From the sequence record OZ035767.1: a stretch of DNA of 44,816 nucleotides. One strand, written 5' to 3'. The translations under genes were made by a program, and so were the position numbers. This document shows, one piece after another, positions 1 to 44,816 of the stretch; position 1 is the stretch's first letter; the number at the start of each line of letters is the position of its first letter. The stretch is from Veterinaerplatzvirus T145P1. Below the pieces are notes generated by a model. The model was not told the origin of the DNA. It saw nothing but the letters and a program-made list of their open reading frames with translations, and did not search any database.

Positions 1-29
1 ATAATCTGACCTCAACAAAGGAGGATTAA

Positions 30-536
30 ATGAGCAAAGCAGCATTAAAGATGGGTGAGGGAAATTTCAAGGCGCTCTACAACAAGAAGTATGGCGATAT
101 TGCTATGGTGGCAATTAACCGCAAGTACACGCCTGAGGAAGTTTTCGATTTCGCCGTTAGGTACTTCTCATGGGCTGAAAGTACGGCAATCAAGGCCGCT
201 GAGACAGCATCATTTCAGGGCATGGTCACTGAACACCTCATACATAAACCTCGAGTATTCACATTAACCGGGCTGGCGCTCTTCATGGGTGTTAATATCA
301 ATAGGTTCGCTCGCTGGCGTACTGAGGCTGGATACTCTGACGTGATGGAATTCATTGATAACGTAATCTACGAGCAGAAATACCAGCTTGGCGTCGCAGG
401 CATCATCAACTCCACCATCGTTGGTAAAGAGCTTGGCATTGATAAGCCGCAGGAGATTACCATTAGCAACAACTCCACAGCTAACGACGTTGACAGCATG
501 AAGGAAGCGCTGGAATCTGTTATTGGTAAACTATAA
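30..536 (+). CDS. putative terminase small subunit
   Basis: 168-aa ORF with RBS GGAGGA, immediately upstream of the terminase large subunit; assignment by position only. Confidence 0.5.
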   Translation: MSKAALKMGEGNFKALYNKKYGDIAMVAINRKYTPEEVFDFAVRYFSWAESTAIKAAETASFQGMVTEHLIHKPRVFTLTGLALFMGVNINRFARWRTEAGYSDVMEFIDNVIYEQKYQLGVAGIINSTIVGKELGIDKPQEITISNNSTANDVDSMKEALESVIGKL

Positions 537-553
537 CAATAAGAGGGTATAAC

Positions 554-2119
554 ATGTCTTTAGTATGGGAAGAAATGACCATTCAGGAAAAGATGGCGGT
601 TAAGGCGATATCAGAACACAGCTTCGAGGGGTTTCTTCGCTGCTGGTTTTCAATAACGCAAGGCGAGCGATATATCCCTAACTGGCATCACAAATATCTA
701 TGCCGAATTATCGACGAGATTATTGCAGGTGAGCGCAAGGACACTATAATTAACATAGCGCCTGGTAGCGGGAAGACAGAGATCGCATCAATCCACTTCC
801 CGGCCTACTCGATGGTTAAGCTGAAGAAGGTGAGGAACCTTAACATCTCATTTGCTGACTCCCTGGTTAAGCGCAACTCTAAGCGCGTACGTGACCTTAT
901 CAAGTCTCAAGAATTTCAATCACTATGGCCTTGCAAGTTTGGCACATGCAAAGACGATGAACTTCAGGTTCTTGATGAGAGTGGCAGGGTTAGATTTGAG
1001 TCAATATCAAAGGCGGCTGGGGGTCAGATTACTGGTGCTCGAGGTGGTTATATAACAGAAACATATAGCGGAGCCGTTCTATTGGATGATTTTGACAAAC
1101 CCGCAGATATGCTTTCTCCGGTTTATCGAGCTAACAACCACGTAATGCTTAAGAACACAATTCGATCACGTCGCGCTAGCTCTGTAAAGGGAAAGGCAAC
1201 ACCAATTATCTCTATACAGCAGCGCCTGCACGTCAATGACTCAACCTGGTTCATGATGGAAGGCGGTATGGGCATCGAATTCGATTTAATTAAGATACCA
1301 GCGCTAGTTACCGATGATTACATCGATTCACTTCCTGACTGGATTAAAGATCAGTTTGCTGAGGACGTACTAAGCAGTGAATATATTGAGCGAGATGGAG
1401 TAAAGTACTACAGCTACTTTCCTAAAAAGGAATCCGTAAACGACCTGGTGGCAATGTGGGATAGTGACCCGTACACTTTCCTTAGCCAATATCAACAATG
1501 CCCAGTGGCTCTTGGCGGTAACCTGATTAACGTGGATTGGTTCCAGCGTCTTAGTGATACATTCAGGCCTCCAGCTAAGTACGATTACAGATTCATCACA
1601 TGCGATACTGCGATGACTACAAAGAGTTATAGTGACTTCTCCGTGCTTCAGTTATGGGGCTATAAGGATGCTAAGATTTACCTGATAGACCAGCGCAGGG
1701 GAAAATGGGAAGCACCAGAGTTGGAGGCTGAACTGCTGGACTTCGAGAAGAAATCAAGGGCAACCAGTCAGTCAGATGGTATCCTCAGAAGGATTATTAT
1801 CGAGAAGAAAGCGTCTGGTATCGGCCTGATTCAATCAGCTGGCAGGGTTATGCGAACACCGATAGAGCCATACGTACCGGATAACGACAAGCTGACTCGC
1901 GTAATGAGCGCATTGCCACAGATTAAGGCTGGTAATGTCGTTCTTCCAGAGTCTGCGCCGTGGCTAAACGGATTGCTTACTGAGGTTGCTGCTTTTACGG
2001 CAGATGATAGCCACAAACACGACGACCAGATTGACTGTCTAACTATGGCAATCAACCTGGTACTTAACATTGCGGACGACCCCAAAGCGCGACTAATGCG
2101 CATAGCGGGAATTAAATAG
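554..2119 (+). CDS. terminase large subunit (ATPase + nuclease)
   Basis: 521 aa; N-terminal P-loop-like GSGKTE, C-terminal acidic nuclease-like residues; first large gene of a packaging-head-tail module. Confidence 0.8.
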   Translation: MSLVWEEMTIQEKMAVKAISEHSFEGFLRCWFSITQGERYIPNWHHKYLCRIIDEIIAGERKDTIINIAPGSGKTEIASIHFPAYSMVKLKKVRNLNISFADSLVKRNSKRVRDLIKSQEFQSLWPCKFGTCKDDELQVLDESGRVRFESISKAAGGQITGARGGYITETYSGAVLLDDFDKPADMLSPVYRANNHVMLKNTIRSRRASSVKGKATPIISIQQRLHVNDSTWFMMEGGMGIEFDLIKIPALVTDDYIDSLPDWIKDQFAEDVLSSEYIERDGVKYYSYFPKKESVNDLVAMWDSDPYTFLSQYQQCPVALGGNLINVDWFQRLSDTFRPPAKYDYRFITCDTAMTTKSYSDFSVLQLWGYKDAKIYLIDQRRGKWEAPELEAELLDFEKKSRATSQSDGILRRIIIEKKASGIGLIQSAGRVMRTPIEPYVPDNDKLTRVMSALPQIKAGNVVLPESAPWLNGLLTEVAAFTADDSHKHDDQIDCLTMAINLVLNIADDPKARLMRIAGIK

Positions 2120-2162
2120 CACGAATTGCTAAACGCTAGAGCCACGGATGGCGTATAGTTAC
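2117..2162 (+). promoter_or_regulatory. conserved palindrome-promoter element, copy 1
   Basis: ATAGCACGAATTGCTAAA - 22 nt - TATAGTTA; terL stop TAG lies inside the palindrome. Confidence 0.6.
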
Positions 2163-2190
2163 TTCACACCAACAAGAGGAGAAAAGGCAA

Positions 2191-2565
2191 ATGAAAAACA
2201 AATCAAAGGCTTTATATCTTGGAAACACTTATGACGAGTGTTGTGAATTCACGCCGGGAAGAGAGTACGATTGTTACGATCTTGGTGATGGATTTATTGG
2301 TCTTTGCGATGATAATGATACTGAACGTTGCATTAAAAACGGAACGTTCTACAAGTTTAAACTAATCAATGAGGAACATTTTGTAACTGAAACTGAGTGC
2401 GCATCCATGCAGCCTAGCGCCGATAAAAAACCCGAGTTTAGATATTACATCAATGGCGAAGTGGTTACTAAGGTAAAGTTCGACGATACGCTATTATGCG
2501 TCAAGGACTTTGAATCTAGTGGGGTTGATACATCATCAATCAAGTTCGAAGTAAAATTCGAGTAA
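2191..2565 (+). CDS. hypothetical Cys-rich protein (moron-like insertion between terminase and portal)
   Basis: 124 aa, many Cys/Asp; own upstream promoter-like element (2117-2162) and downstream terminator (2587-2610). Confidence 0.55.
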   Translation: MKNKSKALYLGNTYDECCEFTPGREYDCYDLGDGFIGLCDDNDTERCIKNGTFYKFKLINEEHFVTETECASMQPSADKKPEFRYYINGEVVTKVKFDDTLLCVKDFESSGVDTSSIKFEVKFE

Positions 2566-2586
2566 TCAAAAACCGTGTGATAAACT

Positions 2587-2610
2587 AGCCCCCACATGGG
2601 GCTTTTTTTA
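2587..2610 (+). terminator. rho-independent terminator
   Basis: AGCCCC-ACAT-GGGGCT hairpin then T7. Confidence 0.7.
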
Positions 2611-2623
2611 TTGGAGAAATGCA

Positions 2624-3874
2624 ATGGTAAAGACAGACAGCTACGCCAATATCTTTCTCGGCGGCAGTGATGGTAGTGAGATTTACGGGAGCTTACAGAA
2701 TCAGGAGCCTACAATCCTGGCTTCTCTTTATGCGAATAATGCGCTGGTACGTAGAATTATCGACACAATCCCTGAGACAGCATTAGCGGCAGGATTCCAC
2801 ATTGATGGTATTGATGATGAGCCAGCATTTTGGTCGCGATGGGATGACCTGGAAATGACGCAGAATATTAACGACGCCTGGGCGTGGGCGAGATTATTCG
2901 GTGGCGCCGCTATTGTGGCTATCGTTAAGGACAATAGGGCACTAACAAGTGCGGTCAGAGAAGGTGCTGAGCTTGAAACAGTTCGCGTTTACGACCGCAC
3001 GCAAGTAAAAGTACAAACTCGCGAGGAGAATCCCCGTAACGCACGTTTTGGTAAGCCACTAACCTATCGCATCACCACAAATGAGAGCGATATGTTCTAT
3101 GATGTGCACTACAGCCGAATTCACATCATTGACGGAGAGCGAATTCCTAACGTAATGCGTCGGCAAAATGATGGCTGGGGCCGTAGCGTTCTATCCAGTG
3201 ACATTCTTGACTCAATTAAGGATTACACCAACTGTGAACGACTTGCTACGCAGTTACTGAAGCGCAAGCAGCAGGCGGTGTGGAAGGCAAAAGGTCTGGC
3301 TGAGTTATGTGATGATAGCGAAGGATTTGGTGCAGCTCGATTGAGACTTGCACAGGTTGACAACAATAGCGGCGTAGGCCAGGCGATTGGTATCGATGCG
3401 GAATCTGAAGAATACAGCATTCTCAACTCCGATATTGGCGGGATCGATGCGTTCCTGGATAAGAAGTTCGATAGAATCGTTGCCCTGAGCGGTATCCATG
3501 AAATCATCCTGAAAAACAAGAACGTTGGTGGTGTGTCATCAAGCCAGAATACAGCCCTTGAGACATTCCATAAGCTAGTTGACCGCAAACGTAACTCTGA
3601 GTTGCTTCCTATTCTTGGGTTCTTAATCCCGTTCATCGTAAATGTAGAAGAGTGGTCAGTTGAGTTTTATCCTTTAGCTCAGGAATCAAGCAAGGATAAG
3701 GCTGAGATTCTGGAGAAGAACGTAAACAGCATTGCATCACTAATTGCATCTGGCGCTATGAATGCTAACGAGGCGCGTGATACACTACGAGCCATCGCAC
3801 CAGAGATTAAGATTGGTGATGGTGATATTGAAGCTCAACAACAAGAAAAATCAGAGGAGGTTGTGATTGCTTAA
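2624..3874 (+). CDS. putative portal protein
   Basis: 416 aa, positioned between terminase and head genes. Confidence 0.65.
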   Translation: MVKTDSYANIFLGGSDGSEIYGSLQNQEPTILASLYANNALVRRIIDTIPETALAAGFHIDGIDDEPAFWSRWDDLEMTQNINDAWAWARLFGGAAIVAIVKDNRALTSAVREGAELETVRVYDRTQVKVQTREENPRNARFGKPLTYRITTNESDMFYDVHYSRIHIIDGERIPNVMRRQNDGWGRSVLSSDILDSIKDYTNCERLATQLLKRKQQAVWKAKGLAELCDDSEGFGAARLRLAQVDNNSGVGQAIGIDAESEEYSILNSDIGGIDAFLDKKFDRIVALSGIHEIILKNKNVGGVSSSQNTALETFHKLVDRKRNSELLPILGFLIPFIVNVEEWSVEFYPLAQESSKDKAEILEKNVNSIASLIASGAMNANEARDTLRAIAPEIKIGDGDIEAQQQEKSEEVVIA

Positions 3875-3939
3875 ATTAATTGGTTACGGTGGGGGTTAAT
3901 GAATGATGAATTTGATGGCTTTTAGTGAGGAGAATTGGG

Positions 3940-5028
3940 ATGTCTAAAATCCGATATGACAACGCAAAGTTTAAGGCAACAATCGACGAGAATGGATTCT
4001 TAGTAGATACGCCAGTTGTCGCACGTCTCGGCGTGCAAGTCTACTACATGGAGGACGGCCGCACTGTTCGGGAGTTTCGCCCAGCCGAGGAGGTTTTCAA
4101 AGATGAATCTCTAGCGAGCTACCAGGGCAAGCCAATGACCATGGACCATGTTTTCGTTAACTCAGAGAATGCTAAAGAGGTGGTGGTAGGATCGGTTGCT
4201 GGAAAGGCGGAGCCATTAGGCAGCTCTGTAGTTGCTCCAATTGTTATTTACGATAGTGCCGCCATCAAGGAAGCCATGGCAGGTAATGCAAAGGAGTTAT
4301 CCGTTGGATACTCATCAGTTATTGATTACACCCCCGGCTGGGGCGACCCTGTTACTGGCGAGTACTTCCTCAAGTCTGAAAGTGAGCTATTCGACGTACC
4401 AGAAGGATGGCAGGAGTTCGACGCAATTCAGCGTGACATTAAAGTGAACCATCTGGCAATGGTGTATCGCGGTCGCGCAGGCATTGCCAAATTGAATATG
4501 GACGGTGAGCAGGAAAACCCGTATACTACTGACGTTGATATCAATAAAGAGGATAAACAGGAAATGACAGTTAAAATTAAACTCGACGGCGCGCAGGAAT
4601 TTGAGGTCGCCCCGGAAATCGCCTCTCACATCGAAGCACTGAACGCAAAGGCTGACACCGCAATCGCAGAGCGCGATTCTCTGAAAGCTAAAGTAGATGC
4701 AATGCCAGCTGAAATCGAAGCTGCCGTTGCTAAAGCGAAAGCTGATGCTGATGCCCTAGCCGCTCTGGTTGCTGTTGCTGCTGAGGCTGGTGTTAAGGCT
4801 GACGGTCTGGATGCTAAAGGCATTAAAGTTGCTTACGTTAAAGAAGTCTCCGGTCTTGATGTTAGTGAGAAGTCTGACGCATACATCGACGCGGCATTCG
4901 ACATTGCCAAAGAATCTGATAAAATGGCTGAAGTACGTAAAGCAACTACTGCTTCCGACAAATCTGACAGCGCCGATGAGCCTAAGAAATTAGACCCACG
5001 TGCTCGTTTAGCTAAAATTAAGAAATAA
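3940..5028 (+). CDS. head morphogenesis / scaffold-like protein (possible prohead protease-scaffold)
   Basis: Start moved to ATG 3940 with RBS GAGGAG; C-terminal Ala/Lys/Glu-rich predicted coiled coil; synteny with lambda C/Nu3. Confidence 0.5.
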   Translation: MSKIRYDNAKFKATIDENGFLVDTPVVARLGVQVYYMEDGRTVREFRPAEEVFKDESLASYQGKPMTMDHVFVNSENAKEVVVGSVAGKAEPLGSSVVAPIVIYDSAAIKEAMAGNAKELSVGYSSVIDYTPGWGDPVTGEYFLKSESELFDVPEGWQEFDAIQRDIKVNHLAMVYRGRAGIAKLNMDGEQENPYTTDVDINKEDKQEMTVKIKLDGAQEFEVAPEIASHIEALNAKADTAIAERDSLKAKVDAMPAEIEAAVAKAKADADALAALVAVAAEAGVKADGLDAKGIKVAYVKEVSGLDVSEKSDAYIDAAFDIAKESDKMAEVRKATTASDKSDSADEPKKLDPRARLAKIKK

Positions 5029-5040
5029 GGAGTTATAAAC

Positions 5041-5562
5041 ATGGCAATTCGTTCCGTAGCACTGGCTGGTATGGTTTCTGATACTTCTCTGTACAACATC
5101 GACGGCGCTTGCGTAGTTGGCGGCGCAGCAGCCATTCCGGTTGGCACTTTTGTTGGCGTTACATCAGCTCAGCCTGTAGATGGTCACAAAGTTGTTGGGC
5201 TTCCTGCTGTGACTGGCACACCAGTTAAACCTTACGGTGTTGTTGTTAAATCTCATTATGAGACTCCAGATGGCACCGCTCGCGTAAATGAAGCGGTTAA
5301 CGTGATGACACACGGTCGAATCTGGGTTCGTACAACTCTAGCGGCTGCGCCAGTTTTTGGTAGTAAGGTTTACGTAAACGCGAGTGGCGTTGTTGCTGCT
5401 AAGGCTGCTACCACTACCTGGGAAACTGGTTTTACATTTGCTGGTGGCTATGTGTCGGCTTACGCTGGCGGCGCTGACCCAATTAAGCAAGGTGAAAGCG
5501 TTGATGGTGCAATGGTTGAGGTTCAGTTGATTCAATCAGCAGACTCAACTGTCGCCGCTTAA
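5041..5562 (+). CDS. putative head accessory/decoration protein
   Basis: 173 aa Gly/Ala/Val-rich, strong RBS AAGGAG, directly upstream of major capsid gene; positional inference. Confidence 0.4.
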   Translation: MAIRSVALAGMVSDTSLYNIDGACVVGGAAAIPVGTFVGVTSAQPVDGHKVVGLPAVTGTPVKPYGVVVKSHYETPDGTARVNEAVNVMTHGRIWVRTTLAAAPVFGSKVYVNASGVVAAKAATTTWETGFTFAGGYVSAYAGGADPIKQGESVDGAMVEVQLIQSADSTVAA

Positions 5563-5577
5563 TAATTAAGATATATA

Positions 5578-5602
5578 AAGCCTCCTTCGGGAGGTTTTTT
5601 TA
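5578..5602 (+). terminator. rho-independent terminator
   Basis: AAGCCTCC-TTCG-GGAGG hairpin then T7. Confidence 0.75.
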
Positions 5603-5607
5603 TACCA

Positions 5608-5635
5608 TTGCGTGGGCTAAAAACTCGTGTATAAT
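5608..5635 (+). promoter_or_regulatory. sigma70-like promoter upstream of major capsid gene
   Basis: TTGCGT - 16 nt - TATAAT, immediately after a terminator. Confidence 0.55.
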
Positions 5636-5673
5636 GAACCCGTAGACACCTAACTGAAAAGGAACAATAAAGA

Positions 5674-6618
5674 ATGGCCATTAAATTTGATGCAGAACAA
5701 GCAAAAATCACCGCTCACCTCGAGCAAATGGGCGTAGAGAAAGCAGATGCCGCTGGTATCTGGACTGTTAAGCAACTGACCGCCAATCTGGCACGAGCTT
5801 ACGAAAAAGAATATGCAGACAACTCCGTTGTTAATATCTTCCCTGTGACCAATGAAATCCCTGGTCATGCGAAATATTTCGAATATCCAGAATTTGACGG
5901 CGTTGGCATTGCTCAGATTATCGCCGATTACTCTGACGACTTGCCGCTGGTTGATGCGTTTATGACCGAGAAACAGGGTAAAGTGTTCCGCTTTGGTAAC
6001 GCGTTCCTGATCTCCACTGACGAAATCAAAGCAGGTGCGGCAACTGGTCAGCCACTGTCGGCTCGCAAACAGGCTCTGGCATTCGAAGCGCATGATAACC
6101 TGCTGGATAAACTGGTATGGTCAGGCTCTACACCACACGGAATTCCTAGCGTGTTCAATCATCCGAACATCAACAACGTTGTTTCTGGTGGTGCGTGGAG
6201 CTCTGCAGCTGCCGCCATGACTGATATTACCGCACTTATTGATGCAATCGAGACTGCGACTAATGGCACTCACACCGCAACTGATATCTTGCTGCCTGCC
6301 TCCGCTCGCCGCCTGATGCAAGAACTGGTGCCGAATACATCTATCAGCTACGCCCAGCTGTTCGCTACCAATAACTCTGGTATCACTCTGCGTTATCTTC
6401 AGTTCCTGGATAACTACGACGGAGCAGGCGGTAAAGCAGCATTGGCGTTTGAAAAGAATCCTCTCAACCTTTCGATTGAGATCCCGGAAGCGACCAATGT
6501 ACTTCCAGGACAGCCTAAGGATTTGCACATCCGCTACCCTGTTACCTCCAAAGCAACAGGATTGATTTTATATCGCCCTCTGACGGTGGCCGTAATGAAA
6601 GGTATCACCTTCGCGTGA
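5674..6618 (+). CDS. major capsid protein
   Basis: 314 aa; preceded by sigma70-like promoter and followed by strong terminator; position after scaffold. Confidence 0.7.
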   Translation: MAIKFDAEQAKITAHLEQMGVEKADAAGIWTVKQLTANLARAYEKEYADNSVVNIFPVTNEIPGHAKYFEYPEFDGVGIAQIIADYSDDLPLVDAFMTEKQGKVFRFGNAFLISTDEIKAGAATGQPLSARKQALAFEAHDNLLDKLVWSGSTPHGIPSVFNHPNINNVVSGGAWSSAAAAMTDITALIDAIETATNGTHTATDILLPASARRLMQELVPNTSISYAQLFATNNSGITLRYLQFLDNYDGAGGKAALAFEKNPLNLSIEIPEATNVLPGQPKDLHIRYPVTSKATGLILYRPLTVAVMKGITFA

Positions 6619-6622
6619 TAAA

Positions 6623-6646
6623 TCGCCCTCTTCGGAGGGCTTTTTT
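6623..6646 (+). terminator. rho-independent terminator after major capsid gene
   Basis: GCCCTC-TTCG-GAGGGC hairpin then T6. Confidence 0.75.
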
Positions 6647-6709
6647 ACGTCTGTACCAAATGGATTTGTTGGGTTATAATCACTCAATCAGATAACAAAG
6701 GAGACAAAA

Positions 6710-6955
6710 ATGATTCGTTTAGAACACACTGGCGCTTGCCTTATCGTTTACAGGGGTGAGAAATATTTGCCTGGTGACACTTTCGAGGTTGATGCAATTT
6801 GCGACGGACTCAAGCGTTTAATCGCAGAGGGTAAACTCACCATTGAGGGTGACGCCAAAGCAACCAAACAAATCGCGCAAGAAGTTGTTAGCAAGAAAAA
6901 GCGCAGAGAACCGAAAACCATCTCCGAGGCTGAGACTGGTAACGAGTACAAATAA
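6710..6955 (+). CDS. hypothetical head-associated protein
   Basis: 81-aa ORF with RBS AAGGAG between two terminator-like hairpins. Confidence 0.45.
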   Translation: MIRLEHTGACLIVYRGEKYLPGDTFEVDAICDGLKRLIAEGKLTIEGDAKATKQIAQEVVSKKKRREPKTISEAETGNEYK

Positions 6956-6996
6956 TAAACAGGGCGCTTCGGCGTCCTTTATTGTATGGAGCTAAT

Positions 6997-7398
6997 ATGA
7001 ATGATGCAATTTTGGCGTTTATGCGCTCGCTTGTACCTGCTCTCAAAGCGGCGGATGACGAATCAATTAATGTATGGATTGATTTGGCACGTCTATACGT
7101 ATGCGAAAGCAAGTTTGGAGCAGACAAAGACAAGGCTGTCGGCCTTTATGCATTGCACCTGATGCTTGCTGATGGCGCGTTTAAAGGCGAGAACGAAGGT
7201 CTGGAAACATACAGTCGTAGAATGGCAAGTTACGCACTGAGCGGTGAATTCTCTATCACATATGATACCCAATCAGCAGCATCTGGTGATTTATCATCTT
7301 CTCAATTCGGTAGGATGTATAAGGCGCTTCTTCGCAAGAAAGGCGGTGGATTTGGATTAATTACTTCCGCTACTGGCGGTGGGTGCGGTTGCCGATGA
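6997..7398 (+). CDS. putative head-tail connector protein
   Basis: Start moved to ATG 6997 (track start is TTG); position between capsid and tail genes. Confidence 0.45.
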   Translation: MNDAILAFMRSLVPALKAADDESINVWIDLARLYVCESKFGADKDKAVGLYALHLMLADGAFKGENEGLETYSRRMASYALSGEFSITYDTQSAASGDLSSSQFGRMYKALLRKKGGGFGLITSATGGGCGCR

Positions 7399-7766
7399 AC
7401 TACAGCGAAATAGAATCAATCACTCGCGAAGGAATTAACTTCTTTAGTGATGCCAATGGCGTTTACGAGATGAGTACTGGCGCTGGATATGTTGAAATCG
7501 TTAACGGCGTTGAGGTTGAGTTTCCTTCGCAAACATTCCAGCTAAAGGGTTTGGTTCGAGAAATCAAGACTCGCGATATAGATGGTGAGTTTATCCATTT
7601 TGGCGATAAGCGCGGAATCTTCACAGCTCAGGTGGAAATTAAGCAGGGTTATCAGATTAAAGTTGATGGTGAGACTTTTGTTGTTGTTGATCCGCGACCA
7701 GTTAAACCAACTGGTACAGTGGTTGGTTACAGACCGATTCTTCGTAGGGTGGCTGCTTATGGCTAG
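7395..7766 (+). CDS. putative head-tail joining/closure protein
   Basis: Overlaps the stop of the upstream gene; synteny. Confidence 0.45.
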   Translation: MNYSEIESITREGINFFSDANGVYEMSTGAGYVEIVNGVEVEFPSQTFQLKGLVREIKTRDIDGEFIHFGDKRGIFTAQVEIKQGYQIKVDGETFVVVDPRPVKPTGTVVGYRPILRRVAAYG

Positions 7767-8196
7767 AAATATTGGAAGCGTCGCTACGTTTGAGAAATCT
7801 ATTACTGACTGGATTGACAGAGCAGATAAGGGATTTGAAATTGTGGTCGCTAATACGGTCACTAAAACAGCCAACGCAATTGTGGACCTTTCCCCTGTCG
7901 ACACTGGTAGATTCAAGGCTAACTGGCAAATTACCGCAAACTCACCAGCCCAGCAGTCTCTGAATGAGTACGATCAGACTGGCGGGCAGACAAAAACATA
8001 TCTCGCCAGACAAGCCAGAGCAGTAGCCAATTCAAAAGCCACTAGTGTTATTTATATTACTAACCGACTTGATTACGCAGCCGACCTTGAGTATGGAGCT
8101 TCAAATCAGGCTCCGTCTGGTGTTTTGGGCGTGGTGCAAGCGAGGCTTGGCAGGTATTTTCAAGAAGCAGTGGAGGAGGCTCGTCGTGCAATATGA
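7759..8196 (+). CDS. HK97 gp10-like tail component (neck)
   Basis: Start at ATG 7759; motif DTGRFKANW resembles the HK97 gp10-family signature. Confidence 0.55.
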   Translation: MARNIGSVATFEKSITDWIDRADKGFEIVVANTVTKTANAIVDLSPVDTGRFKANWQITANSPAQQSLNEYDQTGGQTKTYLARQARAVANSKATSVIYITNRLDYAADLEYGASNQAPSGVLGVVQARLGRYFQEAVEEARRAI

Positions 8197-8587
8197 ATTA
8201 TCATTAGCAGCAAGGAAATTCGTCAACGATTTGTTGGTAAATGAATTTCCGGTCAGATATCCAGTTGCGTGGGAGAATGCTGCATTCACCCCTCCTGCGG
8301 ATGGATCAATCTGGCTTAAGTACGACTACACGGAAGTTGATACTGTAACCTACGGATTAAGCAGGAAGTGCAAATACTACGTAGGCATGGTGCAGATTTC
8401 TGTTTTCTTCAGCCCTGGCACTGGAATTGATAGACCCAGACAAATCGCTAATCAATTGGCAGAATCTATCGTTGATGGTACAATGCTTGACAGCGGGACC
8501 ATTTATGAGTCTGGAGTTGTTAACCCGGTTATCAAATCCAAATCTGGGTGGTTTATCCCGGTTCGTTTTTATGTTCGTCTAGACTAA
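8186..8587 (+). CDS. putative tail completion protein
   Basis: GTG start 8186 after RBS GGAGGAGG; immediately precedes the major tail protein. Confidence 0.4.
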   Translation: MQYELSLAARKFVNDLLVNEFPVRYPVAWENAAFTPPADGSIWLKYDYTEVDTVTYGLSRKCKYYVGMVQISVFFSPGTGIDRPRQIANQLAESIVDGTMLDSGTIYESGVVNPVIKSKSGWFIPVRFYVRLD

Positions 8588-8602
8588 CAAAAGGAAAAAT
8601 AA

Positions 8603-9259
8603 ATGGCTCATCTCAGCAATGGCACGCAGGTCTTCGTAGAAGGCTCTCGCGGAGCTGCAATTGACGTAACTGCAATTTCTAACGCAGTTACCCCTGTTTT
8701 AACTGTATCTGACGCCTCTGGCTTGGTCGTTGGTGATTACTTGCTTTTCACCTCTTCTGCCTCAACTCTTCTGGCTGACAAGCAGGTTCGCGTAACTGCA
8801 ATCACTGATACGTCAGTAACCGTTGAAGGTATTGATACCTCCAGCACCACTAAGTTCCCTGCTGGTCTAACTGGTGAAGTTGTTAAAATTACTTCATGGT
8901 TCGAGGTTCCTTGTGTTCAGGACGTATCTACTGACGGCGGCGAACAGCAGTTCGTTAACTTCCAGTGCTTGTCAGATGACCGCGAACAGCAGATTCCGAC
9001 TTATAAATCTGCCGTAACAAACACCTTCACCTTTGCTCACGAGTACACTAACCCGGTTTATCCGGTTCTGCGTAACTACGACGAGTCTGGCCAGGTTGTT
9101 GCGATTCGTCTGTTCGTACCTCGCGCTCAGGAAATGCGTTTACAGTCCGGCACTATCGCTTTCAACGACACCCCTACCATTGGTGTTAACGAAATCGAAA
9201 CGGTATCCATCGCAGTATCCATTCGTGGGCGCCTATCCTCTGTGGCAGCAGAAGTTTAA
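8603..9259 (+). CDS. major tail protein
   Basis: 218 aa, followed by terminator, located upstream of G/GT chaperones and tape measure. Confidence 0.7.
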   Translation: MAHLSNGTQVFVEGSRGAAIDVTAISNAVTPVLTVSDASGLVVGDYLLFTSSASTLLADKQVRVTAITDTSVTVEGIDTSSTTKFPAGLTGEVVKITSWFEVPCVQDVSTDGGEQQFVNFQCLSDDREQQIPTYKSAVTNTFTFAHEYTNPVYPVLRNYDESGQVVAIRLFVPRAQEMRLQSGTIAFNDTPTIGVNEIETVSIAVSIRGRLSSVAAEV

Positions 9260-9265
9260 AGCACA

Positions 9266-9288
9266 AACCCTCTTCGGAGGGTTTTTTA
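9266..9288 (+). terminator. rho-independent terminator after major tail protein gene
   Basis: ACCCTC-TTCG-GAGGGT hairpin then T6. Confidence 0.75.
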
Positions 9289-9292
9289 TTGC

Positions 9293-9338
9293 ATAGCACT
9301 TTTTGCTAAAGCGGTTATTCAACTTTGCTGTATAGTTA
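9293..9338 (+). promoter_or_regulatory. conserved palindrome-promoter element, copy 2
   Basis: ATAGCACTTTTTGCTAAA - 22 nt - TATAGTTACC then CATCGAAACGAAA leader. Confidence 0.6.
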
Positions 9339-9369
9339 CCTCATCGAAACGAAATGAGAGATTAAAGAA

Positions 9370-9618
9370 ATGAATAACGTTAAAAACATCATCAAGCTCG
9401 CTGCGGTTCTGTTTGCTTTTTATGCGGTAGTTCAGATTGTAGACCCAACAGGTGAGGCTGATGCCAATAGCAAGGCAAACAAATATACTGTTGAATTTGC
9501 TAAGGCTGAGCGAGCATGTCAGGAGCTTGTAGGTGGCAAAGTTGACCAAATCATGAAATACGGCAAAGAGGTTTGTAAGGACTCGGCTGCTAAGATTGCA
9601 AAAGAAAACACTAAGTAA
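9370..9618 (+). CDS. small secreted/membrane protein (moron-like, own promoter)
   Basis: 82 aa with hydrophobic N-terminal signal-like segment; preceded by promoter-like element 9293-9338. Confidence 0.5.
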   Translation: MNNVKNIIKLAAVLFAFYAVVQIVDPTGEADANSKANKYTVEFAKAERACQELVGGKVDQIMKYGKEVCKDSAAKIAKENTK

Positions 9619-9656
9619 TAGAATACATACTCACAAACAATAAGAGGATTAACAAA

Positions 9657-9971
9657 ATGGCAAAGTTCAAACTTTCACTGGCAGCACTCCCAGACTTTAA
9701 GCTACCAGTAAAATTTAAGCTGGCTAACGACCAGGATGTAGAGGTTATCTTTACAGTCAAGCATAAGAAAACATCTGAGTTGCAGGAGCTGCTTAGCAAG
9801 GAAGACTTGAGCACAAAAGAGCTTATTATGGCAATTGCTTCTGATTGGGATCTGGAAGAAGAATACAACGAAGATAACGTTAATGAGTTCTCAGACCTTT
9901 TCCCGGCCTCAACTGTTGCACTGACAACTGCTTACATGCAAGCGCTTGCTGGTCAGCGAGTAAAAAACTAA
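9657..9971 (+). CDS. tail assembly chaperone (lambda G-like)
   Basis: 104 aa directly upstream of tape measure; ends in slippery heptamer A AAA AAC. Confidence 0.7.
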   Translation: MAKFKLSLAALPDFKLPVKFKLANDQDVEVIFTVKHKKTSELQELLSKEDLSTKELIMAIASDWDLEEEYNEDNVNEFSDLFPASTVALTTAYMQALAGQRVKN

Positions 9972-10291
9972 AACGAGCGGTGTATCTACAGTACCAGTCA
10001 GAGCCAACTGATGCCGAACTGGAAGCTATTGGGATGCGCCGCTCTGATTACGAAGATGAAGAGCCTGAGGTTTTACACTTCGACGACAACATGATGAAGG
10101 CGTGGGACATTTATTGTTCAATGGCTACGCAGTGGAGAGTAGGAGCCAATGGAGCTACAGGGTTAGATTACAACGTGCTAAATTTCCTCTTTAGAGTGTA
10201 TAATGTTTCTGAAGAAGAATTGGTACTCAGCGATTTACGCATCCTTGAAGCTAAGGCTCTTGAGATGATGGATAACCTGAGAAAAAAATAA
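9657..10291 (+). CDS. tail assembly chaperone frameshift fusion (lambda GT-like; -1 frameshift at 9962-9968)
   Basis: Downstream ORF (track 9980-10291) is in the -1 frame relative to G and has no convincing own start; slippery site A_AAA_AAC overlaps the G stop. Confidence 0.6.
9962..9968 (+). other. -1 programmed ribosomal frameshift slippery heptamer (A AAA AAC)
   Basis: X XXY YYZ heptamer at the last sense codons of the G-like chaperone; -1 frame continues open for 103 codons. Confidence 0.6.
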
Positions 10292-10312
10292 CCCGCTTCG
10301 GCGGGTTTTCTA
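10291..10312 (+). terminator. rho-independent terminator (partial, before tape measure)
   Basis: CCCGC-TTCG-GCGGG hairpin then TTTTC. Confidence 0.55.
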
Positions 10313-10326
10313 TTATGGAGGCTTAG

Positions 10327-13308
10327 ATGGCAACAAATGAATTAGCCGGAATCACACTAGCCGTAGATGTCTCGCAAGTAGACAGGGGAACGCAATCCCT
10401 GCAAAAGTTCAGACAGGCAAACCAGCAAGCCGCTTCCGGTATTAGTGAATTCGTCAACGCTGAGCAGGTTGCTAAAAACCAGGCGAGAGATACGGCTCGT
10501 GCACTTTCTGAGCAGCAAGCGTCACTAGCTAAATTGCAAACAGCTATCGACCCAACTGCTGCAAAGTTCCGCAAGCTGCAAGAGGCAGCGGTGGGTCTTG
10601 ATAAAGCATTCGCTGCTGGCGTAGTTCCTGACGAGGAATTTTTCCGCTTAGGTGAGGCGCTAGAAACTCAAAACGCAAAACTTGCTCGTTCACGTGCGGC
10701 GCTAACTGAAGAGGGTAGGGCGGCAGCGCAGGCTGCAAAGGATAAGGCAAAAGCAAAGGCTGAAGCGGATAGATTCATTGCATCACTTGAGCGTCAGGCT
10801 CAAGCGGCAACATTGACGCGTGAGGAGTACTTAAAGTTACAAGCGGCCCAGCTTGGCGTTAGTTCTCAGGCAGCACCCATCATTGACAGAATCGCCGACG
10901 CATCACAGAAGGCAAACACCCAGTTAATTGCTCAGAGTAAGGCTTTTCAGAAATCAGGATTAAGCGCCGGGCAATACAAGAATGCCATATCTCAACTACC
11001 AGCGCAGATTACTGATATTGGCACGTCGCTTGCTGGTGGCATTCCGATTTGGCTTATTGCAATTCAGCAAGGTGGGCAGATCAAGGATGCATTTGGCGGC
11101 ATTGGTAACACCTTTAGATTCGCACTTGCAGCCTTAAACCCATTCAATGTAGCTGTTGGTGTTTTGGGTGGGGTACTTGTAGCTCTTGGTGTTGGTGCGG
11201 CTCAGGCTGAAAGTGAATTCAGAGCATTAAACTCTGCCATTGCATTTTCCAACAACTCTACAATCGCATCAATCTCGCAGGTTAGAGAGTTGGTTAGCTC
11301 TGTTTCTGATGCAACAGGTGCCACCAGAGGGCTTGTGACTAGCATCGCAACAAGCCTTATTGAGCAAGGGAACCTTACGCTGACGCAGATTGACAAGATT
11401 ACTAAATCGACCGCAAGATGGGCGCAGTTGACAGGCAAGGATGCGAAGGAAATTACTGGTTACTATAACCAGATTGCGAGCGACCCAATACAGGGATTGG
11501 TTGATTTGGATAAGCGCTTTAACTTCCTCACTCAGGGGCAGTTGACGACAATCGAAAACCTGAGAAAGACAAAGGGAGAGGTCGAGGCCGTTACCGCCGC
11601 AATTGACATTTTCAGCAAGTCGCAGGAAGCAAACCTTAACGACATAGCAGCGCAGTTAACTCCACTTGAGTTAGCCTGGAATGACTTTAGAAAGTACATC
11701 TCTGACATTTGGGATGCAATTAGCCGCAGAACGGTTGGGGCGCTAAACCTGTTTGTTGACGTAATTGCCGGAACAATTGAGCAGATCAGGGTCTTCATTA
11801 ACCAGGGTGACGTACTGATTGGTGAATTCGTAATTAGCGCAACGCAAGCGCTGCAAAACATTCCTGGTCTTGATGGTGTTGGTGATGATGTCATAAAGAG
11901 CCAGCAGAAGATTATCGATGCAGCCAAGAAGCAAAACCTTGAGCTAGAAAAGTCTATCAAGGAGCGCGATGCCAGAATAAGAGAAGGAGAACTTGGTTAC
12001 GTTACTCGCAGAGAAAATCAGAATACCAATGAGCAGTCAGGCACGGATGAGGAGTTTGCAAAAAGGAAGAAGGCGCTTCAGGATGAACTTGATGCGATCA
12101 AGAAGAACAGGAAAGAAGAAAATGGCAGGGTTAAAGAGCAAAGAGACCTTACAATTGGTTACGAATCTGGCGTACTGGCACTTCAGGCTCAACTCAAGGT
12201 TCTTCAGGAAAATAGGGATATTGGCGCAGTAATAAGTAATGAGCGCAAGCAGTATCTTCAGGATGAAGCCAAATTCAGGATTCTTGAGCAGAGGCAGCTT
12301 GATGGTTCAATCACCAAAGAGCAGTCAAGACTTCTTCTTGAGAAGGATAAAGTCCTCGAATTGGCAAGGCAGAAGGCTGAACTTGGAGATCAGATTGTTT
12401 TGCAGGAGCGAGCCAATAAGTTAGCTGAAGATAACCGCAAGAAGATTCTTCAGATTAACAACGAAGCAAAAAACATTGATTTGGGGGCTGGTCTATCTTC
12501 TCGTGAACAACAGAGAGCCAAAGAGATTCAGGCTCTTCAGTCCAATCAGGTTAATGCTGGTGGCGCAATTGATGACGTGGATTTTCAGCAGCTTCTCGAG
12601 GCAAGACGTAACTTTTATGCTCAGGAAGATGCGCTACGTGAAAACTGGCTTGCTGGTGTGAACCAATCCTTTGCTAATTGGGCTGAGAGCGCGAAGGATG
12701 CATTCTCAATTGCTGGAAGTTTAACCACCACAGTATTTGAAGGCATTACTGACCAGATTACTGACCTTGTAACAACTGGTGAAACTAACTTCAGAGAGTT
12801 CACTGTTAACATCCTTAAACAGATTGCTAAGATTGCGGCTCAGCTTCTTATTGTTAAGGCTATCGAGTCTAGTTTAAGTAGCTTTGGTGGTACTGGTGGC
12901 GCGATTGGCTCTATCGCATCTGCGATTGGTGGTGGATTCGCTAACGGTGGTTATACTGGTAATGGAGGGAAATACCAACCAGCAGGAACCGTACACCGTG
13001 GTGAGTTTGTATTCACAAAAGAAGCAACTAGTCGAATCGGTGTTAAGAACCTTTACGCTCTAATGAAAGGTTACGCAAACGGTGGTGTCGTTGGTGGTCC
13101 CTCTGGCTATGCAAATGGTGGCTTGGTTTCTGGAGGCACAGATGTTAATGTTAGTGGAATTACGGTTAACGTTAATAGTGGAATTGGAAGTGACCCAGAG
13201 CAGGCCAAGGCGCTGCAAAATGGCGTTAAGGCAATTGTAGCTGAAGAGATTTCTCAGTCTTTCCAGCAGGGTGGCAGAGCTTATCAGTACCTGCGCGGAT
13301 TTAACTAA
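10327..13308 (+). CDS. tail tape measure protein
   Basis: 993 aa, long alpha-helical/coiled-coil regions, Gly-rich C-terminus, canonical position. Confidence 0.9.
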   Translation: MATNELAGITLAVDVSQVDRGTQSLQKFRQANQQAASGISEFVNAEQVAKNQARDTARALSEQQASLAKLQTAIDPTAAKFRKLQEAAVGLDKAFAAGVVPDEEFFRLGEALETQNAKLARSRAALTEEGRAAAQAAKDKAKAKAEADRFIASLERQAQAATLTREEYLKLQAAQLGVSSQAAPIIDRIADASQKANTQLIAQSKAFQKSGLSAGQYKNAISQLPAQITDIGTSLAGGIPIWLIAIQQGGQIKDAFGGIGNTFRFALAALNPFNVAVGVLGGVLVALGVGAAQAESEFRALNSAIAFSNNSTIASISQVRELVSSVSDATGATRGLVTSIATSLIEQGNLTLTQIDKITKSTARWAQLTGKDAKEITGYYNQIASDPIQGLVDLDKRFNFLTQGQLTTIENLRKTKGEVEAVTAAIDIFSKSQEANLNDIAAQLTPLELAWNDFRKYISDIWDAISRRTVGALNLFVDVIAGTIEQIRVFINQGDVLIGEFVISATQALQNIPGLDGVGDDVIKSQQKIIDAAKKQNLELEKSIKERDARIREGELGYVTRRENQNTNEQSGTDEEFAKRKKALQDELDAIKKNRKEENGRVKEQRDLTIGYESGVLALQAQLKVLQENRDIGAVISNERKQYLQDEAKFRILEQRQLDGSITKEQSRLLLEKDKVLELARQKAELGDQIVLQERANKLAEDNRKKILQINNEAKNIDLGAGLSSREQQRAKEIQALQSNQVNAGGAIDDVDFQQLLEARRNFYAQEDALRENWLAGVNQSFANWAESAKDAFSIAGSLTTTVFEGITDQITDLVTTGETNFREFTVNILKQIAKIAAQLLIVKAIESSLSSFGGTGGAIGSIASAIGGGFANGGYTGNGGKYQPAGTVHRGEFVFTKEATSRIGVKNLYALMKGYANGGVVGGPSGYANGGLVSGGTDVNVSGITVNVNSGIGSDPEQAKALQNGVKAIVAEEISQSFQQGGRAYQYLRGFN

Positions 13309-13338
13309 TTAACGGGGCTTCGGCCCCTAAGGATTTTT

Positions 13339-13689
13339 ATGGCAATAGATAATTTTACATGGTGTACACAAATCCAGAATGGTGGAGCTGCATTTTCCAA
13401 TACAAACAATGTTCGTATTGTTAGCTTTGGCAATGGTTTTGAGCAAAGAGGAACAGGGGGCTACCGCAGTAATAAGCGCAGCTACCAGATGACCTATACA
13501 AACAAGGACTGGCGTGAGGTTATGGATTTCTGCTTCAATCACATCATCACACCATTCTTCTGGAAAACACCGCAAGGTGATACTTCTATGTTTGTTATTC
13601 AGCAGGATAGCATTTCAGTTACACCAATTAGTAGCGAAGTTCAGACTGTAAACATGCAATTCGTAGAAGTTTTTAGCTCAATGCGTTAA
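13339..13689 (+). CDS. minor tail protein (lambda M-like)
   Basis: 116 aa immediately after tape measure. Confidence 0.65.
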   Translation: MAIDNFTWCTQIQNGGAAFSNTNNVRIVSFGNGFEQRGTGGYRSNKRSYQMTYTNKDWREVMDFCFNHIITPFFWKTPQGDTSMFVIQQDSISVTPISSEVQTVNMQFVEVFSSMR

Positions 13690-13692
13690 ACT

Positions 13693-13716
13693 AAGCCCCT
13701 ATATGGGGCTTTTTGT
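13693..13716 (+). terminator. terminator-like hairpin
   Basis: AGCCCC-TATA-TGGGGCT then T5. Confidence 0.55.
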
Positions 13717-13727
13717 TGGAGAAATAT

Positions 13728-14483
13728 ATGTTAAGTCCAAAGTTTGAAAATCAGTTGCAAAGCCTTTTCCCTGGTGAGATTGTGACACTAATCCAGGTTG
13801 ACGGCACGTCCTTCGGGGGGCTCGTTTATTCGTTCCACAATGAGAACATCTCATACACTCCAGAAGAAATCATGCTGGCTCAAATGAATGGCGAGCCACT
13901 ACCAGAGAAAACCATCACATTTCGTGGTGAAGAGTACGGGCCTAGACCATTTGGAATCTCTGGCATAAATATGACTTCTGACGGAAAGGCCAATAAGGTT
14001 ACATTAACGGTATCAAACGTTGACCAGCGTATTAGTGCGTTAATCCGAACATACAACGGACTTGTTAAAGCTAAGGTTACAATCTGGATTACTACGCGCG
14101 ATAACATCAATGAGGATGGAAGCATTGCTGACGGGGACTATCGCAGATTCGTTTACTTTATTGAGCGACCGAAGCAGGTTGACTACAAGACCGCATCGTT
14201 TGAGCTAAGCAGCCCGATGGATATGGATGGTATTTATATCCCCGCAAGACTTGTTCAGTCTGTTTGCTATTGGGCTTCTAGGGGTTGGTATCGCAGCGGT
14301 AATGGATGCGACTACGCTGGCAATCGTTATTTTGACAAAGACGACAACCCGGTCAGTGATCCGTCTCTAGATTTCTGCGCCGGAACAGTTAATAGCTGTA
14401 AGATTAGATTTGGAGAGAATAACCAGCTTTCATTTGGTGGATGCGCAGCAGCAAGCCTTCAAGCTAAAGCGAATCAGAGCTAA
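13728..14483 (+). CDS. minor tail protein (lambda L-like)
   Basis: Start moved to ATG 13728 after RBS; size and position match lambda L; Cys-rich C-terminus. Confidence 0.75.
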   Translation: MLSPKFENQLQSLFPGEIVTLIQVDGTSFGGLVYSFHNENISYTPEEIMLAQMNGEPLPEKTITFRGEEYGPRPFGISGINMTSDGKANKVTLTVSNVDQRISALIRTYNGLVKAKVTIWITTRDNINEDGSIADGDYRRFVYFIERPKQVDYKTASFELSSPMDMDGIYIPARLVQSVCYWASRGWYRSGNGCDYAGNRYFDKDDNPVSDPSLDFCAGTVNSCKIRFGENNQLSFGGCAAASLQAKANQS

Positions 14484-14492
14484 GGGGGAACA

Positions 14493-15251
14493 ATGTTAAC
14501 ACCAAAAGTTAAACTGGAAATCTTCCAGCACGCAAAGGAAGTTTACCCGCATGAGTGCTGTGGAGTTGTTACGCAGAAGGGCCGCGCTCAGAAGTATCAC
14601 AGAATCACCAATGTCAGCAAGGACCCGGAGAATGAGTTTATCCTTGATTCGAATGAGTATGCAGATGTTCTCTTTGAGTTGGCTCACAATGAATCTATTG
14701 TTTACGTAGTTCACTCTCATACGGGTGATGGCGCAACAACAAGGCCTAGCCCAGCGGATATTTGCAGCTGTAATGAATGCGAGGTTCCTTACGTTATTGT
14801 AAGCATCCCAGAGTTGGACATGAGAATCCTTGAGCCATCAACCATGCCTCTGATTGGTCGACCTTGGGGGCTTGGTAGCTTTGATTGCTGGGAGTTGGTA
14901 ATGGCGTTCCACAAGAAATACGGCGTCAAACTGAATGACTACCGAGTTAATTACCCGTGGTGGGAGAAGCGGTACAATGAAAATATCTATGACGACAACT
15001 GGATTAAGGAAGGATTTGAGTTGGTGAAAACTTCAGATATTACTGTTGGCTCAATGATTATGATGCAGGTCCAGAGTAAAGTAACAAACCACGCCGGAAT
15101 CTACATTGGCAACAACAGATTCATTCACCATCTTTATGGTAAAATGAGTTCCATTGATATCTATTCCGATTACTGGCGAGAGCGCACAGTGAGAATCGTT
15201 CGCCATAAGGATTTACCAGAGGATGTAATCTATGACCCAGAAACTGATTGA
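14493..15251 (+). CDS. tail assembly protein (lambda K-like, JAB/MPN + NlpC/P60)
   Basis: JAMM-like motif HSHTGDG...SPAD; position after L. Confidence 0.8.
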   Translation: MLTPKVKLEIFQHAKEVYPHECCGVVTQKGRAQKYHRITNVSKDPENEFILDSNEYADVLFELAHNESIVYVVHSHTGDGATTRPSPADICSCNECEVPYVIVSIPELDMRILEPSTMPLIGRPWGLGSFDCWELVMAFHKKYGVKLNDYRVNYPWWEKRYNENIYDDNWIKEGFELVKTSDITVGSMIMMQVQSKVTNHAGIYIGNNRFIHHLYGKMSSIDIYSDYWRERTVRIVRHKDLPEDVIYDPETD

Positions 15252-15804
15252 TATTAAGTTAGGTCTGTCTCTAGGCCGCAAGTTTGGAAAGATTCACCAG
15301 ATGGCAGTGAATAGCGTGCCGGAGGCAATGAGAGCACTTTGCTCACAGATTCCTGCATTCAAGGAGTTCATGAATAGCCACGTTGGTCAAAATACAAGGT
15401 ACGCCGTGTTCGTTGATGGTAAAAATGTGAACGAGCATCGAATTTCTGATTTTAGTGCCGTTCAGGAGATACGAATCTTGCCAATTCCGCAGGGTCGCAA
15501 GTCAGGCGGCTTGTTTCAGACAATTTTAGGTGCAGCCCTTATCGTTGTTGGTATCTACACTGGCCAGGCTTATCTTGTTGGTGCAGGTATCTCTCTTGCT
15601 GCTGGCGGTGTTGCTCAGTTGCTTTCACCTCAAGCTACTGGGTTGAAAGACCAAAGTAACCAGACAAGTAACAGGGCATCTTACGCATTCGGCTCGGCTG
15701 TAAACACGGTAGCCGCTGGCTACCCGGTTTGCCTACCGTATGGCTATCGAACGGTTGGAGGTTCGGTGTTTAGCGCCGGCTCGTATAGTGAAGACATTGC
15801 TTAA
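15232..15804 (+). CDS. tail assembly protein (lambda I-like)
   Basis: 190 aa with hydrophobic Gly/Ala-rich segment; overlaps K; precedes J. Confidence 0.7.
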   Translation: MTQKLIDIKLGLSLGRKFGKIHQMAVNSVPEAMRALCSQIPAFKEFMNSHVGQNTRYAVFVDGKNVNEHRISDFSAVQEIRILPIPQGRKSGGLFQTILGAALIVVGIYTGQAYLVGAGISLAAGGVAQLLSPQATGLKDQSNQTSNRASYAFGSAVNTVAAGYPVCLPYGYRTVGGSVFSAGSYSEDIA

Positions 15805-15810
15805 ATACCA

Positions 15811-15836
15811 TACCCGCCTAGTGCGGGTTTTTTATT
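15811..15836 (+). terminator. rho-independent terminator
   Basis: ACCCGC-CTAGT-GCGGGT then T6. Confidence 0.7.
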
Positions 15837-15884
15837 TAGTGTAGAATGGCACAAATGATCAAAACAAACATGAGGCTTTGTGAT

Positions 15885-18800
15885 ATGGCTGAAGATATTA
15901 AGATTTATGGTGCTAAGGGTGGTAGCCAGAAGCAGCACCAACCAGTGGAACAAGAAGACAACCTGATTTCATTAAACAAGGTCAAGGTATTACTTGCGGT
16001 TGCTGACGGCGAGGTTGACCCTAACTTCTCAATGAAAGATTTATACCTTGCTGACGTTCCGGTGCAAAACCAGGATGGTAGCTACAACTATGATGGTGTT
16101 CGCGCTGAGTTCCGTGCTGGCACGCAGTATCAGGACTATATCGCCGGGCTTGACGGTGCTAACTCAGAGATTCAGGCATCCAGAGAAATCAAGAACGATA
16201 CCCCGTACATCATTGCGGTTAACAATACTCAGCTTTCAGCAATTCGAGTTAAGCTATTTTGGCCTCGACTGGTTAAGCAAGAAAACAACGGAGACCTGAA
16301 CGGAACAACTTGCGAGTACGCAATTGACCTTTCTGTTAATGGTGGTGCTTACCAGGAATACACTCGCGGAGTTGCTAACGGCAAGACAACTACAGGTTAC
16401 GACCGAAGCATTCGCGTAAACCTTCCGGCAGAGTTTGATAGTGCGCTTGTTCGCATCCGTAAGATTACAGCTGACTCAACGAGCAGCACACTGGTTAACG
16501 GAATGCAGATTACAACCTATCAGGAAGTAATCGACGCCAAATTCCGCTACCCGCTTACGGCTCTGGTCTATGTTGAGTTTGGTTCTGACTTGTTCCCTAA
16601 CGGCATCCCGACAATCTCAATAAAGAAGCGTTGGAAGCTAATTCAGGTACCGACAAACTACGACCCGGAGACAAGGACTTACAGCGGGACATGGAATGGC
16701 TTATTCAAGATGGCATGGTCGAATAACCCGGCATGGGTTCTCTATGACCTGGTGACAAACCGACGCTATGGGCTTGACCAGCGAGAGTTGGGTGTAGAGA
16801 TTGATAAATGGGGCTTGTATGAAGCCGCGCAATTCTGTGACCAGATGGTTCCAGATGGTAAGGGTGGTTTAGAGCCGCGTTACCTTTGCGATATGGTTGT
16901 GCAAAACAAGGTTGAGGCCTACACGCTAATTCGTGATATCTGCTCAATCTTCCGTGGTCTGACTTTCTATGACGGCGAAAAGATTGGCATCGTGGTTGAT
17001 AAGCCTCGCAACCCATCTTACATATTCACCAACGATAACGTTGTAAATGGATTGTTCAGCCGAACCTTTGCCAGTGATAAAAGCCTTTACACCACCGCAA
17101 ACGTTCAGTTTGATGATGTAGAAAACAACTACCAGCAGGATGTTGAGCCGGTATTTGAACTGGAAGCTACTCGCCGATTCGGATTCAATCCTGTCGACCT
17201 CACGGCAATTGGATGCACGAGAAGAAGTGAAGCAAACAGACGCGGCAGATGGCTCCTAAAAACCAACCTGAGAAGCGAAACCATAAGCTTCACTACCGGG
17301 CTGGAAGGCATGATTCCGATGATTGGTGAGGTGATTGCGGTCAATGACGCGGCATGGTCAAGCAACTATCAGTTAAACCTTTCTGGTCGCATTGAATCAG
17401 TTCAGGGATTGCAAGTTTTCACCCCGTTTAAAGTTGACGCAGCGCCGGGTGACAGAATTCTTCTGAACAAGCCTGACGGAAGTCCAGAAGCAAGAACTAT
17501 TGCCAGCGTTTCGGAAGATGGTAGGACAATCAACCTTAACACTGCTTTTAGCTTTGTTGCTCAGCCAGACACGGTATTTGCAATCGACAAGGATAACCTT
17601 GCTCTTCAGCAGTACGTTGTGACCGGGATTCAAAAGGCAGATACTGACGGCTCGGATTCATTCCAGTATACGATTACCGCTGTAGAGTATGACCCGAACA
17701 AGTATGACGAGATTGACTACGGCGTTAACATCGTTGACCGCCCAACTTCAATTGTTGAGCCTGACAGATTGTCGCCACCAGAAAACCTGACCGTGTCAAG
17801 TTATAGTAAGGTTGTTCAGGGCTTGTCGGTTGAGACGATGGTTATCGGATGGGATAAAGCGCCATACGCCAAAACATACAATGTTCAGTGGAGGAAAGAA
17901 AATGGTAACTGGATTAACGTACCAAGAACAGCAAGTACAGAGGTTGATATCGAAGGTATTTACGCGGGAATCTATGATGTTAGGGTTCGCAGCGTATCAG
18001 ATACTGAAAACGTGTCTGCATGGTCTGACATTGTAACGGTATCGCTAACTGGCAAGATTGGTCGTCCATCGGCACCTACGGTTATAACGGCATCAACTGA
18101 TGAAGTATTTGGTATCCGTGTTAAGTGGGGTTTCCCTGATGGCTCTGGCGATACTGCTTATACTGAACTTCAGCAGGTTGCTGATAATGGTGATGGTACA
18201 TACAATCCTGATAACGCAAGTTTGCTTACGTTACTTCCGTACCCAGCCTATGAATACTGGCACACGCCAATTCAGCCAGGCAAGGTTATCTGGTATCGCG
18301 CAAGATTGATTGACAGAATCGGAAATACGTCTGATTGGTCTAATTTCGCAAGAGGCATGAGTACTGACGACGCCAACATTATCAATGATTACATCAAGGT
18401 TGATATTGAGGGTTCTGAAGGATTCAAATACCTCGAGCAGAATGCGATTCAAAAGAATCAGGACATTCAGAATCAGGCAGAGTCAATTCTTGAGAACGCA
18501 TTGGCTAATGATGGTGATGTTCGTCGCATGACCAAGGAGAACGGCAAACGTAAGGCTGAATATGTTCAGGCGGTGAATCTCATAGCCGATGAAACTCAGG
18601 CACGCGTAGAGGCTCTTACGCAGCTTAAAGCGCAGATTGATGATGAGGTTGTTGGTCAGATTGCAACAATTGAAACAGCGCTAGCCACAGAGACAGAGGC
18701 AAGAGCGACAGCCGACACGGCTTTGAGCGCAAGGGTTGGTAATAACGAGGCGGCTCTAAACCAGAAGCTGGATGCTTTCTCTAATGCCACGTCAACTGGT

Positions 18801-19271
18801 GTACAGTACGGAATTAGTCTTGGCCTGAAATACAATGGACAGACTTATTCATCAGGCATGAGTATGGAACTTGTTGGTACTGGTGGGAATGTTCGCAGTC
18901 AGTTCATCTTTGACGCAAACAGATTCGCAATCAGTAACGGCATTGGTTCTGGTTCCGGTCAGTGGCAGCTCCCCTTCGTTGTCGAGAACGGAAACGTAAT
19001 CATCCAAAGCGCAGTAATCGGCGACGGATCAATTACTAACGCGAAGATTGGTAATATAATTTCATCAAATGATTATGTGGCAGGCTCTCAGGGGTGGGCG
19101 ATACTGAAAAGTGGTGCGTCAGAGTTCAATAACACAACTGTAAGGGGCAATCTTTACGCTAACAATGGTAACTTTGCTTTTAACGGAACCAATAACACGG
19201 TTCAGATTAACAATAACGGAATCACTGTAAACTTACCGAACGGAGGAAGAGTGGTAGTTGGAGTGTGGTAA
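15885..19271 (+). CDS. central tail fibre / host specificity protein (lambda J-like)
   Basis: About 1130 aa; N-terminus aligns by eye with lambda J; start chosen at ATG 15885 (RBS GAGG), could be 15846. Confidence 0.85.
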   Translation: MAEDIKIYGAKGGSQKQHQPVEQEDNLISLNKVKVLLAVADGEVDPNFSMKDLYLADVPVQNQDGSYNYDGVRAEFRAGTQYQDYIAGLDGANSEIQASREIKNDTPYIIAVNNTQLSAIRVKLFWPRLVKQENNGDLNGTTCEYAIDLSVNGGAYQEYTRGVANGKTTTGYDRSIRVNLPAEFDSALVRIRKITADSTSSTLVNGMQITTYQEVIDAKFRYPLTALVYVEFGSDLFPNGIPTISIKKRWKLIQVPTNYDPETRTYSGTWNGLFKMAWSNNPAWVLYDLVTNRRYGLDQRELGVEIDKWGLYEAAQFCDQMVPDGKGGLEPRYLCDMVVQNKVEAYTLIRDICSIFRGLTFYDGEKIGIVVDKPRNPSYIFTNDNVVNGLFSRTFASDKSLYTTANVQFDDVENNYQQDVEPVFELEATRRFGFNPVDLTAIGCTRRSEANRRGRWLLKTNLRSETISFTTGLEGMIPMIGEVIAVNDAAWSSNYQLNLSGRIESVQGLQVFTPFKVDAAPGDRILLNKPDGSPEARTIASVSEDGRTINLNTAFSFVAQPDTVFAIDKDNLALQQYVVTGIQKADTDGSDSFQYTITAVEYDPNKYDEIDYGVNIVDRPTSIVEPDRLSPPENLTVSSYSKVVQGLSVETMVIGWDKAPYAKTYNVQWRKENGNWINVPRTASTEVDIEGIYAGIYDVRVRSVSDTENVSAWSDIVTVSLTGKIGRPSAPTVITASTDEVFGIRVKWGFPDGSGDTAYTELQQVADNGDGTYNPDNASLLTLLPYPAYEYWHTPIQPGKVIWYRARLIDRIGNTSDWSNFARGMSTDDANIINDYIKVDIEGSEGFKYLEQNAIQKNQDIQNQAESILENALANDGDVRRMTKENGKRKAEYVQAVNLIADETQARVEALTQLKAQIDDEVVGQIATIETALATETEARATADTALSARVGNNEAALNQKLDAFSNATSTGVQYGISLGLKYNGQTYSSGMSMELVGTGGNVRSQFIFDANRFAISNGIGSGSGQWQLPFVVENGNVIIQSAVIGDGSITNAKIGNIISSNDYVAGSQGWAILKSGASEFNNTTVRGNLYANNGNFAFNGTNNTVQINNNGITVNLPNGGRVVVGVW

Positions 19272-19276
19272 TAAAT

Positions 19277-19305
19277 AAAGCCCCTTAATTGGGGCTTTTC
19301 TTTTA
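19277..19305. terminator. bidirectional terminator between convergent J and minus-strand tail genes
   Basis: AAAGCCCC-TTAATT-GGGGCTTT flanked by A/T runs on both sides. Confidence 0.7.
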
Positions 19306-20274
19306 GTAGAAGTTTGGGATAAATGGAAGTGCCATTGATATGTTCGTGTCGAAAGGAAACTGAGCGCCTGTCTGAGTTGAGTAGTTACCTATTACAGATC
19401 CAGGAACAGCCCTAACGGAGCCTCCAGACATGCAAACACCCTTGTATCGTAAGTTGTTATACCCTCCGGTAACTCTAGTCGTAGCGCCGCACCTAAGCAG
19501 CGGGAAGAAACCACCATTTATTGACTGATATCCATTGCTTATTTGTATAAATCCACCAAGAACGAATGGGCGGCGAACACTTGAAAAAACAATCTGACCA
19601 GAACTATTTGACATTGTGAGTCCAGGCCCGGCCGGTGGTGGTTCATTCCTGAATATCACCAGCTGAACATGGGTACTTGCCGCAACATCATCTGTACCTC
19701 CGTAGGTTATATCCCTACACCATATTGTTGATCCATCTGATTCAAGTGATACGTTTGGATTATCCCACTTGCCGAATGGTATTCCGCTAACTGGTAGCGA
19801 TGCTGCACCGTTAACCTGTATGCCCCCAACCCAGGCCGCAGACATTAGCCGCGAGTTGCTTGATATAGCAAGGAAATCAGTTGAGTTCTCAACAAGTATT
19901 CCAGGACTTGATGAGGATGAAGCCGGTAGTATCTCAAAGCAATTACCAGCAAAGTCAATTATTCGACCATTAGCACCATTGAAGTTGCTGAGAGTTATCC
20001 TGCCAGTTCCGTCATTTACCTTTTGAAACCCGTTCATGTAATAAACTTCGGGTATAACATCGTAAGCGTCAACGTGGACTGCCTTCGTTGGTAGGCAGAA
20101 AGCCGTAGAGCCAGGAGACATTGTCAATCCAAAATCCCACGAGATTGCCGGGGTTGAAAGTCCATTGGTATTTATTGATCCAGTCACAGCAGGTGCCCTT
20201 AATCCTGCCGTGATTTCCATCGCTGGTCTTCCGTCATTGAGGTCAATCAATATACCCTGCGGCATTATTTCCAC
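19303..20274 (-). CDS. tail-associated protein, candidate receptor-binding protein
   Basis: 323 aa Gly/Ser/Asn-rich, convergent to J, co-transcribed with a small lipoprotein; function inferred from context. Confidence 0.45.
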
Positions 20275-20510
20275 TCCTTACTGCCGTGATCTGCAACAGA
20301 ACCGCCGTAACCGCCGCCAGATTTGCTTTCAATGCCAGCGTAGCGAATATCAACCTCACCAGCCGGAACAACTACACCGCCTTTCCACTTAGCTACGCAC
20401 ACGCCGTTTGCTTGTGTTGCACACCACCCATCAGGTCGAGGACCAGAAGAACAACCTACTGTCATGATTACTGCCGCCGAGATGATTGCTGATTTGATGA
20501 AGTTAGTCAT
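20265..20510 (-). CDS. small outer-membrane lipoprotein, Cor/Llp-like superinfection exclusion candidate
   Basis: Start moved to ATG 20510 (RBS AAGGAA); signal peptide with lipobox-like TVGC; about 81 aa. Confidence 0.5.
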
Positions 20511-20546
20511 TTTGTATTCCTTATTAAGTTGTTTCGTTTCGATGTA

Positions 20547-20594
20547 GTAATAATACAACCGTCAGTGCGGAATGTCTTTAGCTATTCGTGCTAT
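20547..20594 (-). promoter_or_regulatory. conserved palindrome-promoter element, copy 3 (minus strand)
   Basis: Reverse complement reads ATAGCACGAATAGCTAAA ... TATTATTAC ... CATCGAAACGAAAC upstream of the lipoprotein gene. Confidence 0.5.
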
Positions 20595-20692
20595 TGCATA
20601 CACGTAACCGATGTAACTAGATGTATACAATCTCATCCGCGGAAAATGATATACGCACTGTTACGCAAATTTACGCATTGGTTACATTAAAA

Positions 20693-20750
20693 TATCTATA
20701 TATATCAACCTTTTACTCTTATTATTATTATTATATATATTACTGTGTAT
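20693..20750. repeat. AT-rich repeat copy A with (TTA)n microsatellite
   Basis: ATCTATATATATCAACCTTTTACT-(TTA)n-TATATAT..ACTGTGTATA; near-identical to 39261-39326. Confidence 0.8.
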
Positions 20751-20852
20751 ATCATGTAACTACTTCTATAGAGTGTTCCGGTTATAATTTTAATATCATG
20801 TGGATTTATACAGTATTGCGCTGCAGCTATACCAATGCACCCTCAGCAATAA

Positions 20853-21251
20853 ATGATATACACGATATACACGATGGTTACATTGAGCTATAGCTGGGCC
20901 GAGATGCTAAAAAACGTAACTAGTGCCAATGCCTACACGGAATTACAAGGATTCACACGTAAACTTAAATCAACGATTGGCAAAACCAATTGGACTGGTT
21001 ACGGTGCCGAATATATAGTTAACTCATCGAAAGCAAACAACCAGAGAGATACAGAAATGACCTACTACATTATCAAAGAGAAAAACAACGCACTGTTCGG
21101 TGATTGCTACTTTGGCGGCCCTGCTGGATATACCACAGATAAGAAAGAGGCTGACAGATTCGAGACTAAAGAAGAAGCCCGAGATGTGCTGACTGGTTAC
21201 TTCACTGAAGAAGATTTGAAGTCTGTTAAAGTGGTTAAGGTTAAGGAATAA
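20853..21251 (+). CDS. hypothetical protein (start uncertain; may be 21057)
   Basis: ORF emerges from the AT-rich repeat region; best RBS (GAGAGA) precedes internal ATG at 21057. Confidence 0.35.
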   Translation: MIYTIYTMVTLSYSWAEMLKNVTSANAYTELQGFTRKLKSTIGKTNWTGYGAEYIVNSSKANNQRDTEMTYYIIKEKNNALFGDCYFGGPAGYTTDKKEADRFETKEEARDVLTGYFTEEDLKSVKVVKVKE

Positions 21252-21254
21252 AAT

Positions 21255-21452
21255 ATGAAGGCTTTTATAGACATAAATAAGTCACCATACAACGACGAGA
21301 AAGATCCCGAGGTAAGATTAAGGGTAAAATTTAGCACAGGAAGGGAGATAAATATAACAACTACCTGTTCTGATTTAGCGAAAGCACTTATGGGGTGTAG
21401 TGAAGTTCCTGTTACTGTTTCAACGAGAAATGTTGAGGTGAAAATAAAATGA
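21255..21452 (+). CDS. hypothetical protein
   Basis: 65 aa, RBS AAGGAA, ATGA-coupled to the downstream gene. Confidence 0.5.
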   Translation: MKAFIDINKSPYNDEKDPEVRLRVKFSTGREINITTTCSDLAKALMGCSEVPVTVSTRNVEVKIK

Positions 21453-22414
21453 CTTTCAGGGTTTACACACGAGAGGAGCTAAGCAACGAGGATTACCACT
21501 CAGAGCAAGATCACATCTCAGGTAGTTCACTTGTCGAGATTATCCAGGGCTCACCAGCTAAGTGGAAATTTAAACAGCGCAACAATGATAGCAAGGCTCT
21601 TAAGTTTGGAACGCTGAGTCACACGTACATCCTAGAAGGTGACATGTTTGACAAAGAATACCTTCGAGCTACAGACCTTGACGCGATTGAAGGCTTAATT
21701 ACAAGCCAGGCAGGATTAGCAGCAGCACTTAAAAAAGTCGGTGTGGCTGGAACATCAGGGAAGGGCTATAGCGAGCTTGTAGAGATGATGTATCGTTCTG
21801 GCGAGGACTGGCCCATTAAGTGGCTAATTGATCAGCTGGAAAGCGCTCAAGCGCTTGTGGAGGGTAAGGAGCTAGTTAGCGCAGCAGACTATGACAAAGT
21901 TGTGGCTATGCGTGAGGTTCTTTGCAATATTCCGGCATACAATGCAATCGTGAATAGTGAGACGGCGCAGAAAGAGTTATCAATCTTCGGTGAGATTCTC
22001 GGCGTCGGCGTTAAGATTCGAATTGACCATGTTGATGTTGTTGATGGCGTTGTTCGGATCACGGATTATAAAACGACAGCCGACGCAAGCCCTGAAGGAT
22101 TTGGTAAGTCTGCATTTAATCACGGATACCTTGCAAAAATGGCGCTTCAGCGCGATCTGTTTGTGAAAGCATTTAACGAGAAGCGCAAGGTTGTTGTAGG
22201 ATTGCTGGCGCAGGAGAAGGTGGAGCCATACCTACCAATGCTGTACACACTAACCGACGAACAGCTACGAATTGGTCGCCTTCAGTATCTTGAGGCACTT
22301 GCAACTTACAAGAAGTGCAAGGAGCTTGATATTTGGCCTGGATATTCTAACGGCATTACAGAGCAAGAGCTATTGGTTCCTGATTGGGCCATTAAACAAT
22401 ATAGAGAGATATAA
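21449..22414 (+). CDS. putative PD-(D/E)XK-family recombination exonuclease
   Basis: 321 aa with D...DYK motif (ITDYKTT); sits next to ERF and SSB genes. Confidence 0.5.
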   Translation: MTFRVYTREELSNEDYHSEQDHISGSSLVEIIQGSPAKWKFKQRNNDSKALKFGTLSHTYILEGDMFDKEYLRATDLDAIEGLITSQAGLAAALKKVGVAGTSGKGYSELVEMMYRSGEDWPIKWLIDQLESAQALVEGKELVSAADYDKVVAMREVLCNIPAYNAIVNSETAQKELSIFGEILGVGVKIRIDHVDVVDGVVRITDYKTTADASPEGFGKSAFNHGYLAKMALQRDLFVKAFNEKRKVVVGLLAQEKVEPYLPMLYTLTDEQLRIGRLQYLEALATYKKCKELDIWPGYSNGITEQELLVPDWAIKQYREI

Positions 22415-22415
22415 A

Positions 22416-22880
22416 ATGAACAAAGATTGCTGGCAGACTCCTTTAGACTTATTCAAACCGATAGATGATAAATACAAATTCAAGGTTGACGTGTGCGCAA
22501 GCCAAGAAAACGCGCTTTGTAAATATTACTGGACTGTAGATGATGACTGCTTGCAACAGGATTGGGGAGATGATGGTGGTTTCGTTTGGTGCAATCCACC
22601 ATATAGCAATCCATTACCATTTGTTGAAAAGTGCCAGCAATACGGCTATGCGGTCATGCTATTGAATCAGGATACGTCAACAAAATGGGCTAAGATAGTC
22701 TTTGAAAAAGCATCAAAGGTTATACTTTTATCAGACAGGGTTAGGTTTATAAATCCAGTAACAATGGAGGTTGGTAAGTCAAATCCTAAATGCCAGATGA
22801 TTGTAGTTTTCGACAGGCGTAGCAATTCTGGAGTTGATATACGTTGGTGTTCAATAAAAGAAATTCATAAGCAAATTTAA
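22416..22880 (+). CDS. dam: DNA N6-adenine methyltransferase (phage Dam-type)
   Basis: Start ATG 22416 with RBS; NPPY catalytic motif (WCNPPYSN); small phage Dam architecture. Confidence 0.8.
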   Translation: MNKDCWQTPLDLFKPIDDKYKFKVDVCASQENALCKYYWTVDDDCLQQDWGDDGGFVWCNPPYSNPLPFVEKCQQYGYAVMLLNQDTSTKWAKIVFEKASKVILLSDRVRFINPVTMEVGKSNPKCQMIVVFDRRSNSGVDIRWCSIKEIHKQI

Positions 22881-22925
22881 ATAGCATGAATTGCTAAAGA
22901 CAAAACTAAAGGGTGTGGGTATGAT
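22881..22925 (+). promoter_or_regulatory. conserved palindrome-promoter element, copy 4
   Basis: ATAGCATGAATTGCTAAA - about 23 nt - TATGATTA; starts right at the methyltransferase stop. Confidence 0.5.
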
Positions 22926-22954
22926 TACCCAATCAACAACGAACGAGGTTAAAG

Positions 22955-23605
22955 ATGAAAATTTCAGAATCATGCAAGTCAATTTTAAACGCTCTACACA
23001 CCGCCAAATCGCTATTTGCGAAGGCTGAAAAATCAAAACAGAACTCACACCTCAAGAACAGATACAGCACCCTTGATGATGTTCTTGCCGCTGTAGAACC
23101 AGGCCTTGAAGAATGTGGTCTTGTAATGTTTCAGAGCGTAATTGATAGCGAAGCTACTGGACTGCTGAAGGTTGAAACGAAGTTGTTCCATGCAGAGTCA
23201 GGCGAGTGGGTTAGCTTCTTAATGATTGTCCCTATCAGCAAGAATGATGCTCAAGGTTACGGATCTGCGCTTACATATGCTCGACGCTACGGAATTACAG
23301 CAGCTTTAGGTCTTAGTCAGGCAGATGACGATGGTAATCTCGCAGCTAAAGGCGTTAAAGACTTTAAACGTGAGCTTGAGAAGTGTAATAGTCTTGATGA
23401 GCTACGTAACGTATGGAAAGAGGCTAAGCAATCACTAGACGCTGCGGGATGGAAGGTTTTTGAACCTCACATTATCGAGCGCAAGGCAGAGATTGAAGCA
23501 AATGCAGCAACTGGCTTTAACCCTGCAACACCAAAGAAAGTTGCAGAAAAAAGTAGTACTGAAGAAAAGACTGAAGTAGAATCACAACAAATCGACACAT
23601 TCTAA
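22955..23605 (+). CDS. ERF-like single-strand annealing protein
   Basis: 216 aa with GSALTYARRYG-type signature; adjacent to SSB. Confidence 0.6.
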   Translation: MKISESCKSILNALHTAKSLFAKAEKSKQNSHLKNRYSTLDDVLAAVEPGLEECGLVMFQSVIDSEATGLLKVETKLFHAESGEWVSFLMIVPISKNDAQGYGSALTYARRYGITAALGLSQADDDGNLAAKGVKDFKRELEKCNSLDELRNVWKEAKQSLDAAGWKVFEPHIIERKAEIEANAATGFNPATPKKVAEKSSTEEKTEVESQQIDTF

Positions 23606-23646
23606 ATTTAACGGGGCTGCGGCCCCAACCAATAGAGAGATAAAAC

Positions 23647-24072
23647 ATGCACGTAATTACTGGTCAGATTCGACGCGCTCCATTCACTAAAGAAGGTCAT
23701 AATGCTAATGGTACCTGGAAAATGTTTGCGGTTGATTTGAGTGAGCGATACAAAGATAAAGATGGTCAGACTCAGTATAGTAACTATCGCGCAGTCTTCT
23801 TCGCGAAAGAGTCAATGTTAGATTGGTATAATGAAGCTTTTCAAGAGGGTAAAGTTGTTAGCGTTAGCGCAGAGACTCTTTCTGTTGATGTTAGAGATAA
23901 AGATGGCAAGACTTACGTTACTGTCAACATGAACAATCCTAGACTTGAGTTTAGTCAGCGCGGTGAAGGTGGCGTGCAGCAGCAACCTAGACAACAGCAA
24001 CAAGCACAACAGCAACAACAGAATCAACAGCCAAAACAGCAAAAGCAATTCGAAGATGATATTCCTTTCTAA
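23647..24072 (+). CDS. ssb: single-stranded DNA-binding protein
   Basis: OB-fold-like N-terminus, Gln/Pro-rich linker, acidic C-terminal tail ending DDIPF. Confidence 0.85.
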   Translation: MHVITGQIRRAPFTKEGHNANGTWKMFAVDLSERYKDKDGQTQYSNYRAVFFAKESMLDWYNEAFQEGKVVSVSAETLSVDVRDKDGKTYVTVNMNNPRLEFSQRGEGGVQQQPRQQQQAQQQQQNQQPKQQKQFEDDIPF

Positions 24073-24076
24073 AGAT

Positions 24077-24101
24077 AAGGCCCCTTTTGGGGCCTTTTTT
24101 A
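24077..24101. terminator. bidirectional terminator between ssb and convergent tail fibre gene
   Basis: AAGGCCCC-TTTT-GGGGCCTT hairpin with flanking T-run. Confidence 0.7.
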
Positions 24102-26435
24102 TTAACCTATTTTAGTGTAAGTCCATTGGTATGTTGCAGCTCCCTGGGCAGTTATCCCGACAGTTCTTCCACTTACATCCATTGAAGTGAAAGCGCCAGT
24201 TTTTGTAATTGTTATTGATGATGTGGAACCATCAAAAAGTACGTCAGCAATTACACTATAGTTAGGTCCAGCACCAGTAACCCAGGTCGAAACCTTGTAT
24301 AAACCAGCGTTGTTTGGCAACTCAAAAAGACCAGTTGAAACATTCGCCTGAACAGCCATCGCGCCCTTTCCGGTGTACACACCGTCAGTTTTAAGACCTA
24401 ATGATGAATATGTTTGCTTATAGCCACCAATGATGGCACCACCCATAGGTTCAGTAAACCAGTTCACATTACCCTGACTAACAACAGATATCGCTGGAGA
24501 CCCCCCTTTAGCTGACTGAAACCTACCGCTTAAAATGTCAATTCTAGATGCTGAGTCCTGGGCGTAGATAGTTACAGGATACCCACCAGAACCAGTGTAA
24601 ACCAAGCCGTTATCATTAATGTCATCTTCAGACGAGTCAATGATTACATGGGAAGTTCCAGACGCCTTGATGAACGAAACAACACCGCTAGAACCAGCAC
24701 CTGTTGTTCTAACTTCATTCTTCCATGATGTTAGGCCTGAAATTCTGCCATTTGAGTTATTAAACCTAATCAGGCAACAATCTTGCGATCCGTTGGTGTC
24801 AATAATGTTACCTTCAACGTCCATCCCTAGTATGTTTACGCTATGGCTGTTGATGAAGTTAATCCCAGCACCACCGTAAGAACCAGATGTTGATGATATA
24901 TTACTGGCATCCATTGCGCAGTTAATCATTGTAACGCTCATTACCGAACCAAATTCATAAGGTGAAATGCAATCTGATGCGTAACAAGTCTCAAGCAATA
25001 TTGTCGTTCCTGTCGCCTTTATGAATCCAGCCCTGCAATTCCTGGCCCAAACATTCTGTAGCTTAGTCTGGTATGTTCCAGTGGTGTCCGTGTAGCAACC
25101 CCATGCTCCATGGACTGTGCAATCTTTGATACATGAATTTTCTAGCCCTGTTGCAGAACCAACATTAGAAACGAAGTTAAATGCTATCTTTTGATCATTC
25201 CCTGATGCTGAGGTAGGTGTAGTGCCTGGGTTATAAAAAATGTAAAGTCCCTCAATAAACACTTGATACATTCTTATGTTTTGCGCATCACCCTGAACCA
25301 GGGCGAATAGGTTTATGTTCCCATCAACTGAGATAAATGTTTGCGCCCTGTTAATTTGGTTTGTTCCCTCGCCAATAATTCTTGTACTGTTGCCAATCCT
25401 CACCGTCCTGTTAATGAACATAAAACCTTTTGGTATGTATACAGTTTTACCGGTATCAACTGCCGCCTGAAGCGCAACTGCGTCAAGCGACTCGTTAAGG
25501 TTTGATGCAAATGGATAAACAAACCGTGCATCCTCAATTGACGAGAATTTAGATGATAGCGGAACTAAAGTACCATTGTTTGTGGCGCCGAAATCCATAA
25601 CGTTAACAAAATCACTAAGTTTTGATTCCACGCTTCTAACCACTGATGATACATTATTCAGCTTGAAGTTTATCATTGATGAGCCATTATCATTCTCAAG
25701 ATTTTTGAGGACCCTTCCGTTTGAAAGAAGCCTCCAGCCAGTCTCATCATCTATACCCCCCGTTCCTTCTGGGGTTGATCCTTGCGGTACAACCTTAGGG
25801 AATGCTCCAGACCACACATAAACAGAAGAGTTCTCAATGTCTATGATTTGCTGAGAATCACCCTGAAGAGTAACGCCACCTTGAAAGCTACCAACTAAAG
25901 CTCCTGAAACTGATGCTGCCGCACTCTGAGCAGTGCTTGCAGAGTTGCTTGCAGACAATGCGGAACTAGAAGCAGAATCCTTGTCACTCGCAACCTGGGC
26001 GGCATCATTTGAAACCTGCGCACCAATTGAAATTACTTCACCATACTGCGTGTTAACCTGCGAAACCTTTGTGCTAAAGTCATTTGCATCAAAGTTTTTG
26101 AAAGCATCAACAGCATCTGAAACCTCAGTTTCACGTGACTGATAGTAACGGAGAGTCTCCGCAACATCCTGAGCCAGCCCCTGAACGGTAATTCCATCAT
26201 GCGCAAGGATAGCGTAACCAGTTCCAGCAGGAACAGTTTCGGAGTTAGGGTTGTAAACATTAATCTGCGTATCGCTGATAATTTCTGAGATGGTGTAAAT
26301 CTGTACTGGTTCAGTTTTAAATACAATGGTTGCACCTACACGAATCAGTGTAAGAGGTGCTTTCCATGTTGTCCCGACGCCAGTCACCTCACCACTTGCT
26401 GCTAGAGAAGCTGTTCCTGAGTCATAAATTGCCAT
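24102..26435 (-). CDS. tail fibre / tailspike with beta-helix-like C-terminal domain
   Basis: Start moved to ATG 26435 (MAIYD...); N-terminal fibre-anchor-like region, Ser/Ala-rich repeats, C-terminal Gly/Asn/Thr/Cys-rich region typical of parallel beta-helix. Confidence 0.7.
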   Translation of the reverse strand: MAIYDSGTASLAASGEVTGVGTTWKAPLTLIRVGATIVFKTEPVQIYTISEIISDTQINVYNPNSETVPAGTGYAILAHDGITVQGLAQDVAETLRYYQSRETEVSDAVDAFKNFDANDFSTKVSQVNTQYGEVISIGAQVSNDAAQVASDKDSASSSALSASNSASTAQSAAASVSGALVGSFQGGVTLQGDSQQIIDIENSSVYVWSGAFPKVVPQGSTPEGTGGIDDETGWRLLSNGRVLKNLENDNGSSMINFKLNNVSSVVRSVESKLSDFVNVMDFGATNNGTLVPLSSKFSSIEDARFVYPFASNLNESLDAVALQAAVDTGKTVYIPKGFMFINRTVRIGNSTRIIGEGTNQINRAQTFISVDGNINLFALVQGDAQNIRMYQVFIEGLYIFYNPGTTPTSASGNDQKIAFNFVSNVGSATGLENSCIKDCTVHGAWGCYTDTTGTYQTKLQNVWARNCRAGFIKATGTTILLETCYASDCISPYEFGSVMSVTMINCAMDASNISSTSGSYGGAGINFINSHSVNILGMDVEGNIIDTNGSQDCCLIRFNNSNGRISGLTSWKNEVRTTGAGSSGVVSFIKASGTSHVIIDSSEDDINDNGLVYTGSGGYPVTIYAQDSASRIDILSGRFQSAKGGSPAISVVSQGNVNWFTEPMGGAIIGGYKQTYSSLGLKTDGVYTGKGAMAVQANVSTGLFELPNNAGLYKVSTWVTGAGPNYSVIADVLFDGSTSSITITKTGAFTSMDVSGRTVGITAQGAATYQWTYTKIG

Positions 26436-26458
26436 TGTGTAGAGTCTCCATTTGTAAA

Positions 26459-26476
26459 ATAGCACGAATTGCTAAA
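26459..26476. promoter_or_regulatory. orphan copy of the palindrome (no canonical downstream -10 box)
   Basis: ATAGCACGAATTGCTAAA, 24 nt upstream of the minus-strand tail fibre start codon. Confidence 0.4.
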
Positions 26477-26499
26477 GTGGATTGTAGCATCTTTGAGTC

Positions 26500-26524
26500 A
26501 TAAAAAAACCTCCCGAAGGAGGTT
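26500..26524 (-). terminator. rho-independent terminator of primase transcript (minus strand)
   Basis: AACCTCC-CGAA-GGAGGTT hairpin followed by T-run on the minus strand. Confidence 0.7.
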
Positions 26525-27449
26525 AGTCTAGTAATTCGCTCGCCTTGTATATTCGCTTTCTTATTCCTGATTTGAAGTGGTTATCATTATTTGGCATTAC
26601 AACATCAAGATTGCGATCGTCAGCAACGGCGAGTAAATCAAAATCGCTGCGAGTACAAGCGATGCGTAACTTGTAGTTTCTAAGCGCGTAAGCAACCATT
26701 TCCATGTTGTAACTGGAGTGGCAAACAAGCACACAGCGGTTCCCAGTAGCAATGTGAACGCGATAGCCATCAATGAAATTATCGACCAGATAAGCGTACT
26801 CATCATCCTTAAAGGAACCAATAACAGAAACAGACTGGCGAGAATAATCTTTTGCAGCATAACTAACATCTCCCTCCTCATTGATAAACATTACATTGCA
26901 CATCTCTTCTGATATGCCGTCACTATAAGCCATAAAGCACGGAACTGCGTGGATTAATTCACCTGATTTCGTCCTGCCAACATCAAAACCGAACTCGCTA
27001 TAGATACCCTCGTATGTACTGAGAGGAGTTGATTCTACTCTTTCCGTCCTTTCCATTATCTCTAAGCATCTTTCGTGATCAATCTGAGCGCCCATTTTGT
27101 ATGGTGATGTTCTTGAAGCTCTTTTGTTTGCTTTTGATATAACCTCTACTGGAGCGAGATTCAGCCAATCACCAAGCGTATCTATTGTTTCACTATAACT
27201 CATTCCAGAACACTTCATTACCCAACCAACACCAGAATCATTTCCACACTGGTTGCATATTGCTGCGCCATTTCCCTTTTCTTGACCTAACTCATCAGTG
27301 AAGCGAAACCTATCCTTGCCAAAGCAGTAAGGGCACGGACCATGTTTCTTGCTGAGATTCTCCTTTGTCCATCCAAGATGCGATGAGTAGAACTCACTCC
27401 ACATCCCTTTCATCTTGGCTATCACTTCGTTCTTATCATGGTGACTCAT
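26523..27449 (-). CDS. DNA primase (zinc-binding)
   Basis: Start ATG 27449 with RBS GGAGG; CPYC...CNQCG zinc-ribbon near the N-terminus. Confidence 0.6.
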   Translation of the reverse strand: MSHHDKNEVIAKMKGMWSEFYSSHLGWTKENLSKKHGPCPYCFGKDRFRFTDELGQEKGNGAAICNQCGNDSGVGWVMKCSGMSYSETIDTLGDWLNLAPVEVISKANKRASRTSPYKMGAQIDHERCLEIMERTERVESTPLSTYEGIYSEFGFDVGRTKSGELIHAVPCFMAYSDGISEEMCNVMFINEEGDVSYAAKDYSRQSVSVIGSFKDDEYAYLVDNFIDGYRVHIATGNRCVLVCHSSYNMEMVAYALRNYKLRIACTRSDFDLLAVADDRNLDVVMPNNDNHFKSGIRKRIYKASELLD

Positions 27450-27504
27450 AATTACCTCCATAAACAATAAAGGCACTATACATAATGCAAAGTGCCATTG
27501 TTTA

Positions 27505-27984
27505 TCAAATCGTGCTGTTTTGCTCTTTCTTCTTTTGGTTCTCTAATTTTATCTTGCGCCATGAACGACACTCTGGCTTAGTGGCTAATTCAGCCTCAGT
27601 GACGACTCGCAGCATATGGCGCTTTTTGCACCGAAGTGTCAGCGGTTTCCCGTTGCCGTCGAATTGCAGGTCTGGTCGGCAGAATGTAGCGCGAAAACCT
27701 TCTCCATTTCGCTTATAGTAGTTGTGAGAAAGTTGAGCCCCACGCGCAGAAATCATACCGCGCTTAAACCATTCTTCTACAGCCTGTGGTGTTACCTTTA
27801 ACTGCTTTGCGATATTCGCCTTTGTGCCGAAGAAATCAAGAACTATCTCTAGCCGCGCGCGTAGCCCGGCTCTTACTTCATCTTTTAAAACATAGTAGCC
27901 TGAAGGTCGTTTACGTTGCTTTTTGTCTTCGGTGCGGATGGTTCCGTTATTGCCGTTAATTGTTCGCTTGTCGACTGTATTCAT
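27505..27984 (-). CDS. HTH DNA-binding protein, putative transcriptional regulator
   Basis: 159 aa, basic; HTH-like segment TKANIAKQLKVTPQAVEEWF; divergent from helicase promoter element. Confidence 0.5.
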   Translation of the reverse strand: MNTVDKRTINGNNGTIRTEDKKQRKRPSGYYVLKDEVRAGLRARLEIVLDFFGTKANIAKQLKVTPQAVEEWFKRGMISARGAQLSHNYYKRNGEGFRATFCRPDLQFDGNGKPLTLRCKKRHMLRVVTEAELATKPECRSWRKIKLENQKKKEQNSTI

Positions 27985-27996
27985 TTCATTACCTCA

Positions 27997-28040
27997 ATAG
28001 CATTTTTTGTTAAAAGTCATCCTGATTTGATGGTATTATT
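27997..28040 (+). promoter_or_regulatory. conserved palindrome-promoter element (variant), helicase operon
   Basis: ATAGCATTTTTTGTTAAAA - about 21 nt - GATGGTATTATT; sits between divergent regulator and helicase genes. Confidence 0.5.
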
Positions 28041-28085
28041 GTACTCAATTAAACGCTACAAGACAATTTTTATAGGAATTTAGAT

Positions 28086-30080
28086 ATGTTGCCTATCGAG
28101 AAGCTGGTTGCAAATTTCGATAAAGAAAGAATCAAACAGATTCAGAAAGACTATCAGTTTGGAGAGATAACCCCTTACGAATTCCAGTGCGTGACATTTG
28201 ATGCAATCGGAAAGGCTATTGGCAAGTACGAGGCACCATTTATCGCAGACCTTTCAGTATCTGCGGGTAAGACAATCATTCTTGCCATGATTGGTAAGCG
28301 CATGGAGCAGCTTGGGCTTCCCTATATGGTTCTCTCTCGCCAGTCAGAGATTATCAGCCAGAACTCAGAAGAGCTTCGTAATTTCGGCATACGTAATAGC
28401 GTCTATTGCGCTGGCCTTAACGTCAAATCAGTTTACTACCCAACTATAGTGGCCAGCGAGGGTACGGCAGCCAACGGCTTGTTTAAGGGGCTTGGTGACT
28501 ATGTTCCGGCAGTTATCGCTATAGATGAGTGTCACATGGTCGATCACATGGATATCGTGGAGGCTGAAGAGAATGAAGAAACATTTGAGCAAATGAGCAC
28601 AAAGAAAGGCGATATGGTTTTTAAGGATGGCGTAAACACAGGATTGCTTGGTACTGGTCGTGCGCAGTACACGCTAATTATCACCGAGATGAAACGTCGT
28701 TGTCGTGAGAAGTACGGGCGTGAGCTTCGTATATTCGGTCTTACTGGCAGCCCGTATCGTAACAACGATCATATCGTCGTTAGCAACCCAAACATCCGTG
28801 GATTCTGGCGCAAAACAGTGATTCAGGTGCCAACAAATTATCTGGTTGATTTGGGCTTCGTTGTTCCTACTGTTTATGGTGAAGTTGGTGACCTGGGTTA
28901 TGACCTTAGTGAGTTTGCGCCAGACGGAAGCGATGGCGTTAAAGACTTCAGCAAGAAAGAAATGGATGCAATGGCTGCAAAGATTCACGACAACCAATCA
29001 ATGACCCAAAAGATAATGGGTTTTGTTGTGAAAATACTCGAGACTCGTAACGCTGCATTGGTAACATGCGCTGGCAAACTCCATTGTGATGAGGCTGCTG
29101 CGGCACTACCAGATGGATACCCTTACGCCATCATCACAGACTCTACGGGAGAGAGGAAGCGCAGGGAGATTCTGGCTGATTGCCAGACAGGTAAGTACAA
29201 AATAATATTCCAGATTGGTTGTCTTACTACGGGCGTAAACCAGCCGCTGTGGGATACTAGCGTCATACTACGCAAGATTGGCAGCCTAACGCTTATGATT
29301 CAGCTTCTTGGTAGGGGGATGCGCAAACTTAATAGATCTCATATTGATGCTGGTTTTCATAAAGAAGATCACCTTGTGCTGGATTTTGCTGGCGCACTTG
29401 ATGATATGGCTGAGCTTTACTTTGACCCAATTATTGAAGAGATTCAGGCTGAGAAGTTTAAATCCTCAAGAAAAGGTGGCGATGAGGTTCGTCAGTGTCC
29501 GCAATGTGGATATGAAAATTCCCCATTCGCTCGTCGCTGTAGCAATAAGATTGATGGCGTTAGATGCGATCACTTCTTTCAGTTCACAATTTGCGAAGAC
29601 ATTACCGACGCGCAAACTAAATCGGTAATTAAAAAGGGTTGTGGCGCTCGCAATGACATAGCAGCAAAGGTTTGCAGGGAATGCGGCGAGATGCTTAAAG
29701 ACCCAAATGCTAACCTGACTGGCAAAATGTATCGTCGTGGTGATTACCTTCGTGTTTATGATTTTCAAGTTGGGTTAAGTAAGAATCAGACAGGCATTGT
29801 AGTTAAGTACAATATAATGGCTCATAACGGAGAGAGATTTAACGCTTGGGAGTTCTTTAATCCAGAATCAGACCATCGAGTTTGCAGTGTGCTCTGGAAG
29901 AACTTTTGCTTAGCTCATATTGAGAATCGCACGGAAGCGGCACGAATTGGCAGGCTTAAAAATGCCAGAATGATTATGACTAACGTAGATAAGTTCCGTG
30001 CGCCAGTTCAGGTTACGCATCGCCGGAATGCAAAAGGAAAGGACGTGATAGCGTTTAAGAATTTTGGAGAATTATTATGA
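28086..30080 (+). CDS. SF2 DNA helicase with C-terminal zinc-ribbon
   Basis: Walker A-like SAGKT, DECH box, QLLGRGMR motif VI, CPQCG...CRECG zinc ribbons. Confidence 0.8.
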   Translation: MLPIEKLVANFDKERIKQIQKDYQFGEITPYEFQCVTFDAIGKAIGKYEAPFIADLSVSAGKTIILAMIGKRMEQLGLPYMVLSRQSEIISQNSEELRNFGIRNSVYCAGLNVKSVYYPTIVASEGTAANGLFKGLGDYVPAVIAIDECHMVDHMDIVEAEENEETFEQMSTKKGDMVFKDGVNTGLLGTGRAQYTLIITEMKRRCREKYGRELRIFGLTGSPYRNNDHIVVSNPNIRGFWRKTVIQVPTNYLVDLGFVVPTVYGEVGDLGYDLSEFAPDGSDGVKDFSKKEMDAMAAKIHDNQSMTQKIMGFVVKILETRNAALVTCAGKLHCDEAAAALPDGYPYAIITDSTGERKRREILADCQTGKYKIIFQIGCLTTGVNQPLWDTSVILRKIGSLTLMIQLLGRGMRKLNRSHIDAGFHKEDHLVLDFAGALDDMAELYFDPIIEEIQAEKFKSSRKGGDEVRQCPQCGYENSPFARRCSNKIDGVRCDHFFQFTICEDITDAQTKSVIKKGCGARNDIAAKVCRECGEMLKDPNANLTGKMYRRGDYLRVYDFQVGLSKNQTGIVVKYNIMAHNGERFNAWEFFNPESDHRVCSVLWKNFCLAHIENRTEAARIGRLKNARMIMTNVDKFRAPVQVTHRRNAKGKDVIAFKNFGELL

Positions 30081-30496
30081 AGATTACAGATAAAGAAGAT
30101 TACATTGAGTTTTACCCGGGTCCGGTTAAGTCATGCCCTAAAGAGGATGACGAACAAATCTTTTGCTCTGATTGGGTTAAGTATAACTACCCAGATATGG
30201 TATTTTTCCATTGCGTGAATGAGGGAAAGAAAACCATTGGTCAAGCAAGAAAAGACCAGGCTAAGGGGCTTCTAAAAGGCGTATCAGACTGTATGTTTCT
30301 TATTCCTGAATCACTTCGAGGTAAGTATCCTTTCGGAGCTATAGAGCTAAAGAGGGCTGGCAAAACTCAAGCAAGTCCAGTCAGCGAAGAACAGAAGGCA
30401 TTCCTGAAAAGTGTAATGGAATCAGGCGGTTTCTCGGCAGTCGCCTACGGACGTGAGGGTTTTCTTGCAGCATTCAAAGAAATGATTTCAAAATAG
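30077..30496 (+). CDS. VRR-NUC domain nuclease
   Basis: 139 aa with PD-(D/E)XK-like D...ELK core; ATGA-coupled to helicase. Confidence 0.6.
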   Translation: MKITDKEDYIEFYPGPVKSCPKEDDEQIFCSDWVKYNYPDMVFFHCVNEGKKTIGQARKDQAKGLLKGVSDCMFLIPESLRGKYPFGAIELKRAGKTQASPVSEEQKAFLKSVMESGGFSAVAYGREGFLAAFKEMISK

Positions 30497-30538
30497 CACG
30501 AATTGCTAAAGGCGATTTTAAAAGATGGGGTATAGTTA
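30493..30538 (+). promoter_or_regulatory. conserved palindrome-promoter element
   Basis: ATAGCACGAATTGCTAAA - 22 nt - TATAGTTACTCCATCGAAACGAAAC; VRR-NUC stop TAG inside palindrome. Confidence 0.6.
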
Positions 30539-30572
30539 CTCCATCGAAACGAAACACAAAGAGAGAAATAAA

Positions 30573-30773
30573 ATGGCTACTATCTACACTGGAAAATTCT
30601 ACGAATCACGCAAAACTGGTTACGAATATGAGTTGGTCATCACAGAAGATGGTTACATCCTCATTGATGTAATGGATGGAGATTACTCTTTCGAAGTTAG
30701 CCCTAGCTACAAAGATGATTTAGAAACTGTTAAAAACGAATTTGGCGAAAAATTTGATGAGGTATCAGAATGA
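30573..30773 (+). CDS. hypothetical protein
   Basis: Start ATG 30573 after promoter-like element and RBS. Confidence 0.5.
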   Translation: MATIYTGKFYESRKTGYEYELVITEDGYILIDVMDGDYSFEVSPSYKDDLETVKNEFGEKFDEVSE

Positions 30774-30928
30774 GAGAGGCAATTGTAAACTGGAAAACTG
30801 GGGAGGATTCAACGTTCTTCTTCAATACATTCTCACAATACATTGATAAGTTTGTTTTCGTAATTGATGGTGGGTGTGAGGTTGTTGTTCCAATTAAGCT
30901 GGTTGATGGATTGGAGGTATCGGAATAA
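30770..30928 (+). CDS. hypothetical small protein
   Basis: 52-aa ORF, ATGA overlap at both ends; not in the track because under 60 aa. Confidence 0.35.
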   Translation: MREAIVNWKTGEDSTFFFNTFSQYIDKFVFVIDGGCEVVVPIKLVDGLEVSE

Positions 30929-31149
30929 TGGCAATTTTTACATTTGAGAATCAATGGGAAGTATTTAAATTAATGGCAATGCAGGAGTTAAATAAAGCAG
31001 GATATCAACCAAACTCATACGATCTTGCTGAGTCATTGGACTATAGCTTTGAAGAAGATTACCTGAACACTGATATCGAAACATGGCGCGACCGTATGGT
31101 TGCTGATATCGAAGAAATGAAGAAAGATTGCCCGGAGGATTTCTTATGA
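30928..31149 (+). CDS. hypothetical protein
   Basis: 73 aa, acidic; translationally coupled. Confidence 0.5.
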   Translation: MAIFTFENQWEVFKLMAMQELNKAGYQPNSYDLAESLDYSFEEDYLNTDIETWRDRMVADIEEMKKDCPEDFL

Positions 31150-31346
31150 TTAATAATAGACCGTTCGTTGTTACGTTTAAGCCAAGAAACAACACCCCAC
31201 GGATGGATATTGATGAGTACCTTCTAAAGCGCGGGAATAGCTATTTTGTTCTTGAAATTTCCGCAGACTCAGATAGATACATCGTTAAAAACGATGCGGG
31301 TATTGTTGTTAGTGTTTCAAAATTAGATGTGGAGATTGTGAGATGA
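31146..31346 (+). CDS. hypothetical protein
   Basis: Start moved to ATG 31146 (RBS GGAGGA, ATGA overlap). Confidence 0.45.
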   Translation: MINNRPFVVTFKPRNNTPRMDIDEYLLKRGNSYFVLEISADSDRYIVKNDAGIVVSVSKLDVEIVR

Positions 31347-31537
31347 TTAATGCAACTTGTGTAAAAGCAAATGGTTTCTTTACTCTACTTGAAGATTACG
31401 AAATTATCTTTAATTCAGATGGCGCAATAACAGTATTGAGCGATAATGGATGCTATTGGTTCGTTAGTTATCAAGGTGACGGGTATTACGGGTGTAGAGA
31501 TTCGAATGGAAAAGAAGTTAGCTTCTTAGTTGAATAG
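31343..31537 (+). CDS. hypothetical protein
   Basis: 64 aa, ATGA overlap; stop embedded in promoter element. Confidence 0.5.
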   Translation: MINATCVKANGFFTLLEDYEIIFNSDGAITVLSDNGCYWFVSYQGDGYYGCRDSNGKEVSFLVE

Positions 31538-31578
31538 CACTTTTTGTTAAAACTCAAATCCACGTATGGATTATATTA
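31534..31578 (+). promoter_or_regulatory. conserved palindrome-promoter element (variant)
   Basis: ATAGCACTTTTTGTTAAA - about 21 nt - TATATTA. Confidence 0.5.
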
Positions 31579-31607
31579 AGCACATCAACAACACATAGGA
31601 TTAAGAG

Positions 31608-31733
31608 ATGAAAATTGTAGACAGAGAGATGTTTGAGATCGCACAGATATACGCAAATGATGCTGTAAAAACTGGCTCTGATTATTGCTGGATGTGCGCT
31701 AAAGAATACCTGAAAATGGCCTACGGCTTATGA
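31608..31733 (+). CDS. hypothetical small protein
   Basis: 41-aa ORF with RBS, ATGA-coupled to the next gene. Confidence 0.35.
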   Translation: MKIVDREMFEIAQIYANDAVKTGSDYCWMCAKEYLKMAYGL

Positions 31734-31978
31734 TAGTTGAAACTGGGCGAGCGGCAGTATGGGCGCATTGTGGAGAGGCTGGATTGCAAGATGACATTAA
31801 GCAGATATCCCGCTTCTTTGAAATAAAAGATATCAGTGTTGTCTTTAATGGTAAATTCTCATACATGGATGAGCGACCAAGAAAATACGTAAGAGTTAAG
31901 CCAGGTGTCAGGATTGATGTTAATGAATTCCTTAAATCTGAGGGATTCAAGTTTAAGATAACGAAGCCTAAGGATTAA
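31730..31978 (+). CDS. hypothetical protein
   Basis: 82 aa. Confidence 0.5.
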   Translation: MIVETGRAAVWAHCGEAGLQDDIKQISRFFEIKDISVVFNGKFSYMDERPRKYVRVKPGVRIDVNEFLKSEGFKFKITKPKD

Positions 31979-31980
31979 GT

Positions 31981-32232
31981 ATGTTGGGTTTAGATTTTCA
32001 GCCAGAGCATTACGATTTAGTATATGGACAAAGTGGATCTAAGTTTAGAACGATACCTATTGCTGACTGGTTCCCTCCTGACTATGTTGATGTGAATGCA
32101 AAAACTAAAGACGGCAAGTGGGTGCAGATTTACTACTCCCCAGCATGCGGAAACCTTTGCATGACTGACCTTGATCAGAAATTAGCAATTAGTGCGGAAG
32201 TGATAGACTACTGGTTGAAAGAAGTTGAATGA
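31981..32232 (+). CDS. hypothetical protein
   Basis: 83 aa. Confidence 0.5.
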   Translation: MLGLDFQPEHYDLVYGQSGSKFRTIPIADWFPPDYVDVNAKTKDGKWVQIYYSPACGNLCMTDLDQKLAISAEVIDYWLKEVE

Positions 32233-32315
32233 CGAGCCTAATACTAGTAGCATCGTTACCACTGTTTAGCTTTACCATCTTATACTTTATCGTAATGAAT
32301 TAAGGAACTTCTATA

Positions 32316-33446
32316 ATGGCAACCGCAAAAATCACCAACGAACAATTGCGCGAAGAGTTAGCAAATGGCATGACCAACAAGGCAATCGCAGAGAAGTACG
32401 GAATGAACATTCGCAACGTTGAATTGCGTCGCAGTAAATTAGCTAAACAAGGCGAAGGGCATGGTCGCGATGTAAGCAACTTAATCCCTCAGGGCTATGC
32501 AGTTAAAGGCGTCTCCAGCTTAATTGGTGCTGATGGCGAGATTAAGCAACAGTGGGTTAAATCAGATATCGACAAGGAGAAGCAAGAAGAGATGATGCTT
32601 CAGGCAATTCAGGCCCTAACTGATGAGTTGCCGCGTGAGAAAGCTAAAGCTTTAAGGGTTGGTTTATGGGAAGATACTTTAAGCCTTTACCCCGTGTTCG
32701 ACCTCCACATTGGAGCAATGGCTCATCATGCTGAGTGTGGTGAGAACTATAGTACTGAAATCGCTGAGAGAGTTCTTAATGATTACTTTGATTACGCGGT
32801 TGCAAAGGCCCCCAACTCCAAGAAAGCTGTATTGCTGATTGGGGGTGACTTCCTTCACTCTGACGGAATGGAAGCGGTAACACCAACCAGTCGTCATGTT
32901 CTTGATCAAGATAGCCGTTATCACAAACTTGTTTACGTAGCAGTGCGATCGACACGTCGAGCAATTAGCCGCATGCTTGATAAGCACGCCGAGGTTGAGG
33001 TTCAGATTATTCCAGGTAACCACGATCTCTCAGGTATGATTTGGCTTCGTGCTGCAATGGCAGCTTTCTATATGGATGAGCCTCGAGTTAATGTTGATGC
33101 GTCCCCCGCTGCGCTTCACGTAACGCAATTTGGGAAGACGCTGCTTGGTTACTGCCATGGGCACGAACTCAAAAAGCCTGATACCCGACTATCAGCACTG
33201 GCTCGTGACCATCGCAAAGCATTTGGTGAATCAGAGTATGTTTACACCCATTCAGGCCACTATCACCATCAAACTATTACGGAAGGAAATCTGGGTATTG
33301 ATGAATCACACGGCCAGCTTGGAGCGAAAGATGCGTACAGTGCTAACGGAGGTTATCGCTCTTACCGACAGGCTTCGGTGATAATTTATAGTCCTGAGTT
33401 TGGTGAGATTGGACGATTTACTTGCCGCCCGGAAATGTTTAGTTAA
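32316..33446 (+). CDS. calcineurin-like metallophosphoesterase with N-terminal HTH-like domain
   Basis: GDFLHSD, GNHD, GH motifs characteristic of metallophosphatases; N-terminal segment resembles sigma-70 region-4-type HTH. Confidence 0.6.
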   Translation: MATAKITNEQLREELANGMTNKAIAEKYGMNIRNVELRRSKLAKQGEGHGRDVSNLIPQGYAVKGVSSLIGADGEIKQQWVKSDIDKEKQEEMMLQAIQALTDELPREKAKALRVGLWEDTLSLYPVFDLHIGAMAHHAECGENYSTEIAERVLNDYFDYAVAKAPNSKKAVLLIGGDFLHSDGMEAVTPTSRHVLDQDSRYHKLVYVAVRSTRRAISRMLDKHAEVEVQIIPGNHDLSGMIWLRAAMAAFYMDEPRVNVDASPAALHVTQFGKTLLGYCHGHELKKPDTRLSALARDHRKAFGESEYVYTHSGHYHHQTITEGNLGIDESHGQLGAKDAYSANGGYRSYRQASVIIYSPEFGEIGRFTCRPEMFS

Positions 33447-33491
33447 TAGCACTTTTTGCCTAACGCATGCCGTAGAAATGCGGCATAATTA
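33446..33491 (+). promoter_or_regulatory. conserved palindrome-promoter element (variant)
   Basis: ATAGCACTTTTTGCCTAA - 22 nt - CATAATTACCACATCGAAACGAGA. Confidence 0.55.
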
Positions 33492-33530
33492 CCACATCGA
33501 AACGAGATGAACTAAACGAGGAAACACAAA

Positions 33531-33707
33531 ATGACTAAAATGATTTATTGCACCAAAAACAACTCCAAAACGCTGCCATTTACAGTTAACCAGCCGTACA
33601 ATGCAGAGTACCAGGGTGATGGATATTACAAGATTTACGGTGACGATATGACGTGGATTTTAGCGCCGATTGAAGGTTCACTGGTTGAATTTATTATCGC
33701 TGACTAG
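33531..33707 (+). CDS. hypothetical small protein
   Basis: 58-aa ORF after promoter-like element and RBS GAGGAA; followed by terminator. Confidence 0.4.
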   Translation: MTKMIYCTKNNSKTLPFTVNQPYNAEYQGDGYYKIYGDDMTWILAPIEGSLVEFIIAD

Positions 33708-33732
33708 CACAGAAAAAACATAGCGTTACGCA

Positions 33733-33761
33733 CGGGGGGCCTTTTGGCTCCCCTTTTTTAT
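33733..33761 (+). terminator. rho-independent terminator before lysis cassette
   Basis: GGGGGGCC-TTTT-GGCTCCCC then T6. Confidence 0.7.
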
Positions 33762-33838
33762 GCTTCTTTTCCGAGCATGGCTCCTGTATCATGTTTACAC
33801 TAACTTAAACATTGACAAATAAATAAATGGAGGATCAC

Positions 33839-34054
33839 ATGAGGGAAGTAATCAACGCCGCTACGGCGTCAACTGGAGGGGCAGCGGTAACTGGAGCGGC
33901 AACTGGTCAGATGACTATAGCAATAATCAGCCTTATCGCTTTAATCATTTTTGGTGCGTGGGGTGCTTACTGGAAGTTTAAGGATAGCCAGGCGATTCGG
34001 CGCGCTCTTGAATCAGGAGACTTAAAAACAGCAATCAAGATAAGGAGTAAGTAA
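33839..34054 (+). CDS. putative holin
   Basis: 71 aa with one strongly hydrophobic transmembrane segment and charged C-terminus; immediately upstream of the endolysin. Confidence 0.55.
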   Translation: MREVINAATASTGGAAVTGAATGQMTIAIISLIALIIFGAWGAYWKFKDSQAIRRALESGDLKTAIKIRSK

Positions 34055-34540
34055 ATGAAGCAGAAGCTGCTAATTAGCGCGGCTACGGCTGCGGCAATAT
34101 ACATCGCAGCACCGCTTATTGAGCTCGTAGAGGGTGTGGAGAACAAGCCTTACATGGACATTGCCGGGGTGAAAACCGTATGCGCAGGTATTACTGGCTC
34201 TGACGTTGTTTGGGGTAAGACTTACAGTAATAGGGAGTGCCGGAACCTGCTGGAGAAGCACATCCAGATTCATGGTAAGTATGTTCAGGATGCGGTTACC
34301 TACCCAATTGCACCACAGACAAGAGCTGCATTAATCAGCTTTAGCTATAACGTTGGCGGCAATGCAATGAGGAAGTCTACCGCTGTAAGGCTAATCAACC
34401 AGGGTAAAGTTGAGAAGGGTTGCAACGCTCTCGGGATGTGGAACAAAGCAAGAGTTAACGGAAAGCTGAAGGTAGTTAAAGGCTTGGTGAATCGCAGGAA
34501 TGAGGAGATTAAGTTATGTTTAAGTGGATTGCAGCGTTAG
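34055..34540 (+). CDS. SAR endolysin (phage lysozyme, P21 R21-like)
   Basis: N-terminal weakly hydrophobic signal-anchor-release segment; E-x8-D-x5-T lysozyme catalytic pattern; similarity by recall to R21. Confidence 0.85.
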   Translation: MKQKLLISAATAAAIYIAAPLIELVEGVENKPYMDIAGVKTVCAGITGSDVVWGKTYSNRECRNLLEKHIQIHGKYVQDAVTYPIAPQTRAALISFSYNVGGNAMRKSTAVRLINQGKVEKGCNALGMWNKARVNGKLKVVKGLVNRRNEEIKLCLSGLQR

Positions 34541-34905
34541 TAGTGTGCGTAGCTTTATCTGGATGTTCGGCAACTGATGCACTGACTGGATTGATTGGAA
34601 GCAAGCCGGAAGTTACAGCTCAGGTCGGGGCTGAGAACAACAAGGTTGGCGTTGGGTTAACGAATAAGGTCGATTCCAGCAGCTCCAGTGAAGCCACGGT
34701 TAAAGATTCTAAAGTTGGGTCACTTGATAGCTCAAGCGGGAAAAAGACTGCTGACAACTCGATTAAGGCATCTACAATCACTGCCGAAAAGATTGAGATT
34801 ACCAACAACGACTCATCCGCGCCTCCATGGATTGTAATGGGAGCTATGGGGTTGCTGTTTTTTGTTCCACTTACCGCAATCTTAAGACGCAAAAAAGCCT
34901 CCTAA
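34516..34905 (+). CDS. unimolecular spanin (u-spanin, T1 gp11-like)
   Basis: N-terminal lipoprotein signal with lipobox LSGC plus C-terminal transmembrane segment and basic tail in a single polypeptide. Confidence 0.75.
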   Translation: MFKWIAALVVCVALSGCSATDALTGLIGSKPEVTAQVGAENNKVGVGLTNKVDSSSSSEATVKDSKVGSLDSSSGKKTADNSIKASTITAEKIEITNNDSSAPPWIVMGAMGLLFFVPLTAILRRKKAS

Positions 34906-34920
34906 TGGAGGCTATATTTT
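34890..34920. terminator. bidirectional terminator between spanin and convergent minus-strand operon
   Basis: AGCCTCC-TAAT-GGAGGCT hairpin with A-run and T-run flanks. Confidence 0.7.
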
Positions 34921-35255
34921 TAGCTAAATAACTCGTCGTCAGTCATTGTTCCTATATTCATCATCTCTTTTATGTACTTGCTTTGATACCCGTTAAGCGC
35001 CTCGAAGTTAAACTCAAATGGCCTCTTCAAGCTACCATTGCTAGCAAACTCACCGCACTTACCATCAATGTATCCCATGCTAAGCATCTTCGCGCAGAAC
35101 TCCTTTGAAGCCGCGCTGCAAAACTCCCTATGCGATAATCCTGCCGCCTTACTGAATCTCTGAGAGTCCTTATGCTGGTAGATGAATCGCGCCAAATGCT
35201 GTCGCGTGAAAAAGCTGTAAGATTCGCAGAACCGGTACAAGTCAAGGATGAACAT
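34920..35255 (-). CDS. hypothetical protein
   Basis: 111 aa; last gene of the minus-strand operon, ends at a bidirectional terminator. Confidence 0.5.
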   Translation of the reverse strand: MFILDLYRFCESYSFFTRQHLARFIYQHKDSQRFSKAAGLSHREFCSAASKEFCAKMLSMGYIDGKCGEFASNGSLKRPFEFNFEALNGYQSKYIKEMMNIGTMTDDELFS

Positions 35256-35347
35256 AATTAACTCCTGAGCACTGCCAAAACAAATAGAAGCATCGAAATT
35301 GTTACAACAAAACCAAGTATTATCAGTAGTATCGATTCAATCATAAA

Positions 35348-36931
35348 TCACCCCAGCAATCTCGGATTAATGTAAACTTTATCACCAATCAGGCACGTAT
35401 AGTTTTTCTCATCAAGCATTGGCAGTAAGTGATCTTTAATCTTCGTCATCACTCCAGCCTGAGCCTCGAACGGCTTAACCTTTCGCGCCGCTTCATACAA
35501 TGAGCGAATGCCAACAACACCCTTACCGTTTTTACCCTGCTTGATCAGGATATCAATCAGCTTATTCATCTCGGCATTGTCGCCAGCGTGACCAGCCGCG
35601 TTGGCAGATGACAAATAAGTCTTGCTAAGCTCCTGGAACATGATTACAGCTTCTTGCATGGTATCAAGCTCAATCTCTCTGGATTTCTGTGGACTCCCAC
35701 CGCTAGGGTTGAACCAGTTGCGCACTGTGTGAAGAACAGCAGCAATCCTGATAGCCTGCTTATCGAATTTACCCAGCGCGCCGCGCAACATTGTGTGGGA
35801 ATACTTACCGCCGTCCGCAAGGTGCGGCTCCATTTCCTGACGTGCCCGGTTTAGATATTTCATCGCTGAGTTGCTAACCGTCAACTTTACTTCTTGCTCA
35901 TTCATGATTTCGTGAACCAGGCGGAAGTAGTTAGCCTTAAGCTCACCATCAATTGGCTCGTAAGTTGAGTTGCCATTCTCATCGACGAATACACGCTCGC
36001 CAAGGAATGATTTTTCACGCACAAGTAGAAAACGTTCCGACACACCAATACCACGAGCACCAGCATTCATGATTGCGTTTATTGTCTCATCTTGCGCAAT
36101 TACAGAGATGCATCCCATAGCGACGAAGCTCATGTTGTTTTCTGCGTTCGCACGCGCAATGGACACGTTACCAGCATCCCACGCCTTGAGTACGAGCTCG
36201 CTGTTCGTTTTCTTTGAGCCATCACCATAGGTCATACCTAGCAGAGAGTTCACGCTCGTTGCTTCATCAGAGATAACCGCGAAGTTGCCCTGGCGGTTGT
36301 TTATTCGCGCAAGACCTTCAGGCGTCGTATCTGATACTGGAAATACGATATCGCACATCTTTTCCAGCTTCTCCTCTAAATCCTCTTTCTCCTCAAAGAG
36401 AGACGCCATCTCTGATGGTGACTTTTCCTGCTTCATCTCTTTGGATAATGCAGACAGCTTTGCCATAATCTTTTTACGCTCACGCTTTCGCACTTCATTA
36501 AGCCGCTCAGTCTCAGCAATCATTGGCGCAATAGAAAGCGAGTTAATTGCTGATTTACCTGTGGATGGTGGCTGACTGGTTACTACGTATAGAGAGGTCG
36601 GTTGCTGGGTTCCGTGATACTCTACTGTAAAACGTCCCAGCATGGCGGCAGAAATACACCCCAGAAAGTGCATATAAGCTGAAGACTCTGGAAATTGAAC
36701 AGAACGGGCAATATTGGCTGACAGCTTACCAACAACATCAATGTCATTACCGAGTGAGATTACTGGATACTTGTCATTAGCCGCATCAATCTCAACTGGC
36801 GCTTTCCAGAATGATTGAGACTGACGATATCCATTGGCATTAATAGCGACGCGCAGGGGTGGGAGGTTGTCTGCGGCAGCAATTGCCATAACCTGTTCAA
36901 CAGATAGCTTATCTTCGTTGAAATCAAACAT
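35348..36931 (-). CDS. P-loop NTPase of unknown function (possible replication/primase-associated ATPase)
   Basis: 527 aa; Walker A PPSTGKS and Walker B-like VISDEA. Confidence 0.55.
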   Translation of the reverse strand: MFDFNEDKLSVEQVMAIAAADNLPPLRVAINANGYRQSQSFWKAPVEIDAANDKYPVISLGNDIDVVGKLSANIARSVQFPESSAYMHFLGCISAAMLGRFTVEYHGTQQPTSLYVVTSQPPSTGKSAINSLSIAPMIAETERLNEVRKRERKKIMAKLSALSKEMKQEKSPSEMASLFEEKEDLEEKLEKMCDIVFPVSDTTPEGLARINNRQGNFAVISDEATSVNSLLGMTYGDGSKKTNSELVLKAWDAGNVSIARANAENNMSFVAMGCISVIAQDETINAIMNAGARGIGVSERFLLVREKSFLGERVFVDENGNSTYEPIDGELKANYFRLVHEIMNEQEVKLTVSNSAMKYLNRARQEMEPHLADGGKYSHTMLRGALGKFDKQAIRIAAVLHTVRNWFNPSGGSPQKSREIELDTMQEAVIMFQELSKTYLSSANAAGHAGDNAEMNKLIDILIKQGKNGKGVVGIRSLYEAARKVKPFEAQAGVMTKIKDHLLPMLDEKNYTCLIGDKVYINPRLLG

Positions 36932-37117
36932 TACTTCTCTCCGTGTTGTTTCTGAGCGGCCATTATAACAACGACCGCTTATAAAGCATTATCAATTTGT
37001 GCTATTAATTGTTCTTAATCCACTTTAGACACATCCACAATCCAGCCCCATAGAATGCAATCTTGAGAACTTCAGCTAAGACAAGGATAATAAAGTATCC
37101 ACCACCAAGTAAATCAA

Positions 37118-37357
37118 TCATTTTTTAATCTCCATTTCCACAATTTCATAACTTATGTAATTATTTATCATTCCAATAAGTGATTTTGGGTATGTCTTCA
37201 TATGATTCTTGGCGGAATCTTCATCAAGATGTGCTGATATGTTGTGAAAATTGTATTCATAATCCATGCCAATTAGTATGTATATCTTATCGTGAGCATT
37301 AATGAAGTTATTTGATTTTATTTCCCCAAGCGACCAGCCCTTTCCTTTTCTAATCAT
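37118..37357 (-). CDS. hypothetical protein
   Basis: 79 aa, overlapping stop/start with neighbours. Confidence 0.45.
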   Translation of the reverse strand: MIRKGKGWSLGEIKSNNFINAHDKIYILIGMDYEYNFHNISAHLDEDSAKNHMKTYPKSLIGMINNYISYEIVEMEIKK

Positions 37358-37707
37358 TTGTATTGAGCCTCAAATCTGTAGTCGCCGCAGATTGTAATAA
37401 ATCCAACCTCATCATCCCTTAAAAGCTGCCAAGCATTACCCTCTTTATCGTAAATGCATCCAGCGCGCTGCCCAAGTCCAGCATGGAGATCTACTTGATA
37501 TCGCTTACCTTCAGTAAAGTATTTTCGAATAGATGAGCGATGATTGACCTTTGTGCAATAAATTGTCTTTGTCTTAATATACTTTCCGCGCTCTTCCAGG
37601 TTAATCCATTTGCCATCTTTCTTGATTTGCTCTACACCATCTTTAACGCGAGATTTGTAGAGTACGTTTTCGTTGCTGATCCAGTTTTTGGTAATCGTAG
37701 TAGTCAT
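37354..37707 (-). CDS. hypothetical protein
   Basis: 117 aa; first gene after minus-strand promoter element 37747-37790. Confidence 0.5.
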   Translation of the reverse strand: MTTTITKNWISNENVLYKSRVKDGVEQIKKDGKWINLEERGKYIKTKTIYCTKVNHRSSIRKYFTEGKRYQVDLHAGLGQRAGCIYDKEGNAWQLLRDDEVGFITICGDYRFEAQYK

Positions 37708-37746
37708 TTCTTTTACCCTTCGTTGTTTCGTTTCGTTTCGATTGGA

Positions 37747-37790
37747 TAACTATACATTGAAAGCCCCGAAGGGCTTTAGCAATTAGTGCT
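37747..37790 (-). promoter_or_regulatory. conserved palindrome-promoter element (minus strand)
   Basis: Reverse complement: AGCACTAATTGCTAAA - 22 nt containing a GC hairpin - TATAGTTA, then CGAAACGAAACGAAAC leader. Confidence 0.6.
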
Positions 37791-37937
37791 GTTTCGTGCT
37801 TTCTCTATCGCCTTGAGCATAATCTCGTGACTTTCCAGTAAGTCCTCTCGGAACCAATCTCCACAAGGCCAGCCTTTTCCGCTATAGGCACTTATGACCT
37901 CGAGATCGAAATAATTTATCTCAGATGGTAATAGCAT
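37776..37937 (-). CDS. hypothetical small protein
   Basis: 53-aa ORF, ATGA-coupled; stop codon lies inside the palindromic element. Confidence 0.35.
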   Translation of the reverse strand: MLLPSEINYFDLEVISAYSGKGWPCGDWFREDLLESHEIMLKAIEKARNSTNC

Positions 37938-38179
37938 CACTTCACCTCATCAAAAGTTGCAATCCCAGGAATAAACATCCCAACCTTCCAGCCTGCAATG
38001 GCAATCCATCCAGAATCGTGCTTGTGCGGTCGCTCAGCGCCATTAATCACCCATTCGTTCGGGATTGTCTTGCCGTTAATGATTAGAGGCTCAGCGTCGT
38101 ATACAGAGCCTTTAACGAATGGTGTTAAGGCTTTCTTGTCAGTGCTATTGATAACGTTAGTGCAGATTATTTTAGTCAT
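37937..38179 (-). CDS. hypothetical protein
   Basis: 80 aa. Confidence 0.5.
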   Translation of the reverse strand: MTKIICTNVINSTDKKALTPFVKGSVYDAEPLIINGKTIPNEWVINGAERPHKHDSGWIAIAGWKVGMFIPGIATFDEVK

Positions 38180-38363
38180 TTACAACCTCGTACTCACCTT
38201 TATAAACAGCGACCTCTTCATTCACATTGTTGACAATCACTGCTAAACAAAGAGCACCCAAATATTTTACCACTTCGTACTCGCAGCCAAGCGTCAGACC
38301 ATAGTCCTCACATGAACGTCCACTGCAATCTAAATCTTCGAATTTAACTAACTTAATTTTCAT
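38172..38363 (-). CDS. hypothetical Cys-containing protein
   Basis: 63 aa. Confidence 0.45.
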   Translation of the reverse strand: MKIKLVKFEDLDCSGRSCEDYGLTLGCEYEVVKYLGALCLAVIVNNVNEEVAVYKGEYEVVND

Positions 38364-38373
38364 ATCTCAATCC

Positions 38374-38553
38374 TCAAATAAATGGCAAGCATTCGACGCA
38401 GCCAAGCCCATCACAGCACATGAATTCATCTTCTGACTGGAATTGCTTTGCTAAATCAATGTCTAGCCTTCCGCGCACCACAAGGTCGGTGTAATCTTCA
38501 TTAAGCCCAATCAGTGCGCACTCGTTACGTAACTCATCTTTATTCTTTTTCAT
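38374..38553 (-). CDS. hypothetical small Cys-rich protein
   Basis: 59-aa ORF with C-terminal CCDGLGCVEC cluster. Confidence 0.35.
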   Translation of the reverse strand: MKKNKDELRNECALIGLNEDYTDLVVRGRLDIDLAKQFQSEDEFMCCDGLGCVECLPFI

Positions 38554-38716
38554 TTATCCTGGCCTTTTAAATTATAACGCTCTCTCAGAACTTCAACCCA
38601 TTCTTGCGCGTCATTCTCTCTCATGAAGAAACTTAAATTTGGGTACTTGTGAAACCCTTTAAGTTCAACTATCCAATGACCACCTTCGTAACTATAACTA
38701 ACTTTCTTCTCTGTCA
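38554..38716 (-). CDS. hypothetical small protein
   Basis: 53-aa ORF, first gene of the minus-strand operon, stop/start coupled. Confidence 0.35.
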
Positions 38717-38926
38717 TTTTGTTACCTTTTGAGTTTTTTTATTATCGACATCTCTTCAACGTACTCGCTACAACTCGGGATTTTACTCCCGGCCCGGCAT
38801 CCTAACAAAAGGACCCGATCGGCGCTTTGGTGGGTGAGGTAACGCTTCCTCACATTGCGCGGTAGTATTTACTCCTTTTGGTCTCTTTCGAGAGTGACTC
38901 AGAGTCTGCTACCGTGTCGATGAGAT

Positions 38927-38973
38927 TAAGTATACGCATAGTTAGCCACACTGTCTTTAGCAAAAAGTGCTAT
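38927..38973 (-). promoter_or_regulatory. conserved palindrome-promoter element (minus strand)
   Basis: Reverse complement: ATAGCACTTTTTGCTAAA - about 23 nt - TATACTTA. Confidence 0.5.
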
Positions 38974-38987
38974 TCGTTAGATTTATG

Positions 38988-39075
38988 TATTGTTGCAGAT
39001 ATTGCAATGATTCACTTGATTATTGCACATACAGCAATATTGCTTCCGATGCAATGATGTTTTTGATTGTTGCGA
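38988..39075. repeat. cluster of ATTGCA/TGCAAT half-sites and short palindromes
   Basis: ATTGCAAT (39001-39008), AGCAATATTGCT (39033-39044), plus repeated TTGCA/GCAAT units in the divergent control region. Confidence 0.6.
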
Positions 39076-39260
39076 AAAGTGAAATTAAGTGGTGAGTGAG
39101 TGAATGAAAGATGGATGGACTACCATACAAGTTGATTTTTACCAATCTATGGGAGCCTCACGGATATACGCGTATCCTCCGTATACTCAGTGTCGTCACA
39201 AAAGTTAGTGACCACTAACCTACGTTTTTACGCGATATATACACACGATATACAATATAA

Positions 39261-39326
39261 TATCTATATATATCAACCTTTTACTTTATTATTATTATTA
39301 TTATTATATATATGTATACTGTGTAT
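39261..39326. repeat. AT-rich repeat copy B with longer (TTA)n microsatellite
   Basis: Same unit as 20693-20750 with about two extra TTA triplets. Confidence 0.8.
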
Positions 39327-39533
39327 ACCGGTAATTGGTGAGATTATTGATATGTTCCGCGCAGATATTCTGACACCTGTCAGAAATGGATGGCATTGTA
39401 GGAATAAAAGGCACATATATAGGGAATGGCTTCAAAAATCTGTACACATCGGATACGGCACATTTACAACCAGCAATGGAGGGGCCTCTGGAGGCAAGAA
39501 GCGTATCCATGATAAAATAGACGAAAATATACA

Positions 39534-39566
39534 TTGACCGACACGTAAATAGATGGCAATATAGCA
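39534..39566 (+). promoter_or_regulatory. candidate early promoter with canonical -35
   Basis: TTGACC followed by GATGGCAATATAG -10 region and CACTGAAACGAAG leader; lacks the palindrome. Confidence 0.45.
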
Positions 39567-39602
39567 GTCACTGAAACGAAGTAAAACAAACGAGGTATCA
39601 AC

Positions 39603-40151
39603 ATGCAGAAAGTAACACTAGGTGAAGTTATCCGTGAGATGGTGCGCAACGCGATGGTGTCCGAGAGTGGTGAGTTTAAAGTTCCGGTTAGCCAGATATT
39701 CAAACTGGTTCGAGGCAAGGAATACCCTGAAATGGTGTATGACGAAGATACTAGTGAGATCCTCAACCTGGCAGATAGGGCGATGCCGGAACTAAAGAAC
39801 TCATACATCTATAACACAGTGTCGAGAATGACAGAGCTTCGCGATGCTAATAAGCGAGCGAGATATAAGTTCATCTGGATTGATGATGACGGAGAGCAAA
39901 CAAGGCCCGGTAGCTTCGACGGTGATGGCGCTGATAAATACCTGGTCATATACATTGAGAACGGCGCGCACTGGACTGGGAGTCGCGAAAAGAAAAAGCA
40001 GGAAGCGGAGAAAGAGGCGGCTATCATTGAAAAGTTCAAGTCTAGACTGCTCAAGCTGTCACCAAGTGTTGCTGGCTTGGAAGGTGAAGAACTTAAGGGC
40101 GCTGTTACAATGATTAATGCTTATCAGGAAATGATTAAGGAGACTAAGTAG
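39603..40151 (+). CDS. hypothetical early protein
   Basis: 182 aa, RBS GAGGT; first gene downstream of early promoter region. Confidence 0.55.
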   Translation: MQKVTLGEVIREMVRNAMVSESGEFKVPVSQIFKLVRGKEYPEMVYDEDTSEILNLADRAMPELKNSYIYNTVSRMTELRDANKRARYKFIWIDDDGEQTRPGSFDGDGADKYLVIYIENGAHWTGSREKKKQEAEKEAAIIEKFKSRLLKLSPSVAGLEGEELKGAVTMINAYQEMIKETK

Positions 40152-40241
40152 TAGACTACCATACCACTTGCGGTACAGCGAGGAAGAGGTTGAGGTGGCC
40201 ATTGAGTTCTATCGGAAAGCTAAATCACTACTGAATGGTAA

Positions 40242-40287
40242 ATAGCACTTTTTGCCTAACGCGGTAATGCCATGGATGGCATAATAG
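40242..40287 (+). promoter_or_regulatory. conserved palindrome-promoter element (variant)
   Basis: ATAGCACTTTTTGCCTAA - 22 nt - CATAATAGCCTCATCGAAACGAGA. Confidence 0.55.
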
Positions 40288-40323
40288 CCTCATCGAAACG
40301 AGATACGTAAATGAGGATTTAAA

Positions 40324-40542
40324 ATGAGCAAGACAATCACGCTGCAATGCCTTAAGACAAATAACCCAGAGTTCTTAAAAGGTCACAAATATGTGGCAAC
40401 CCTGGTGGATGGGAAAACATGGGCGGTTAAGGGTGGATTCCAGGATTACAAATTCCCACTTGAGCACATACCTGGCGGAAACCTTGGTTTTGTTAGTGAC
40501 TGCCGCTCAGTTAAGTTTGTTTTTGAGGTTGTAATGAAATAG
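40324..40542 (+). CDS. hypothetical protein
   Basis: 72 aa, own promoter-like element. Confidence 0.5.
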   Translation: MSKTITLQCLKTNNPEFLKGHKYVATLVDGKTWAVKGGFQDYKFPLEHIPGGNLGFVSDCRSVKFVFEVVMK

Positions 40543-40582
40543 CAATAATTGCTAAATCTTCCGCAAGGCCATTTGATATAGT
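40539..40582 (+). promoter_or_regulatory. conserved palindrome-promoter element (perfect palindrome AGCAAT-A-ATTGCT)
   Basis: ATAGCAATAATTGCTAAA - 22 nt - TATAGT. Confidence 0.55.
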
Positions 40583-40623
40583 GGCCTTGTTGAAGCAAAA
40601 CAACCAATCACGAGGTATAAATT

Positions 40624-40851
40624 ATGGCTATCAATAGTGTTCGAATCTCTGACGACTACAACGAGCAGGCTGAGGTTCTTGTTTACAAAGTCTTCAATAT
40701 CGATCGGGATACAATGAAGGTTAAGCTCGACCTCAATCCTGATAACGAATCATATCCGTCAACATACATGCTGTACACGCCAGACCAGGCTCGCCAGTTA
40801 GCAGCGTATCTGATGGAAGCGGCCCACCGAGCTGATAAGGGGGTTTTATGA
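40624..40851 (+). CDS. hypothetical protein (paralogue of 41102-41305)
   Basis: 75 aa; shares I-x-D...QAEV...NPD...Y-PD-AR-LAA-L pattern with 41102-41305. Confidence 0.5.
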   Translation: MAINSVRISDDYNEQAEVLVYKVFNIDRDTMKVKLDLNPDNESYPSTYMLYTPDQARQLAAYLMEAAHRADKGVL

Positions 40852-41063
40852 TTACCGATCGCAAGCTCTTTAAAGACATGGAAGGCGATGACTGCTGGAT
40901 TGACACGATGACAAATTTCGGAGATGTCACTGTCGAGATTGTAATTGACGATGAATCTGGAACCTTTCCCGTGCAAGATGCGGATACCGTACGCGCAATG
41001 GGTGAGCACTTAATCAAGATGGCTGACTACATGGAGAGCCAGGGGAAATTAGCTGTAAATTAA
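40848..41063 (+). CDS. hypothetical protein
   Basis: 71 aa, acidic, ATGA overlap. Confidence 0.5.
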   Translation: MITDRKLFKDMEGDDCWIDTMTNFGDVTVEIVIDDESGTFPVQDADTVRAMGEHLIKMADYMESQGKLAVN

Positions 41064-41101
41064 TCAAGATTCGCATTATCAATAACAACGAGGAAATGAA
41101 G

Positions 41102-41305
41102 ATGGAAAATATTCGTATTGAAGATGTTCACTTTGACCAAGCTGAGGTCGGAATCACAAAAAGCGCTCGCGGAGACGTTGTATATCTGGACTTTAATCCG
41201 GATGACTACGGGGACGGCCAGATGCTGATGCACTACAGTCCTGATAAGGCGCGCAAATTGGCGGCAGCATTAATCCTGGCGGCGGAGGAGGTGGAGAAGC
41301 AATGA
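41102..41305 (+). CDS. hypothetical protein (paralogue of 40624-40851)
   Basis: Start moved to second ATG (41102) for RBS spacing. Confidence 0.5.
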   Translation: MENIRIEDVHFDQAEVGITKSARGDVVYLDFNPDDYGDGQMLMHYSPDKARKLAAALILAAEEVEKQ

Positions 41306-41562
41306 AACGTTTAATGAAATGCATGACTATTATTGCGGCAATGATTGCTCTTACTGGTTGCGAGAAGGCACCTGAGGTTCAGATTCAGTCAGGTGAATTC
41401 AATGTGGAGCGCCTATTCACAGTGGATGGATGTACCGCCTACCGATTCCGAGATAGCGATAGAGCCATCTACTACACAAATTGCAATGGCAGTACGCAGA
41501 GTGAGTACAGGCACGGCAGGGCCATGAGACAAGAAACAGTTCAGACAGATCGCACTAATTGA
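41302..41562 (+). CDS. putative lipoprotein
   Basis: Signal peptide with lipobox LTGC; ATGA overlap. Confidence 0.5.
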   Translation: MKRLMKCMTIIAAMIALTGCEKAPEVQIQSGEFNVERLFTVDGCTAYRFRDSDRAIYYTNCNGSTQSEYRHGRAMRQETVQTDRTN

Positions 41563-41745
41563 TAAAAGGGGATCCATCCTGACTGGTATAATCCCCAGCA
41601 TCAACCACATGAATGGAAGTTAAGTGACGATATACGAACATAAATTCAGTAGCAGGGGTATTGATATGCTCCTGCGCTATGTAGACGAAAAATACGCAAA
41701 TCTCATGCTTAAGACGCATGGCGGCACAATAACGAGGATTGAGAT

Positions 41746-42075
41746 ATGAGTAAATACGATCGCAAGATTATTGGCATTGATGGCACAGTAACAACAGTAG
41801 ATGTTTATCGTGTTCTTGATGCGTTTGGCGTATCTGACCCAGCCACTCAGCATGCGGTAAAGAAGATGCTTTGCACTGGCCTGCGTGGACACAAGGATTA
41901 CTTAACTGACCTTAATGACTCCATTGAGTCACTACAGAAGGCTAAAGAGATTTACTGGCAGAAGATGATTCATGAATCCGATAAAATCACTGATTCAATT
42001 TTAAATCCACCAAAAGAAGCGAGATTTAGTACTGCTAATGGTTCAGAATTCACTTTCGGAAAGGTTAGAGTCTAA
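41746..42075 (+). CDS. hypothetical protein
   Basis: 109 aa. Confidence 0.5.
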   Translation: MSKYDRKIIGIDGTVTTVDVYRVLDAFGVSDPATQHAVKKMLCTGLRGHKDYLTDLNDSIESLQKAKEIYWQKMIHESDKITDSILNPPKEARFSTANGSEFTFGKVRV

Positions 42076-42122
42076 ATAGCACGAATTGCTAAACCCGCTC
42101 CTGCGGGTTTTGTTATAGTTAG
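42076..42122 (+). promoter_or_regulatory. conserved palindrome-promoter element
   Basis: ATAGCACGAATTGCTAAA - 22 nt containing hairpin CCCGC..GCGGG - TATAGTTA. Confidence 0.6.
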
Positions 42123-42147
42123 TTCACACCAATCGAGAGGTAAGAAA

Positions 42148-42240
42148 ATGAAGCAATACACATCAAGCAATCACCATAACGGTCACATCATGCAGTTCTA
42201 TCGCCACAATCTGAAGACTAAGGGAGTGTTTGGAAAATGA
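42148..42240 (+). CDS. hypothetical micro-protein (His-rich)
   Basis: 30-aa ORF after promoter element and RBS; ATGA-coupled downstream. Confidence 0.3.
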
Positions 42241-42455
42241 TTACAATTAACCTGTCAGAAAAGCAAGCAGCAGAACTCAAGTGCATGCTGTCAATCTTTG
42301 AGAAGACAAATGACCGAGCAATTGCAAAAGAGGTCACGACTCAAATCAACAACCAGCAGTTCGACGTCAGTGACTTCGAGTCGTCACGGCAGTACGAAGC
42401 ATTAAGCGTCAACGCTGCATACCTGGCTAACTGGGATAAGGCAACGAAGAAATGA
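42237..42455 (+). CDS. hypothetical protein
   Basis: 72 aa. Confidence 0.5.
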
Positions 42456-42589
42456 TTTACATCCACACGTACTACACTGGTAAGTTTAATAGCGTCAAAC
42501 ATGTCCGTGTTCACGATAACTACGAGAGCGCAAAAGCTCAATGGTTGGTTCTTGGTGGTGACATTAATTCATACAGAGTTGCTGAGTAG
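42452..42589 (+). CDS. hypothetical small protein
   Basis: 45-aa ORF, ATGA overlap; stop TAG embedded in palindromic element. Confidence 0.35.
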   Translation: MIYIHTYYTGKFNSVKHVRVHDNYESAKAQWLVLGGDINSYRVAE

Positions 42590-42632
42590 CACTAATTGCT
42601 AAAACAGTATTGGGGTAATTTGTTATAGTTAC
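42586..42632 (+). promoter_or_regulatory. conserved palindrome-promoter element
   Basis: GTAGCACTAATTGCTAAA - 22 nt - TATAGTTACCCCATCGAAACGAGAGAGG. Confidence 0.6.
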
Positions 42633-42659
42633 CCCATCGAAACGAGAGAGGAATAAGAA

Positions 42660-42839
42660 ATGACATTTCAACAAAGTGAGCCAAAGCTCCAGGCTAATCA
42701 CTTCGATGGTTATTCGACCTTTACCATTGCCCAGGCCTGCGGGATGCGTGACGAACCACAGGTTCACACAATTCACTTAACCGAAGAGCAGGCTCGAGAG
42801 ATTGCTTACGAAATTCTTGAGCAATTGAACCGAATTTAA
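42660..42839 (+). CDS. hypothetical small protein
   Basis: 59-aa ORF after promoter element and RBS. Confidence 0.4.
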   Translation: MTFQQSEPKLQANHFDGYSTFTIAQACGMRDEPQVHTIHLTEEQAREIAYEILEQLNRI

Positions 42840-42888
42840 CGCGACTAAAGCGCATTCTAACGAACGATAATTTAAGTAAGGTGATTCT

Positions 42889-43050
42889 ATGATTAAGATT
42901 GTTTATGTTGGCGAGAGTGATTATGTGGCGCTCATTCAGCGTGGTGATGTGTTCTTCGCTGAGCTAAGTGAGGATGGAAAATATTACATTGTAAAGAATA
43001 AGAATGGCGAGGATATTTACCTATCAAAAGATGAGGTCATAGTTCACTGA
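42889..43050 (+). CDS. hypothetical small protein
   Basis: 53-aa ORF with RBS. Confidence 0.35.
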   Translation: MIKIVYVGESDYVALIQRGDVFFAELSEDGKYYIVKNKNGEDIYLSKDEVIVH

Positions 43051-43181
43051 TGGATAACTACGAATCACCAAGCCAGTGGGCCAAACGAATGCAGGACGAA
43101 GCCAAGACTGGTGAAGAGGCGATGGCTTACTACGAGCTAGCGCAAATTTGGATGAAGCGGGAGGGCAAGAGCAATGATTAA
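43050..43181 (+). CDS. hypothetical small protein
   Basis: 43-aa ORF, overlapping start/stop. Confidence 0.3.
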   Translation: MDNYESPSQWAKRMQDEAKTGEEAMAYYELAQIWMKREGKSND

Positions 43182-43326
43182 CACTTGCATTTATTTTTAT
43201 GGCCATGAATTTATTGATGACTTAATGTACTTTCACGAAAAGTATGGCGACACATTCGAATGCGATGGTGACAATCTTGAGGTTCTAGCGACATTCAATA
43301 GGGGTGGCAAAAATGAGTTTCACTGA
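43174..43326 (+). CDS. hypothetical small protein
   Basis: 50-aa ORF, overlapping. Confidence 0.3.
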   Translation: MINTCIYFYGHEFIDDLMYFHEKYGDTFECDGDNLEVLATFNRGGKNEFH

Positions 43327-43456
43327 ATATGTTATCGCATGTGAACGACTGGTCTTTGATATGAAGACTTTTCACTGGTTCATAATTAAGGATTTAGTTA
43401 AGCCTTATAAGAAAGGTGTTATGCCAGAGCAGTTTGTTAAGTCGTTCTACAAATAG
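43313..43456 (+). CDS. hypothetical small protein
   Basis: 47-aa ORF; stop TAG embedded in palindromic element. Confidence 0.3.
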   Translation: MSFTEYVIACERLVFDMKTFHWFIIKDLVKPYKKGVMPEQFVKSFYK

Positions 43457-43498
43457 CACGAATTGATAAACCAGATCGCCACGGATGGCATATAATCA
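43453..43498 (+). promoter_or_regulatory. conserved palindrome-promoter element (variant)
   Basis: ATAGCACGAATTGATAAA - 22 nt - TATAATCACC. Confidence 0.55.
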
Positions 43499-43529
43499 CC
43501 ATATCAATACAACGAGAGAGATAAAGCAA

Positions 43530-43727
43530 ATGAACAACAAATCAAATGAAGTGACAAAGGTTAAATCACATATCGCAGAAAATAATTATGATGAGTCTTT
43601 GGATTTAGGTTTCAATTCAAGAAAAGTAGTTGTTAACGGAATCATGGGTTTTCATTCTCGCTGCGTTATGGCTAAACCAGTTATTGGCTTTGAGTCTCGA
43701 TGCGTCTTTGTTGGTGGAGTCTTATAA
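43530..43727 (+). CDS. hypothetical protein
   Basis: Start moved to ATG 43530 after RBS. Confidence 0.45.
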   Translation: MNNKSNEVTKVKSHIAENNYDESLDLGFNSRKVVVNGIMGFHSRCVMAKPVIGFESRCVFVGGVL

Positions 43728-43966
43728 TGTTCGGATTATCAGAAGCACACTTCAACGCAGTTAAACGTCAGGCCGCAAAGTTGAACGAAGAGTACAGCAA
43801 GCTATCGCCAAAGCAGCGTAAGGACGATAGGCATGTTGCGACGTTGATTTCTAAGATGTGGGAGCCAGTTTTTACAATCATTAGTCGAGATCGCTTTGTT
43901 TGGACCAGTGGTTATCTTAAGGGTCGCGTCGGTCATGATGAGAATGGGAACAGCCTTTATGAGTGA
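43727..43966 (+). CDS. hypothetical protein
   Basis: Start moved to ATG 43727 (overlaps upstream stop). Confidence 0.45.
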   Translation: MFGLSEAHFNAVKRQAAKLNEEYSKLSPKQRKDDRHVATLISKMWEPVFTIISRDRFVWTSGYLKGRVGHDENGNSLYE

Positions 43967-44023
43967 GTTAACAATCTGGTTTATCGCGGGACTGATTACT
44001 TGGGCTTACTTTATGGTGGCAGC

Positions 44024-44248
44024 ATGAGAACATTGAGGCAGATTTTATTCGGTTGCAAGAAGCATCACTACGTTTACTATCGTGATATTAAATGGTTCGA
44101 GGAGGCTCATTGCAAGGGTGGTTACAAGACGAAGTTGATATGTAAGAAATGCAGGCACGTGACCAACAGCAAGGTTGATATGATGATTTGCCGTAGCACT
44201 CTTGATTATATGCGTTACGAGCTCATAAAACCGCCAGTTAAGCCTTAA
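44024..44248 (+). CDS. hypothetical Cys/His-rich protein (possible zinc-binding)
   Basis: Track start 44000 is TTG; first ATG at 44024; C-x2-H...C-x2-C pattern. Confidence 0.4.
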   Translation: MRTLRQILFGCKKHHYVYYRDIKWFEEAHCKGGYKTKLICKKCRHVTNSKVDMMICRSTLDYMRYELIKPPVKP

Positions 44249-44457
44249 TTGTTAAAAATAGCTTGCATCACTGACCGGAATTATCTAATATTAACCACGT
44301 AGACAAACGAGCCATCCAAGATGGAACGGCGCACGGAGCGCAACTACTAAGTCCGTTGCTCATTAAGTAGCGTATGCGGCATTAAGACCTAGCGCAAATA
44401 GGCAGATTAATCAGCTGTATCAGGCAGCCCCGGAGCCGTAACCGGGACTCATTCAAG

Positions 44458-44534
44458 GCTCGAGTGGCGAAAGTGGATATCGCAAGAGACTTCTAATCTC
44501 TAGATTGCTGGTTCGAATCCAGCCTCGAGCGCCA
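44458..44534 (+). tRNA. tRNA-Arg (anticodon UCU), CCA encoded
   Basis: Hand-folded cloverleaf with all four stems fully Watson-Crick paired (7/4/5/5 bp); U8, A14, G18G19, U33; anticodon loop CUUCUAA; T-loop TTCGAAT; discriminator G then CCA. Confidence 0.9.
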
Positions 44535-44549
44535 ATCAAGGAGTTCATT

Positions 44550-44732
44550 ATGTGGGATGTGAAGTTGTCCATTCGCTTAATGGGCCGCTCGTGCAATAGC
44601 TGCACCCAAGATTATGTCGCGTCAGTTGCCGCAATCAGCGCTGAGGATGCGGTAGCGAAAGTAAAGGAGATGTCAGGCGCTGACCCTGACACTCACAAAT
44701 TCCTGGTAGCTTACGTTCGTGAGCGAAAGTAA
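44550..44732 (+). CDS. hypothetical protein
   Basis: Track ORF starts inside the tRNA; trimmed to ATG 44550 preceded by RBS AAGGAG. Confidence 0.4.
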   Translation: MWDVKLSIRLMGRSCNSCTQDYVASVAAISAEDAVAKVKEMSGADPDTHKFLVAYVRERK

Positions 44733-44775
44733 AAAAGTGTTATACCCTCGTTAAGTTTCGTTTCTCTCGTTGTTT

Positions 44776-44801
44776 TTAGCCCTCGCTTGAGGGCTTTTTT
44801 T
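44776..44801 (+). terminator. rho-independent terminator
   Basis: AGCCCTC-GCTT-GAGGGCT then T7. Confidence 0.75.
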
Positions 44802-44816
44802 CGTCTGCAATATGGT

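Follow-up and report, generated by a model that had tools for sequence, protein, structure and literature searches.

Closest described systems

The closest described promoters are the class II promoters of the MarA/SoxS/Rob family in E. coli and Salmonella, with micF as archetype and candidate sites of the same kind at inaA, fumC and sodA. The consensus of their binding site, the marbox (also soxbox or robbox), is quoted as AYNGCACNNWNNRYYAAAYN (PMC2064960, PMC3709825), and a form derived from ChIP-seq reads gcannwwntgnnaaa (PMC12052159). ChIP-seq combined with cappable-seq in Salmonella revealed that forward sites cluster at -41 and that the class II promoters, while possessing a canonical -10, lack any recognisable -35 (PMC10268841), while base-specific contacts at -47G, -45A, -38G, -37T, -35 and -34 were resolved by cryo-EM of Rob with RNA polymerase at micF (PMC9178005). 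Among T1-like phages, a 21-nt direct repeat, aaATAGCACnnnTTGnTAAAA, has been published for TLS and also noted in T1, Rtp and Rogue1; the passages devoted to it cite Roberts et al. 2004 for the TLS repeat and leave its function open, as a stoperator, enhancer site or UP element (PMC11447400).

A recurring box in a T1-like phage

The window analysed here is the whole 44,816-nt stretch of Veterinaerplatzvirus T145P1 DNA (OZ035767.1), from a Drexlerviridae (T1-like) coliphage, as the initial annotation had supposed. It contains 19 copies of a box with the consensus aATAGCACnWWTTGyTAAA. The inner motif TAGCA-N5-TGCTA occurs exactly nine times against 0.03 expected, the extended box ATAGCACNNNTTGCTAAA at three or fewer mismatches 19 times against 1.9 expected, and composites of box plus -10 number 18 against ~1.4 in shuffled sequence. 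A sigma70 -10 hexamer lies 17-19 bp 3' of the box in 18 of the 19 copies (14 gaps of 18 bp, three of 19 bp and one of 17 bp), followed by a conserved A at +1, the ATCGAAACGA leader and then a gene. All 18 promoters are co-oriented with the downstream gene, the start codon lying 69-89 nt from the box (median ~76). The copies are as follows (window coordinates; gap 18 bp unless given; TSS, predicted transcription start site).

2116-2166 (+): promoter; box 2116-2135 (ATAGCACGAATTGCTAAACG, 0 marbox mismatches); -10 TATAGT 2154-2159; TSS ~2166; gene start 2191
9293-9343 (+): promoter; box 9293-9312; -10 TATAGT 9331-9336; TSS ~9343; gene start 9370, tail chaperone/tape-measure operon
20543-20594 (-): promoter; box 20594-20575; gap 19; -10 TATTAT 20555-20550; TSS ~20543; gene start 20510
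22881-22932 (+): promoter; box 22881-22900; gap 19; -10 TATGAT 22920-22925; TSS ~22932; Erf gene start 22955
26459-26478 (+): orphan box; no -10 downstream
27468-27518 (-): promoter; box 27518-27499, within the 3' end of the HTH gene; -10 TATAGT 27480-27475; TSS ~27468; primase start 27449
27997-28046 (+): promoter; box 27997-28016; gap 17; -10 TATTAT 28034-28039; TSS ~28046; helicase start 28086
30493-30543 (+): promoter; box 30493-30512; -10 TATAGT 30531-30536; TSS ~30543; gene start 30573
31534-31584 (+): promoter; box 31534-31553; -10 TATATT 31572-31577; TSS ~31584; gene start 31608
33446-33496 (+): promoter; box 33446-33465; -10 CATAAT 33484-33489; TSS ~33496; gene start 33531, upstream of lysis genes
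36955-37005 (-): promoter; box 37005-36986 (3 marbox mismatches); -10 TGtTATAAT 36970-36962; TSS ~36955; helicase start 36931
37742-37792 (-): promoter; box 37792-37773; -10 TATAGT 37754-37749; TSS ~37742; gene start 37707
38922-38973 (-): promoter; box 38973-38954; gap 19; -10 TATACT 38934-38929; TSS ~38922; leftward small early gene cluster
40242-40292 (+): promoter; box 40242-40261; -10 CATAAT 40280-40285; TSS ~40292; gene start 40324
40539-40589 (+): promoter; box 40539-40558; -10 TATAGT 40577-40582; TSS ~40589; gene start 40624
41549-41599 (+): promoter; box 41549-41568; -10 TGgTATAAT 41584-41592; TSS ~41599
42076-42126 (+): promoter; box 42076-42095 (0 marbox mismatches); -10 TATAGT 42114-42119; TSS ~42126
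42586-42636 (+): promoter; box 42586-42605; -10 TATAGT 42624-42629; TSS ~42636; gene start 42660
43453-43503 (+): promoter; box 43453-43472; -10 TATAAT 43491-43496; TSS ~43503; gene start 43530

The initial annotation had reported a recurring element at 16 positions, each of which carries a copy, and missed the copies at 27499-27518 (-), 36986-37005 (-) and 41549-41568 (+). Its three minus-strand entries, 20547, 37747 and 38927, give the coordinate on the -10 side; the corresponding boxes span 20575-20594, 37773-37792 and 38954-38973. One of its entries, the copy at 26459, lacks a -10 and does not belong to this promoter type. The ~22 nt that it gave between TTGCTA and TATAGT are correct and equal 18 bp from the 20-bp box to the hexamer. 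The TATAGTTA that it placed after this gap is exact in only nine places; the general form is a sigma70 -10 hexamer with at least 5/6 matches in 18/18, in which the A of position 2 and the T of position 6 are preserved. The GATGG and CATCGAAACGA leader that it had pointed out are both present, GATGG being the inverted-repeat partner of CCATC at -3 to +2.

Promoter architecture

Sequence features predict that the elements are promoters, as originally proposed. The TTGCTA arm is unfit as a -35, since a 22-bp spacer is outside the sigma70 range, and no -35 stands at the proper position, where the hexamers read AAAnnn or AAGACA. Provided that transcription starts 7 nt after the hexamer, as we infer for all box promoters, the box spans -50 to -31 and its centre falls at ~-41/-42, the class II activator position that had been suggested. 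A TGn extended -10 is present in 7/18 promoters, which might fire without an activator, whereas the 11/18 that lack both a -35 and an extended -10 would be expected to have very little activity on their own. Promoters of the canonical -35/-10 type show no enrichment (41 against 40 expected; 17 against 30 expected), in agreement with the TLS paper, where only three were found (PMC11447400).

The initial annotation read the box as an inverted repeat. Its inner part (TAGCA-N5-TGCTA) is a dyad, but the box as a whole is not a true one: the conserved A0/A1, C7 and T11 break the symmetry, always in the same orientation relative to the -10, and the position pairs (1,17), (0,18) and (7,11) are conserved yet asymmetric.

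Match to the host marbox

The phage box matches both forms of the E. coli marbox/soxbox/robbox, AYNGCACNNWNNRYYAAAYN and gcannwwntgnnaaa. Mismatches to the former number 0-2 in 18/19 boxes, two of which are exact, and three in the remaining one. When 47 promoters from three genomes are compiled into a frequency matrix, 13/14 specified marbox positions are kept (A1 in 45/47; G4, C5 and A6 in 47/47; C7 in 43; W10 in 47; G13 in 46; A16-18 in 43-47), as are 11/11 specified positions of the ChIP-seq-derived form, each in at least 43/47 sites. Marbox position 19 (Y) is unconserved; A3 and T11, at positions where the marbox has N, are near-invariant in the phage, which could reflect either selection for maximal affinity or a reader of different specificity. 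The mar operon box in reverse complement, ATGCCACGTTTTGCTAAATC, shares 16/20 identities with the phage T-type box, and the 3' half of the phage box is identical to that site.

The geometry also agrees. E. coli micF consists of the box ACAGCACTGAATGTCAAAAC, 18 bp and then TAGAAT, in the orientation and spacing found in the phage, and the bases contacted by Rob map to phage G4, A6, G13, Y14, A16 and A17 at identical promoter coordinates; five of these are near-invariant (43-47 of 47), and Y14 is C or T in 41/47. The phage set thus has what defines class II marbox promoters, namely an asymmetric 20-bp site that fits the marbox, lies forward in 18/18, is centred at ~-41 over the -35 region and is followed after 18 bp by a canonical -10 with no -35. 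Unlike the host promoters, it stands in a virulent phage at ~18 copies per 45 kb, and its boxes are far less degenerate, with A3, T11, T12 and T15 also fixed.

No MarA/SoxS/Rob homologue was found among the 714 six-frame ORFs of the window, and Pfam scans of 40 ORFs gave no AraC, MotA, AsiA or sigma domain above the cut-off, their sole trace being a weak sub-threshold Sigma70_r4_2/GerE-like match. Building on what is directly established (the box family, its geometry, the marbox match, conservation in the phage family and no phage AraC-type protein), we consider it somewhat probable that the elements are host-activator-dependent class II sigma70 promoters read by the MarA/SoxS/Rob(/RamA) family. 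Because the box is a near-consensus marbox, the reader is most likely a monomeric two-HTH host activator, whose binding we infer to activate transcription. Rob would be the likeliest default reader because this paralogue is already present in uninduced cells; it is expressed constitutively at a high level, although it is reportedly mostly sequestered and inactive without inducers, which counts against this choice (PMC9178005). The proposed marbox identity of the T1-like repeat is an addition of the present analysis, which the initial annotation had not considered.

In the proposed mechanism, the asymmetric 20-bp box (-50 to -31) would substitute for the -35 hexamer and be followed by an 18-bp spacer of free sequence, a TATAGT-like -10, a start at the conserved A seven nt on and an A/C-rich leader. 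The forward-bound activator would touch the alpha C-terminal domain and sigma70 region 4, keeping region 4 off the DNA as in micF complexes, and would recruit host RNA polymerase to ~18 phage operons: the early small genes, replication/recombination, the stretch ahead of the lysis genes, and two structural operons.

Conservation in relatives and the published repeat

Comparison with T1-like phages, which the initial annotation had recommended, revealed the same architecture in T1, ACG-M12, KP36, Vc1 and Motto, where each genome or half-genome yielded 11-21 composites and 0.2-1.4 were expected; the architecture was absent from the one unrelated Vibrio siphophage examined. Across three genomes, 56/66 boxes lie 18 +/- 1 bp upstream in a single orientation. 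Others are placed differently: T1 boxes overlap the -10 of the TerS promoter, and the 26459 box, reversed with respect to the minus strand, lies ~23 nt before the tail-fibre ATG and right after TACAAT, an arrangement kept in ACG-M12 and T1, and is possibly in a repression position. Of these box-carrying Drexlerviridae, Vc1 is recorded on Vibrio cholerae and Motto on Pseudomonas aeruginosa, hosts that to our knowledge lack SoxS and MarA; if these host records are right, an enteric-only host factor cannot be the whole story.

The 21-nt TLS repeat and the box described here are one element: both follow the direction of transcription, precede start codons by ~76 nt and divide into G, T and A subtypes according to the central triplet, and the window boxes share both the TLS consensus, aaATAGCACnnnTTGnTAAAA, and the distance from the start. 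The passages of the TLS paper that treat the repeat draw no link to the marbox or to a fixed 18-bp distance from the -10 (PMC11447400).

Alternative readers of the box

The initial annotation had named two phage HTH proteins as candidate binders. The HTH domain of the 32316-33446 product finds no support: the GerE/sigma70-region-4-like match on this SbcD-like exonuclease stays below threshold (E 0.01-0.03). The other is a rival candidate:

27505-27984 (-): Cro-like HTH protein, phrog_2856 'transcriptional regulator'

An alternative interpretation is that this protein, or the product of one of the many conserved small ORFs without a known function (~25 small ORFs have none), activates from ~-42, as lambda cI does at PRM, with the likeness to the marbox being convergent or coincidental. 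The exact inner dyad in nine copies would suit such a reader, as would the persistence of boxes in phages recorded on Vibrio and Pseudomonas; moreover, all Drexlerviridae relatives examined retain the HTH gene in synteny, and its protein could be made first because the gene has its own canonical promoter, TTGTCT-17-TACAAT at 28066-28038 (-), whose -10 overlaps that of the divergent 27997 promoter. We nevertheless consider this unlikely because each of the six relatives compared has its own set of DNA-facing residues in the recognition helix (P,Q,E,E / N,Q,Q,G / I,Q,Q,Q / H,A,S,E / C,V,T,N / Y,V,R,N), two of them glutamates in the window protein, while all share an invariant box, and because a homodimer would not be expected to read a site with the strongly conserved asymmetric A0/A1, C7 and T11 in one strict orientation. 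Nearly all early genes would also stay silent until one mid-genome gene was expressed, and the reproduction of all specified marbox positions and of the micF spacing would go unexplained. Lambda PRM, where a phage HTH dimer at OR2 engages sigma70 region 4, is alike in its ~-42 centre, weak -35 and phage regulon; however, OR2 is a genuine dyad bound by a dimer, and a usable -35 remains at PRM, whereas the phage box is asymmetric and has no -35, and the recognition helix here is unconserved. The site likewise does not fit a dimeric Cro/cI-type operator, being asymmetric and showing no co-variation of box and helix.

It is highly unlikely that the boxes are mainly negative or decoy sites, acting as stoperator-like repressor sites or as a MarA/SoxS/Rob sponge beside self-sufficient -10 promoters. 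The stoperator idea was raised by the TLS authors in discussing the repeat (PMC11447400), some boxes do occupy repression positions (the tail-fibre start in three genomes; the TerS -10 in T1), and 7/18 promoters have an extended -10, but the other 11/18 should be very weak alone, and the fixed 18 +/- 1 bp in one orientation marks a positive, polymerase-contacting site. Mycobacteriophage L5 stoperators resemble the boxes as many asymmetric genome-wide sites co-oriented with transcription; they differ in being repressor-dependent blocks within transcription units, with no fixed distance upstream of a -10.

T4 middle promoters also have a phage-family box in place of the -35 before a good sigma70 -10, and the MotA box (TGCTT) has the TGCT core in common with the phage box, which counts for a factor-independent element; the centre of the MotA box lies at -30, and ~12 bp separate it from the -10, whereas the phage box is centred at ~-40 and the Pfam scans of 40 ORFs returned no MotA_activ or AsiA hits. 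Such an element, either UP-like (alpha C-terminal domain) or a distant -35 recognised by sigma70 region 4, possibly with an AsiA/MotA-type appropriator, is most improbable despite the UP element suggested by the TLS authors in that account (PMC11447400) and the resemblance of TTGCTA to TTGACA, because UP elements are A/T-rich, lie at -40 to -60 and have low specificity, whereas G4, C5, C7 and G13 show little or no variation, the 22-bp spacer exceeds the sigma70 range and the same scans found no MotA, AsiA or sigma homologue.

Wider reading

Returning to class II promoters read by the MarA/SoxS/Rob family, a broader reading, doubtful as a whole, is that nearly the entire early/middle programme of T1-like phages is wired to these host activators of stress response and antibiotic resistance, with late blocking boxes and a titration switch. 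The box would sit in a blocking position at some late promoters (tail fibre here; TerS and a tail gene in T1), and each replicated genome would add ~20 high-affinity boxes competing for a fixed activator pool, whose titration would lower early promoters, raise late ones and drain the host mar/sox/rob response. If so, infection should be sensitive to bile salts, salicylate and oxidants.

T1 belongs to the original T phages, and transcription of its genes has long been obscure; published annotations report almost no sigma70 promoters and leave the repeat unexplained. The class II marbox reading supplies a concrete, cheaply testable candidate mechanism for T1-type transcription. We know of no earlier case of a whole lytic phage programme dependent on the host MarA/SoxS/Rob family, and this would be the first. 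Drexlerviridae occur commonly in gut and sewage, and E. coli and Klebsiella therapy collections make use of them; the reading, if true, would tie their infection to bile, salicylate, oxidative stress and marR/soxR/ramR resistance mutations, predict effects on phage-antibiotic interactions and yield a compact, strong set of Rob/MarA-responsive promoters.

Leaders, hairpins and terminators

Phage elements also differ from host marbox promoters in their conserved leader and in hairpins or terminators within the spacer. The spacer of the 37742 promoter contains the terminator-like hairpin AAAGCCCTTCGGGGCTTT, and that of the 42076 promoter houses a terminator hairpin at 42091-42110; a further terminator, at 9265-9284, lies directly 5' of the 9293 promoter. 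At the 40539 promoter, which is near-identical in T1 and KP36, AAGGCCA and TGGCCTT flank the -10.

A recurrent box with a −10 at a fixed distance

In the window, the exact dyad TAGCA-N5-TGCTA occurs nine times against 0.03 expected, and ATAGCACNNNTTGCTAAA with up to three mismatches, the 20-bp repeat hereafter called the box, occurs 19 times against 1.9 expected. A −10 hexamer (TATAAT matched at five or six positions, with A2 and T6 kept) follows 18 of the 19 boxes at 17–19 bp beyond the 20-bp box, the gap being exactly 18 bp in 14, and the exception, the box at 26459, has no −10. These 18 composites of box and −10 compare with ~1.4 in shuffled sequence, and every one faces a gene whose start codon lies 69–89 nt from the start of the box. 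The initial annotation, which had listed palindromes in front of operons on both strands, is confirmed and extended: a box was found at each position it named, although three of its minus-strand coordinates mark the −10 end of the element and not the box, and three boxes had been missed (27518, minus strand; 37005, minus strand; 41549, plus strand). Its distance of 22 nt is the same box-to-hexamer distance counted from TTGCTA, and this 22-bp spacer rules out TTGCTA as a −35, as it had also held.

The repeat family itself is already published. A 2024 re-annotation of phage TLS describes 21 occurrences of a direct repeat of 21 nt, aaATAGCACnnnTTGnTAAAA, co-oriented with transcription, ~76 nt ahead of start codons and reported also from T1, Rtp and Rogue1; the same paper gives only three σ70-like intergenic promoters for the TLS genome and suggests stoperators, enhancer-binding sites or UP elements as roles, leaving the question open (PMC11447400). 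Further T1-like genome papers just list BPROM or neural-network promoters.

A matrix pooled from the 47 promoters with an 18-bp gap in the window, T1 and ACG-M12 gives the box consensus a(0) A1 T2 A3 G4 C5 A6 C7 n W9 W10 T11 T12 G13 y14 T15 A16 A17 A18, in which all 47 promoters keep G4, C5, A6, W9, W10 and A17. The inner box is a dyad (TAGCA/TGCTA), broken by strongly conserved asymmetric positions (A0/A1 versus A17/A18, C7 versus T11), and the asymmetry points one way with respect to the −10 in every case. Beyond the box lie a nearly information-free spacer of 18 bp, a −10 region with G at −14 (33 of 47) and then T−12, A−11, T−10 and T−7, a TACC-like discriminator, and a predicted start with A at +1 (41 of 47), C before it and T after it. 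The leader is TCGAAACGA, then an A-rich stretch containing the ribosome-binding site. Positions +1 to +12, ATCGAAACGA(A/G)A, are conserved and A/C-rich (for example, window 9343-9355, 30543-30555 and 42636-42648), and the leader at 37742 carries tandem GAAAC units; the conserved leader may be a translation or stability element.

The box matches the marbox in sequence and geometry

By its sequence, the box is identified as the E. coli marbox/soxbox/robbox, the binding site of the activators MarA, SoxS and Rob. Compared with the published marbox consensus AYNGCACNNWNNRYYAAAYN (PMC2064960, PMC3709825), two boxes are exact and 18 of the 19 fall within two mismatches, the remaining one having three; of the 14 positions that the consensus specifies, 13 survive in the pooled matrix, Y19 alone being lost. 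All 11 specified positions of the ChIP-seq-based form, gcannwwntgnnaaa (PMC12052159), are matched by the phage box, and the ‘tg’ of this form explains the conserved T12 and G13; the phage boxes are also fixed at A3 and T11, which the marbox consensus leaves free. In MG1655, the site in the mar operon promoter has the reverse complement ATGCCACGTTTTGCTAAATC, which shares 16 of 20 positions with the phage box ATAGCACTTTTTGCTAAAGC. As a rough estimate, the chance of an unrelated motif matching the marbox consensus in some register is ~10^-3, a figure that allows for the number of known E. coli motifs (a few hundred) and does not yet count position and orientation.

MarA-family sites are reversed and upstream in class I promoters, and forward and overlapping the −35 in class II promoters (PMC12052159, PMC6900184). 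ChIP-seq with cappable-seq in Salmonella places forward sites in a cluster at −41, at class II promoters that have a canonical −10 and a −35 that is not recognisable (PMC10268841). The firm class II comparator is micF only: in MG1655, exactly 18 bp separate its box, ACAGCACTGAATGTCAAAAC, from a downstream TAGAAT, and the phage elements share its orientation and spacing. Candidate boxes at inaA (ahead of TATAGT) and sodA (ahead of TATAAT) obey the 18-bp rule but, with at least three mismatches, are weaker matches, and the −10 of fumC is ambiguous. On the assumption that transcription starts 7 nt after the hexamer, G4, A6, G13, A16 and A17 of the phage box lie at −47, −45, −38, −35 and −34, coordinates that coincide with those contacted in the cryo-EM structure of Rob, micF and RNA polymerase, in which base-specific contacts fall at −47G, −45A, −38G, −37T and −35/−34 (PMC9178005). 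In the Rob–micF and SoxS complexes the activator occludes σ70 region 4 from the −35, which would account for both the missing −35 and the sequence-free spacer; hexamers at the phage −35 position read AAAnnn. Sequence, geometry and structure-based comparison all favour reading the elements as candidate class II marbox promoters. We consider this reading well supported and, judged by the literature that can be searched, new: our searches found no paper linking T1-like phages to the marbox, MarA, SoxS or Rob.

The promoters are kept across Drexlerviridae

The first 20 kb of the window match Veterinaerplatzvirus T145P1 at ~99% and other T1-like Drexlerviridae coliphages (ACG-M12, SU57, DTL, JulesPiccard and others) at 86–93%, and the gene order is that of T1: terminase, portal, capsid, tail, RecE/Erf/SSB, tail fibre, primase and HTH, then helicase, SbcD-like exonuclease, lysis genes, second helicase and small-gene clusters. 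A Dam N6-adenine methyltransferase domain (Pfam, E 8e-39) is encoded by an ORF at 22272-22880, listed from a TTG start. Because the ORF as listed shares sequence with the end of the RecE-like gene, its true start is probably later. The comparison with T1-like phages that the initial annotation had proposed found the architecture of box and −10 again in T1, ACG-M12, KP36, Vc1 and Motto.

Composites of box and −10 in other phages (counts for T1 and ACG-M12 are of boxes within two marbox mismatches)
T1 (Tunavirinae): 21, expected 1.1
ACG-M12 (Braunvirinae): 19, expected 1.2
Klebsiella phage KP36 (Webervirus): 15, expected 0.25
Vibrio phage Vc1 (Jhansiroadvirus): 11, expected 0.46
Pseudomonas phage Motto (Tempevirinae), half of the genome: 15, expected 0.22
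Unrelated Vibrio siphophage with only terminase in common: 1, expected 0.4

All IMG/VR matches to the exact composite lie on contigs of 31–53 kb, the size of T1-like genomes. A scan of bacterial genomes for the box, 20 nt and TATAGT returned six stretches and no enterobacterial chromosomal copy; three are on 3.8–47-kb contigs in Nitratidesulfovibrio, Bacillota and Treponema assemblies, unlikely hosts, and are taken to be T1-like phage DNA, and two are single matches in Ulvibacterium chromosomes.

Candidate readers of the box

We lean towards a model in which a host activator of the MarA/SoxS/Rob type would bind the forward box at the −35 position and, once bound, would occlude σ70 region 4 from the −35. 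Rob would be the natural default, its expression being constitutive and high, whereas MarA and SoxS need induction; without inducers, Rob is described as largely sequestered (PMC9178005). This sequestration, the extended −10s of some promoters, the fixed A3 and T11 and the recorded hosts of Vc1 and Motto are among the caveats that keep our preference slight.

An alternative interpretation, which we consider improbable, is that the box is read by a phage-encoded protein. In its favour, the same box promoters persist in Vc1 and Motto, whose recorded hosts, V. cholerae and P. aeruginosa, to our knowledge lack MarA and SoxS. These records may be in doubt; if they are right, the box would have a reader that also occurs outside enterics, either an AraC-type equivalent provided by these hosts or a protein encoded by the phages. 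The many T1-like records assigned to ‘Campylobacter’ suggest that database hosts for Drexlerviridae are not always reliable.

A phage-encoded AraC/MarA-like activator is rejected: in 714 six-frame ORFs, the best match to MarA, SoxS, Rob or a profile built from them (phmmer, hmmsearch) had an E of ~1, and Pfam scans of 40 ORFs gave neither HTH_18, MotA or AsiA nor any sigma domain above cut-off, a sub-threshold Sigma70_r4_2/GerE-like match coming closest. Both HTH proteins that the initial annotation had put forward as binders are weak candidates. In the SbcD-like exonuclease (376 aa; 32316-33446), the N-terminus (32316-32450) has just a GerE/sigma70-region-4-like HTH match at E 0.01–0.03, under Pfam cut-offs; the GenBank note of its KP36 homologue carries the same HTH annotation. 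The Cro-like HTH protein (27505-27984; phrog_2856) matches P22_Cro at 4e-6, below the Pfam cut-off. It is conserved and syntenic throughout the Drexlerviridae relatives examined and is served by a canonical promoter of its own on the minus strand (TTGTCT-17-TACAAT), so its distribution alone does not speak against it. At window 28031-28066, this promoter and the plus-strand box promoter of the helicase are divergent with overlapping −10 hexamers, and the two should therefore compete for polymerase. Over its whole length the Cro-like protein is 50–70% conserved, and co-variation with the box is informative only at the recognition helix, which was aligned on P22 and lambda Cro, with Vc1 and Motto added.

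Residues at the four DNA-facing positions of the Cro-like recognition helix
Window: P, Q, E, E
ACG-M12: H, A, S, E
T1: N, Q, Q, G
KP36: I, Q, Q, Q
Vc1: C, V, T, N
Motto: Y, V, R, N

The box is identical in all six phages but the helix is variable, which argues against the Cro-like protein as its reader; an invariant box would fit a reader that lies outside the phage genomes and is conserved among hosts.

Less probable still are negative or decoy roles of the boxes, or roles independent of any factor. A TGn extended −10 is present in seven of the 18 promoters in the window, and these seven might be active unaided. Some boxes lie in blocking positions: in three subfamilies, a reversed box separates the tail-fibre start codon from a −10-like hexamer, and a protein bound there would block, not activate.

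Reversed boxes at the tail-fibre gene
Window 26459-26478
ACG-M12 32098
T1 34902, at a good TTGCAA-17-TAAAAT promoter

In T1, boxes also overlap or follow the −10 of the TerS (terminase small subunit) and tail-gene promoters. Blocking placements of both kinds raise the possibility that some late genes are repressed by the same reader. The TerS promoter of the window (44778-44816 joined to 1-30, spanning the window junction) differs from its T1 equivalent, which is overlapped by a box, in being a plain perfect extended −10 (TGGTATAAT) behind a terminator, without a box. The remaining proposals are rejected, an UP element because of the invariant G and C positions and a T4 MotA/AsiA-like appropriation because of position and the absence of homologues among the 40 ORFs scanned.

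Terminators and inverted repeats around the promoters

Canonical −35/−10 sites are at or below chance in both regions counted (41 versus 40 expected at 26–44.8 kb; 17 versus 30 expected at 1–20 kb), and terminators are enriched in the structural region (29 versus 16 expected). Some terminator hairpins are lodged in the 18-bp spacer itself, with a stem that begins in the AAA of the box and the −10 as T-rich tail, so that one operon ends within the promoter of the next.

Terminator hairpins in promoter spacers
Window 42091-42110, plus strand, promoter at 42076
Window ~37760-37777, minus strand, promoter at 37792
T1, four promoters: 38973-39001, 39998-40024, 41980-42007 and 35930-35971, coinciding with annotated terminators of the T1 record

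Taken from the spacer through +22, promoter sequences fold better than shuffled ones (mean z −1.7; z < −2 in 24 of 56 promoters from three phages). Inverted repeats bracket or abut the −10 in most box promoters, with arms that vary by promoter and stay complementary (for example, AAGGCCA..TATAGTGGCCTT, GGGGTAA..TTACCCC and GATGGGGTA..TACTCCATC), and most of them have no U-tract.

Examples of inverted repeats around the −10
Window 40559-40595
Window 42606-42640
Window 30513-30548
Window 36985-36950

Two further features were observed between genes. A large intergenic region holds a low-complexity TA/TTA run at 39230-39320 (ttattattattattattatatatatg) with many short inverted repeats. A gene-free stretch of ~630 bp adjoining the leftward promoter contains, at 38989-39085, a truly symmetric palindrome distinct from the box, TTGCA-N5-TGCAA, repeated in tandem three to four times; the copy at 38993 is exact, and those at 39023 and 39040 each have one mismatch. 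The T1 record has a pair of these palindromes at positions 2 and 32, 30 bp apart, at the left genome end where the terminal repeat starts; the array is a candidate pac/terminase site or a candidate operator for the Cro-like HTH protein.

Follow-up and report, generated by a model that had tools for sequence, protein, structure and literature searches.

Among the classic T phages, those of the T1 type are understood least, and we know of no work that shows how, lacking their own polymerase and sigma factor, they time their transcription. In phage Rtp, Wietzorrek et al. reportedly proposed in 2006 that conserved inverted repeats are the sites of the putative regulator Rtp52, whose binding to the repeats is said not to have been tested. 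Promoters that lack a -35 hexamer and depend on an activator at a dyad near -42 are familiar from Mu Pm with Mor, the Mu late promoters with C, the class II promoters of CRP and FNR, and lambda PRM with cI bound at OR2. The closest described element is the 21-nt direct repeat of phage TLS, with the consensus aaATAGCACnnnTTGnTAAAA, which is common to T1, Rtp, and Rogue1 and whose function its authors leave open between a stoperator, an enhancer site, and an UP-like element (PMC11447400). For T1, Roberts et al. (2004), as summarised in PMC11447400, described "transcriptons," modules bounded by rho-independent terminators with promoters, and stoperators are known from mycobacteriophage L5 and Cluster A phages (Brown et al. 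1997, as cited in PMC11447400). Other T1-like genome papers offer the output of generic promoter predictors only, and one of them mentions "phage-specific promoters" in a figure. The searchable literature yielded no start-site, footprint, expression, or RNA-seq data for T1-like phages or Drexlerviridae.

We analysed a stretch of 44,816 nucleotides from Veterinaerplatzvirus T145P1 (sequence record OZ035767.1), called the window hereafter, which belongs to a member of the Drexlerviridae; in database comparison it shows 98.9% identity to Veterinaerplatzvirus T145P1 and about 87% to ACG-M12 and Rtp-like phages. The phage is virulent, a lysogeny module is absent from the window, and the annotations of virulent T1-like relatives hold no integrase or immunity repressor. 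Our gene list derives from our own ORF curation via synteny and PHROG matches, not from a deposited annotation; an Rfam search returned one tRNA and no other match. According to our analysis, the window harbors 19 copies of aaATAGCACnnnTTGCTAAAa, a 20- to 21-nt directional repeat with a palindromic core, in which information reaches at least 1.2 bits at A-2, A-1, TAGCAC, TTG, and TAAA. The original prediction had spoken of a palindromic element, which is right for the core; the whole is a directional repeat and not a simple palindrome. The copies are listed below with their -10 hexamers and the genes around them, the offsets of stop codons being counted with the TAG of the element at position 0.

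2115..2159, plus strand: copy 1, element 2115-2134 with the core TAGCACGAATTGCTA at 2117-2131, a 22-nt spacer, and the -10 TATAGT at 2154-2159; TAG 2117-2119 is the stop of TerL (ORF 554..2119), and the next gene runs from 2191
9292..9336, plus strand: copy 2, -10 TATAGT at 9331-9336, following the terminator of the major tail gene (9265-9284), with the next gene from 9370; no real gene ends inside, since we take ORF 9033..9296, which reads across the terminator, to be spurious
22878..22925, plus strand: copy 3, element 22880-22899 (TAGCAT), -10 TATGAT at 22920-22925; the methyltransferase stop is TAA 22878-22880 (offset -4), and the next gene is Erf from 22955
26458..26477, plus strand: copy 4, an orphan that has neither a downstream -10 nor a plus-strand gene; in the minus-strand direction it coincides with the predicted start site of an extended -10 promoter (TG 26489-26488, TACAAT 26486-26481), inside the leader of the tail-fibre gene, a repressor-type position kept in ACG-M12, Rtp, and T1
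27996..28039, plus strand: copy 5, element 27996-28015, -10 TATTAT at 28034-28039 for the helicase gene (28086); also within the leader of the divergent regulator gene
30492..30536, plus strand: copy 6, TAG 30494-30496 is the VRR-NUC stop (ORF 30077..30496); -10 TATAGT at 30531-30536, enclosed by a hairpin; next gene probably from 30573
31533..31577, plus strand: copy 7, in which ORF 31343..31537 (phrog_3249) stops at TAG 31535-31537; -10 TATATT
33444..33489, plus strand: copy 8, exonuclease (32316..33446) stop TAA 33444-33446 (offset -3), with the element's TAG 33447-33449 as the next codon in the same frame, giving a TAA-TAG pair; GC hairpin in the spacer, -10 CATAAT at 33484-33489
40241..40285, plus strand: copy 9, -10 CATAAT; no gene ends inside, and the TAG is retained
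40538..40606, plus strand: copy 10, in which ORF 40324..40542 stops at TAG 40540-40542; -10 TATAGT (40577-40582) inside a strong hairpin (-21.5 kcal/mol); a block of about 70 bp is about 90% identical in distant genera
41548..41592, plus strand: copy 11, TCGCAC variant; ORF 41302..41562 stops within the element at TGA 41560-41562 (+10); -10 TATAAT
42073..42119, plus strand: copy 12, TAA 42073-42075 (offset -4) is the stop of ORF 41746..42075; terminator-like hairpin with a T-run in the spacer (42091-42110), -10 TATAGT at 42114-42119
42585..42629, plus strand: copy 13, in which ORF 42452..42589 (phrog_3955) stops at TAG 42587-42589; -10 TATAGT inside a hairpin
43452..43496, plus strand: copy 14, in which ORF 43304..43456 (phrog_22596) stops at TAG 43454-43456; -10 TATAAT
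38929..38974, minus strand: copy 15, first promoter of the leftward operon, -10 TATACT; no upstream gene, TAG retained
37749..37793, minus strand: copy 16, CAGCAC variant; ORF 37776..37940 (minus strand) stops at the TAA of GCTAAA (37778-37776, +13); GC hairpin GCCCTTCGGGGC in the spacer (37774-37763), -10 TATAGT at 37754-37749
36962..37007, minus strand: copy 17, -10 TATAAT inside a hairpin; a putative 38-codon ORF ends with TAA at offset -3 and was left out of the counts
27475..27519, minus strand: copy 18, CAGCAC variant at the 3' end of the regulator gene, which stops at a TGA (+10); -10 TATAGT at 27480-27475 for the primase gene
20550..20595, minus strand: copy 19, promoter in a divergent region for leftward lipoprotein and membrane genes, -10 TATTAT; no upstream gene, TAG retained

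The window element is the same element as the TLS direct repeat, from the same phage family: it shares the consensus, the orientation with transcription, the 18 to 21 copies per genome, the distance of about 76 nt to the start codon, and the A, T, and G subclasses of the central triplet (PMC11447400). The promoter-associated repeat is therefore already published for TLS, T1, Rtp, and Rogue1 (PMC11447400). Stop codons are nowhere mentioned in that paper's text, and the fixed 22-nt distance to a -10 hexamer, the spacer hairpins, and the Cro-like regulator are all absent from it (PMC11447400). We counted 21 copies in T1 (0.54 expected), 20 in Rtp (0.72 expected), 20 in ACG-M12, and 18 in Motto. 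Eighteen of the 19 window copies are co-oriented with the next gene, the exception being the orphan at 26460, and the T of the element lies 68 to 88 nt from the next ATG. The motif is invariant in phages of Escherichia, Klebsiella, and Vibrio, in a phage of a "Pseudomonas" isolate, and in a metagenomic contig. Its dyad and its candidate protein are also those of the Rtp inverted repeats.

The eight junctions at which an upstream gene had been noted to end within the element are all present in the sequence. That the stop forms the first half of the palindrome stands for four of them, where it is the TAG of TAGCAC (TerL, VRR-NUC, ORF 42452..42589, and ORF 43304..43456). In the other four the stop lies outside the first half-site: the methyltransferase (-4), the exonuclease (-3), and ORF 41746..42075 (-4) use a TAA in the A-rich 5' flank, and the minus-strand case at 37776, wrongly placed in the first half, uses the TAA of the 3' half (GCTAAA). 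We found four more cases, namely, ORF 31343..31537 and ORF 40324..40542, which end at the TAG, and ORF 41302..41562 and the regulator gene 27505..27984 on the minus strand, which end at a TGA at +10. Thus, 12 of the 66 gene stops in the window fall at -4 to +13 of an element on the same strand, against 0.25 expected from global random placement (P of about 1e-16); when the elements were jittered by ±60 nt in 20,000 trials, the mean was 1.9 stops and the maximum 8, so that no trial reached 12. The upstream ORFs can be regarded as real genes, because each of the 10 that we tested has a PHROG family match, in most cases as far as the C-terminal end of the profile (the set took in the methyltransferase, six of the eight junctions first noted, and three of the four that we added); the identity of TerL and of the regulator gene was established apart from this test. 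The literal string AAATAGCAC occurs only six times in the window (0.64 expected), and in two of these copies (26457 and 40240) no gene ends.

The idea was to be given up if the arrangement were not conserved in related phages. It is conserved: of the 96 elements in five genomes of the Drexlerviridae, 63 hold the stop of the upstream gene, at offset 0 in 30 cases, -3 in 9, -4 in 8, +13 in 10, and elsewhere in 6, and 31 of the 47 TAG stops are the element's own TAG. At the VRR-NUC junction, six of seven diverse relatives and all 11 IMG/VR loci (17/18 together) keep the stop in the element; Vibrio phage Vc1 has AAG in place of the TAG, and its gene as called continues beyond this point. The deposited annotations of T1, Rtp, ACG-M12, and Motto show the arrangement as well. 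The stop-in-element arrangement is therefore real and family-wide in the Drexlerviridae. The cassette of stop, operator, and promoter originally envisaged needs correction in its stop part: the TAG is equally kept in all six copies without an upstream gene (9294, 26460, 27998, 40243, 38972, and 20593); the TAG is thus a base triplet of the motif that genes borrow and not a designed stop module.

The promoter part of the claim is well founded, owing to the -10 hexamer at a fixed distance, and holds for all window copies except the one at 26460, which lacks any promoter. Across three genomes the spacer between element and -10 is exactly 22 nt in 44 of 57 copies and 21 to 23 nt in 54, and 48 of the 57 copies have a -10 match of at least 5/6 at the set distance, which only 1% of random positions have. 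No -35 hexamer is found 16 to 18 nt from the -10, and CTAAAn occupies the -35 position; a TGn extension of the -10 is seen in some element promoters only. A conserved C/A pair follows 6 to 7 nt past the -10 and precedes a conserved A/C-rich leader, CATCGAAACGA. Given the fixed -10, the missing -35, and a presumed start at this CA, the palindromic core would be centred near -42. The window shows no excess of consensus sigma70 promoters in any of three comparisons (16 versus 21.8, 25 versus 29.3, and 31 versus 31.7 expected). Several known promoter types were compared with the element and set aside. A sigma54 promoter requires TGGCAC-N5-TTGC, and the element reads TAGCAC-N3-TTGC, with AG for GG and a spacing two bases short; TTGCTA as a sigma70 -35 would leave a 22-nt spacer, with no -10 at 16 to 18 nt; and, compared with the T4 MotA box, (a/t)3TGCTTtA at -30 and 11 to 13 bp from the -10, TTGCTAAA ends 20 nt before the -10. 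The annotations of relatives, which are what was searched, list no MotA- or AsiA-like products.

GC hairpins had been noted in two spacers, those of copies 12 and 16, and both exist. The hairpin at 42091-42110 with the following TTTTGTT scores as terminator-like by the criteria for intrinsic terminators; the one in copy 16 has a stem of four GC pairs and a weak T-run, and most other spacer hairpins are without a T-run. Over the 57 copies, the spacer hairpins have a mean z of -2.5, with z below -2 in 31. At the VRR-NUC junction, all cells of the hairpin pair and compensatory changes occur in three of its six pairs; its G-U pairs point to pairing in the RNA. The terminators annotated in the T1 GenBank record at 38973-39001, 39998-40024, and 41980-42007 fall in the same spacer between element and -10. 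Combined terminator-promoter punctuation, as had been suggested, is a reasonable reading, because the spacer hairpins are real, enriched, and covarying. The T1 transcriptons likewise have terminator hairpins right at promoters; in contrast, their description, as summarised, does not tie the terminators to a repeat or to stop codons.

The best candidate for a protein that binds the element is encoded within the window, together with its own promoter:

27505..27984, minus strand: candidate binding protein, a 159-aa Cro/XRE-like helix-turn-helix protein whose TGA stop (27507-27505) lies inside copy 18
28038..28066, minus strand: regulator promoter, canonical sigma70-type, with TTGTCT, 17 nt, and TACAAT; its -10 overlaps the helicase -10

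The gene is a homologue of T1 gp23 and Rtp52, shows a sub-threshold match to P22_Cro, and belongs to phrog_2856 ("transcriptional regulator"); the GenBank note on rtp52 also predicts a helix-turn-helix. T1 carries TTGAAT, 17 nt, and TATAAT at the same place. The regulator is found in 824 phage records; among the records listed, all those checked are T1-like, and the named hosts are overwhelmingly enterobacterial. A Pfam search of ten other early proteins gave no DNA binders. Identity of the regulator falls to 37 to 50% across E. coli phages, Vibrio phage Vc1, and a metagenomic homologue (37%), and its predicted recognition helix opens with differing residues (TPQ, SNQ, PYV, CCV, and NPL). Beside the most divergent regulators, those of Vibrio phage Vc1 and the metagenomic homologue, the motif is unchanged and so offers no covariation between regulator and site. 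This invariance, while the regulator diverges, would be explained at least as well by a conserved host factor or RNA polymerase. Elements also precede small "early-looking" genes, so that a simple early-to-late activator switch is not evident.

We propose, with a probability of about 0.6, that the element is the operator of a promoter without a -35, that hairpins at the junctions end the upstream transcripts, and that the stop codons are borrowed from the element. The 15-bp dyad TAGCA-N5-TGCTA near -42 would serve as the operator of sigma70-type promoters, on which a dimeric protein would contact RNA polymerase. The best candidate for this protein is the Cro-like helix-turn-helix regulator, whose gene alone has a canonical sigma70 promoter; bound at -42 it would activate about 17 promoters, and bound downstream of a start site, in its own leader and in that of the tail-fibre gene, it would repress. 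Binding, activation, and the transcription starts are what we infer here. The distance from stop to next start would already be the minimum for element, spacer, -10, leader, and ribosome site, so that, with no bases to spare, upstream genes would run up to the element and take as their stop one of its own triplets (the TAG at position 0 or the TAA at +13) or else a TAA within the A-rich flank. Hairpins before or around the -10 would form in read-through RNA and end or protect the upstream transcript.

The likeness to the systems of Mor and C, CRP and FNR class II, and lambda PRM lies in a -10 without a -35 and would extend to a dyad at a fixed helical position over the -35 region. In the Mor/C, CRP, and cI-type systems the dimeric helix-turn-helix protein also represses from other positions, as the window regulator might do. 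However, the window regulator is not homologous to Mor/C or CRP, and its start site, binding, and activation are presumed. With the L5 stoperators, the element shares the many short, asymmetric sites in one orientation, the very short intergenic spaces, and the compact genome. The stoperators, in contrast, are repressor roadblocks of a temperate phage, of unrelated sequence and with no -10 at a fixed distance, whereas the window phage is virulent and its sites have promoter geometry; we did not assign the element to the L5 type, given the -10 fixed 22 nt downstream and the virulent relatives.

Host machinery could read the element instead, be it RNA polymerase itself, using a -35 substitute or UP-type contact, or a conserved host DNA-binding protein, with stop use incidental. 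We consider this rather unlikely. The invariance of the motif across host genera, beside a phage regulator of 37 to 50% identity with a variable recognition helix, is in its favor, as are the rigid 22-nt spacing, which suits direct polymerase contact, and the UP-like element among the options of the TLS authors (PMC11447400). However, the element contains GC and is dyad-symmetric, unlike A/T-rich UP elements, its TTGCTA at 22 nt from the -10 is out of reach of sigma70 region 4, and the orphan and regulator-leader copies, without promoter geometry, better fit a separate DNA-binding protein. Lrp would be one such host protein; its SELEX consensus is YAGHAWATTWTDCTR, which the outer pentamers TAGCA...TGCTA with their 5-bp gap fit. 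The T-class copies have two mismatches to it, but the G-class copies have three, and its pattern matches the window 9 times versus 11.6 expected, which is not above chance; Lrp is retained as a lead only. The Rtp abstract is also said to give E. coli only one such repeat. A purely negative site, a stoperator or Cro operator from which the regulator shuts promoters or blocks elongation and whose promoters work via the -10 alone, is in our view improbable. The Cro-like fold, the two copies downstream of predicted start sites, and the many same-orientation copies in short intergenic spaces, as in the L5 stoperators to which the TLS authors draw the analogy (PMC11447400), would agree with it. Against this, element promoters should be weak unaided, because they lack a -35 and only some carry TGn, a repressor has no need of a rigid 22-nt spacing from the -10, and this virulent phage carries no lysogeny module in the window.

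That the embedding of stops is itself selected, as a portable recombination junction or through terminating ribosomes interacting with the operator/terminator region, we regard as very unlikely, although several counts lean toward it. The stops in elements are strongly biased to frame 0 (42:13:8), at 22-nt spacing the -10 hexamer provides a second in-frame stop at +39 in 19 of 36 frame-0 junctions, and junctions in frame 0 carry TATAGT more often (odds ratio 4.1, p = 0.004); in the frame and TATAGT statistics orthologous junctions are counted repeatedly and are not phylogenetically independent. The frame-0 bias exceeds simple stop loss, and selection of some kind could lie behind it. However, the +39 stop is an arithmetic result of the spacing, and the TAG is equally conserved where no gene precedes. 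Homology breakpoints (HSP ends against four relatives) lie near elements in 16 of 102 cases versus 4.4 expected at random positions, but this excess vanishes against other gene boundaries (12/19 versus 21/46 junctions, p = 0.28), so that elements as mosaic recombination junctions are not supported. Chance or an artefact of ORF calling would account for single cases, such as the spurious ORF 9033..9296 that ends in an element and the merely putative 38-codon ORF at copy 17; as a general account it can practically be dismissed in the face of the placement statistics, the PHROG matches of all 10 upstream ORFs tested, and the deposited annotations of T1, Rtp, ACG-M12, and Motto.

Beyond the operator model as proposed, a bolder version may be entertained, to which we give less than even odds. 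Almost the whole T1-like transcription programme would run via one operator: the Cro-like protein, which has an invariant N-terminal arm DKRTINGNNGTRRG and whose gene would own the sole canonical sigma70 promoter, would switch on about 17 promoters lacking a -35 from a dyad at -42 and repress its own and the tail-fibre genes from sites in the leaders, the operator would double as the upstream gene's stop and as the 5' flank of the terminator hairpin, and the frame-0 bias and in-frame backup stop would reflect real selection.

For the annotation of the T1-like family, our results imply that a gene reaching the repeat ends there, two thirds of the amber stops being bases of the motif, and that ORFs called from starts inside the 45-nt promoter (e.g., 30525 and 43485) are wrong. 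The overlap itself is best read as compaction around a known element, a neat case of the multiple use of sequence in a compact genome, for which no new device or mechanism is needed. A published repeat becomes a testable promoter model for this family, with a -10 at 22 nt, no -35, a dyad centre that would lie at -42, a candidate regulator with a canonical promoter, and two repressor-type sites.

The window, 44.8 kb in length, represents a T1-like siphophage belonging to the Drexlerviridae and shares 98.9% nucleotide identity with Veterinaerplatzvirus T145P1 and about 87% with ACG-M12, SU57, and the Rtp-like coliphages. A tRNA-Arg (anticodon TCT) is located at 44458-44534, and related T1-like phages have one too. 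We searched the window for the element, a 20- to 21-nt promoter-associated repeat with a palindromic core, by using the pattern TAGCACnnnTTGCTAAA with a few mismatches allowed and then a weight matrix, and we were able to identify 19 good copies, 14 on the plus strand and 5 on the minus strand.

Element copies found by pattern scan and weight matrix (position of the T of TAGCAC)
Plus strand, copies 1 to 14: 2117, 9294, 22882, 26460, 27998, 30494, 31535, 33447, 40243, 40540, 41550, 42077, 42587, 43454
Minus strand, copies 15 to 19: 38972, 37791, 37004, 27517, 20593

Chance predicts 0.64 occurrences of the literal sequence AAATAGCAC in the window, and there are 6; for TAGCA-N5-TGCTA, with one mismatch tolerated, 1.8 are predicted and 17 are present. 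The element is already in the literature and is not new. In the 2006 Rtp genome paper, ten conserved inverted repeats were reportedly suggested to be targets of the putative regulator Rtp52. The 2024 re-annotation of TLS described a 21-nt direct repeat with the consensus aaATAGCACnnnTTGnTAAAA, present in 21 copies of which 18 are intergenic, co-oriented with transcription about 76 nt 5' of start codons, and divided by its central triplet into subclasses A, T, and G; similar repeats were noted in T1, Rtp, and Rogue1, and a stoperator, an enhancer site, or an UP-like element were the options offered for its role (PMC11447400). Every defining feature of this TLS/T1 direct-repeat family is found in the element studied here. 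The term "stop codon" is absent from the text of that re-annotation (PMC11447400), and the overlap of stop codons with the element is apparently an unreported detail.

According to the original prediction, the stop codons of at least eight upstream genes form the first half of the palindrome. All eight junctions are correct in the sequence, while the placement in the first half holds for four of them, namely, those of TerL, VRR-NUC, and two further genes with ends at 42589 and 43456, all of which terminate at the element's own TAG; in the case of TerL (ORF 554..2119), the TAG at 2117-2119 constitutes the first three bases of TAGCACGAATTGCTA. The other four depart from it. With offsets counted from the T of TAGCAC, the methyltransferase gene, the exonuclease gene (end at 33446), and a gene with its end at 42075 use a TAA in the A-rich flank at -4 or -3; at the minus-strand junction, the stop is a TAA at +13, within the 3' half GCTAAA. 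Four further junctions were found, as follows.

Additional junctions with a stop codon inside the element
31343..31537, plus strand: upstream gene ending with the stop TAG
40324..40542, plus strand: upstream gene ending with the stop TAG
41302..41562, plus strand: upstream gene ending with TGA at +10
27505..27984, minus strand: regulator gene, ending with TGA at +10

A PHROG search returned a family match for all 10 upstream ORFs tested, in most cases reaching the very end of the profile, which indicates that they are real genes with real C termini; the identities of TerL and the regulator were established by other evidence. In a list of 66 window genes of our own curation, 12 end at -4 to +13 of an element, whereas random placement predicts 0.25 (P ~1e-16), and displacing each element by ±60 nt captured 1.9 gene ends on average, with a maximum of 8 among 20,000 trials.

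The arrangement is kept in related phages, of which T1 carries 21 copies of the element, Rtp and ACG-M12 20 each, and "Pseudomonas" phage Motto 18. When the deposited annotations of these four genomes were combined with the curated window list (380 genes, 96 elements), the stop codon of the upstream gene was located within 63 of the 96 elements, at offsets 0 (30 cases), +13 (10), -3 (9), -4 (8), +10 (3), +6 (2), and -6 (1), and 31 of 47 TAG stops were supplied by the element itself. The junction 3' of VRR-NUC has its stop in the element in six of seven diverse relatives, including a metagenomic contig whose regulator is just 37% identical, and at 11 of 11 loci in IMG/VR, in two of them via a TAG made by the variant GAATAGCTAAA. 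Vibrio phage Vc1 has AAG in place of TAG in its element at 7494-7478, and the called VRR-NUC gene, 7420-7812(-), crosses the entire promoter to end just upstream of the Dam gene start, a natural loss of the embedded stop. The stop-in-element arrangement is real, non-random, and old.

Alignment of 57 element copies from three genomes revealed a -10-type hexamer after the element, most commonly TATAGT, CATAAT, or TATAAT, at a distance from TTGCTA of exactly 22 nt in 44 copies and of 21 to 23 nt in 54; a match to the -10 of at least 5/6 at that spacing was found in 48 of the 57 copies, compared with 1% of random positions. No -35 hexamer was found 16 to 18 nt from the -10 in these copies, since the CTAAAn end of the element fills that position. 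No part of the window shows an excess of consensus sigma70 promoters, a finding that the TLS authors likewise reported for their phage (PMC11447400). A conserved C-A pair follows 6 to 7 nt past the -10. Most copies in the window, ACG-M12, Rtp, T1, and Motto also have a conserved leader rich in A and C, CATCGAAACGA, which lies 6 to 20 nt 3' of the -10 (e.g., 9343-9353, 30543-30553, and 42636-42646) and begins where transcription is predicted to start; this leader might be the initially transcribed sequence, an enhancer of translation, or a site for processing. The following ribosome site and ATG are 68 to 88 nt from the element. If transcription starts at the conserved A, the dyad TAGCA-N5-TGCTA, whose half-sites are one helical turn apart, would span about -49 to -35 with its center near -42. 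The element is directional because its flanks are asymmetric, with AA to the left of the dyad versus AAAA to its right, and a C following TAGCA versus a TT preceding GCTA.

Some spacers contain a second short dyad, CCAYGKATGG, directly 5' of the -10 (2143-2153, 43480-43490, 40269-40279, and 31561-31571 in the window; 2748, 5967, and 37205 in ACG-M12; 4028, 8426, and 38479 in Rtp). A block of about 70 bp at 40537-40606, comprising a repeat copy, a long hairpin around the -10, and then TTGAAGCA, recurs at about 90% identity in Webervirus phages of Klebsiella as well as in T1-, Sfin-, and SH2-like phages, all of them otherwise devoid of DNA similarity to the window. It also occurs at T1 3536 and Motto 46556, and T1 4865 and 47116(-) look like diverged copies. 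Separately, the two large divergent intergenic regions of the window each hold one copy of an AT-rich repeat (20683-20758 and 39251-39334) with a 35-nt core 94% identical, followed by TTATTATTATTATTAT, and a sigma70-like pair, TTTACT with TATATT or TATTAT, inside each copy; these may be early promoters or a feature related to the origin or to pac.

Six copies lack a co-directional upstream gene (9294, 26460, 27998, 40243, 38972, and 20593), and every one of them retains the TAG, which is thus a triplet of the motif rather than an addition for translation. Two reading frames meet a stop in the element core, one at the TAG (offset 0) and one at the TAA (+13), and closure of the third requires a T before the AAA flank (TAAATAG). 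Between the stop and the next start, element junctions have essentially no more length than the element, spacer, -10, leader, and Shine-Dalgarno sequence require. Compaction, whereby genes abut the operator and borrow its triplets with no spare base between gene and promoter, is the simplest reading and the best explanation of the overlap, which is no new kind of system. The reading frames of the stops, in a count where orthologous junctions enter several times, are distributed 42:13:8 with frame 0 strongly favored, a preference that could reflect selection against four extra motif-encoded residues on the protein. Since the 22-nt spacer places the -10 at +37, a TAG or TAA within the hexamer falls at +39, in frame with the element TAG; this triplet at +39 to +41 (e.g., 2156-2158) is the next in-frame stop, 13 codons on, in 19 of 36 frame-0 junctions, orthologues being counted repeatedly, and is an arithmetic outcome of the spacing. 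TATAGT is commoner where the element TAG serves as the stop (odds ratio 4.1, p = 0.004, uncorrected for relatedness). That the stop itself has a selected role is, in our judgment, highly improbable.

Both GC hairpins that had been taken to suggest terminator-promoter punctuation are present in their spacers, that of copy 12 (CCCGCTCCTGCGGG plus a T-run, 42091-42110) with a terminator-like score and that of copy 16 as GCCCTTCGGGGC. Over the 42 nt from the element end to 13 nt beyond the -10, the 57 copies have a mean z-score of -2.5 relative to shuffles, with z < -2 in 31, and a mean folding energy of -9.0 kcal/mol versus -6.0 for random 42-mers (p = 7e-5). Some hairpins are located in the spacer, and those of copies 3, 6, 10, 11, 13, 17, and 18 enclose the -10. 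At the VRR-NUC junction, in a small hand-picked sample of five divergent phages, all cells of a 6-bp stem pair, compared with 20 to 37% in slid controls, with compensatory changes in three pairs and several G-U pairs, the latter pointing to pairing in the sense-strand RNA, i.e., in read-through transcripts of the upstream gene. Three deposited T1 terminators (38973-39001, 39998-40024, and 41980-42007) fall exactly in spacers between element and -10, and terminator-promoter punctuation is therefore a fair label. However, most of the enriched hairpins lack a T-run, and these may instead protect 3' ends.

No DNA-binding domain was found in ten other early proteins, and the sole recognizable DNA-binding protein is the 159-aa regulator, 27505..27984(-), a homologue of T1 gp23 and Rtp52. 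It shows a sub-threshold match to P22_Cro and a match to phrog_2856 ("transcriptional regulator"), its AlphaFold model is confident (pLDDT 89.5), and the GenBank note on rtp52 records a predicted helix-turn-helix. Conservation is highest outside the helix-turn-helix, in a basic N-terminal arm, DKRTINGNNGTRRG.DKK.RKR (residues 5-27), that is predicted to be disordered and is invariant in homologues down to 37% identity; the C-terminal part is conserved too. The regulator is present in 824 phage records; those inspected are without exception T1-like, and the named hosts are overwhelmingly enterobacterial.

The regulator and helicase genes are back to back, and the element there is invariant in five genomes. 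The regulator promoter is canonical sigma70 on the minus strand (TTGTCT-17-TACAAT in the window, TTGAAT-17-TATAAT in T1), the only clearly canonical one near any element, and it faces the helicase promoter within 27985-28085 so that the -10s overlap (TATTAT 28034-28039 on the plus strand, TACAAT 28044-28039 on the minus strand). The element at 27998 lies within the regulator's own leader and at about -42 for the predicted helicase start, a layout that looks like an autoregulatory switch. Copy 4 (26460-26476), flanked by the primase terminator and the tail-fibre gene, is an orphan that has neither a -10 nor a plus-strand gene and runs opposite to the genes around it. Read on the minus strand, its region (26458-26491) holds a putative extended -10 promoter, TGcTACAAT, and the start site predicted for that promoter coincides with copy 4, an arrangement kept in ACG-M12, in Rtp, and, with TGaTAAAAT, in T1. 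By their placement, the orphan and the regulator-leader copy appear to be repressor-type positions, and the other 17 appear to be activator-type positions with rigid spacing.

We favor, with a probability of about 0.6, a composite model of a dyad-bound regulator, promoters without a -35, hairpins on read-through RNA, and borrowed stops. The regulator would bind the dyad and would activate from -42 and repress from leader positions, transcription would start at the conserved A past the -10, and the spacer or -10 hairpins would act on read-through RNA of the upstream gene. The main weakness of this model concerns the binder, since the motif is unchanged among phages whose regulators are 37 to 50% identical and differ in the first residues of the predicted recognition helices. 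Possibly, the twenty sites per genome freeze the specificity, which is perhaps read by the invariant arm. The same constancy of the motif during divergence of the regulator speaks for direct reading by a conserved host component, and the outer pentamers fit the Lrp consensus; however, the window shows no enrichment of the Lrp pattern, and the G-class copies fit it poorly. We deem host recognition unlikely. A purely negative site, with which the two repressor-type positions would agree but for which the rigid spacing of the other 17 would be unnecessary, seems less probable still.

In architecture, here judged from sequence, the composite model comes closest to promoters that depend on an activator, lack a -35, and carry a dyad near -42, as do Mu Pm (Mor), Mu late (C), class II CRP/FNR, and lambda PRM (cI). 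The T1-like regulator is unrelated to those activators. Like the element, the L5 stoperators occur as numerous copies of one orientation within short intergenic regions, but they differ in lacking the promoter geometry and in the temperate life style. A sigma54 promoter and a T4 MotA box were rejected, the spacing being wrong in both cases.

The longest ORFs 3' of copies 6 and 14 (30525-30773 and 43485-43727) would begin within the promoter, and the true starts are probably the ATGs at 30573 and 43530, which are preceded by Shine-Dalgarno sequences. In automatic annotation of Drexlerviridae, 5' ends at element junctions may be overcalled. The original observation is correct and stronger than claimed, its interpretation being right in part, and the stop overlap can aid annotation and draws attention to a putative promoter class in a classic phage.

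Follow-up and report, generated by a model that had tools for sequence, protein, structure and literature searches.

A moron-like accessory gene, endemic to T1-like phages, between the terminase and portal genes of Veterinaerplatzvirus T145P1

Morons are known from the lambdoid phages HK97 and HK022 through the work of Juhala, Hendrix and colleagues. In its classic form, a moron is a piece of foreign DNA that entered by illegitimate recombination, carries its own sigma-70 promoter and terminator, and alters the physiology of the host. In T4-type phages, PeSL cassettes have been described, in which non-essential ORFans are flanked by a promoter motif that recurs between genes and is often accompanied by a stem-loop; presence and absence differences between close relatives map to these motifs, and the inserted units carry their own expression signals and leave their neighbors undisturbed (Arbiol et al. 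2010, PMC2839356). Nearer to the phage studied here, a re-annotation of phage TLS located 21 copies of a 21-nt repeat, aaATAGCACnnnTTGnTAAAA, each about 76 nt ahead of a start codon; the repeat is also present in T1, Rtp and Rogue1, and its role was left open, the suggestions being that it is a stoperator, an UP element or an enhancer site (Kropinski and colleagues 2024, PMC11447400). Two small proteins are also relevant. The stand-alone DUF7244 SH3 protein is a non-universal (‘shell’) companion of the lysis genes of Drexlerviridae, found only beside those genes and sometimes with an HNH endonuclease gene as its neighbor (Eremina et al. 2026, PMC13164509), and Gp54 of phage Bas11 triggers CapRel and is not essential (PDB 9AXB; Zhang et al. 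2024, PMC11578894).

We analyzed a stretch of 44,816 nt from Veterinaerplatzvirus T145P1 (sequence record OZ035767.1), hereafter the window, in which a preliminary description had pointed to an ORF of 124 residues between the terminase and portal genes and had read it as a cysteine-rich moron with a private promoter and a private terminator. The first 6 kb of the window matched Veterinaerplatzvirus T145P1 at 99.9% identity and were 82–88% identical to Rtp, JulesPiccard, ACG-M12 and other Braunvirinae (Drexlerviridae); the window is that of an Rtp-like (T1-like) coliphage of the Drexlerviridae. The genes run in the order small terminase (TerS), large terminase (TerL), the 124-residue ORF, portal, prohead protease, a head decoration-type gene and the major capsid gene; the coordinates are summarized in Table 1. 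The TAG stop codon of TerL (2117–2119) overlaps the repeat copy that begins at 2114. A scan of positions 1500–3200 against Rfam gave no match.

Table 1. Features of the ORF, its flanks and related elements in the window
Feature	Position	Strand	Evidence or remark
Small terminase (TerS)	30–536		
Large terminase (TerL), left flank of the ORF	554–2119	+	Pfam Terminase_6C, PHROG 38
Copy of the T1-like 21-nt direct repeat, aaATAGCACgaaTTGcTAAAc	2114–2134	+	nhmmer E = 8e-13; 74 nt before the ATG
Short inverted repeat GCCA-CGGA-TGGC in the spacer	2141–2152	+	Leader signature of the cassette family
–10-like hexamer TATAGT	2154–2159	+	22 nt downstream of TTGCTA (2126–2131)
Shine-Dalgarno sequence of the ORF, GAGGAG	2176–2181	+	Read from the sequence; 9 nt before the ATG
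124-residue ORF	2191–2565	+	ATG at 2191; stop codon 2563–2565 included
N-domain, SH3-like five-stranded barrel	residues 5–59 (2203–2367)	+	AlphaFold2, pLDDT ~71–88
Disordered linker	residues 60–82	+	AlphaFold2
C-domain, beta-beta-alpha-beta	residues 83–123 (2437–2559)	+	AlphaFold2, pLDDT >90
Conserved box CCGTGTGATAAAC	2573–2585	+	Just before the terminator; right junction of the insertion
Intrinsic terminator	2587–2610	+	AGCCCC-CACAT-GGGGCT (2587–2603), then T7 to 2609
Portal RBS GGAG	2613–2616	+	
Portal gene, right flank of the ORF	2624–3874	+	Pfam Phage_portal_3, E = 6e-65
Prohead protease	3925–5028		
Second terminator-plus-RBS element, TAAACTAAGCCCCTATATGGGGCTTTTTGTTGGAGAAA	13687–13724	+	Between gpM-like and gpL-like tail genes
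Terminator just before TerS	44778–44795	+	

The ORF is a genuine gene. Its product matched the profile of PHROG 14592 (E = 1.7e-32; residues 5–124 against profile positions 2–116 of 116), a small family confined to Drexlerviridae, and only 35 relatives turned up when 1.84 billion representative proteins were scanned in full with HMMER; among the homologue contexts examined, the family was seen only in T1-like phages. Full-length, well-conserved copies occur in many lineages, down to about 30% identity and with the domain pattern kept. The identical protein is present in public genomes, unnamed or as ‘hypothetical protein’, and its cluster comprises 14 members on many contigs. A Pfam search gave no match at E ≤ 1, and tblastn found no paralogue in the window. 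The PHROG 14592 family is not mentioned in a 2026 paper on sensors of Drexlerviridae proteins, nor is the two-domain family of the structural operon mentioned in PMC13164509.

We examined the composition of the protein against what had been stated of it. It is indeed acidic (D or E at 25 of its 124 positions; pI 4.6) and hydrophilic, and a sequence scan found no hydrophobic segment, signal peptide or membrane segment. The reported ten or so cysteines are in fact seven, at positions 17, 18, 28, 39, 47, 70 and 103, and in the family alignment each of these columns holds a cysteine in only 3 to 14 of the 38 members; cysteine richness is thus a feature of the present allele, not of the protein family. 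The G+C content of the ORF is 38.1%, against 46–47% in its neighbors, but it ranks only 11th lowest among the 72 ORFs of the window and is typical of the phage's own small accessory genes.

We then compared the junction between TerL and portal among related phages. The gene is facultative. Homologues were found in 33 phage records by translated search, compared with 135 records that align to the segment running from the 3΄ end of TerL into the 5΄ end of the portal gene; about one quarter of the related phages carry it. Its insertion between two genes that adjoin in most relatives, as proposed earlier, was borne out: the gap is about 48 nt in OzMSK, DTL, BEK1-1, 12210I and 43 Vienna isolates, and likewise in Rogue1, AHS24, AHP42, JeanPiccard and BEK6. 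In a survey of 60 records spread over the 135, about 16 contained an insert of the size of the ORF and about 38 a short empty junction. Other contents were also observed at this site, namely HNH endonuclease genes instead of the ORF in IME542 and e4/1c, and an HNH gene together with the ORF in AugustePiccard. Some copies are incomplete: the ACG-M12 allele has a frameshift in an A-run of the linker, so that its C-domain is read in a different frame, and in phiEB49 and SCS31 the match is limited to residues 80–124. In other words, the gene is optional at this site, and relatives with the same virion genes do not all keep it. The finding that the preliminary description had named as refuting its reading, a structural virion component kept by every relative, did not materialize.

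The terminator downstream of the ORF had been described as strong and private. The hairpin and its run of seven T residues are real: a scan reported an intrinsic terminator with a G+C-rich stem of 6 bp (five of them G-C pairs) and a 5-nt loop, and the 46-nt context folds at –13.2 kcal/mol. However, empty sites read TAGC-CGTGATAAAC-hairpin-T-run-ATTGGAGAAA-ATG directly after TerL, and the same hairpin, T-run and portal RBS are found in OzMSK, DTL, BEK1-1 and 12210I, all of which lack the ORF; a terminator is also annotated at this junction in AHS24, AHP42 and CEB_EC3a. The element is thus resident at the TerL/portal junction and not private to the ORF. At least nine terminators on the + strand punctuate the late operon at module borders, and one sits after the major capsid gene. 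A promoter scan reported no promoter-like element between the hairpin and the portal ATG, and the portal gene would therefore be reached by read-through. By eye only, the (G)ATAAAC box before the terminator resembles the end of the repeat motif discussed below.

Upstream of the ORF, the copy at 2114–2134 of the 21-nt repeat forms the upstream half of the promoter-like element (2117–2162) noted earlier. The pattern TAGCACNNNTTGCYAAAC matched the window 20 times, against 2.8 matches expected, and none of 100 shuffled sequences reached 20. A profile built from the copies identified 18 full copies in the window and a 19th at 26460 without a –10 sequence. Every full copy in the window was followed by a TATAnT-type –10 hexamer at near-constant spacing. 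Over 30 elements (the 18 window copies and 12 cassette copies from other phages), the hexamer tally was T28 A30 T30 A27 N T30; in other words, the two most important –10 positions (A2 and T6) were invariant (30/30) and position 5 was free, and the spacer was 22 nt in 25 of the 30. All copies are oriented with the next ORF, at a distance of 68–88 nt from repeat to start codon. The ORFs behind the other copies encode an Erf-like recombinase, the primase and two helicases, as well as a Cor-like lipoprotein, a DUF7244 protein and numerous small products; genes for replication, recombination and superinfection exclusion and small early-type genes are thus among those that follow the element. The leader of the copy at 43454 resembles that of the ORF into the first codons, and the two proteins are unrelated.

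The spacer of the cassette leader holds a further signature. The inverted-repeat box (g)ccacggatgg(c) was found in all 12 external cassettes examined, whose leaders consist of the repeat, this box, the TATAnT hexamer and a Shine-Dalgarno region kept as GAGAGGAG. Pairing is kept in its variants, GACA-TGGA-TGTC in the paralogue of JulesPiccard and GCTCA-CGGA-TGAGC in front of the HNH gene of AugustePiccard. In the window the box folds weakly (–7.7 kcal/mol, z = –1.3).

On this evidence, the element at 2117–2162 is not a chance match and is plausibly regulatory, and the preliminary description was right to single it out as a promoter-like element of the ORF's own. It is not, however, a canonical sigma-70 promoter. 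A scan for the sigma-70 consensus did not report it, because TTGCTA and TATAGT stand 22 nt apart, and canonical sigma-70 matches were not enriched anywhere in the window (8 found vs 12 expected, 25 vs 32 and 39 vs 37). With this gap, host sigma-70 RNA polymerase alone should not use TTGCTA and the –10 hexamer as a pair, and activity of the putative promoter would need another factor or a –35-independent mode. A Cro-like regulator encoded at 27505–27984 is a candidate for a phage factor of this kind. A literature search found no transcript mapping for T1-like phages. Several readings of the motif were tried and set aside. As a normal –35 hexamer, TTGCTA is ruled out by the 22-nt spacer. On inspection, a sigma-54 promoter (TGGCAC-N5-TTGC) would require GG where AG stands, and the spacing is 2 nt short; a T4 MotA box would be centered about 7 nt further downstream. 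A palindrome TAGCA-N5-TGCTA at about –42, the position of a class II activator, is weakened as a candidate by variation of its second half to TTGATA or TTGTTA.

Family members with the same leader occur at three sites in different phages, TerL|portal, gpM|gpL and gpL|gpK. JulesPiccard carries a second copy (bas03_0023) between its gpM-like and gpL-like tail genes, a metagenomic contig (L014) carries a paralogous cassette at the same gpM|gpL site, and AugustePiccard has a paralogue between its gpL-like and gpK-like genes. In the window, the gpM|gpL site is empty and holds a lone terminator-plus-RBS element, the core of which matches the empty TerL|portal junction of other phages, and the gpL|gpK site is just a 9-nt gap. 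The AugustePiccard cassette at gpL|gpK comes with a terminator of its own and with a new RBS. The inserts are bordered by short direct repeats (first site, AAATAGC/AAAAGC; second site, GTTAA), which is compatible with recombination at short homologies. Distant homologues (about 30–36% identity) still lie directly after TerL; the association with TerL seems to be old, and a purely random moron would not be expected to show it.

Sequence pairs of the ORF are either nearly identical or saturated and mosaic. The N-domain of the T145P1 ORF is 96.7% identical at the DNA level to that of a second metagenomic contig (L015) and 40.3% identical to that of CEB_EC3a, whereas the C-domain shows the reverse, 58.9% and 89.9%, respectively; the leader is 82–90% identical in all of these comparisons, above most of the ORF. 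Because the identities of the two domains are opposite, the ORF is a recombinant, in which two types of N-domain and two types of C-domain have been joined within the linker.

An AlphaFold2 model, built with a 38-sequence alignment, divides the protein into the two domains and the linker listed in Table 1. When aligned with the window's own DUF7244 protein (33531–33704), the N-domain reached an hhalign probability of 69% (E = 4.5e-5). The protein does not reach the Pfam gathering threshold of DUF7244; weak DUF7244 matches occur in 5 of the 38 family members (best E = 0.005), and a few long relatives with the N-domain in tandem repeats match both Pfam DUF6501 and DUF7244. The likeness to DUF7244 is therefore best described as resemblance and not membership. 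Foldseek against the PDB returned only generic SH3 domains at E > 0.05, a profile search of PDB sequences gave nothing meaningful, and a structure search of BFVD returned only uncharacterized phage proteins. A specific kinship with Bas11 Gp54 was considered and rejected, the fold class alone being in common.

These comparisons directly show the anatomy of the region, its presence and absence among relatives, the repeat family and the mosaicism, together with the residence of the terminator and the fold. We consider it fairly probable that the region is a facultative cassette endemic to T1-like phages, and that its product is a soluble, dispensable binding or adaptor protein of the infected cell rather than a core part of the virion. 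The cassette consists of the family's repeat with TATAnT 22 nt downstream, a strong RBS and the 124-residue ORF, and is inserted between the TerL stop codon and a pre-existing terminator before the portal gene. The promoter activity, time of expression, protein role and recombination mechanism that we infer would be as follows. Transcripts of the ORF could arise both from its own element and by read-through out of the terminase genes, because no terminator stands between TerL and the ORF. Both transcripts would end or be attenuated at the resident hairpin, with the portal gene depending on read-through. The product is soluble and acidic, with a variable SH3-like (DUF7244-like) binding domain and a small conserved C-domain, and would serve as a dispensable binding or adaptor protein in the infected cell, in host takeover or the interplay with defence. 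The family would move and diversify by recombination, using three intergenic sites of late operons and shuffling domains between lineages. A non-structural binding protein is suggested because the distribution is patchy, paralogues lie among the tail-tip genes, the upstream element is shared with the genes listed above, and domains are shuffled. No homology, fold match or paper tying the protein to defence or host takeover was found in our searches, and the effect on host physiology or defence raised in the preliminary description is conjecture.

The main rival concerns the label of the family. PHROG 14592 is annotated as ‘virion structural protein’ in the category head and packaging, RefSeq records repeat the label, and in one GenBank record a homologue is entered as ‘putative minor outer capsid protein’. 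A core role is hard to reconcile with the distribution, and what the label may still stand for is a facultative protein attached to the virion in the manner of Hoc or Soc, expressed late, with the C-domain docked on capsid, portal or neck and the SH3-like domain exposed. The conserved C-domain and the variable N-domain would suit such a design, the gene lies in the head module where it can be read through from TerL, and the distant homologues keep their place after TerL. Nevertheless, a literature and database search traced no experiment behind the label, and two proteomics papers on T1-like virions list excised gel bands only and do not cover this gene; of the four phages in one of them, two (AHS24 and AHP42) lack the gene at this site. 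The gene is missing in about three quarters of relatives, the head genes of which are about 85–90% identical at the DNA level, paralogues sit in the tail-tip gene cluster, and the upstream motif otherwise precedes non-structural genes. The frameshift in ACG-M12 and the C-terminal matches of phiEB49 and SCS31 also count against it. We judge this explanation unlikely, and retain the intracellular binding protein as the preferred reading.

It is also conceivable that the DNA acts in cis, in which case an extra promoter-like element about 470 nt before a leaky terminator would boost transcription of the portal and head genes and the ORF would be a passenger. Because a terminator stands before TerS and no promoter-like element lies between the downstream hairpin and the portal gene, expression of the head genes must rely on read-through. 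Conservation is also higher in the leader (82–90%) than over most of the ORF. However, most relatives manage without the cassette, and the same cassettes also stand before tail-tip genes. Moreover, the ORF itself is under selection, because protein-level conservation, in-frame indels and a confident fold are found across 38 diverged family members. We consider a role of the DNA alone improbable.

A further explanation is that the cassette is selfish or decaying DNA, in which a useless ORF persists through easy recombination. The patchy distribution, the damaged allele of ACG-M12, the truncated matches of phiEB49 and SCS31 and the use of the same junction by HNH homing endonuclease genes would all fit. 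Against this, the intact copies extend over many lineages with the domain pattern kept, and the exact protein recurs on many contigs in its 14-member cluster; persistence without use is thus very improbable.

To the classic moron of lambdoid phages, as defined above, we give less credence still. Three features in its favor stand, namely the insertion between genes adjacent in relatives, a G+C content below that of the neighbors, and a promoter-like element which, with the terminator, bounds the ORF. The foreign origin and the private terminator do not: the terminator is resident, the promoter-like element is a non-canonically spaced repeat of the phage family itself, the protein family was seen in T1-like contexts only and counts just 35 representatives in 1.84 billion proteins, and the G+C content does not set the ORF apart from other small genes of the phage. 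The classic model is thereby contradicted on two defining points. Drexlerviridae are virulent phages, and expression from a prophage is therefore inapplicable. The cassette is a moron-like, ordinary accessory gene, endemic to its phage family, and not a foreign cysteine-rich moron. Least probable of all is a lysis helper or cell-wall-binding protein like the stand-alone DUF7244 protein, which the weakly DUF7244-like SH3 fold of the N-domain and the lysis role proposed for that protein (PMC13164509) would favor, but which lacks a signal peptide or membrane segment here, is encoded away from the lysis genes in a window that already has a stand-alone DUF7244 gene, and leans on a lysis role that is itself only a hypothesis in the source paper.

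Part of this picture is already known: the exact protein is in public genomes, the repeat is published, and the family is a PHROG. The new elements are modest and comprise the –10 hexamer at a fixed 22 nt, the two-domain fold, the mosaic structure within the gene and the finding that the repeat travels with the cassette between three sites. Three corrections follow for annotation: cysteine richness is not conserved, the terminator is a standing feature of the genome, and the structural label has no traceable experiment behind it. Accessory genes of virulent model coliphages are a recurrent source of anti-defence proteins and defence triggers, and a facultative, domain-shuffled SH3-type protein in the BASEL phages JulesPiccard and AugustePiccard is a cheap candidate for a test. 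The repeat with its –10 hexamer may prove more useful than the gene; it always has a well-formed –10 at a fixed distance and travels with the cassette, and the organization of transcription in T1-like phages thus becomes directly testable. Going further, T1-like phages may possess a cassette-shuffling system comparable to PeSL, in which units of repeat, accessory ORF and terminator-plus-RBS move among fixed late-operon sites, the cargo of SH3-like and C-domains would be a domain-shuffled effector in an anti-defence arms race, and the repeat with –10 at 22 nt would define a promoter class that needs a phage or host factor at about –42; we offer this wider proposal tentatively, as possible but doubtful.

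Compared with the known systems, the unit shares with lambdoid morons an extra dispensable gene that separates two neighbors of related genomes, lies between a promoter-like element and a terminator, and has a lower G+C content than the genes around it. In contrast to them, the terminator at TerL|portal was not brought by the gene, a repeat of the phage family takes the place of a generic sigma-70 promoter, the gene family is endemic and not foreign, the phage is virulent without expression from a prophage, and the flanks of the cassette are conserved; only the paralogous cassette of AugustePiccard at gpL|gpK has a terminator of its own, as a moron should. With regard to the TLS repeat, the consensus aaATAGCACnnnTTGnTAAAA, the orientation with transcription and the distance to the start codon (about 76 nt in TLS vs 74 nt here) agree, and the copy numbers are 18–21 in TLS vs 18 full copies and one partial copy in T145P1. 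The TLS paper covers the 21-nt repeat only, whereas T145P1 adds the TATAnT hexamer 22 nt downstream, and its repeat forms the 5΄ end of a facultative cassette. The DUF7244 protein is likewise a small, non-universal SH3-type beta-barrel, and its copy in the window also lies behind a repeat element; the 124-residue protein differs in falling below the Pfam threshold, in its extra conserved C-domain and in its place in the structural operon. Gp54 of Bas11 has no detectable sequence similarity to it and is a six-stranded single domain, and the structural score against Gp54 was no better than against generic SH3 domains. The nearest mechanistic analogue would be the PeSL cassette, which seems to have in common with the T145P1 unit a repeated motif with an inverted repeat or stem-loop beside a facultative ORF and expression signals of its own. 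The two differ in that the motif and the phage family are others, the T145P1 motif lacks canonical –35/–10 spacing, its right flank is a terminator-plus-RBS element instead of a second full motif, and the sites used by its family lie in the late structural operon instead of hyperplastic early regions.

We examined the T1-like direct repeat, one copy of which heads the leader of the 124-aa ORF between TerL and portal, across the window. The paper on phage TLS covers the 21-nt portion of this repeat only. In all 18 full copies (2117 to 43454), a TATAnT hexamer lies 21-23 nt 3' of the 21-nt repeat and is often followed by CATCGAAACGA. Judged by this layout, the repeat falls at about -42, the position expected for binding of a class II activator. 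No enrichment of canonical sigma-70 promoters was observed in the genome.

The repeat also precedes other accessory genes. The Cor-like lipoprotein gene, whose syntenic counterpart in JulesPiccard carries the annotation superinfection exclusion, has the copy at 20593 (- strand) as its putative driving element; thus, the element type of the 124-aa ORF also serves an accessory gene of known kind in at least one case. The closest in-genome relative of that ORF's leader was found at the copy at 43454 (43454-43560, compared with 2113-2250), where the similarity reaches the first codons (MNNKSN against MKNKSK) and the remainder of the proteins is unrelated. This likeness may be a trace of old recombination. 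A further moron-like unit was observed inside the structural operon (9265-9618), comprising a terminator, a direct-repeat element and an 82-aa ORF whose product has a hydrophobic segment at its N-terminus (see the table).

Turning to the borders of the late operon, a terminator-plus-RBS element (TAAACTAAGCCCCTATATGGGGCTTTTT..TTGGAGAAA) is nearly identical at two unrelated junctions, namely gpM-gpL in the window and TerL-portal in OzMSK, DTL and BEK1-1. Each of these junctions is an insertion site for the cassette family, in which the repeat leader is joined to an ORF of the 124-aa family, and on the + strand of the window TTTATTGGAGAAA-like sequence occurs at these two sites only. Intrinsic terminators stand at both ends of the TerS-TerL(-ORF) block (44778-44795 and 2587-2610), and neither a repeat element nor a sigma-70-like promoter was found immediately 5' of TerS or portal in the window. 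Late-gene transcription in these phages would have to pass many terminators. The same intergenic junctions serve both HNH homing-endonuclease genes and the cassette family (AugustePiccard, JulesPiccard, IME542 and e4/1c). A direct-repeat element is also present upstream of the JulesPiccard HNH gene, and the sequence upstream of the AugustePiccard HNH gene contains a variant of the leader hairpin, GCTCA-CGGA-TGAGC, in which the changes compensate each other.

Among the phages compared, the presence of the 124-aa gene did not correlate with that of a Mu F-like head morphogenesis gene between portal and protease, which is present in Rtp (rtp24), OzMSK, BEK1-1 and 12210I and missing from the window (3874-3925), JulesPiccard, AugustePiccard and DTL. 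In ACG-M12, the homologue of the 124-aa protein is split by a frameshift in an A-run of the linker; the annotated ORF terminates out of frame, with an intact C-domain lying in a different frame. Sequencing error, decay and slippage are all possible causes of this frameshift.

Features located in the window and in the DNA of related phages
Feature	DNA	Position	Remarks
Repeat copy with terminator-like hairpin and T-run as repeat-to--10 spacer	window	42077-42125	
Repeat copy with terminator-like hairpin and T-run as repeat-to--10 spacer	window	37791-37745	- strand
Cor-like lipoprotein gene	window	20268-20510	- strand; Pfam Phage_lipoprotein, E=8e-39; downstream of tail-tip genes
Terminator	window	9265-9284	3' of major tail gene
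Direct-repeat element	window	9294	between terminator and 82-aa ORF
82-aa ORF	window	9370-9618	PHROG 22925, function unknown; directly 5' of tail chaperone genes
Terminator-plus-RBS element	window	13687-13724	gpM-gpL
Terminator-plus-RBS element	L004 (relative)	2117-2167	TerL-portal
Split homologue of 124-aa protein	L017 (ACG-M12)	407-738	entered together with phiEB49 gp57
HNH gene	L002 (AugustePiccard)	2321-2716	
HNH gene	L008 (JulesPiccard)	15629-16111	
HNH genes	IME542, e4/1c		

In two of the repeat copies, the spacer itself forms a terminator-like hairpin (AAACCCGC-TCCT-GCGGGTTT and GCCC-TTCG-GGGC). As read from their sequence, these copies are combined terminator-promoter elements, reminiscent of the PeSLs, the promoter and stem-loop regulatory cassettes of T4-type phages.

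Follow-up and report, generated by a model that had tools for sequence, protein, structure and literature searches.

ORF82, a predicted Sec-exported accessory protein in an apparently exchangeable slot between the tube and tail chaperone genes of Braunvirinae coliphages

Laboratories and fermentation plants know T1-like phages as notorious contaminants, and some of these phages are considered for phage therapy. To our knowledge, hardly any of their small accessory genes have been annotated. The nearest described systems are the superinfection-exclusion lipoproteins Cor, Llp and Rtp45 of T1- and T5-like phages, and Spackle and Imm of phage T4, which are small proteins of a virulent phage that reside in the periplasm or inner membrane and halt superinfecting phages once these have adsorbed. 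Spackle is helical and periplasmic and carries a signal peptide. In the tail operon of phage HK97, the moron gp15 excludes superinfecting phages from the inner membrane and acts at the envelope as a non-virion protein (PMC3594210).

The window analysed here is a stretch of 44,816 nucleotides from Veterinaerplatzvirus T145P1 (OZ035767.1). Over the 1,728 bases compared (8603-10330), identity is 99.9% with Veterinaerplatzvirus T145P1 and 89-95% with many Braunvirinae (Drexlerviridae) coliphages, and on sequence the window is assigned to a T1-like coliphage of this subfamily, whose phages are called virulent or lytic in the literature. The locus is composed as follows.

8603-9259 (+): major tail (tube) protein gene (PF08813, E=4.5e-68; phrog_584)
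9265-9290 (+): tube gene intrinsic terminator with an 8-bp, GC-rich stem (9265-9284), a TTCG loop and a T6 run
9293-9338 (+): element that is very probably a promoter; dyad TAGCA-N5-TGCTA at 9294-9308, -10-like TATAGT at 9331-9336
9341-9369 (+): leader TCATCGAAACGAAATGAGAG with SD-like GAGAG at 9357-9361
9370-9618 (+): ORF82, ATG start, 82 aa
9370-9465 (+): predicted signal peptide, residues 1-32; n-region MNNVKNIIK, h-region LAAVLFAFYAVVQIV, c-region DPTGEADA
9466-9618 (+): predicted mature domain and stop codon; 50 aa, 5.5 kDa, predicted helical, with C50 and C69
9596-9624 (+): candidate secondary promoter TTGCAA-17-TAGAAT, 9/12 consensus match, overlapping the 3' end of ORF82
9657-9971 (+): tail assembly chaperone G (PF08748, E=6.1e-33), probably co-transcribed with ORF82
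9980-10291 (+): chaperone T part (DUF1799; PF08809, E=4.9e-16), reached by frameshift from G
10290-10307 (+): first terminator downstream of ORF82, probable end of the transcription unit
10327-13308: tape measure protein gene, downstream of the chaperone T part

The next tail gene of the window starts at 13339. HNH/homing-endonuclease genes are found among the tail genes after the tape measure gene in JeanPiccard, ACG-M12 and phiA2-1; the window has none there. In EC3a and Rtp, a terminator after the capsid gene is followed by an 81-aa ORF (rtp28-like, similar to T1 gp46; DUF7444). The corresponding stretch of the window is 6619-6900, after the major capsid gene at 5674-6618. If a gene of this type is present there, its conservation out to T1 would make it, unlike ORF82, no clade-specific insertion.

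ORF82 is a real gene. Its pairwise dN/dS among five phages is 0.05-0.36, and its translation is identical to the one quoted in an earlier note made from the DNA letters. The Lys-rich body described there is borne out by composition, with Lys at 12 of 82 residues (14.6%). The gene is annotated everywhere as a hypothetical protein, and a signal peptide was noted once in passing (PMC8421802).

ORF82 belongs to a known class, the small envelope-directed accessory genes in siphophage tail operons, and nothing about it is categorically new. Like HK97 gp15, to which a probable envelope-acting, non-virion role likens it, it is a small gene with a hydrophobic N-terminus on extra DNA by the chaperone genes. 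The slot of gp15 is the one between the chaperone and tape measure genes, that of ORF82 the one between the tube gene and the chaperones. In the temperate phage HK97, gp15 has a promoter and terminator of its own and is a prophage-expressed gene, whereas the phage carrying ORF82 is virulent and ORF82 has no terminator. ORF82 shows no sequence similarity to gp15/YebO, matches neither YebO nor any other Pfam family, and, unlike gp15, has a probable cleavage site. T4 Spackle and Imm have no detectable homology to ORF82 and a different genomic context. A profile of the ORF82 family gave no match at E<=10 against all PDB chain sequences, which should include Spackle, a protein of solved structure. 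Cor, Llp and Rtp45 share with ORF82 the phage family and the direction to the envelope; they are lipoproteins, whereas no member of the ORF82 family has a lipobox (L-x-x-C) or any Cys in residues 1-49. ORF82 also has no link to the receptor-binding locus, nor does its allele follow receptor type. A link to the terminal receptor was rejected on the pair JeanPiccard and AugustePiccard, both of which use LptD yet differ in cargo.

The terminator that the earlier note placed behind the major tail gene is strong and lies at 9265-9290. It is invariant in six Braunvirinae, and five other Drexlerviridae have analogous terminators behind the tube gene. For the promoter element that the note put next to it, a generic sigma-70 scan found no promoter at 9293-9338, because TTGCTA (9303-9308) sits 22 bp, not 17, before TATAGT. 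The element is nevertheless real, non-random and very probably a promoter. The motif TAGCANNNNTTGYTAAA has 14 copies in the window (0.23 expected), a number attained by none of 100 shuffles. Copies lie at 2117, 9294, 20593(-), 22882, 26460, 27998, 30494, 31535, 37791(-), 38972(-), 40540, 42077, 42587 and 43454. When aligned, they read aAATAGCAC-N3-TTGCTAAA, followed by about 21-22 unconserved bases and then TATAGTTA, and nearly every copy has a -10-like hexamer at this fixed distance. Apart from the copy at 43454, 13 copies were examined for a start codon preceded by an SD sequence tens of bases downstream on the same strand; 11 have one, the exceptions being 26460 and 38972(-). Phage Rtp carries 13 copies, one upstream of rtp34 and one before the rtp45 lipoprotein gene. 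The motif is a genuine promoter-like family. Leader starts of the type CATCGAAACGAAA often recur at its other copies.

From the position of the -10-like hexamer we infer a transcript start near 9343 (about 7 nt downstream), which would put the dyad centre near -42. This is the geometry of class II activator-dependent promoters and suggests phage promoters that depend on an activator. The phage's HTH protein (27505-27984, -) and host factors would be candidates for binding the dyad. Two other readings of the motif were rejected. A canonical sigma-70 promoter with TTGCTA as -35 is ruled out by the 22-bp spacer at essentially every copy. A sigma-54 promoter (TGGCAC-N5-TTGCW) would require the invariant GG, where the motif has AG, and a 5-nt spacer, where it has 3 nt, and is also contradicted by the well-placed -10-like hexamer that follows. 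In the leader, a CTCAT/ATGAG hairpin did not score above shuffled sequence (z -0.89). The searched literature yielded no transcriptome, no map of start sites and no virion mass spectrometry for Braunvirinae.

Some copies of the motif have features of their own. The one at 26460-26522 lacks a -10-like hexamer, overlaps the listed start of a 787-aa ORF (24102-26465, -) and has a terminator-like hairpin behind it. Two copies, 42077-42125 and 37791-37745(-), carry GC-rich terminator-like hairpins within the spacer that separates dyad and -10, forming compact terminator-within-promoter modules. The Cor/Llp-type lipoprotein gene of the window (20265-20510, -) has the same promoter motif as ORF82 and the same leader CATCGAAACGAAAC. 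It lies upstream of an Rtp44-like gene (19303-20274, -), a locus described as a bona fide RBP locus by Maffei et al. The stretch 19303-20593 (-) is assigned as a Cor/Llp-type exclusion locus, in which lipoprotein and RBP form a pair under one motif.

The earlier note had called the promoter of ORF82 private, and here it did not hold. Between ORF82 and the chaperone gene (9619-9656), no terminator-like site was found. Relatives have a terminator and a restart element directly before the chaperone gene, and in Rtp-type phages the chaperone gene begins 18 nt past the cargo gene. Taken together, the missing terminator, the restart element of the relatives and the 18-nt spacing indicate that the promoter is most likely shared with the chaperones and would serve ORF82 and G/G-T up to the terminator at 10290-10307. 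The candidate secondary promoter at 9596-9624 may, on weak grounds, be a second start for the chaperones. Its -35 and TAnAAT persist in divergent ORF82 alleles but are absent in Rtp; in phage EC3a, an annotated promoter occupies the homologous site.

For the term moron, the definition of Juhala et al. 2000 and Cumby et al. 2012 was used. The description of the locus as a moron-like unit stands as far as extra DNA is concerned, the gap between tube and chaperone genes being 397 bp. It does not stand for the terminator, of which ORF82 has none of its own, or for base composition, which is not deviant (GC 0.418 in ORF82; chaperone gene, 0.425; whole window, mean 0.444 with sd 0.041). A promoter-like motif does lie directly upstream of ORF82, at the position at which relatives restart transcription for the chaperones, and is probably shared with G/G-T. 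Expression from a prophage is not applicable, since Braunvirinae phages are virulent or lytic in the literature. ORF82 is not a self-contained moron.

For the distribution of the gene, records of related phages were compared. The ORF82 family was found in 81 phage records, all Braunvirinae-like, and the neighbouring chaperone in 872. In Sd1, phiJLA23, DanielBernoulli, Shfl1 and BMac, representing Rogunavirinae, Tempevirinae, Tunavirinae and Webervirus, the gap between tube and chaperone genes is 42-113 bp and contains no ORF. These four other Drexlerviridae groups bear out the insertion between tail genes proposed in the earlier note, and the comparison of related genomes that it had called for found the family limited to one subfamily and not universally conserved at this position. 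The empty gaps consist of a terminator followed at once by a -10-like element, e.g. TGTTATAAT or TGTAGAAT, and in at least two of the five phages (those with TGTTATAAT and TGTAGAAT) the hexamer is preceded by TG. Since terminator and restart element also occur in the other subfamilies, a restart promoter behind the tube terminator looks ancestral, and the Braunvirinae gene appears to sit between this promoter and the chaperone gene.

Within Braunvirinae, six phages including Rtp have kept the block upstream, made up of terminator, motif, leader and ATGAA. In Rtp (16304-16766), AugustePiccard, MM01 and RobRod40, this block precedes Rtp34, a 128-aa protein MKAIIAIMATLLLAGC of the outer-membrane lipoprotein type with a lipobox (LLAGC). 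Rtp34 thus shares slot, start codon and predicted export with ORF82 and differs in being an unrelated lipobox protein; kinship of the two was rejected (hhalign probability 0.2%). Replacement is also apparent among ORF82-type phages. Between ACG-M12 and the window, the tube protein is 97% and the chaperone 96% identical, ORF82 only 52%, which delimits a gene-sized island of divergence. Synonymous divergence in ORF82-type phages is likewise much higher in ORF82, which indicates allele replacement and not just fast evolution. Exact leader scans of viral and metagenome contigs gave cargo of the ORF82 or Rtp34 type only, with no third type, and no empty slot was found among the Braunvirinae records listed. 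Given the latter, some envelope cargo may be needed in nature. On these comparisons, the gap is read as a cargo slot in which promoter, leader and start codon are kept and the coding sequence is exchanged.

The hydrophobic, signal-like N-terminus pointed out in the earlier note was examined in 41 unique homologues. The n-region carries two lysines (K5 and K9), and the h-region LAAVLFAFYAVVQIV comprises 15 residues with a mean Kyte-Doolittle value of 2.46. It is followed by Pro-x-Gly and then by a small-x-small motif, which in the window is A-D-A at -3 to -1. Position -1 is Ala in 40/41 homologues and -3 is A, T, S or V in 38/41; position -2 is mostly Asp and unconstrained, and the Asn at +1 is invariant in aligned family members. 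ORF82 thus has the positively charged n-region, the h-region of 7-15 residues and the small uncharged residues at -3 and -1 of a Sec signal peptide, and the pattern is the signature expected of cleavage by signal peptidase I. SignalP 4.1 and TMHMM were both positive for MSK_000011, which lies beside the tube gene MSK_000010 in phage MSK (PMC8421802). MSK_000011 was equated with the ORF82 homologue by gene order, and ORF82 copies of the MSK lineage are 96% identical to that of the window.

The TMHMM result would also fit an uncleaved signal anchor, by which ORF82 would be a bitopic inner-membrane protein (N-in, C-out) like HK97 gp15, T4 Imm and P22 SieA. Together with I7-I8 the hydrophobic stretch reaches 18 residues, and conservation of the first 24 residues is higher than usual for a signal peptide. 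The core itself has just 15 residues including a Gln, however, a helix-breaking Pro-x-Gly comes next, and an anchor would leave the conserved small-x-small motif behind it unexplained; SignalP moreover gives a secretory signal for the MSK homologue. The anchor is therefore considered doubtful, and a cleaved signal peptide is preferred.

For the mature protein, cleavage after residue 32 is assumed. It would carry 10 K and 1 R vs 7 D/E (pI 9.2). AF2 gave low confidence for full-length ORF82 (pLDDT 62) and a single long helix for the mature part alone (pLDDT 86). C50 and C69 are invariant across the aligned family, which fits an oxidising compartment. In the single-helix model the two cysteines are unable to pair within one chain, so that on this model an intermolecular disulfide in an ORF82 dimer is no more than conceivable.

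Homology searches placed ORF82 in one significant family, PHROG 22925, an orphan seen only in Braunvirinae. No significant match was found in Pfam (no family at E<=1), NCBIfam, PADLOC or PDB sequences. A profile search of 1.84 billion representative proteins returned the cluster of ORF82 itself and one marginal match (E=3.8e-4), which covers 29 residues of an unrelated 869-aa protein. For a partner on the phage side, the allele class of ORF82 was compared in nine phages with three parts of the tape measure, with M, L, K and I, with two parts of J, and with the lipoprotein and the receptor-binding protein, and no co-variation was found. This independence from the phage's own tail and receptor genes indicates no phage-side partner, and a host component or a foreign phage appears a more likely target than the own tail.

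The proposed course of events is as follows. The strong terminator after the tube gene would halt most transcripts, and transcription would resume at the adjoining phage-family promoter, which has its dyad at about -42 and TATAGT. ORF82 would then open a short unit that also takes in the chaperone genes and ends at the terminator at 10290. Its product would be exported by the Sec pathway, and residues 1-32 would probably be cut off at A-D-A|N, freeing a basic, alpha-helical domain of 50 residues into the periplasm, where the two invariant cysteines would probably stabilise or dimerise it. If uncut, the protein would remain attached to the inner membrane, again with this domain on the outside. 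ORF82 would most probably act on the envelope of the infected cell, and the favoured role is to block DNA entry of a superinfecting phage, by analogy with HK97 gp15, T4 Spackle and Imm, and the lactic-acid-bacteria proteins Ltp and Sie. Taken as a whole, the reading of ORF82 as a Braunvirinae-specific, Sec-exported accessory protein in an exchangeable slot that acts at the envelope, with superinfection exclusion as favoured role, is held to be fairly probable; the envelope-acting exclusion role by itself, drawn from analogy, is tentative.

The predicted periplasmic location would equally suit a host envelope target that serves some purpose other than exclusion, such as inhibition of a periplasmic protease, a cell-wall enzyme or a membrane-acting defence system, or keeping progeny from becoming trapped on debris. 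The independence of the allele class leaves host and foreign phage alike as targets, and divergent alleles are swapped as whole genes. ORF82 resembles no known inhibitor or anti-defence family, however, and nothing separates this explanation from exclusion; it is regarded as unlikely. A role as a periplasmic regulator of lysis timing like T4 RI, sensing or modulating holin, SAR endolysin or spanin, is improbable. ORF82 broadly resembles RI in its size, its export signal, its cysteine content and a helical periplasmic domain, and the lysis module of phage T1 is described as pinholin-based, but ORF82 lies about 24 kb from the endolysin- and spanin-sized ORFs at about 34.0-34.9 kb (assigned by analogy with the Rtp lysis cassette), matches no annotated lysis PHROG, and is substituted in Rtp by a lipoprotein and not by another antiholin-like protein. 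Exclusion at the envelope is kept as the favoured role.

For the dispensability of ORF82, natural nonsense alleles in phage contigs were considered. E47* occurs in a 42.7-kb contig in which the remaining frame is intact (locus coordinates 1501-1752). E67* results from a single GAG-to-TAG change in the 46.7-kb contig VSMK01000220.1 (GCA_011682075.1; locus coordinates 3001-3285). The two alleles are independent and lie in otherwise intact phage genomes; two further ORF82 clusters stop at E79 (E79*). As nonsense alleles are tolerated in intact phage contigs, ORF82 is dispensable, and in combination with the export signal they argue strongly against a structural or assembly role. A tail protein would be conserved wherever the homologous tail module occurs, and ORF82 is not. 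The earlier suggestion of an accessory function rather than tail structure is thus upheld by a family confined to one subfamily, by the swap for the Rtp lipoprotein and by the nonsense alleles, and it is highly probable that ORF82 is exported, non-structural accessory cargo.

A tail-assembly or minor virion protein is the least credible explanation: ORF82 sits in the tail operon, is probably co-transcribed with the chaperones and fills its slot (or is replaced there) in every Braunvirinae record listed, but it is absent from four Drexlerviridae groups with homologous tube and chaperone genes (tape measure genes as annotated), gives way to an unrelated lipoprotein in Rtp, carries an export signal that would take it out of the cytoplasm where tails are assembled, and is cut short by E47* and E67* in intact genomes. 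In the MSK study, virion bands were assigned by size only (PMC8421802), and no mass-spectrometry virion proteome for an ORF82-carrying phage was found in the literature.

The contig VSMK01000220.1 is itself conspicuous by its origin. It is a T1-like coliphage contig of full genome size, with head-tail gene order, in an assembly labelled Nitratidesulfovibrio liaohensis, and genomes nearly identical to it are listed under Pseudomonas phage PsgS01F and Campylobacter phage A110b. All three are probably contaminants or have mislabelled hosts.

For T1-like phages, ORF82 is a cheap and specific target with which to test whether virulent siphophages carry receptor-independent exclusion factors. The by-products of the analysis, the exchangeable slot and the dyad-type promoter family, neither of which was found described in the searched literature, are more interesting than ORF82 itself. 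It is a speculative and rather doubtful extension that the gap between tube and chaperone genes in Braunvirinae would be a dedicated, exchangeable slot for envelope weapons, with a conserved promoter and leader and a putative dyad-binding factor expressing ORF82 or Rtp34 as cargo; that ORF82 would found a receptor-independent family of periplasmic proteins that exclude phages or block their entry; and that the promoters with a dyad at -42 would represent a previously undescribed transcription programme of T1-like phages. The 14-copy promoter motif offers a handle on how transcription is organised in phages without a polymerase of their own.

What the first reader, a model, noticed from the sequence alone, without database searches (positions are those of the whole stretch)
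9962..10291. Programmed -1 frameshift producing a G-T-like tail chaperone fusion
The G-like chaperone ORF (9657-9971) ends with the slippery heptamer A AAA AAC (9962-9968). The next ORF (track 9980-10291) is in the -1 frame, begins with a non-ATG codon and has no good RBS, but is open from the slip site onward. This matches the conserved G/GT frameshift of lambda-like tail modules directly upstream of the tape measure gene.
Basis: partly seen in the sequence, partly recalled or inferred. Interest (0 to 1): 0.5.

Follow-up and report, generated by a model that had tools for sequence, protein, structure and literature searches.

The report
Tail chaperone G/GT ribosomal frameshift site
This is the standard programmed -1 ribosomal frameshift that lets a T1-like E. 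coli phage make a short and a long tail-assembly chaperone from one gene; it is real but ordinary, and relatives already have it annotated.

Summary
The window is a T1-like siphophage (Drexlerviridae, Braunvirinae), 99.8% identical to Veterinaerplatzvirus T145P1. ORF 9657-9971 is a Phage_TAC_4 tail assembly chaperone. It ends gtA AAA AAC TAA, so the in-phase heptamer is at 9962-9968. The -1 frame is open from 9887 to 10291 and encodes a DUF1799 "T" domain. The pair lies between the tail tube gene (8603-9259) and the tape measure gene (10327-13308).

The heptamer alone is not above chance; the support is comparative. The G-then-T(-1) layout recurs in more than 880 phage records. Conserved coding switches from frame 0 to frame -1 exactly at the heptamer. 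Slip motifs vary but stay -1 competent: A_AAA_AAC, A_AAG, A_AAA_G, G_GGA_AAC. The GTG at 9980 is not a start codon in T1 and other lineages. One relative (OzMSK) annotates the joined product, and PHROG 17368 is a family of fused proteins.

One addition: a 70-nt hairpin (9975-10044) starts 6 nt after the heptamer. It is the most stable 76-nt window on this strand and its synonymous variation is suppressed, so it is probably a frameshift stimulator.

One correction: the junction is more likely ...VKN-LKR... than ...VKK-LKR....

Nothing here shows that the fusion is actually made. The kind is already known and interest is low.

The parts
9657..9971 (+). G-type tail assembly chaperone ORF (104 aa), the product of standard decoding
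   Evidence: ATG 9657, TAA 9969. PF08748 Phage_TAC_4, E=6e-33, full length. phrog_569 and phrog_17368. AGAGGA Shine-Dalgarno at 9642-9647.
9962..9968 (+). Slippery heptamer A_AAA_AAC, in phase (gtA AAA AAC)
   Evidence: Read directly. Identical heptamer plus TAA in T1, Tempevirinae, Eclunavirus and all Braunvirinae loci. Replaced by A_AAG, A_AAA_G or G_GGA_AAC in other lineages, always at the last 2-3 codons of G.
9969..9974 (+). G stop codon UAA (9969-9971) and the rest of the 6-nt spacer between heptamer and hairpin
   Evidence: A 5-9 nt spacer is the usual distance to a 3' stimulator (review PMC5009743).
9975..10044 (+). 70-nt mRNA hairpin: 13-bp basal stem GAGCGGUGUAUCU/GGGAUGCGCCGCUC plus a 10-bp upper stem. 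Candidate frameshift stimulator.
   Evidence: MFE -34.3 kcal/mol, z=-3.75 (100 nt) and -5.3 (82 nt), 0 of 200 shuffles as stable. Rank 1 of 11,185 76-nt windows on the + strand. Synonymous-codon resampling z=-4.4, 0 of 500. Third-codon positions in stems: 1 of 15 variable, against 98 of 197 elsewhere in G+T; p=0.0009. Weaker on the antisense strand, -25.6.
9968..10291 (+). T extension decoded in the -1 frame after the slip (107 codons plus TAA). GT fusion = join(9657..9968, 9968..10291), 211 aa.
   Evidence: -1 frame open 9887-10291. PF08809 DUF1799, E=6e-16. phrog_17368 positions 107-210. AF2 model pLDDT 94.9 matches annotated tape measure chaperones, including 210-277 aa fusions.
9980..9982 (+). 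GTG, the only candidate independent start for a free T protein. It lies inside the 5' arm of the basal stem.
   Evidence: It is GTT/GTC in T1-type loci, GTA in Rogunavirinae-like loci and GTT in Webervirus.
8603..9259 (+). Context: major tail (tube) protein gene upstream
   Evidence: PF08813 Phage_tail_3, E=4.5e-68. phrog_584.
10327..13308 (+). Context: tape measure protein gene directly downstream
   Evidence: PF06791 TMP_2 and PF09718 Tape_meas_lam_C.

Best explanation
Most ribosomes translating the chaperone gene from ATG 9657 terminate at UAA 9969 and release the 104-aa G-type chaperone. A minority slip one base backwards on A_AAA_AAC (9962-9968). In that slip, tRNA-Lys re-pairs from AAA to AAA and tRNA-Asn re-pairs from AAC to AAA. 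Those ribosomes bypass the stop and continue from CUA 9968 in the -1 frame to UAA 10289, giving a 211-aa G-T fusion (...AGQRVK-N-LKRAVYLQ...). The hairpin at 9975-10044, 6 nt downstream, probably sits at the mRNA entrance when the heptamer occupies the P and A sites and raises the slip frequency on a heptamer that is intrinsically weak in E. coli.

By analogy with lambda, G and the G part of GT would coat the tape measure protein (10327-13308). The T domain (DUF1799) would recruit the tail tube protein (8603-9259). Neither product would end up in the virion.

Shown here: the sequence anatomy, the protein family assignments, the family-wide conservation of the -1 arrangement and of a slip-competent motif, and the statistical exceptionality and conservation of the hairpin. 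Inferred, not shown: that the fusion is made, its ratio to G, that the hairpin stimulates slipping, and the roles in assembly.
For: Anatomy.

Gene context and families: Phage_TAC_4, DUF1799, tail tube gene upstream and tape measure gene downstream. phrog_17368 (213 positions) is matched by G at positions 1-107 and by T at 107-210, so it is a family of fused products.

Conservation:
- tblastn of the fusion finds 1140 phage records. 883 of them cover at least 80% of the query; every such record among the 60 rows listed matches as two pieces, as expected for two reading frames.
- In 33 of the 36 related loci fetched, T is in the -1 frame and a slip-competent motif sits in the last codons of G; the exceptions are 2725-N35 (A5 run, T in +1), the indel-ridden contig L031 and Ralstonia L036, read only from its six-frame translation.
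- Amino-acid conservation switches from frame 0 to frame -1 exactly at the heptamer. Upstream identity is 0.46-0.83 in frame 0 against 0.25-0.50 in frame -1. Downstream it is 0.46-0.96 in frame -1 against 0.12-0.50 in frame 0.
- LKRAV between the heptamer and GTG 9980 is conserved through synonymous changes (CGA to AGG, GTG to GTT/GTA).
- The first start codon in the T frame is codon 43 in T1, 52 in Webervirus and 67 in VLCpiS8c.

Prior annotation and literature: OzMSK annotates a joined CDS. A T1-like phage paper describes the frameshift as analogous to lambda G/GT (PMC6763657). AAAAAAC next to the chaperone stop codon is reported for phage Loki and the phiCbK phages.

Hairpin. Spacer rule.

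A 206-aa single-ORF homologue aligns end to end with the predicted fusion, E=3e-30.
Against: There is no experimental evidence for this phage or for any T1-like phage in what I could search.

A_AAA_AAC is much less shift-prone than A_AAA_AAG in E. coli (review).

GTG 9980 is conserved within Braunvirinae, and the OzMSK annotators noted an independent RBS, so some free T cannot be excluded.

The hairpin is not family-wide. Rogunavirinae-like loci and Eclunavirus Phc show no excess structure (z from -0.02 to +2.1), and that group includes L013 and Phc, which carry the same A_AAA_AAC. It is therefore not required for the arrangement to persist.

Within Braunvirinae there is too little variation for true compensatory covariation: one A-U to G-U change only.

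The single-ORF homologue lies on an 811-nt contig at 2.6x coverage and could be an assembly indel.
Confidence: 0.87

Rival explanations
1. T is made as a free 103-aa protein by independent initiation, or by termination-reinitiation, at GTG 9980, which lies 8 nt after the G stop codon. No fusion would be needed in this lineage.
For: GTG at this position is conserved in all Braunvirinae loci. Several have AGAGGG just upstream. The OzMSK annotation note says the frameshifted product 'also has independent RBS'. Ribosomes terminating at 9969 would have melted the stem that hides the GTG. The DUF1799 domain starts after the GTG.
Against: The codon is GTT/GTC in T1-type loci, GTA in Rogunavirinae-like loci and GTT in Webervirus. 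The next start codon lies 24-67 codons into T. The five codons between the slip site and the GTG encode conserved LKRA, maintained through synonymous changes, so they are translated in the -1 frame. In this window the SD-like GAG is only 2 nt from the GTG, and both lie in the 13-bp basal stem. Fused products define phrog_17368.
Confidence: 0.08
2. The fusion arises by transcriptional slippage. RNA polymerase adds one A in the A6 run (9962-9967), giving an mRNA in which G and T are in frame (...VKK-LKR...).
For: A homopolymeric A6 run is present, and a +1 A insertion would produce exactly the -1 frame fusion. Transcriptional slippage is a known route to such products (review PMC5009743).
Against: From general knowledge, six A is shorter than the runs of about 8-9 used in known bacterial cases. 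Related lineages keep the same -1 arrangement with non-homopolymeric motifs that suit tRNA re-pairing but not polymerase slippage: G_GGA_AAC, gcA_AAG_G and cA_AAG_C. A hairpin 6 nt downstream fits a ribosomal mechanism.
Confidence: 0.03
3. There is no recoding. The split is an artefact (a homopolymer sequencing error in what is really a single ORF), or a chance juxtaposition of a heptamer with an open -1 frame.
For: Homopolymer runs are error-prone. One relative (2725-N35) has A5 instead of A6. The heptamer count in the window is at chance level.
Against: A6 plus TAA with T in the -1 frame is identical in all but one (2725-N35, A5) of the independently sequenced Braunvirinae, T1-type and Tempevirinae genomes and the Eclunavirus genome fetched, and the -1 relation holds down to 26-33% protein identity. 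Of the 150 best DUF1799 representatives, only one is a single-ORF fusion.
Confidence: 0.02

Closest known systems
Phage lambda G/GT tail assembly chaperone frameshift (G_GGA_AAG; Levin et al. 1993; Xu, Hendrix and Duda 2004, 2013, 2014, as summarised in PMC5009743 and PMC3296357)
   Same: Two ORFs lie between the major tail gene and the tape measure gene, with the downstream ORF in the -1 frame. An in-phase X_XXY_YYZ heptamer sits at the end of G, and tRNA-Lys takes part in the slip. The region downstream of the lambda heptamer also folds better than shuffles by the same test, z=-3.45.
   Different: The protein families differ: lambda has PF06894 and PF06223, this window has PF08748 and PF08809. 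BLASTP and hhalign find no similarity. The heptamer here ends in AAC, so the 0-frame and -1 frame junction residues differ (Asn against Lys). The stop codon abuts the heptamer, whereas in lambda it lies 5 codons further on. An extra 82-aa ORF sits between the tail tube gene and G.
T1-type chaperone pair (T1 gp40/gp39; joined 'tape measure chaperone' CDS of Escherichia phage OzMSK, PQ659294; Klebsiella phages Skenny and Solomon; phrog_17368)
   Same: True homologues with 42-99% identity and the same Pfam pair. T1 has the same A_AAA_AAC plus TAA and the same -1 frame. The fusion is already annotated in OzMSK and described for Skenny.
   Different: The GTG at codon 6 of the extension and the long 70-nt hairpin are specific to the Braunvirinae lineage. 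T1 has a shorter hairpin, GGCGGUU...AACCGCC, 7 nt after the heptamer. Rogunavirinae-like phages mostly use A_AAG (one, L013, keeps A_AAA_AAC) and show no excess structure.
E. coli dnaX -1 frameshift cassette (A_AAA_AAG, 5' Shine-Dalgarno stimulator, 3' stem-loop)
   Same: An A-rich heptamer decoded by the single tRNA-Lys, and a 3' stem-loop at a spacing of about 6 nt.
   Different: The Z base is C rather than G, which is much less shifty in E. coli. No GGAG, GAGG or AGGA lies within 20 nt upstream of the heptamer (read). The expected efficiency is a few per cent by analogy with lambda, not 50%. The frameshift product here is the longer one.
AAAAAAC chaperone frameshift sites in Acinetobacter phage Loki and Caulobacter phiCbK-like phages
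   Same: [quoted passage not shown] CcrColossus uses GGGAAAC, as Pseudomonas PS-1 and Ralstonia YO190_1 do here.
   Different: They are unrelated or only remotely related at the sequence level. The Foldseek hit to the CcrColossus chaperone is weak, E=0.09.

Membership tests
G/GT-type tail assembly chaperone programmed frameshift (organisational class of Xu, Hendrix and Duda 2004) | The ORF pair lies between the major tail (tube) gene and the tape measure gene | tested here: met
   Tail tube gene 8603-9259 (PF08813), G 9657-9971, T to 10291, tape measure gene 10327-13308 (PF06791, PF09718). An extra 82-aa ORF at 9370-9618 intervenes between the tube gene and G.
G/GT-type tail assembly chaperone programmed frameshift (organisational class of Xu, Hendrix and Duda 2004) | The downstream ORF is in a shifted frame and open across the end of the upstream ORF | tested here: met
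   The -1 frame is open 9887-10291 and overlaps the last 28 codons of G.
G/GT-type tail assembly chaperone programmed frameshift (organisational class of Xu, Hendrix and Duda 2004) | [quoted passage not shown] | tested here: met
   gtA AAA AAC TAA at 9962-9971. Equivalent motifs sit at the same place in relatives.
G/GT-type tail assembly chaperone programmed frameshift (organisational class of Xu, Hendrix and Duda 2004) | The arrangement is conserved in relatives despite sequence divergence, and the coding signal switches frame at the slip site | tested here: met
   883 of 1140 phage records cover at least 80% of the fusion; all such rows listed match as two pieces. The frame switch in conservation is shown. 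Slip motifs turn over, but the -1 relation is kept.
G/GT-type tail assembly chaperone programmed frameshift (organisational class of Xu, Hendrix and Duda 2004) | The downstream ORF has no translation start of its own | tested here: inconclusive
   Met at family level: T1, Webervirus, Rogunavirinae-like and other loci have no start codon for 24-67 codons. This lineage keeps GTG 9980 with a poor, stem-sequestered SD.
G/GT-type tail assembly chaperone programmed frameshift (organisational class of Xu, Hendrix and Duda 2004) | Both G and GT are made at a fixed low GT:G ratio, both are required for tail assembly, and both are absent from virions | not testable with these tools
   This needs protein detection and genetics. 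No experimental paper on a T1-like phage was found.
T1-type chaperone proteins (Pfam PF08748 Phage_TAC_4 plus PF08809 DUF1799; phrog_17368) | Scores above the curated Pfam thresholds over the full domain lengths | tested here: met
   G scores 114.1 bits against a cutoff of 21.1, profile positions 1-124 of 124. T scores 58.9 bits against a cutoff of 26, positions 1-80 of 80. T1's own pair hits the same two families.
Lambda gpG (PF06894 Phage_TAC_2) and gpT (PF06223 Phage_tail_T) protein families | Detectable sequence or profile similarity to lambda G and T | tested here: not met
   No Pfam hit to PF06894 or PF06223. BLASTP E=1.3 for G and E=0.032 over 12 residues for T. hhalign of a 64-sequence DUF1799 profile against lambda T gives probability 0.7%. 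No lambda T appears among the BFVD fold hits.
Bacterial -1 PRF cassette with a 3' structural stimulator (dnaX/IS911 type) | A stable mRNA structure starts 5-9 nt after the heptamer | tested here: met
   The hairpin at 9975-10044 starts after a 6-nt spacer, at -34.3 kcal/mol. It is the extreme of 11,185 windows, exceeds all synonymous resamples, and has suppressed synonymous variation in its stems. This is a prediction only; function was not tested.
Bacterial -1 PRF cassette with a 3' structural stimulator (dnaX/IS911 type) | A Shine-Dalgarno-like stimulator lies about 10 nt 5' of the heptamer | tested here: not met
   9940-9961 reads aagcgcttgctggtcagcgagt, with no GGAG, GAGG or AGGA.

The most novel reading that the evidence does not exclude
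The 70-nt hairpin at 9975-10044 is a true, lineage-specific frameshift stimulator. If so, slip-site and stimulator combinations turn over quickly within one phage family. Examples seen here are A_AAA_AAC plus a long hairpin in Braunvirinae, A_AAA_AAC plus a short hairpin in T1, and A_AAG with no structure in Rogunavirinae-like phages. Each combination would tune the G:GT ratio independently. In this lineage the same stem would also hide a GTG that might allow a little free T by reinitiation. That would make Drexlerviridae a natural series for asking how chaperone stoichiometry is set.
Probability: 0.4. Interest if true: 0.35.

Novelty: already known. Interest (0 to 1): 0.15.

Why it matters
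The main value is for annotation. The nearest database records (Veterinaerplatzvirus T145P1) carry no annotation, and many relatives list G and T as two 'hypothetical' or mislabelled 'tape measure' proteins. The correct call is a 104-aa chaperone plus a 211-aa frameshift product, join(9657..9968, 9968..10291).

Biologically the site repeats a textbook mechanism. The one modest addition is that the strongest predicted mRNA structure on this strand of the 44.8-kb window sits exactly where a frameshift stimulator should. It is conserved in this subfamily and differs or is absent in sister subfamilies. That gives a tractable system for studying how the G:GT ratio is tuned.

Tried and rejected
Searches and checks that led nowhere:
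- The search for homologous proteins with the fusion returned a single 123-aa hit and was uninformative.
- The PDB sequence search with the fusion found nothing.
- Xu et al. 2013 (PMC3762263) is not held. Two literature searches on Drexlerviridae and Tunavirinae frameshifting found nothing.
- Rfam finds no family at the site; its only hit in the window is a tRNA.

Alternatives considered and rejected:
- A second in-phase heptamer, T_TTC_CCG at 9899-9905, lies inside the overlap. It is rejected as the conserved site because L012 and L013 have a -1 frame stop only 12 codons before the G stop, and 0-frame conservation continues up to the A-run.
- Minus-strand ORFs overlapping the region (9611-9868, 9319-9549, 10323-10574) have no PHROG match and are taken as spurious.
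- Homology between DUF1799 and lambda gpT: the only signal is a 12-residue TGLDYNVL / SGLTYTVL resemblance, which hhalign does not support.
- A clean rule of 'weak heptamer needs a hairpin': L013 and Phc have A_AAA_AAC without excess structure.

Caveat: the codon-resampling null used this window's codon usage for all loci, so the z-scores for distant phages such as PS-1 are rough.
Full report
**What the window is.** The 1.4 kb around the finding is 99.7-99.8% identical to three unannotated records of Veterinaerplatzvirus T145P1. It is 91-95% identical to about 75 other E. coli siphophages of Drexlerviridae/Braunvirinae, including DTL, CEB_EC3a, OzMSK/Msk and the vB_EcoS-12210I group. This is therefore a T1-like virulent phage.

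**Observation.**
- ATG 9657 opens a 104-aa ORF that ends ...CGA GTA AAA AAC TAA, with the stop at 9969-9971.
- A AAA AAC at 9962-9968 is thus an in-phase X_XXY_YYZ heptamer that abuts the stop codon.
- The -1 frame is open from 9887 to TAA 10289-10291. From the heptamer it reads KKLKRAVYLQYQSEP....
- The mechanical ORF list starts this frame at GTG 9980.

The heptamer alone is not above chance. AAAAAAC occurs 12 times against 13.5 expected. Six-frame ORFs of at least 60 aa carry 61 in-phase XXXYYYZ heptamers. Only six of those have a -1 extension of at least 30 codons beyond the 0-frame stop, and only this one abuts the stop and has the long (106-codon) extension beyond it. That extension is a recognised domain.

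**What the parts are.**
- G is a full-length PF08748 Phage_TAC_4 tail assembly chaperone, E=6e-33.
- The -1 frame product is PF08809 DUF1799, E=6e-16.
- The upstream gene 8603-9259 is a PF08813 tail tube protein.
- The downstream gene 10327-13308 is a tape measure protein (PF06791 and PF09718).
- In PHROGs, family 17368 (213 positions) is matched by G at positions 1-107 and by the -1 frame product at positions 107-210. The family is therefore built from fused G-T proteins joined at just this point.
- An AlphaFold2 model of the T domain is confident (pLDDT 94.9). In BFVD it matches proteins named 'tape measure chaperone', including 210-277 aa annotated fusion products of Klebsiella phage Solomon, Serratia phage Scapp and Salmonella phage Shivani.

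**Comparative evidence for the fusion.**
- tblastn with the conceptual fusion finds 1140 phage records. In 883 of them at least 80% of the query is covered; every such record among the 60 rows listed matches as two pieces, consistent with two reading frames.
- I examined 36 related loci, spanning 26-99% protein identity. T lies in the -1 frame relative to G in all but two: 2725-N35, discussed below, and L031, a contig with evident indels. Ralstonia L036 was read only from its six-frame translation.
- A slip-competent motif sits in the last two or three codons of G, and it differs by lineage:
  - A_AAA_AAC plus TAA in Braunvirinae, T1 itself, Tempevirinae (tuinn) and Eclunavirus (Phc);
  - gcA_AAG_GTC in most Rogunavirinae-like phages (L013 keeps A_AAA_AAC);
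  - gcA_AAA_GTT in Webervirus;
  - cA_AAG in VLCpiS8c;
  - G_GGA_AAC in Pseudomonas PS-1 and Ralstonia YO190_1.
- Amino-acid conservation switches frame exactly at the heptamer. Over the 24 codons upstream, identity to the window is 0.46-0.83 in frame 0 and 0.25-0.50 in frame -1. Over the 24 codons downstream, it is 0.46-0.96 in frame -1 and 0.12-0.50 in frame 0.
- The five codons between the heptamer and GTG 9980 encode LKRA in nearly all E. coli phage lineages. They do so through synonymous changes (CGA to AGG, AAA to AAG), so they are read in the -1 frame upstream of any possible start.
- The Val codon at 9980 is GTT/GTC in T1-type loci, GTA in Rogunavirinae-like loci and GTT in Webervirus. 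The first start codon in the T frame is then 24-67 codons further on: codon 43 in T1, 52 in Webervirus, 67 in VLCpiS8c.
- In L012 and L013 the -1 frame has a stop 12 codons before the G stop. The shift window is therefore confined to the last dozen codons of G, which rules out the second in-phase heptamer T_TTC_CCG at 9899-9905 as the conserved site.

**Prior annotation and literature.**
- OzMSK (91% identical) annotates a two-piece joined 'tape measure chaperone' CDS as the frameshifted product.
- The announcement of the T1-like Klebsiella phage Skenny states that the chaperones contain a frameshift analogous to lambda G/GT (PMC6763657).
- AAAAAAC directly next to the chaperone stop codon is described for Acinetobacter phage Loki. 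AAAAAAC and GGGAAAC are described for phiCbK-like phages.
- The mechanism and its role in lambda are reviewed in PMC5009743 and PMC3296357. G:GT is about 30:1 from G_GGA_AAG. G binds the tape measure protein and T binds the tail tube protein. Neither is in the virion.

**An addition: a downstream hairpin.** RNA folding of 9969-10068 gives a 70-nt hairpin at 9975-10044. It has a 13-bp basal stem, GAGCGGUGUAUCU/GGGAUGCGCCGCUC, and a 10-bp upper stem. It starts 6 nt after the heptamer, inside the 5-9 nt range typical of 3' stimulators.
- MFE is -34.3 kcal/mol, with z=-3.75 (100 nt) and -5.3 (82 nt). None of 200 shuffles is as stable.
- Of 11,185 overlapping 76-nt windows on the + strand of the 44.8 kb, the two most stable are the ones that cover this hairpin. 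The window mean is -13.8 with sd 4.5.
- With the T protein sequence held fixed and synonymous codons resampled, the null is -17.3 +/- 3.8, giving z=-4.4 and 0 of 500 as stable.
- Among 11 Braunvirinae sequences that are 90-94% identical across G+T, third-codon positions vary at 98 of 197 sites outside the stems but at 1 of 15 sites inside them (Fisher p=0.0009). The one change, A to G at 9976, turns A-U into G-U. The variable sites within the hairpin span fall in the apical loop.
- The antisense strand folds less well (-25.6, z=-2.4), because the stem contains G-U pairs. This points to an RNA-level element on the mRNA strand.
- GTG 9980 and the GAG before it lie in the basal stem.

Other lineages differ.
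- T1 and tuinn have a shorter hairpin, GGCGGUU...AACCGCC, 7 nt after the heptamer (z=-3.3 to -4.1 against synonymous resamples).
- Webervirus and PS-1 show excess structure over 78 nt (z about -3).
- Rogunavirinae-like phages and Phc show none (z from -0.02 to +2.1), although L013 and Phc carry A_AAA_AAC.

The hairpin is therefore lineage-specific and not required for the arrangement. Lambda's own downstream region also folds better than shuffles (z=-3.45), so a predicted structure here is not a departure from the paradigm. Whether it stimulates slipping is an inference.

**Mechanism and a correction.** The review states that A_AAA_AAC is far less shift-prone than A_AAA_AAG in E. coli. A weak heptamer combined with a strong stem-loop is a coherent way to reach a low, fixed GT fraction.

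In canonical tandem slippage the A-site tRNA is chosen in frame 0, so the junction residue is Asn and the fusion reads ...AGQRVK-N-LKRAVYLQ... (211 aa). The junction is so rich in K and R that tryptic peptides would be useless. Glu-C or chymotrypsin is needed.

**Rivals.**
- Independent initiation or termination-reinitiation at GTG 9980 cannot be excluded as a minor extra route in this lineage. The GTG is conserved in Braunvirinae, and the OzMSK annotators noted an RBS. It cannot be the family's way of expressing T, for the reasons given above.
- Transcriptional slippage on A6 is unlikely. Sister lineages keep the -1 relation with non-homopolymeric motifs.
- A sequencing artefact is excluded by all but one of the independently sequenced genomes fetched having the same A6. 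The one exception, 2725-N35, has A5, which puts T in the +1 frame. That is probably a homopolymer error in that record.
- Among the 150 best DUF1799 representatives from 1.84 billion proteins, almost all are 60-140 aa stand-alone calls whose N-termini begin wherever a start-like codon happens to lie. Only one is a 206-aa single-ORF fusion. It aligns end to end with the predicted fusion (E=3e-30) but sits on an 811-nt contig at 2.6x coverage.

**Comparison and membership.** The site works like lambda G/GT and meets every sequence-level criterion of that organisational class. It is not a member of the lambda G (PF06894) or T (PF06223) protein families. It is a plain member of the T1-type pair PF08748 plus PF08809.

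**Verdict.** The phenomenon is already known and already annotated in close relatives, so interest is low. The only mildly new item is the exceptionally stable, conserved hairpin placed where a stimulator should be, together with the turnover of slip motifs and structures across Drexlerviridae.

Noticed in passing
window 9265-9284 and 10290-10307: Terminator-like GC hairpins followed by T-runs bracket the chaperone cassette. One follows the tail tube gene. The other (AACCCGCTTCGGCGGGTT + TTCTATT) overlaps the T stop codon, about 20 nt before the tape measure start at 10327. A promoter-like TTGCAA-17-TAGAAT lies at 9596-9624, just upstream of G. The EC3a annotators predicted equivalent elements. 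A terminator between the chaperone and the tape measure gene could adjust their relative dosage.
   Followed up: partly
window 9370-9618 (+): An 82-aa ORF lies between the tail tube gene and G. Lambda has no counterpart in its V-G-T-H order. It matches phrog_22925 (unknown function, E=2e-54), has no Pfam hit, and is annotated as hypothetical in relatives.
   Followed up: partly
L002 3660-3672 (Escherichia phage 2725-N35, MN840485): This relative has A5 instead of A6 at the slip site. G is extended to 117 aa and T falls in the +1 frame. Its annotators called two overlapping ORFs. It is probably a homopolymer sequencing error, but it could be a real variant.
   Followed up: partly
window 44458-44534 (+): A tRNA-Arg gene (anticodon TCT), the only Rfam or ARAGORN hit in the window.
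   Followed up: no
window 9899-9905 (+): A second in-phase X_XXY_YYZ heptamer, T_TTC_CCG, lies inside G and inside the -1-open overlap. It is not a conserved shift site, because relatives have a -1 frame stop downstream of the equivalent position.
   Followed up: yes
window 29457-29463, 30457-30463 (+); 19312-19318, 26315-26321 (-): Four other in-phase slippery heptamers (TTTAAAT, GGGTTTT, CCCAAAC, TTTAAAA) in mechanical ORFs have -1 extensions of at least 30 codons beyond the 0-frame stop. Some of these ORFs are probably spurious. None was examined further.
   Followed up: no
L039 173-793 (ENA metagenome contig, 811 nt, 2.6x coverage): A 206-aa single ORF carries both Phage_TAC_4 and DUF1799. 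It is either a natural in-frame G-T fusion or an assembly indel. It lacks about 7 residues at the point where the other phages shift frame.
   Followed up: partly
L038 1217-1298 (phage lambda, downstream of G_GGA_AAG): The 82 nt after lambda's own slip site are predicted to fold at -36.4 kcal/mol, z=-3.45 against shuffles, with a stem starting 7 nt after the heptamer. I did not check this against the experimental literature on lambda.
   Followed up: no
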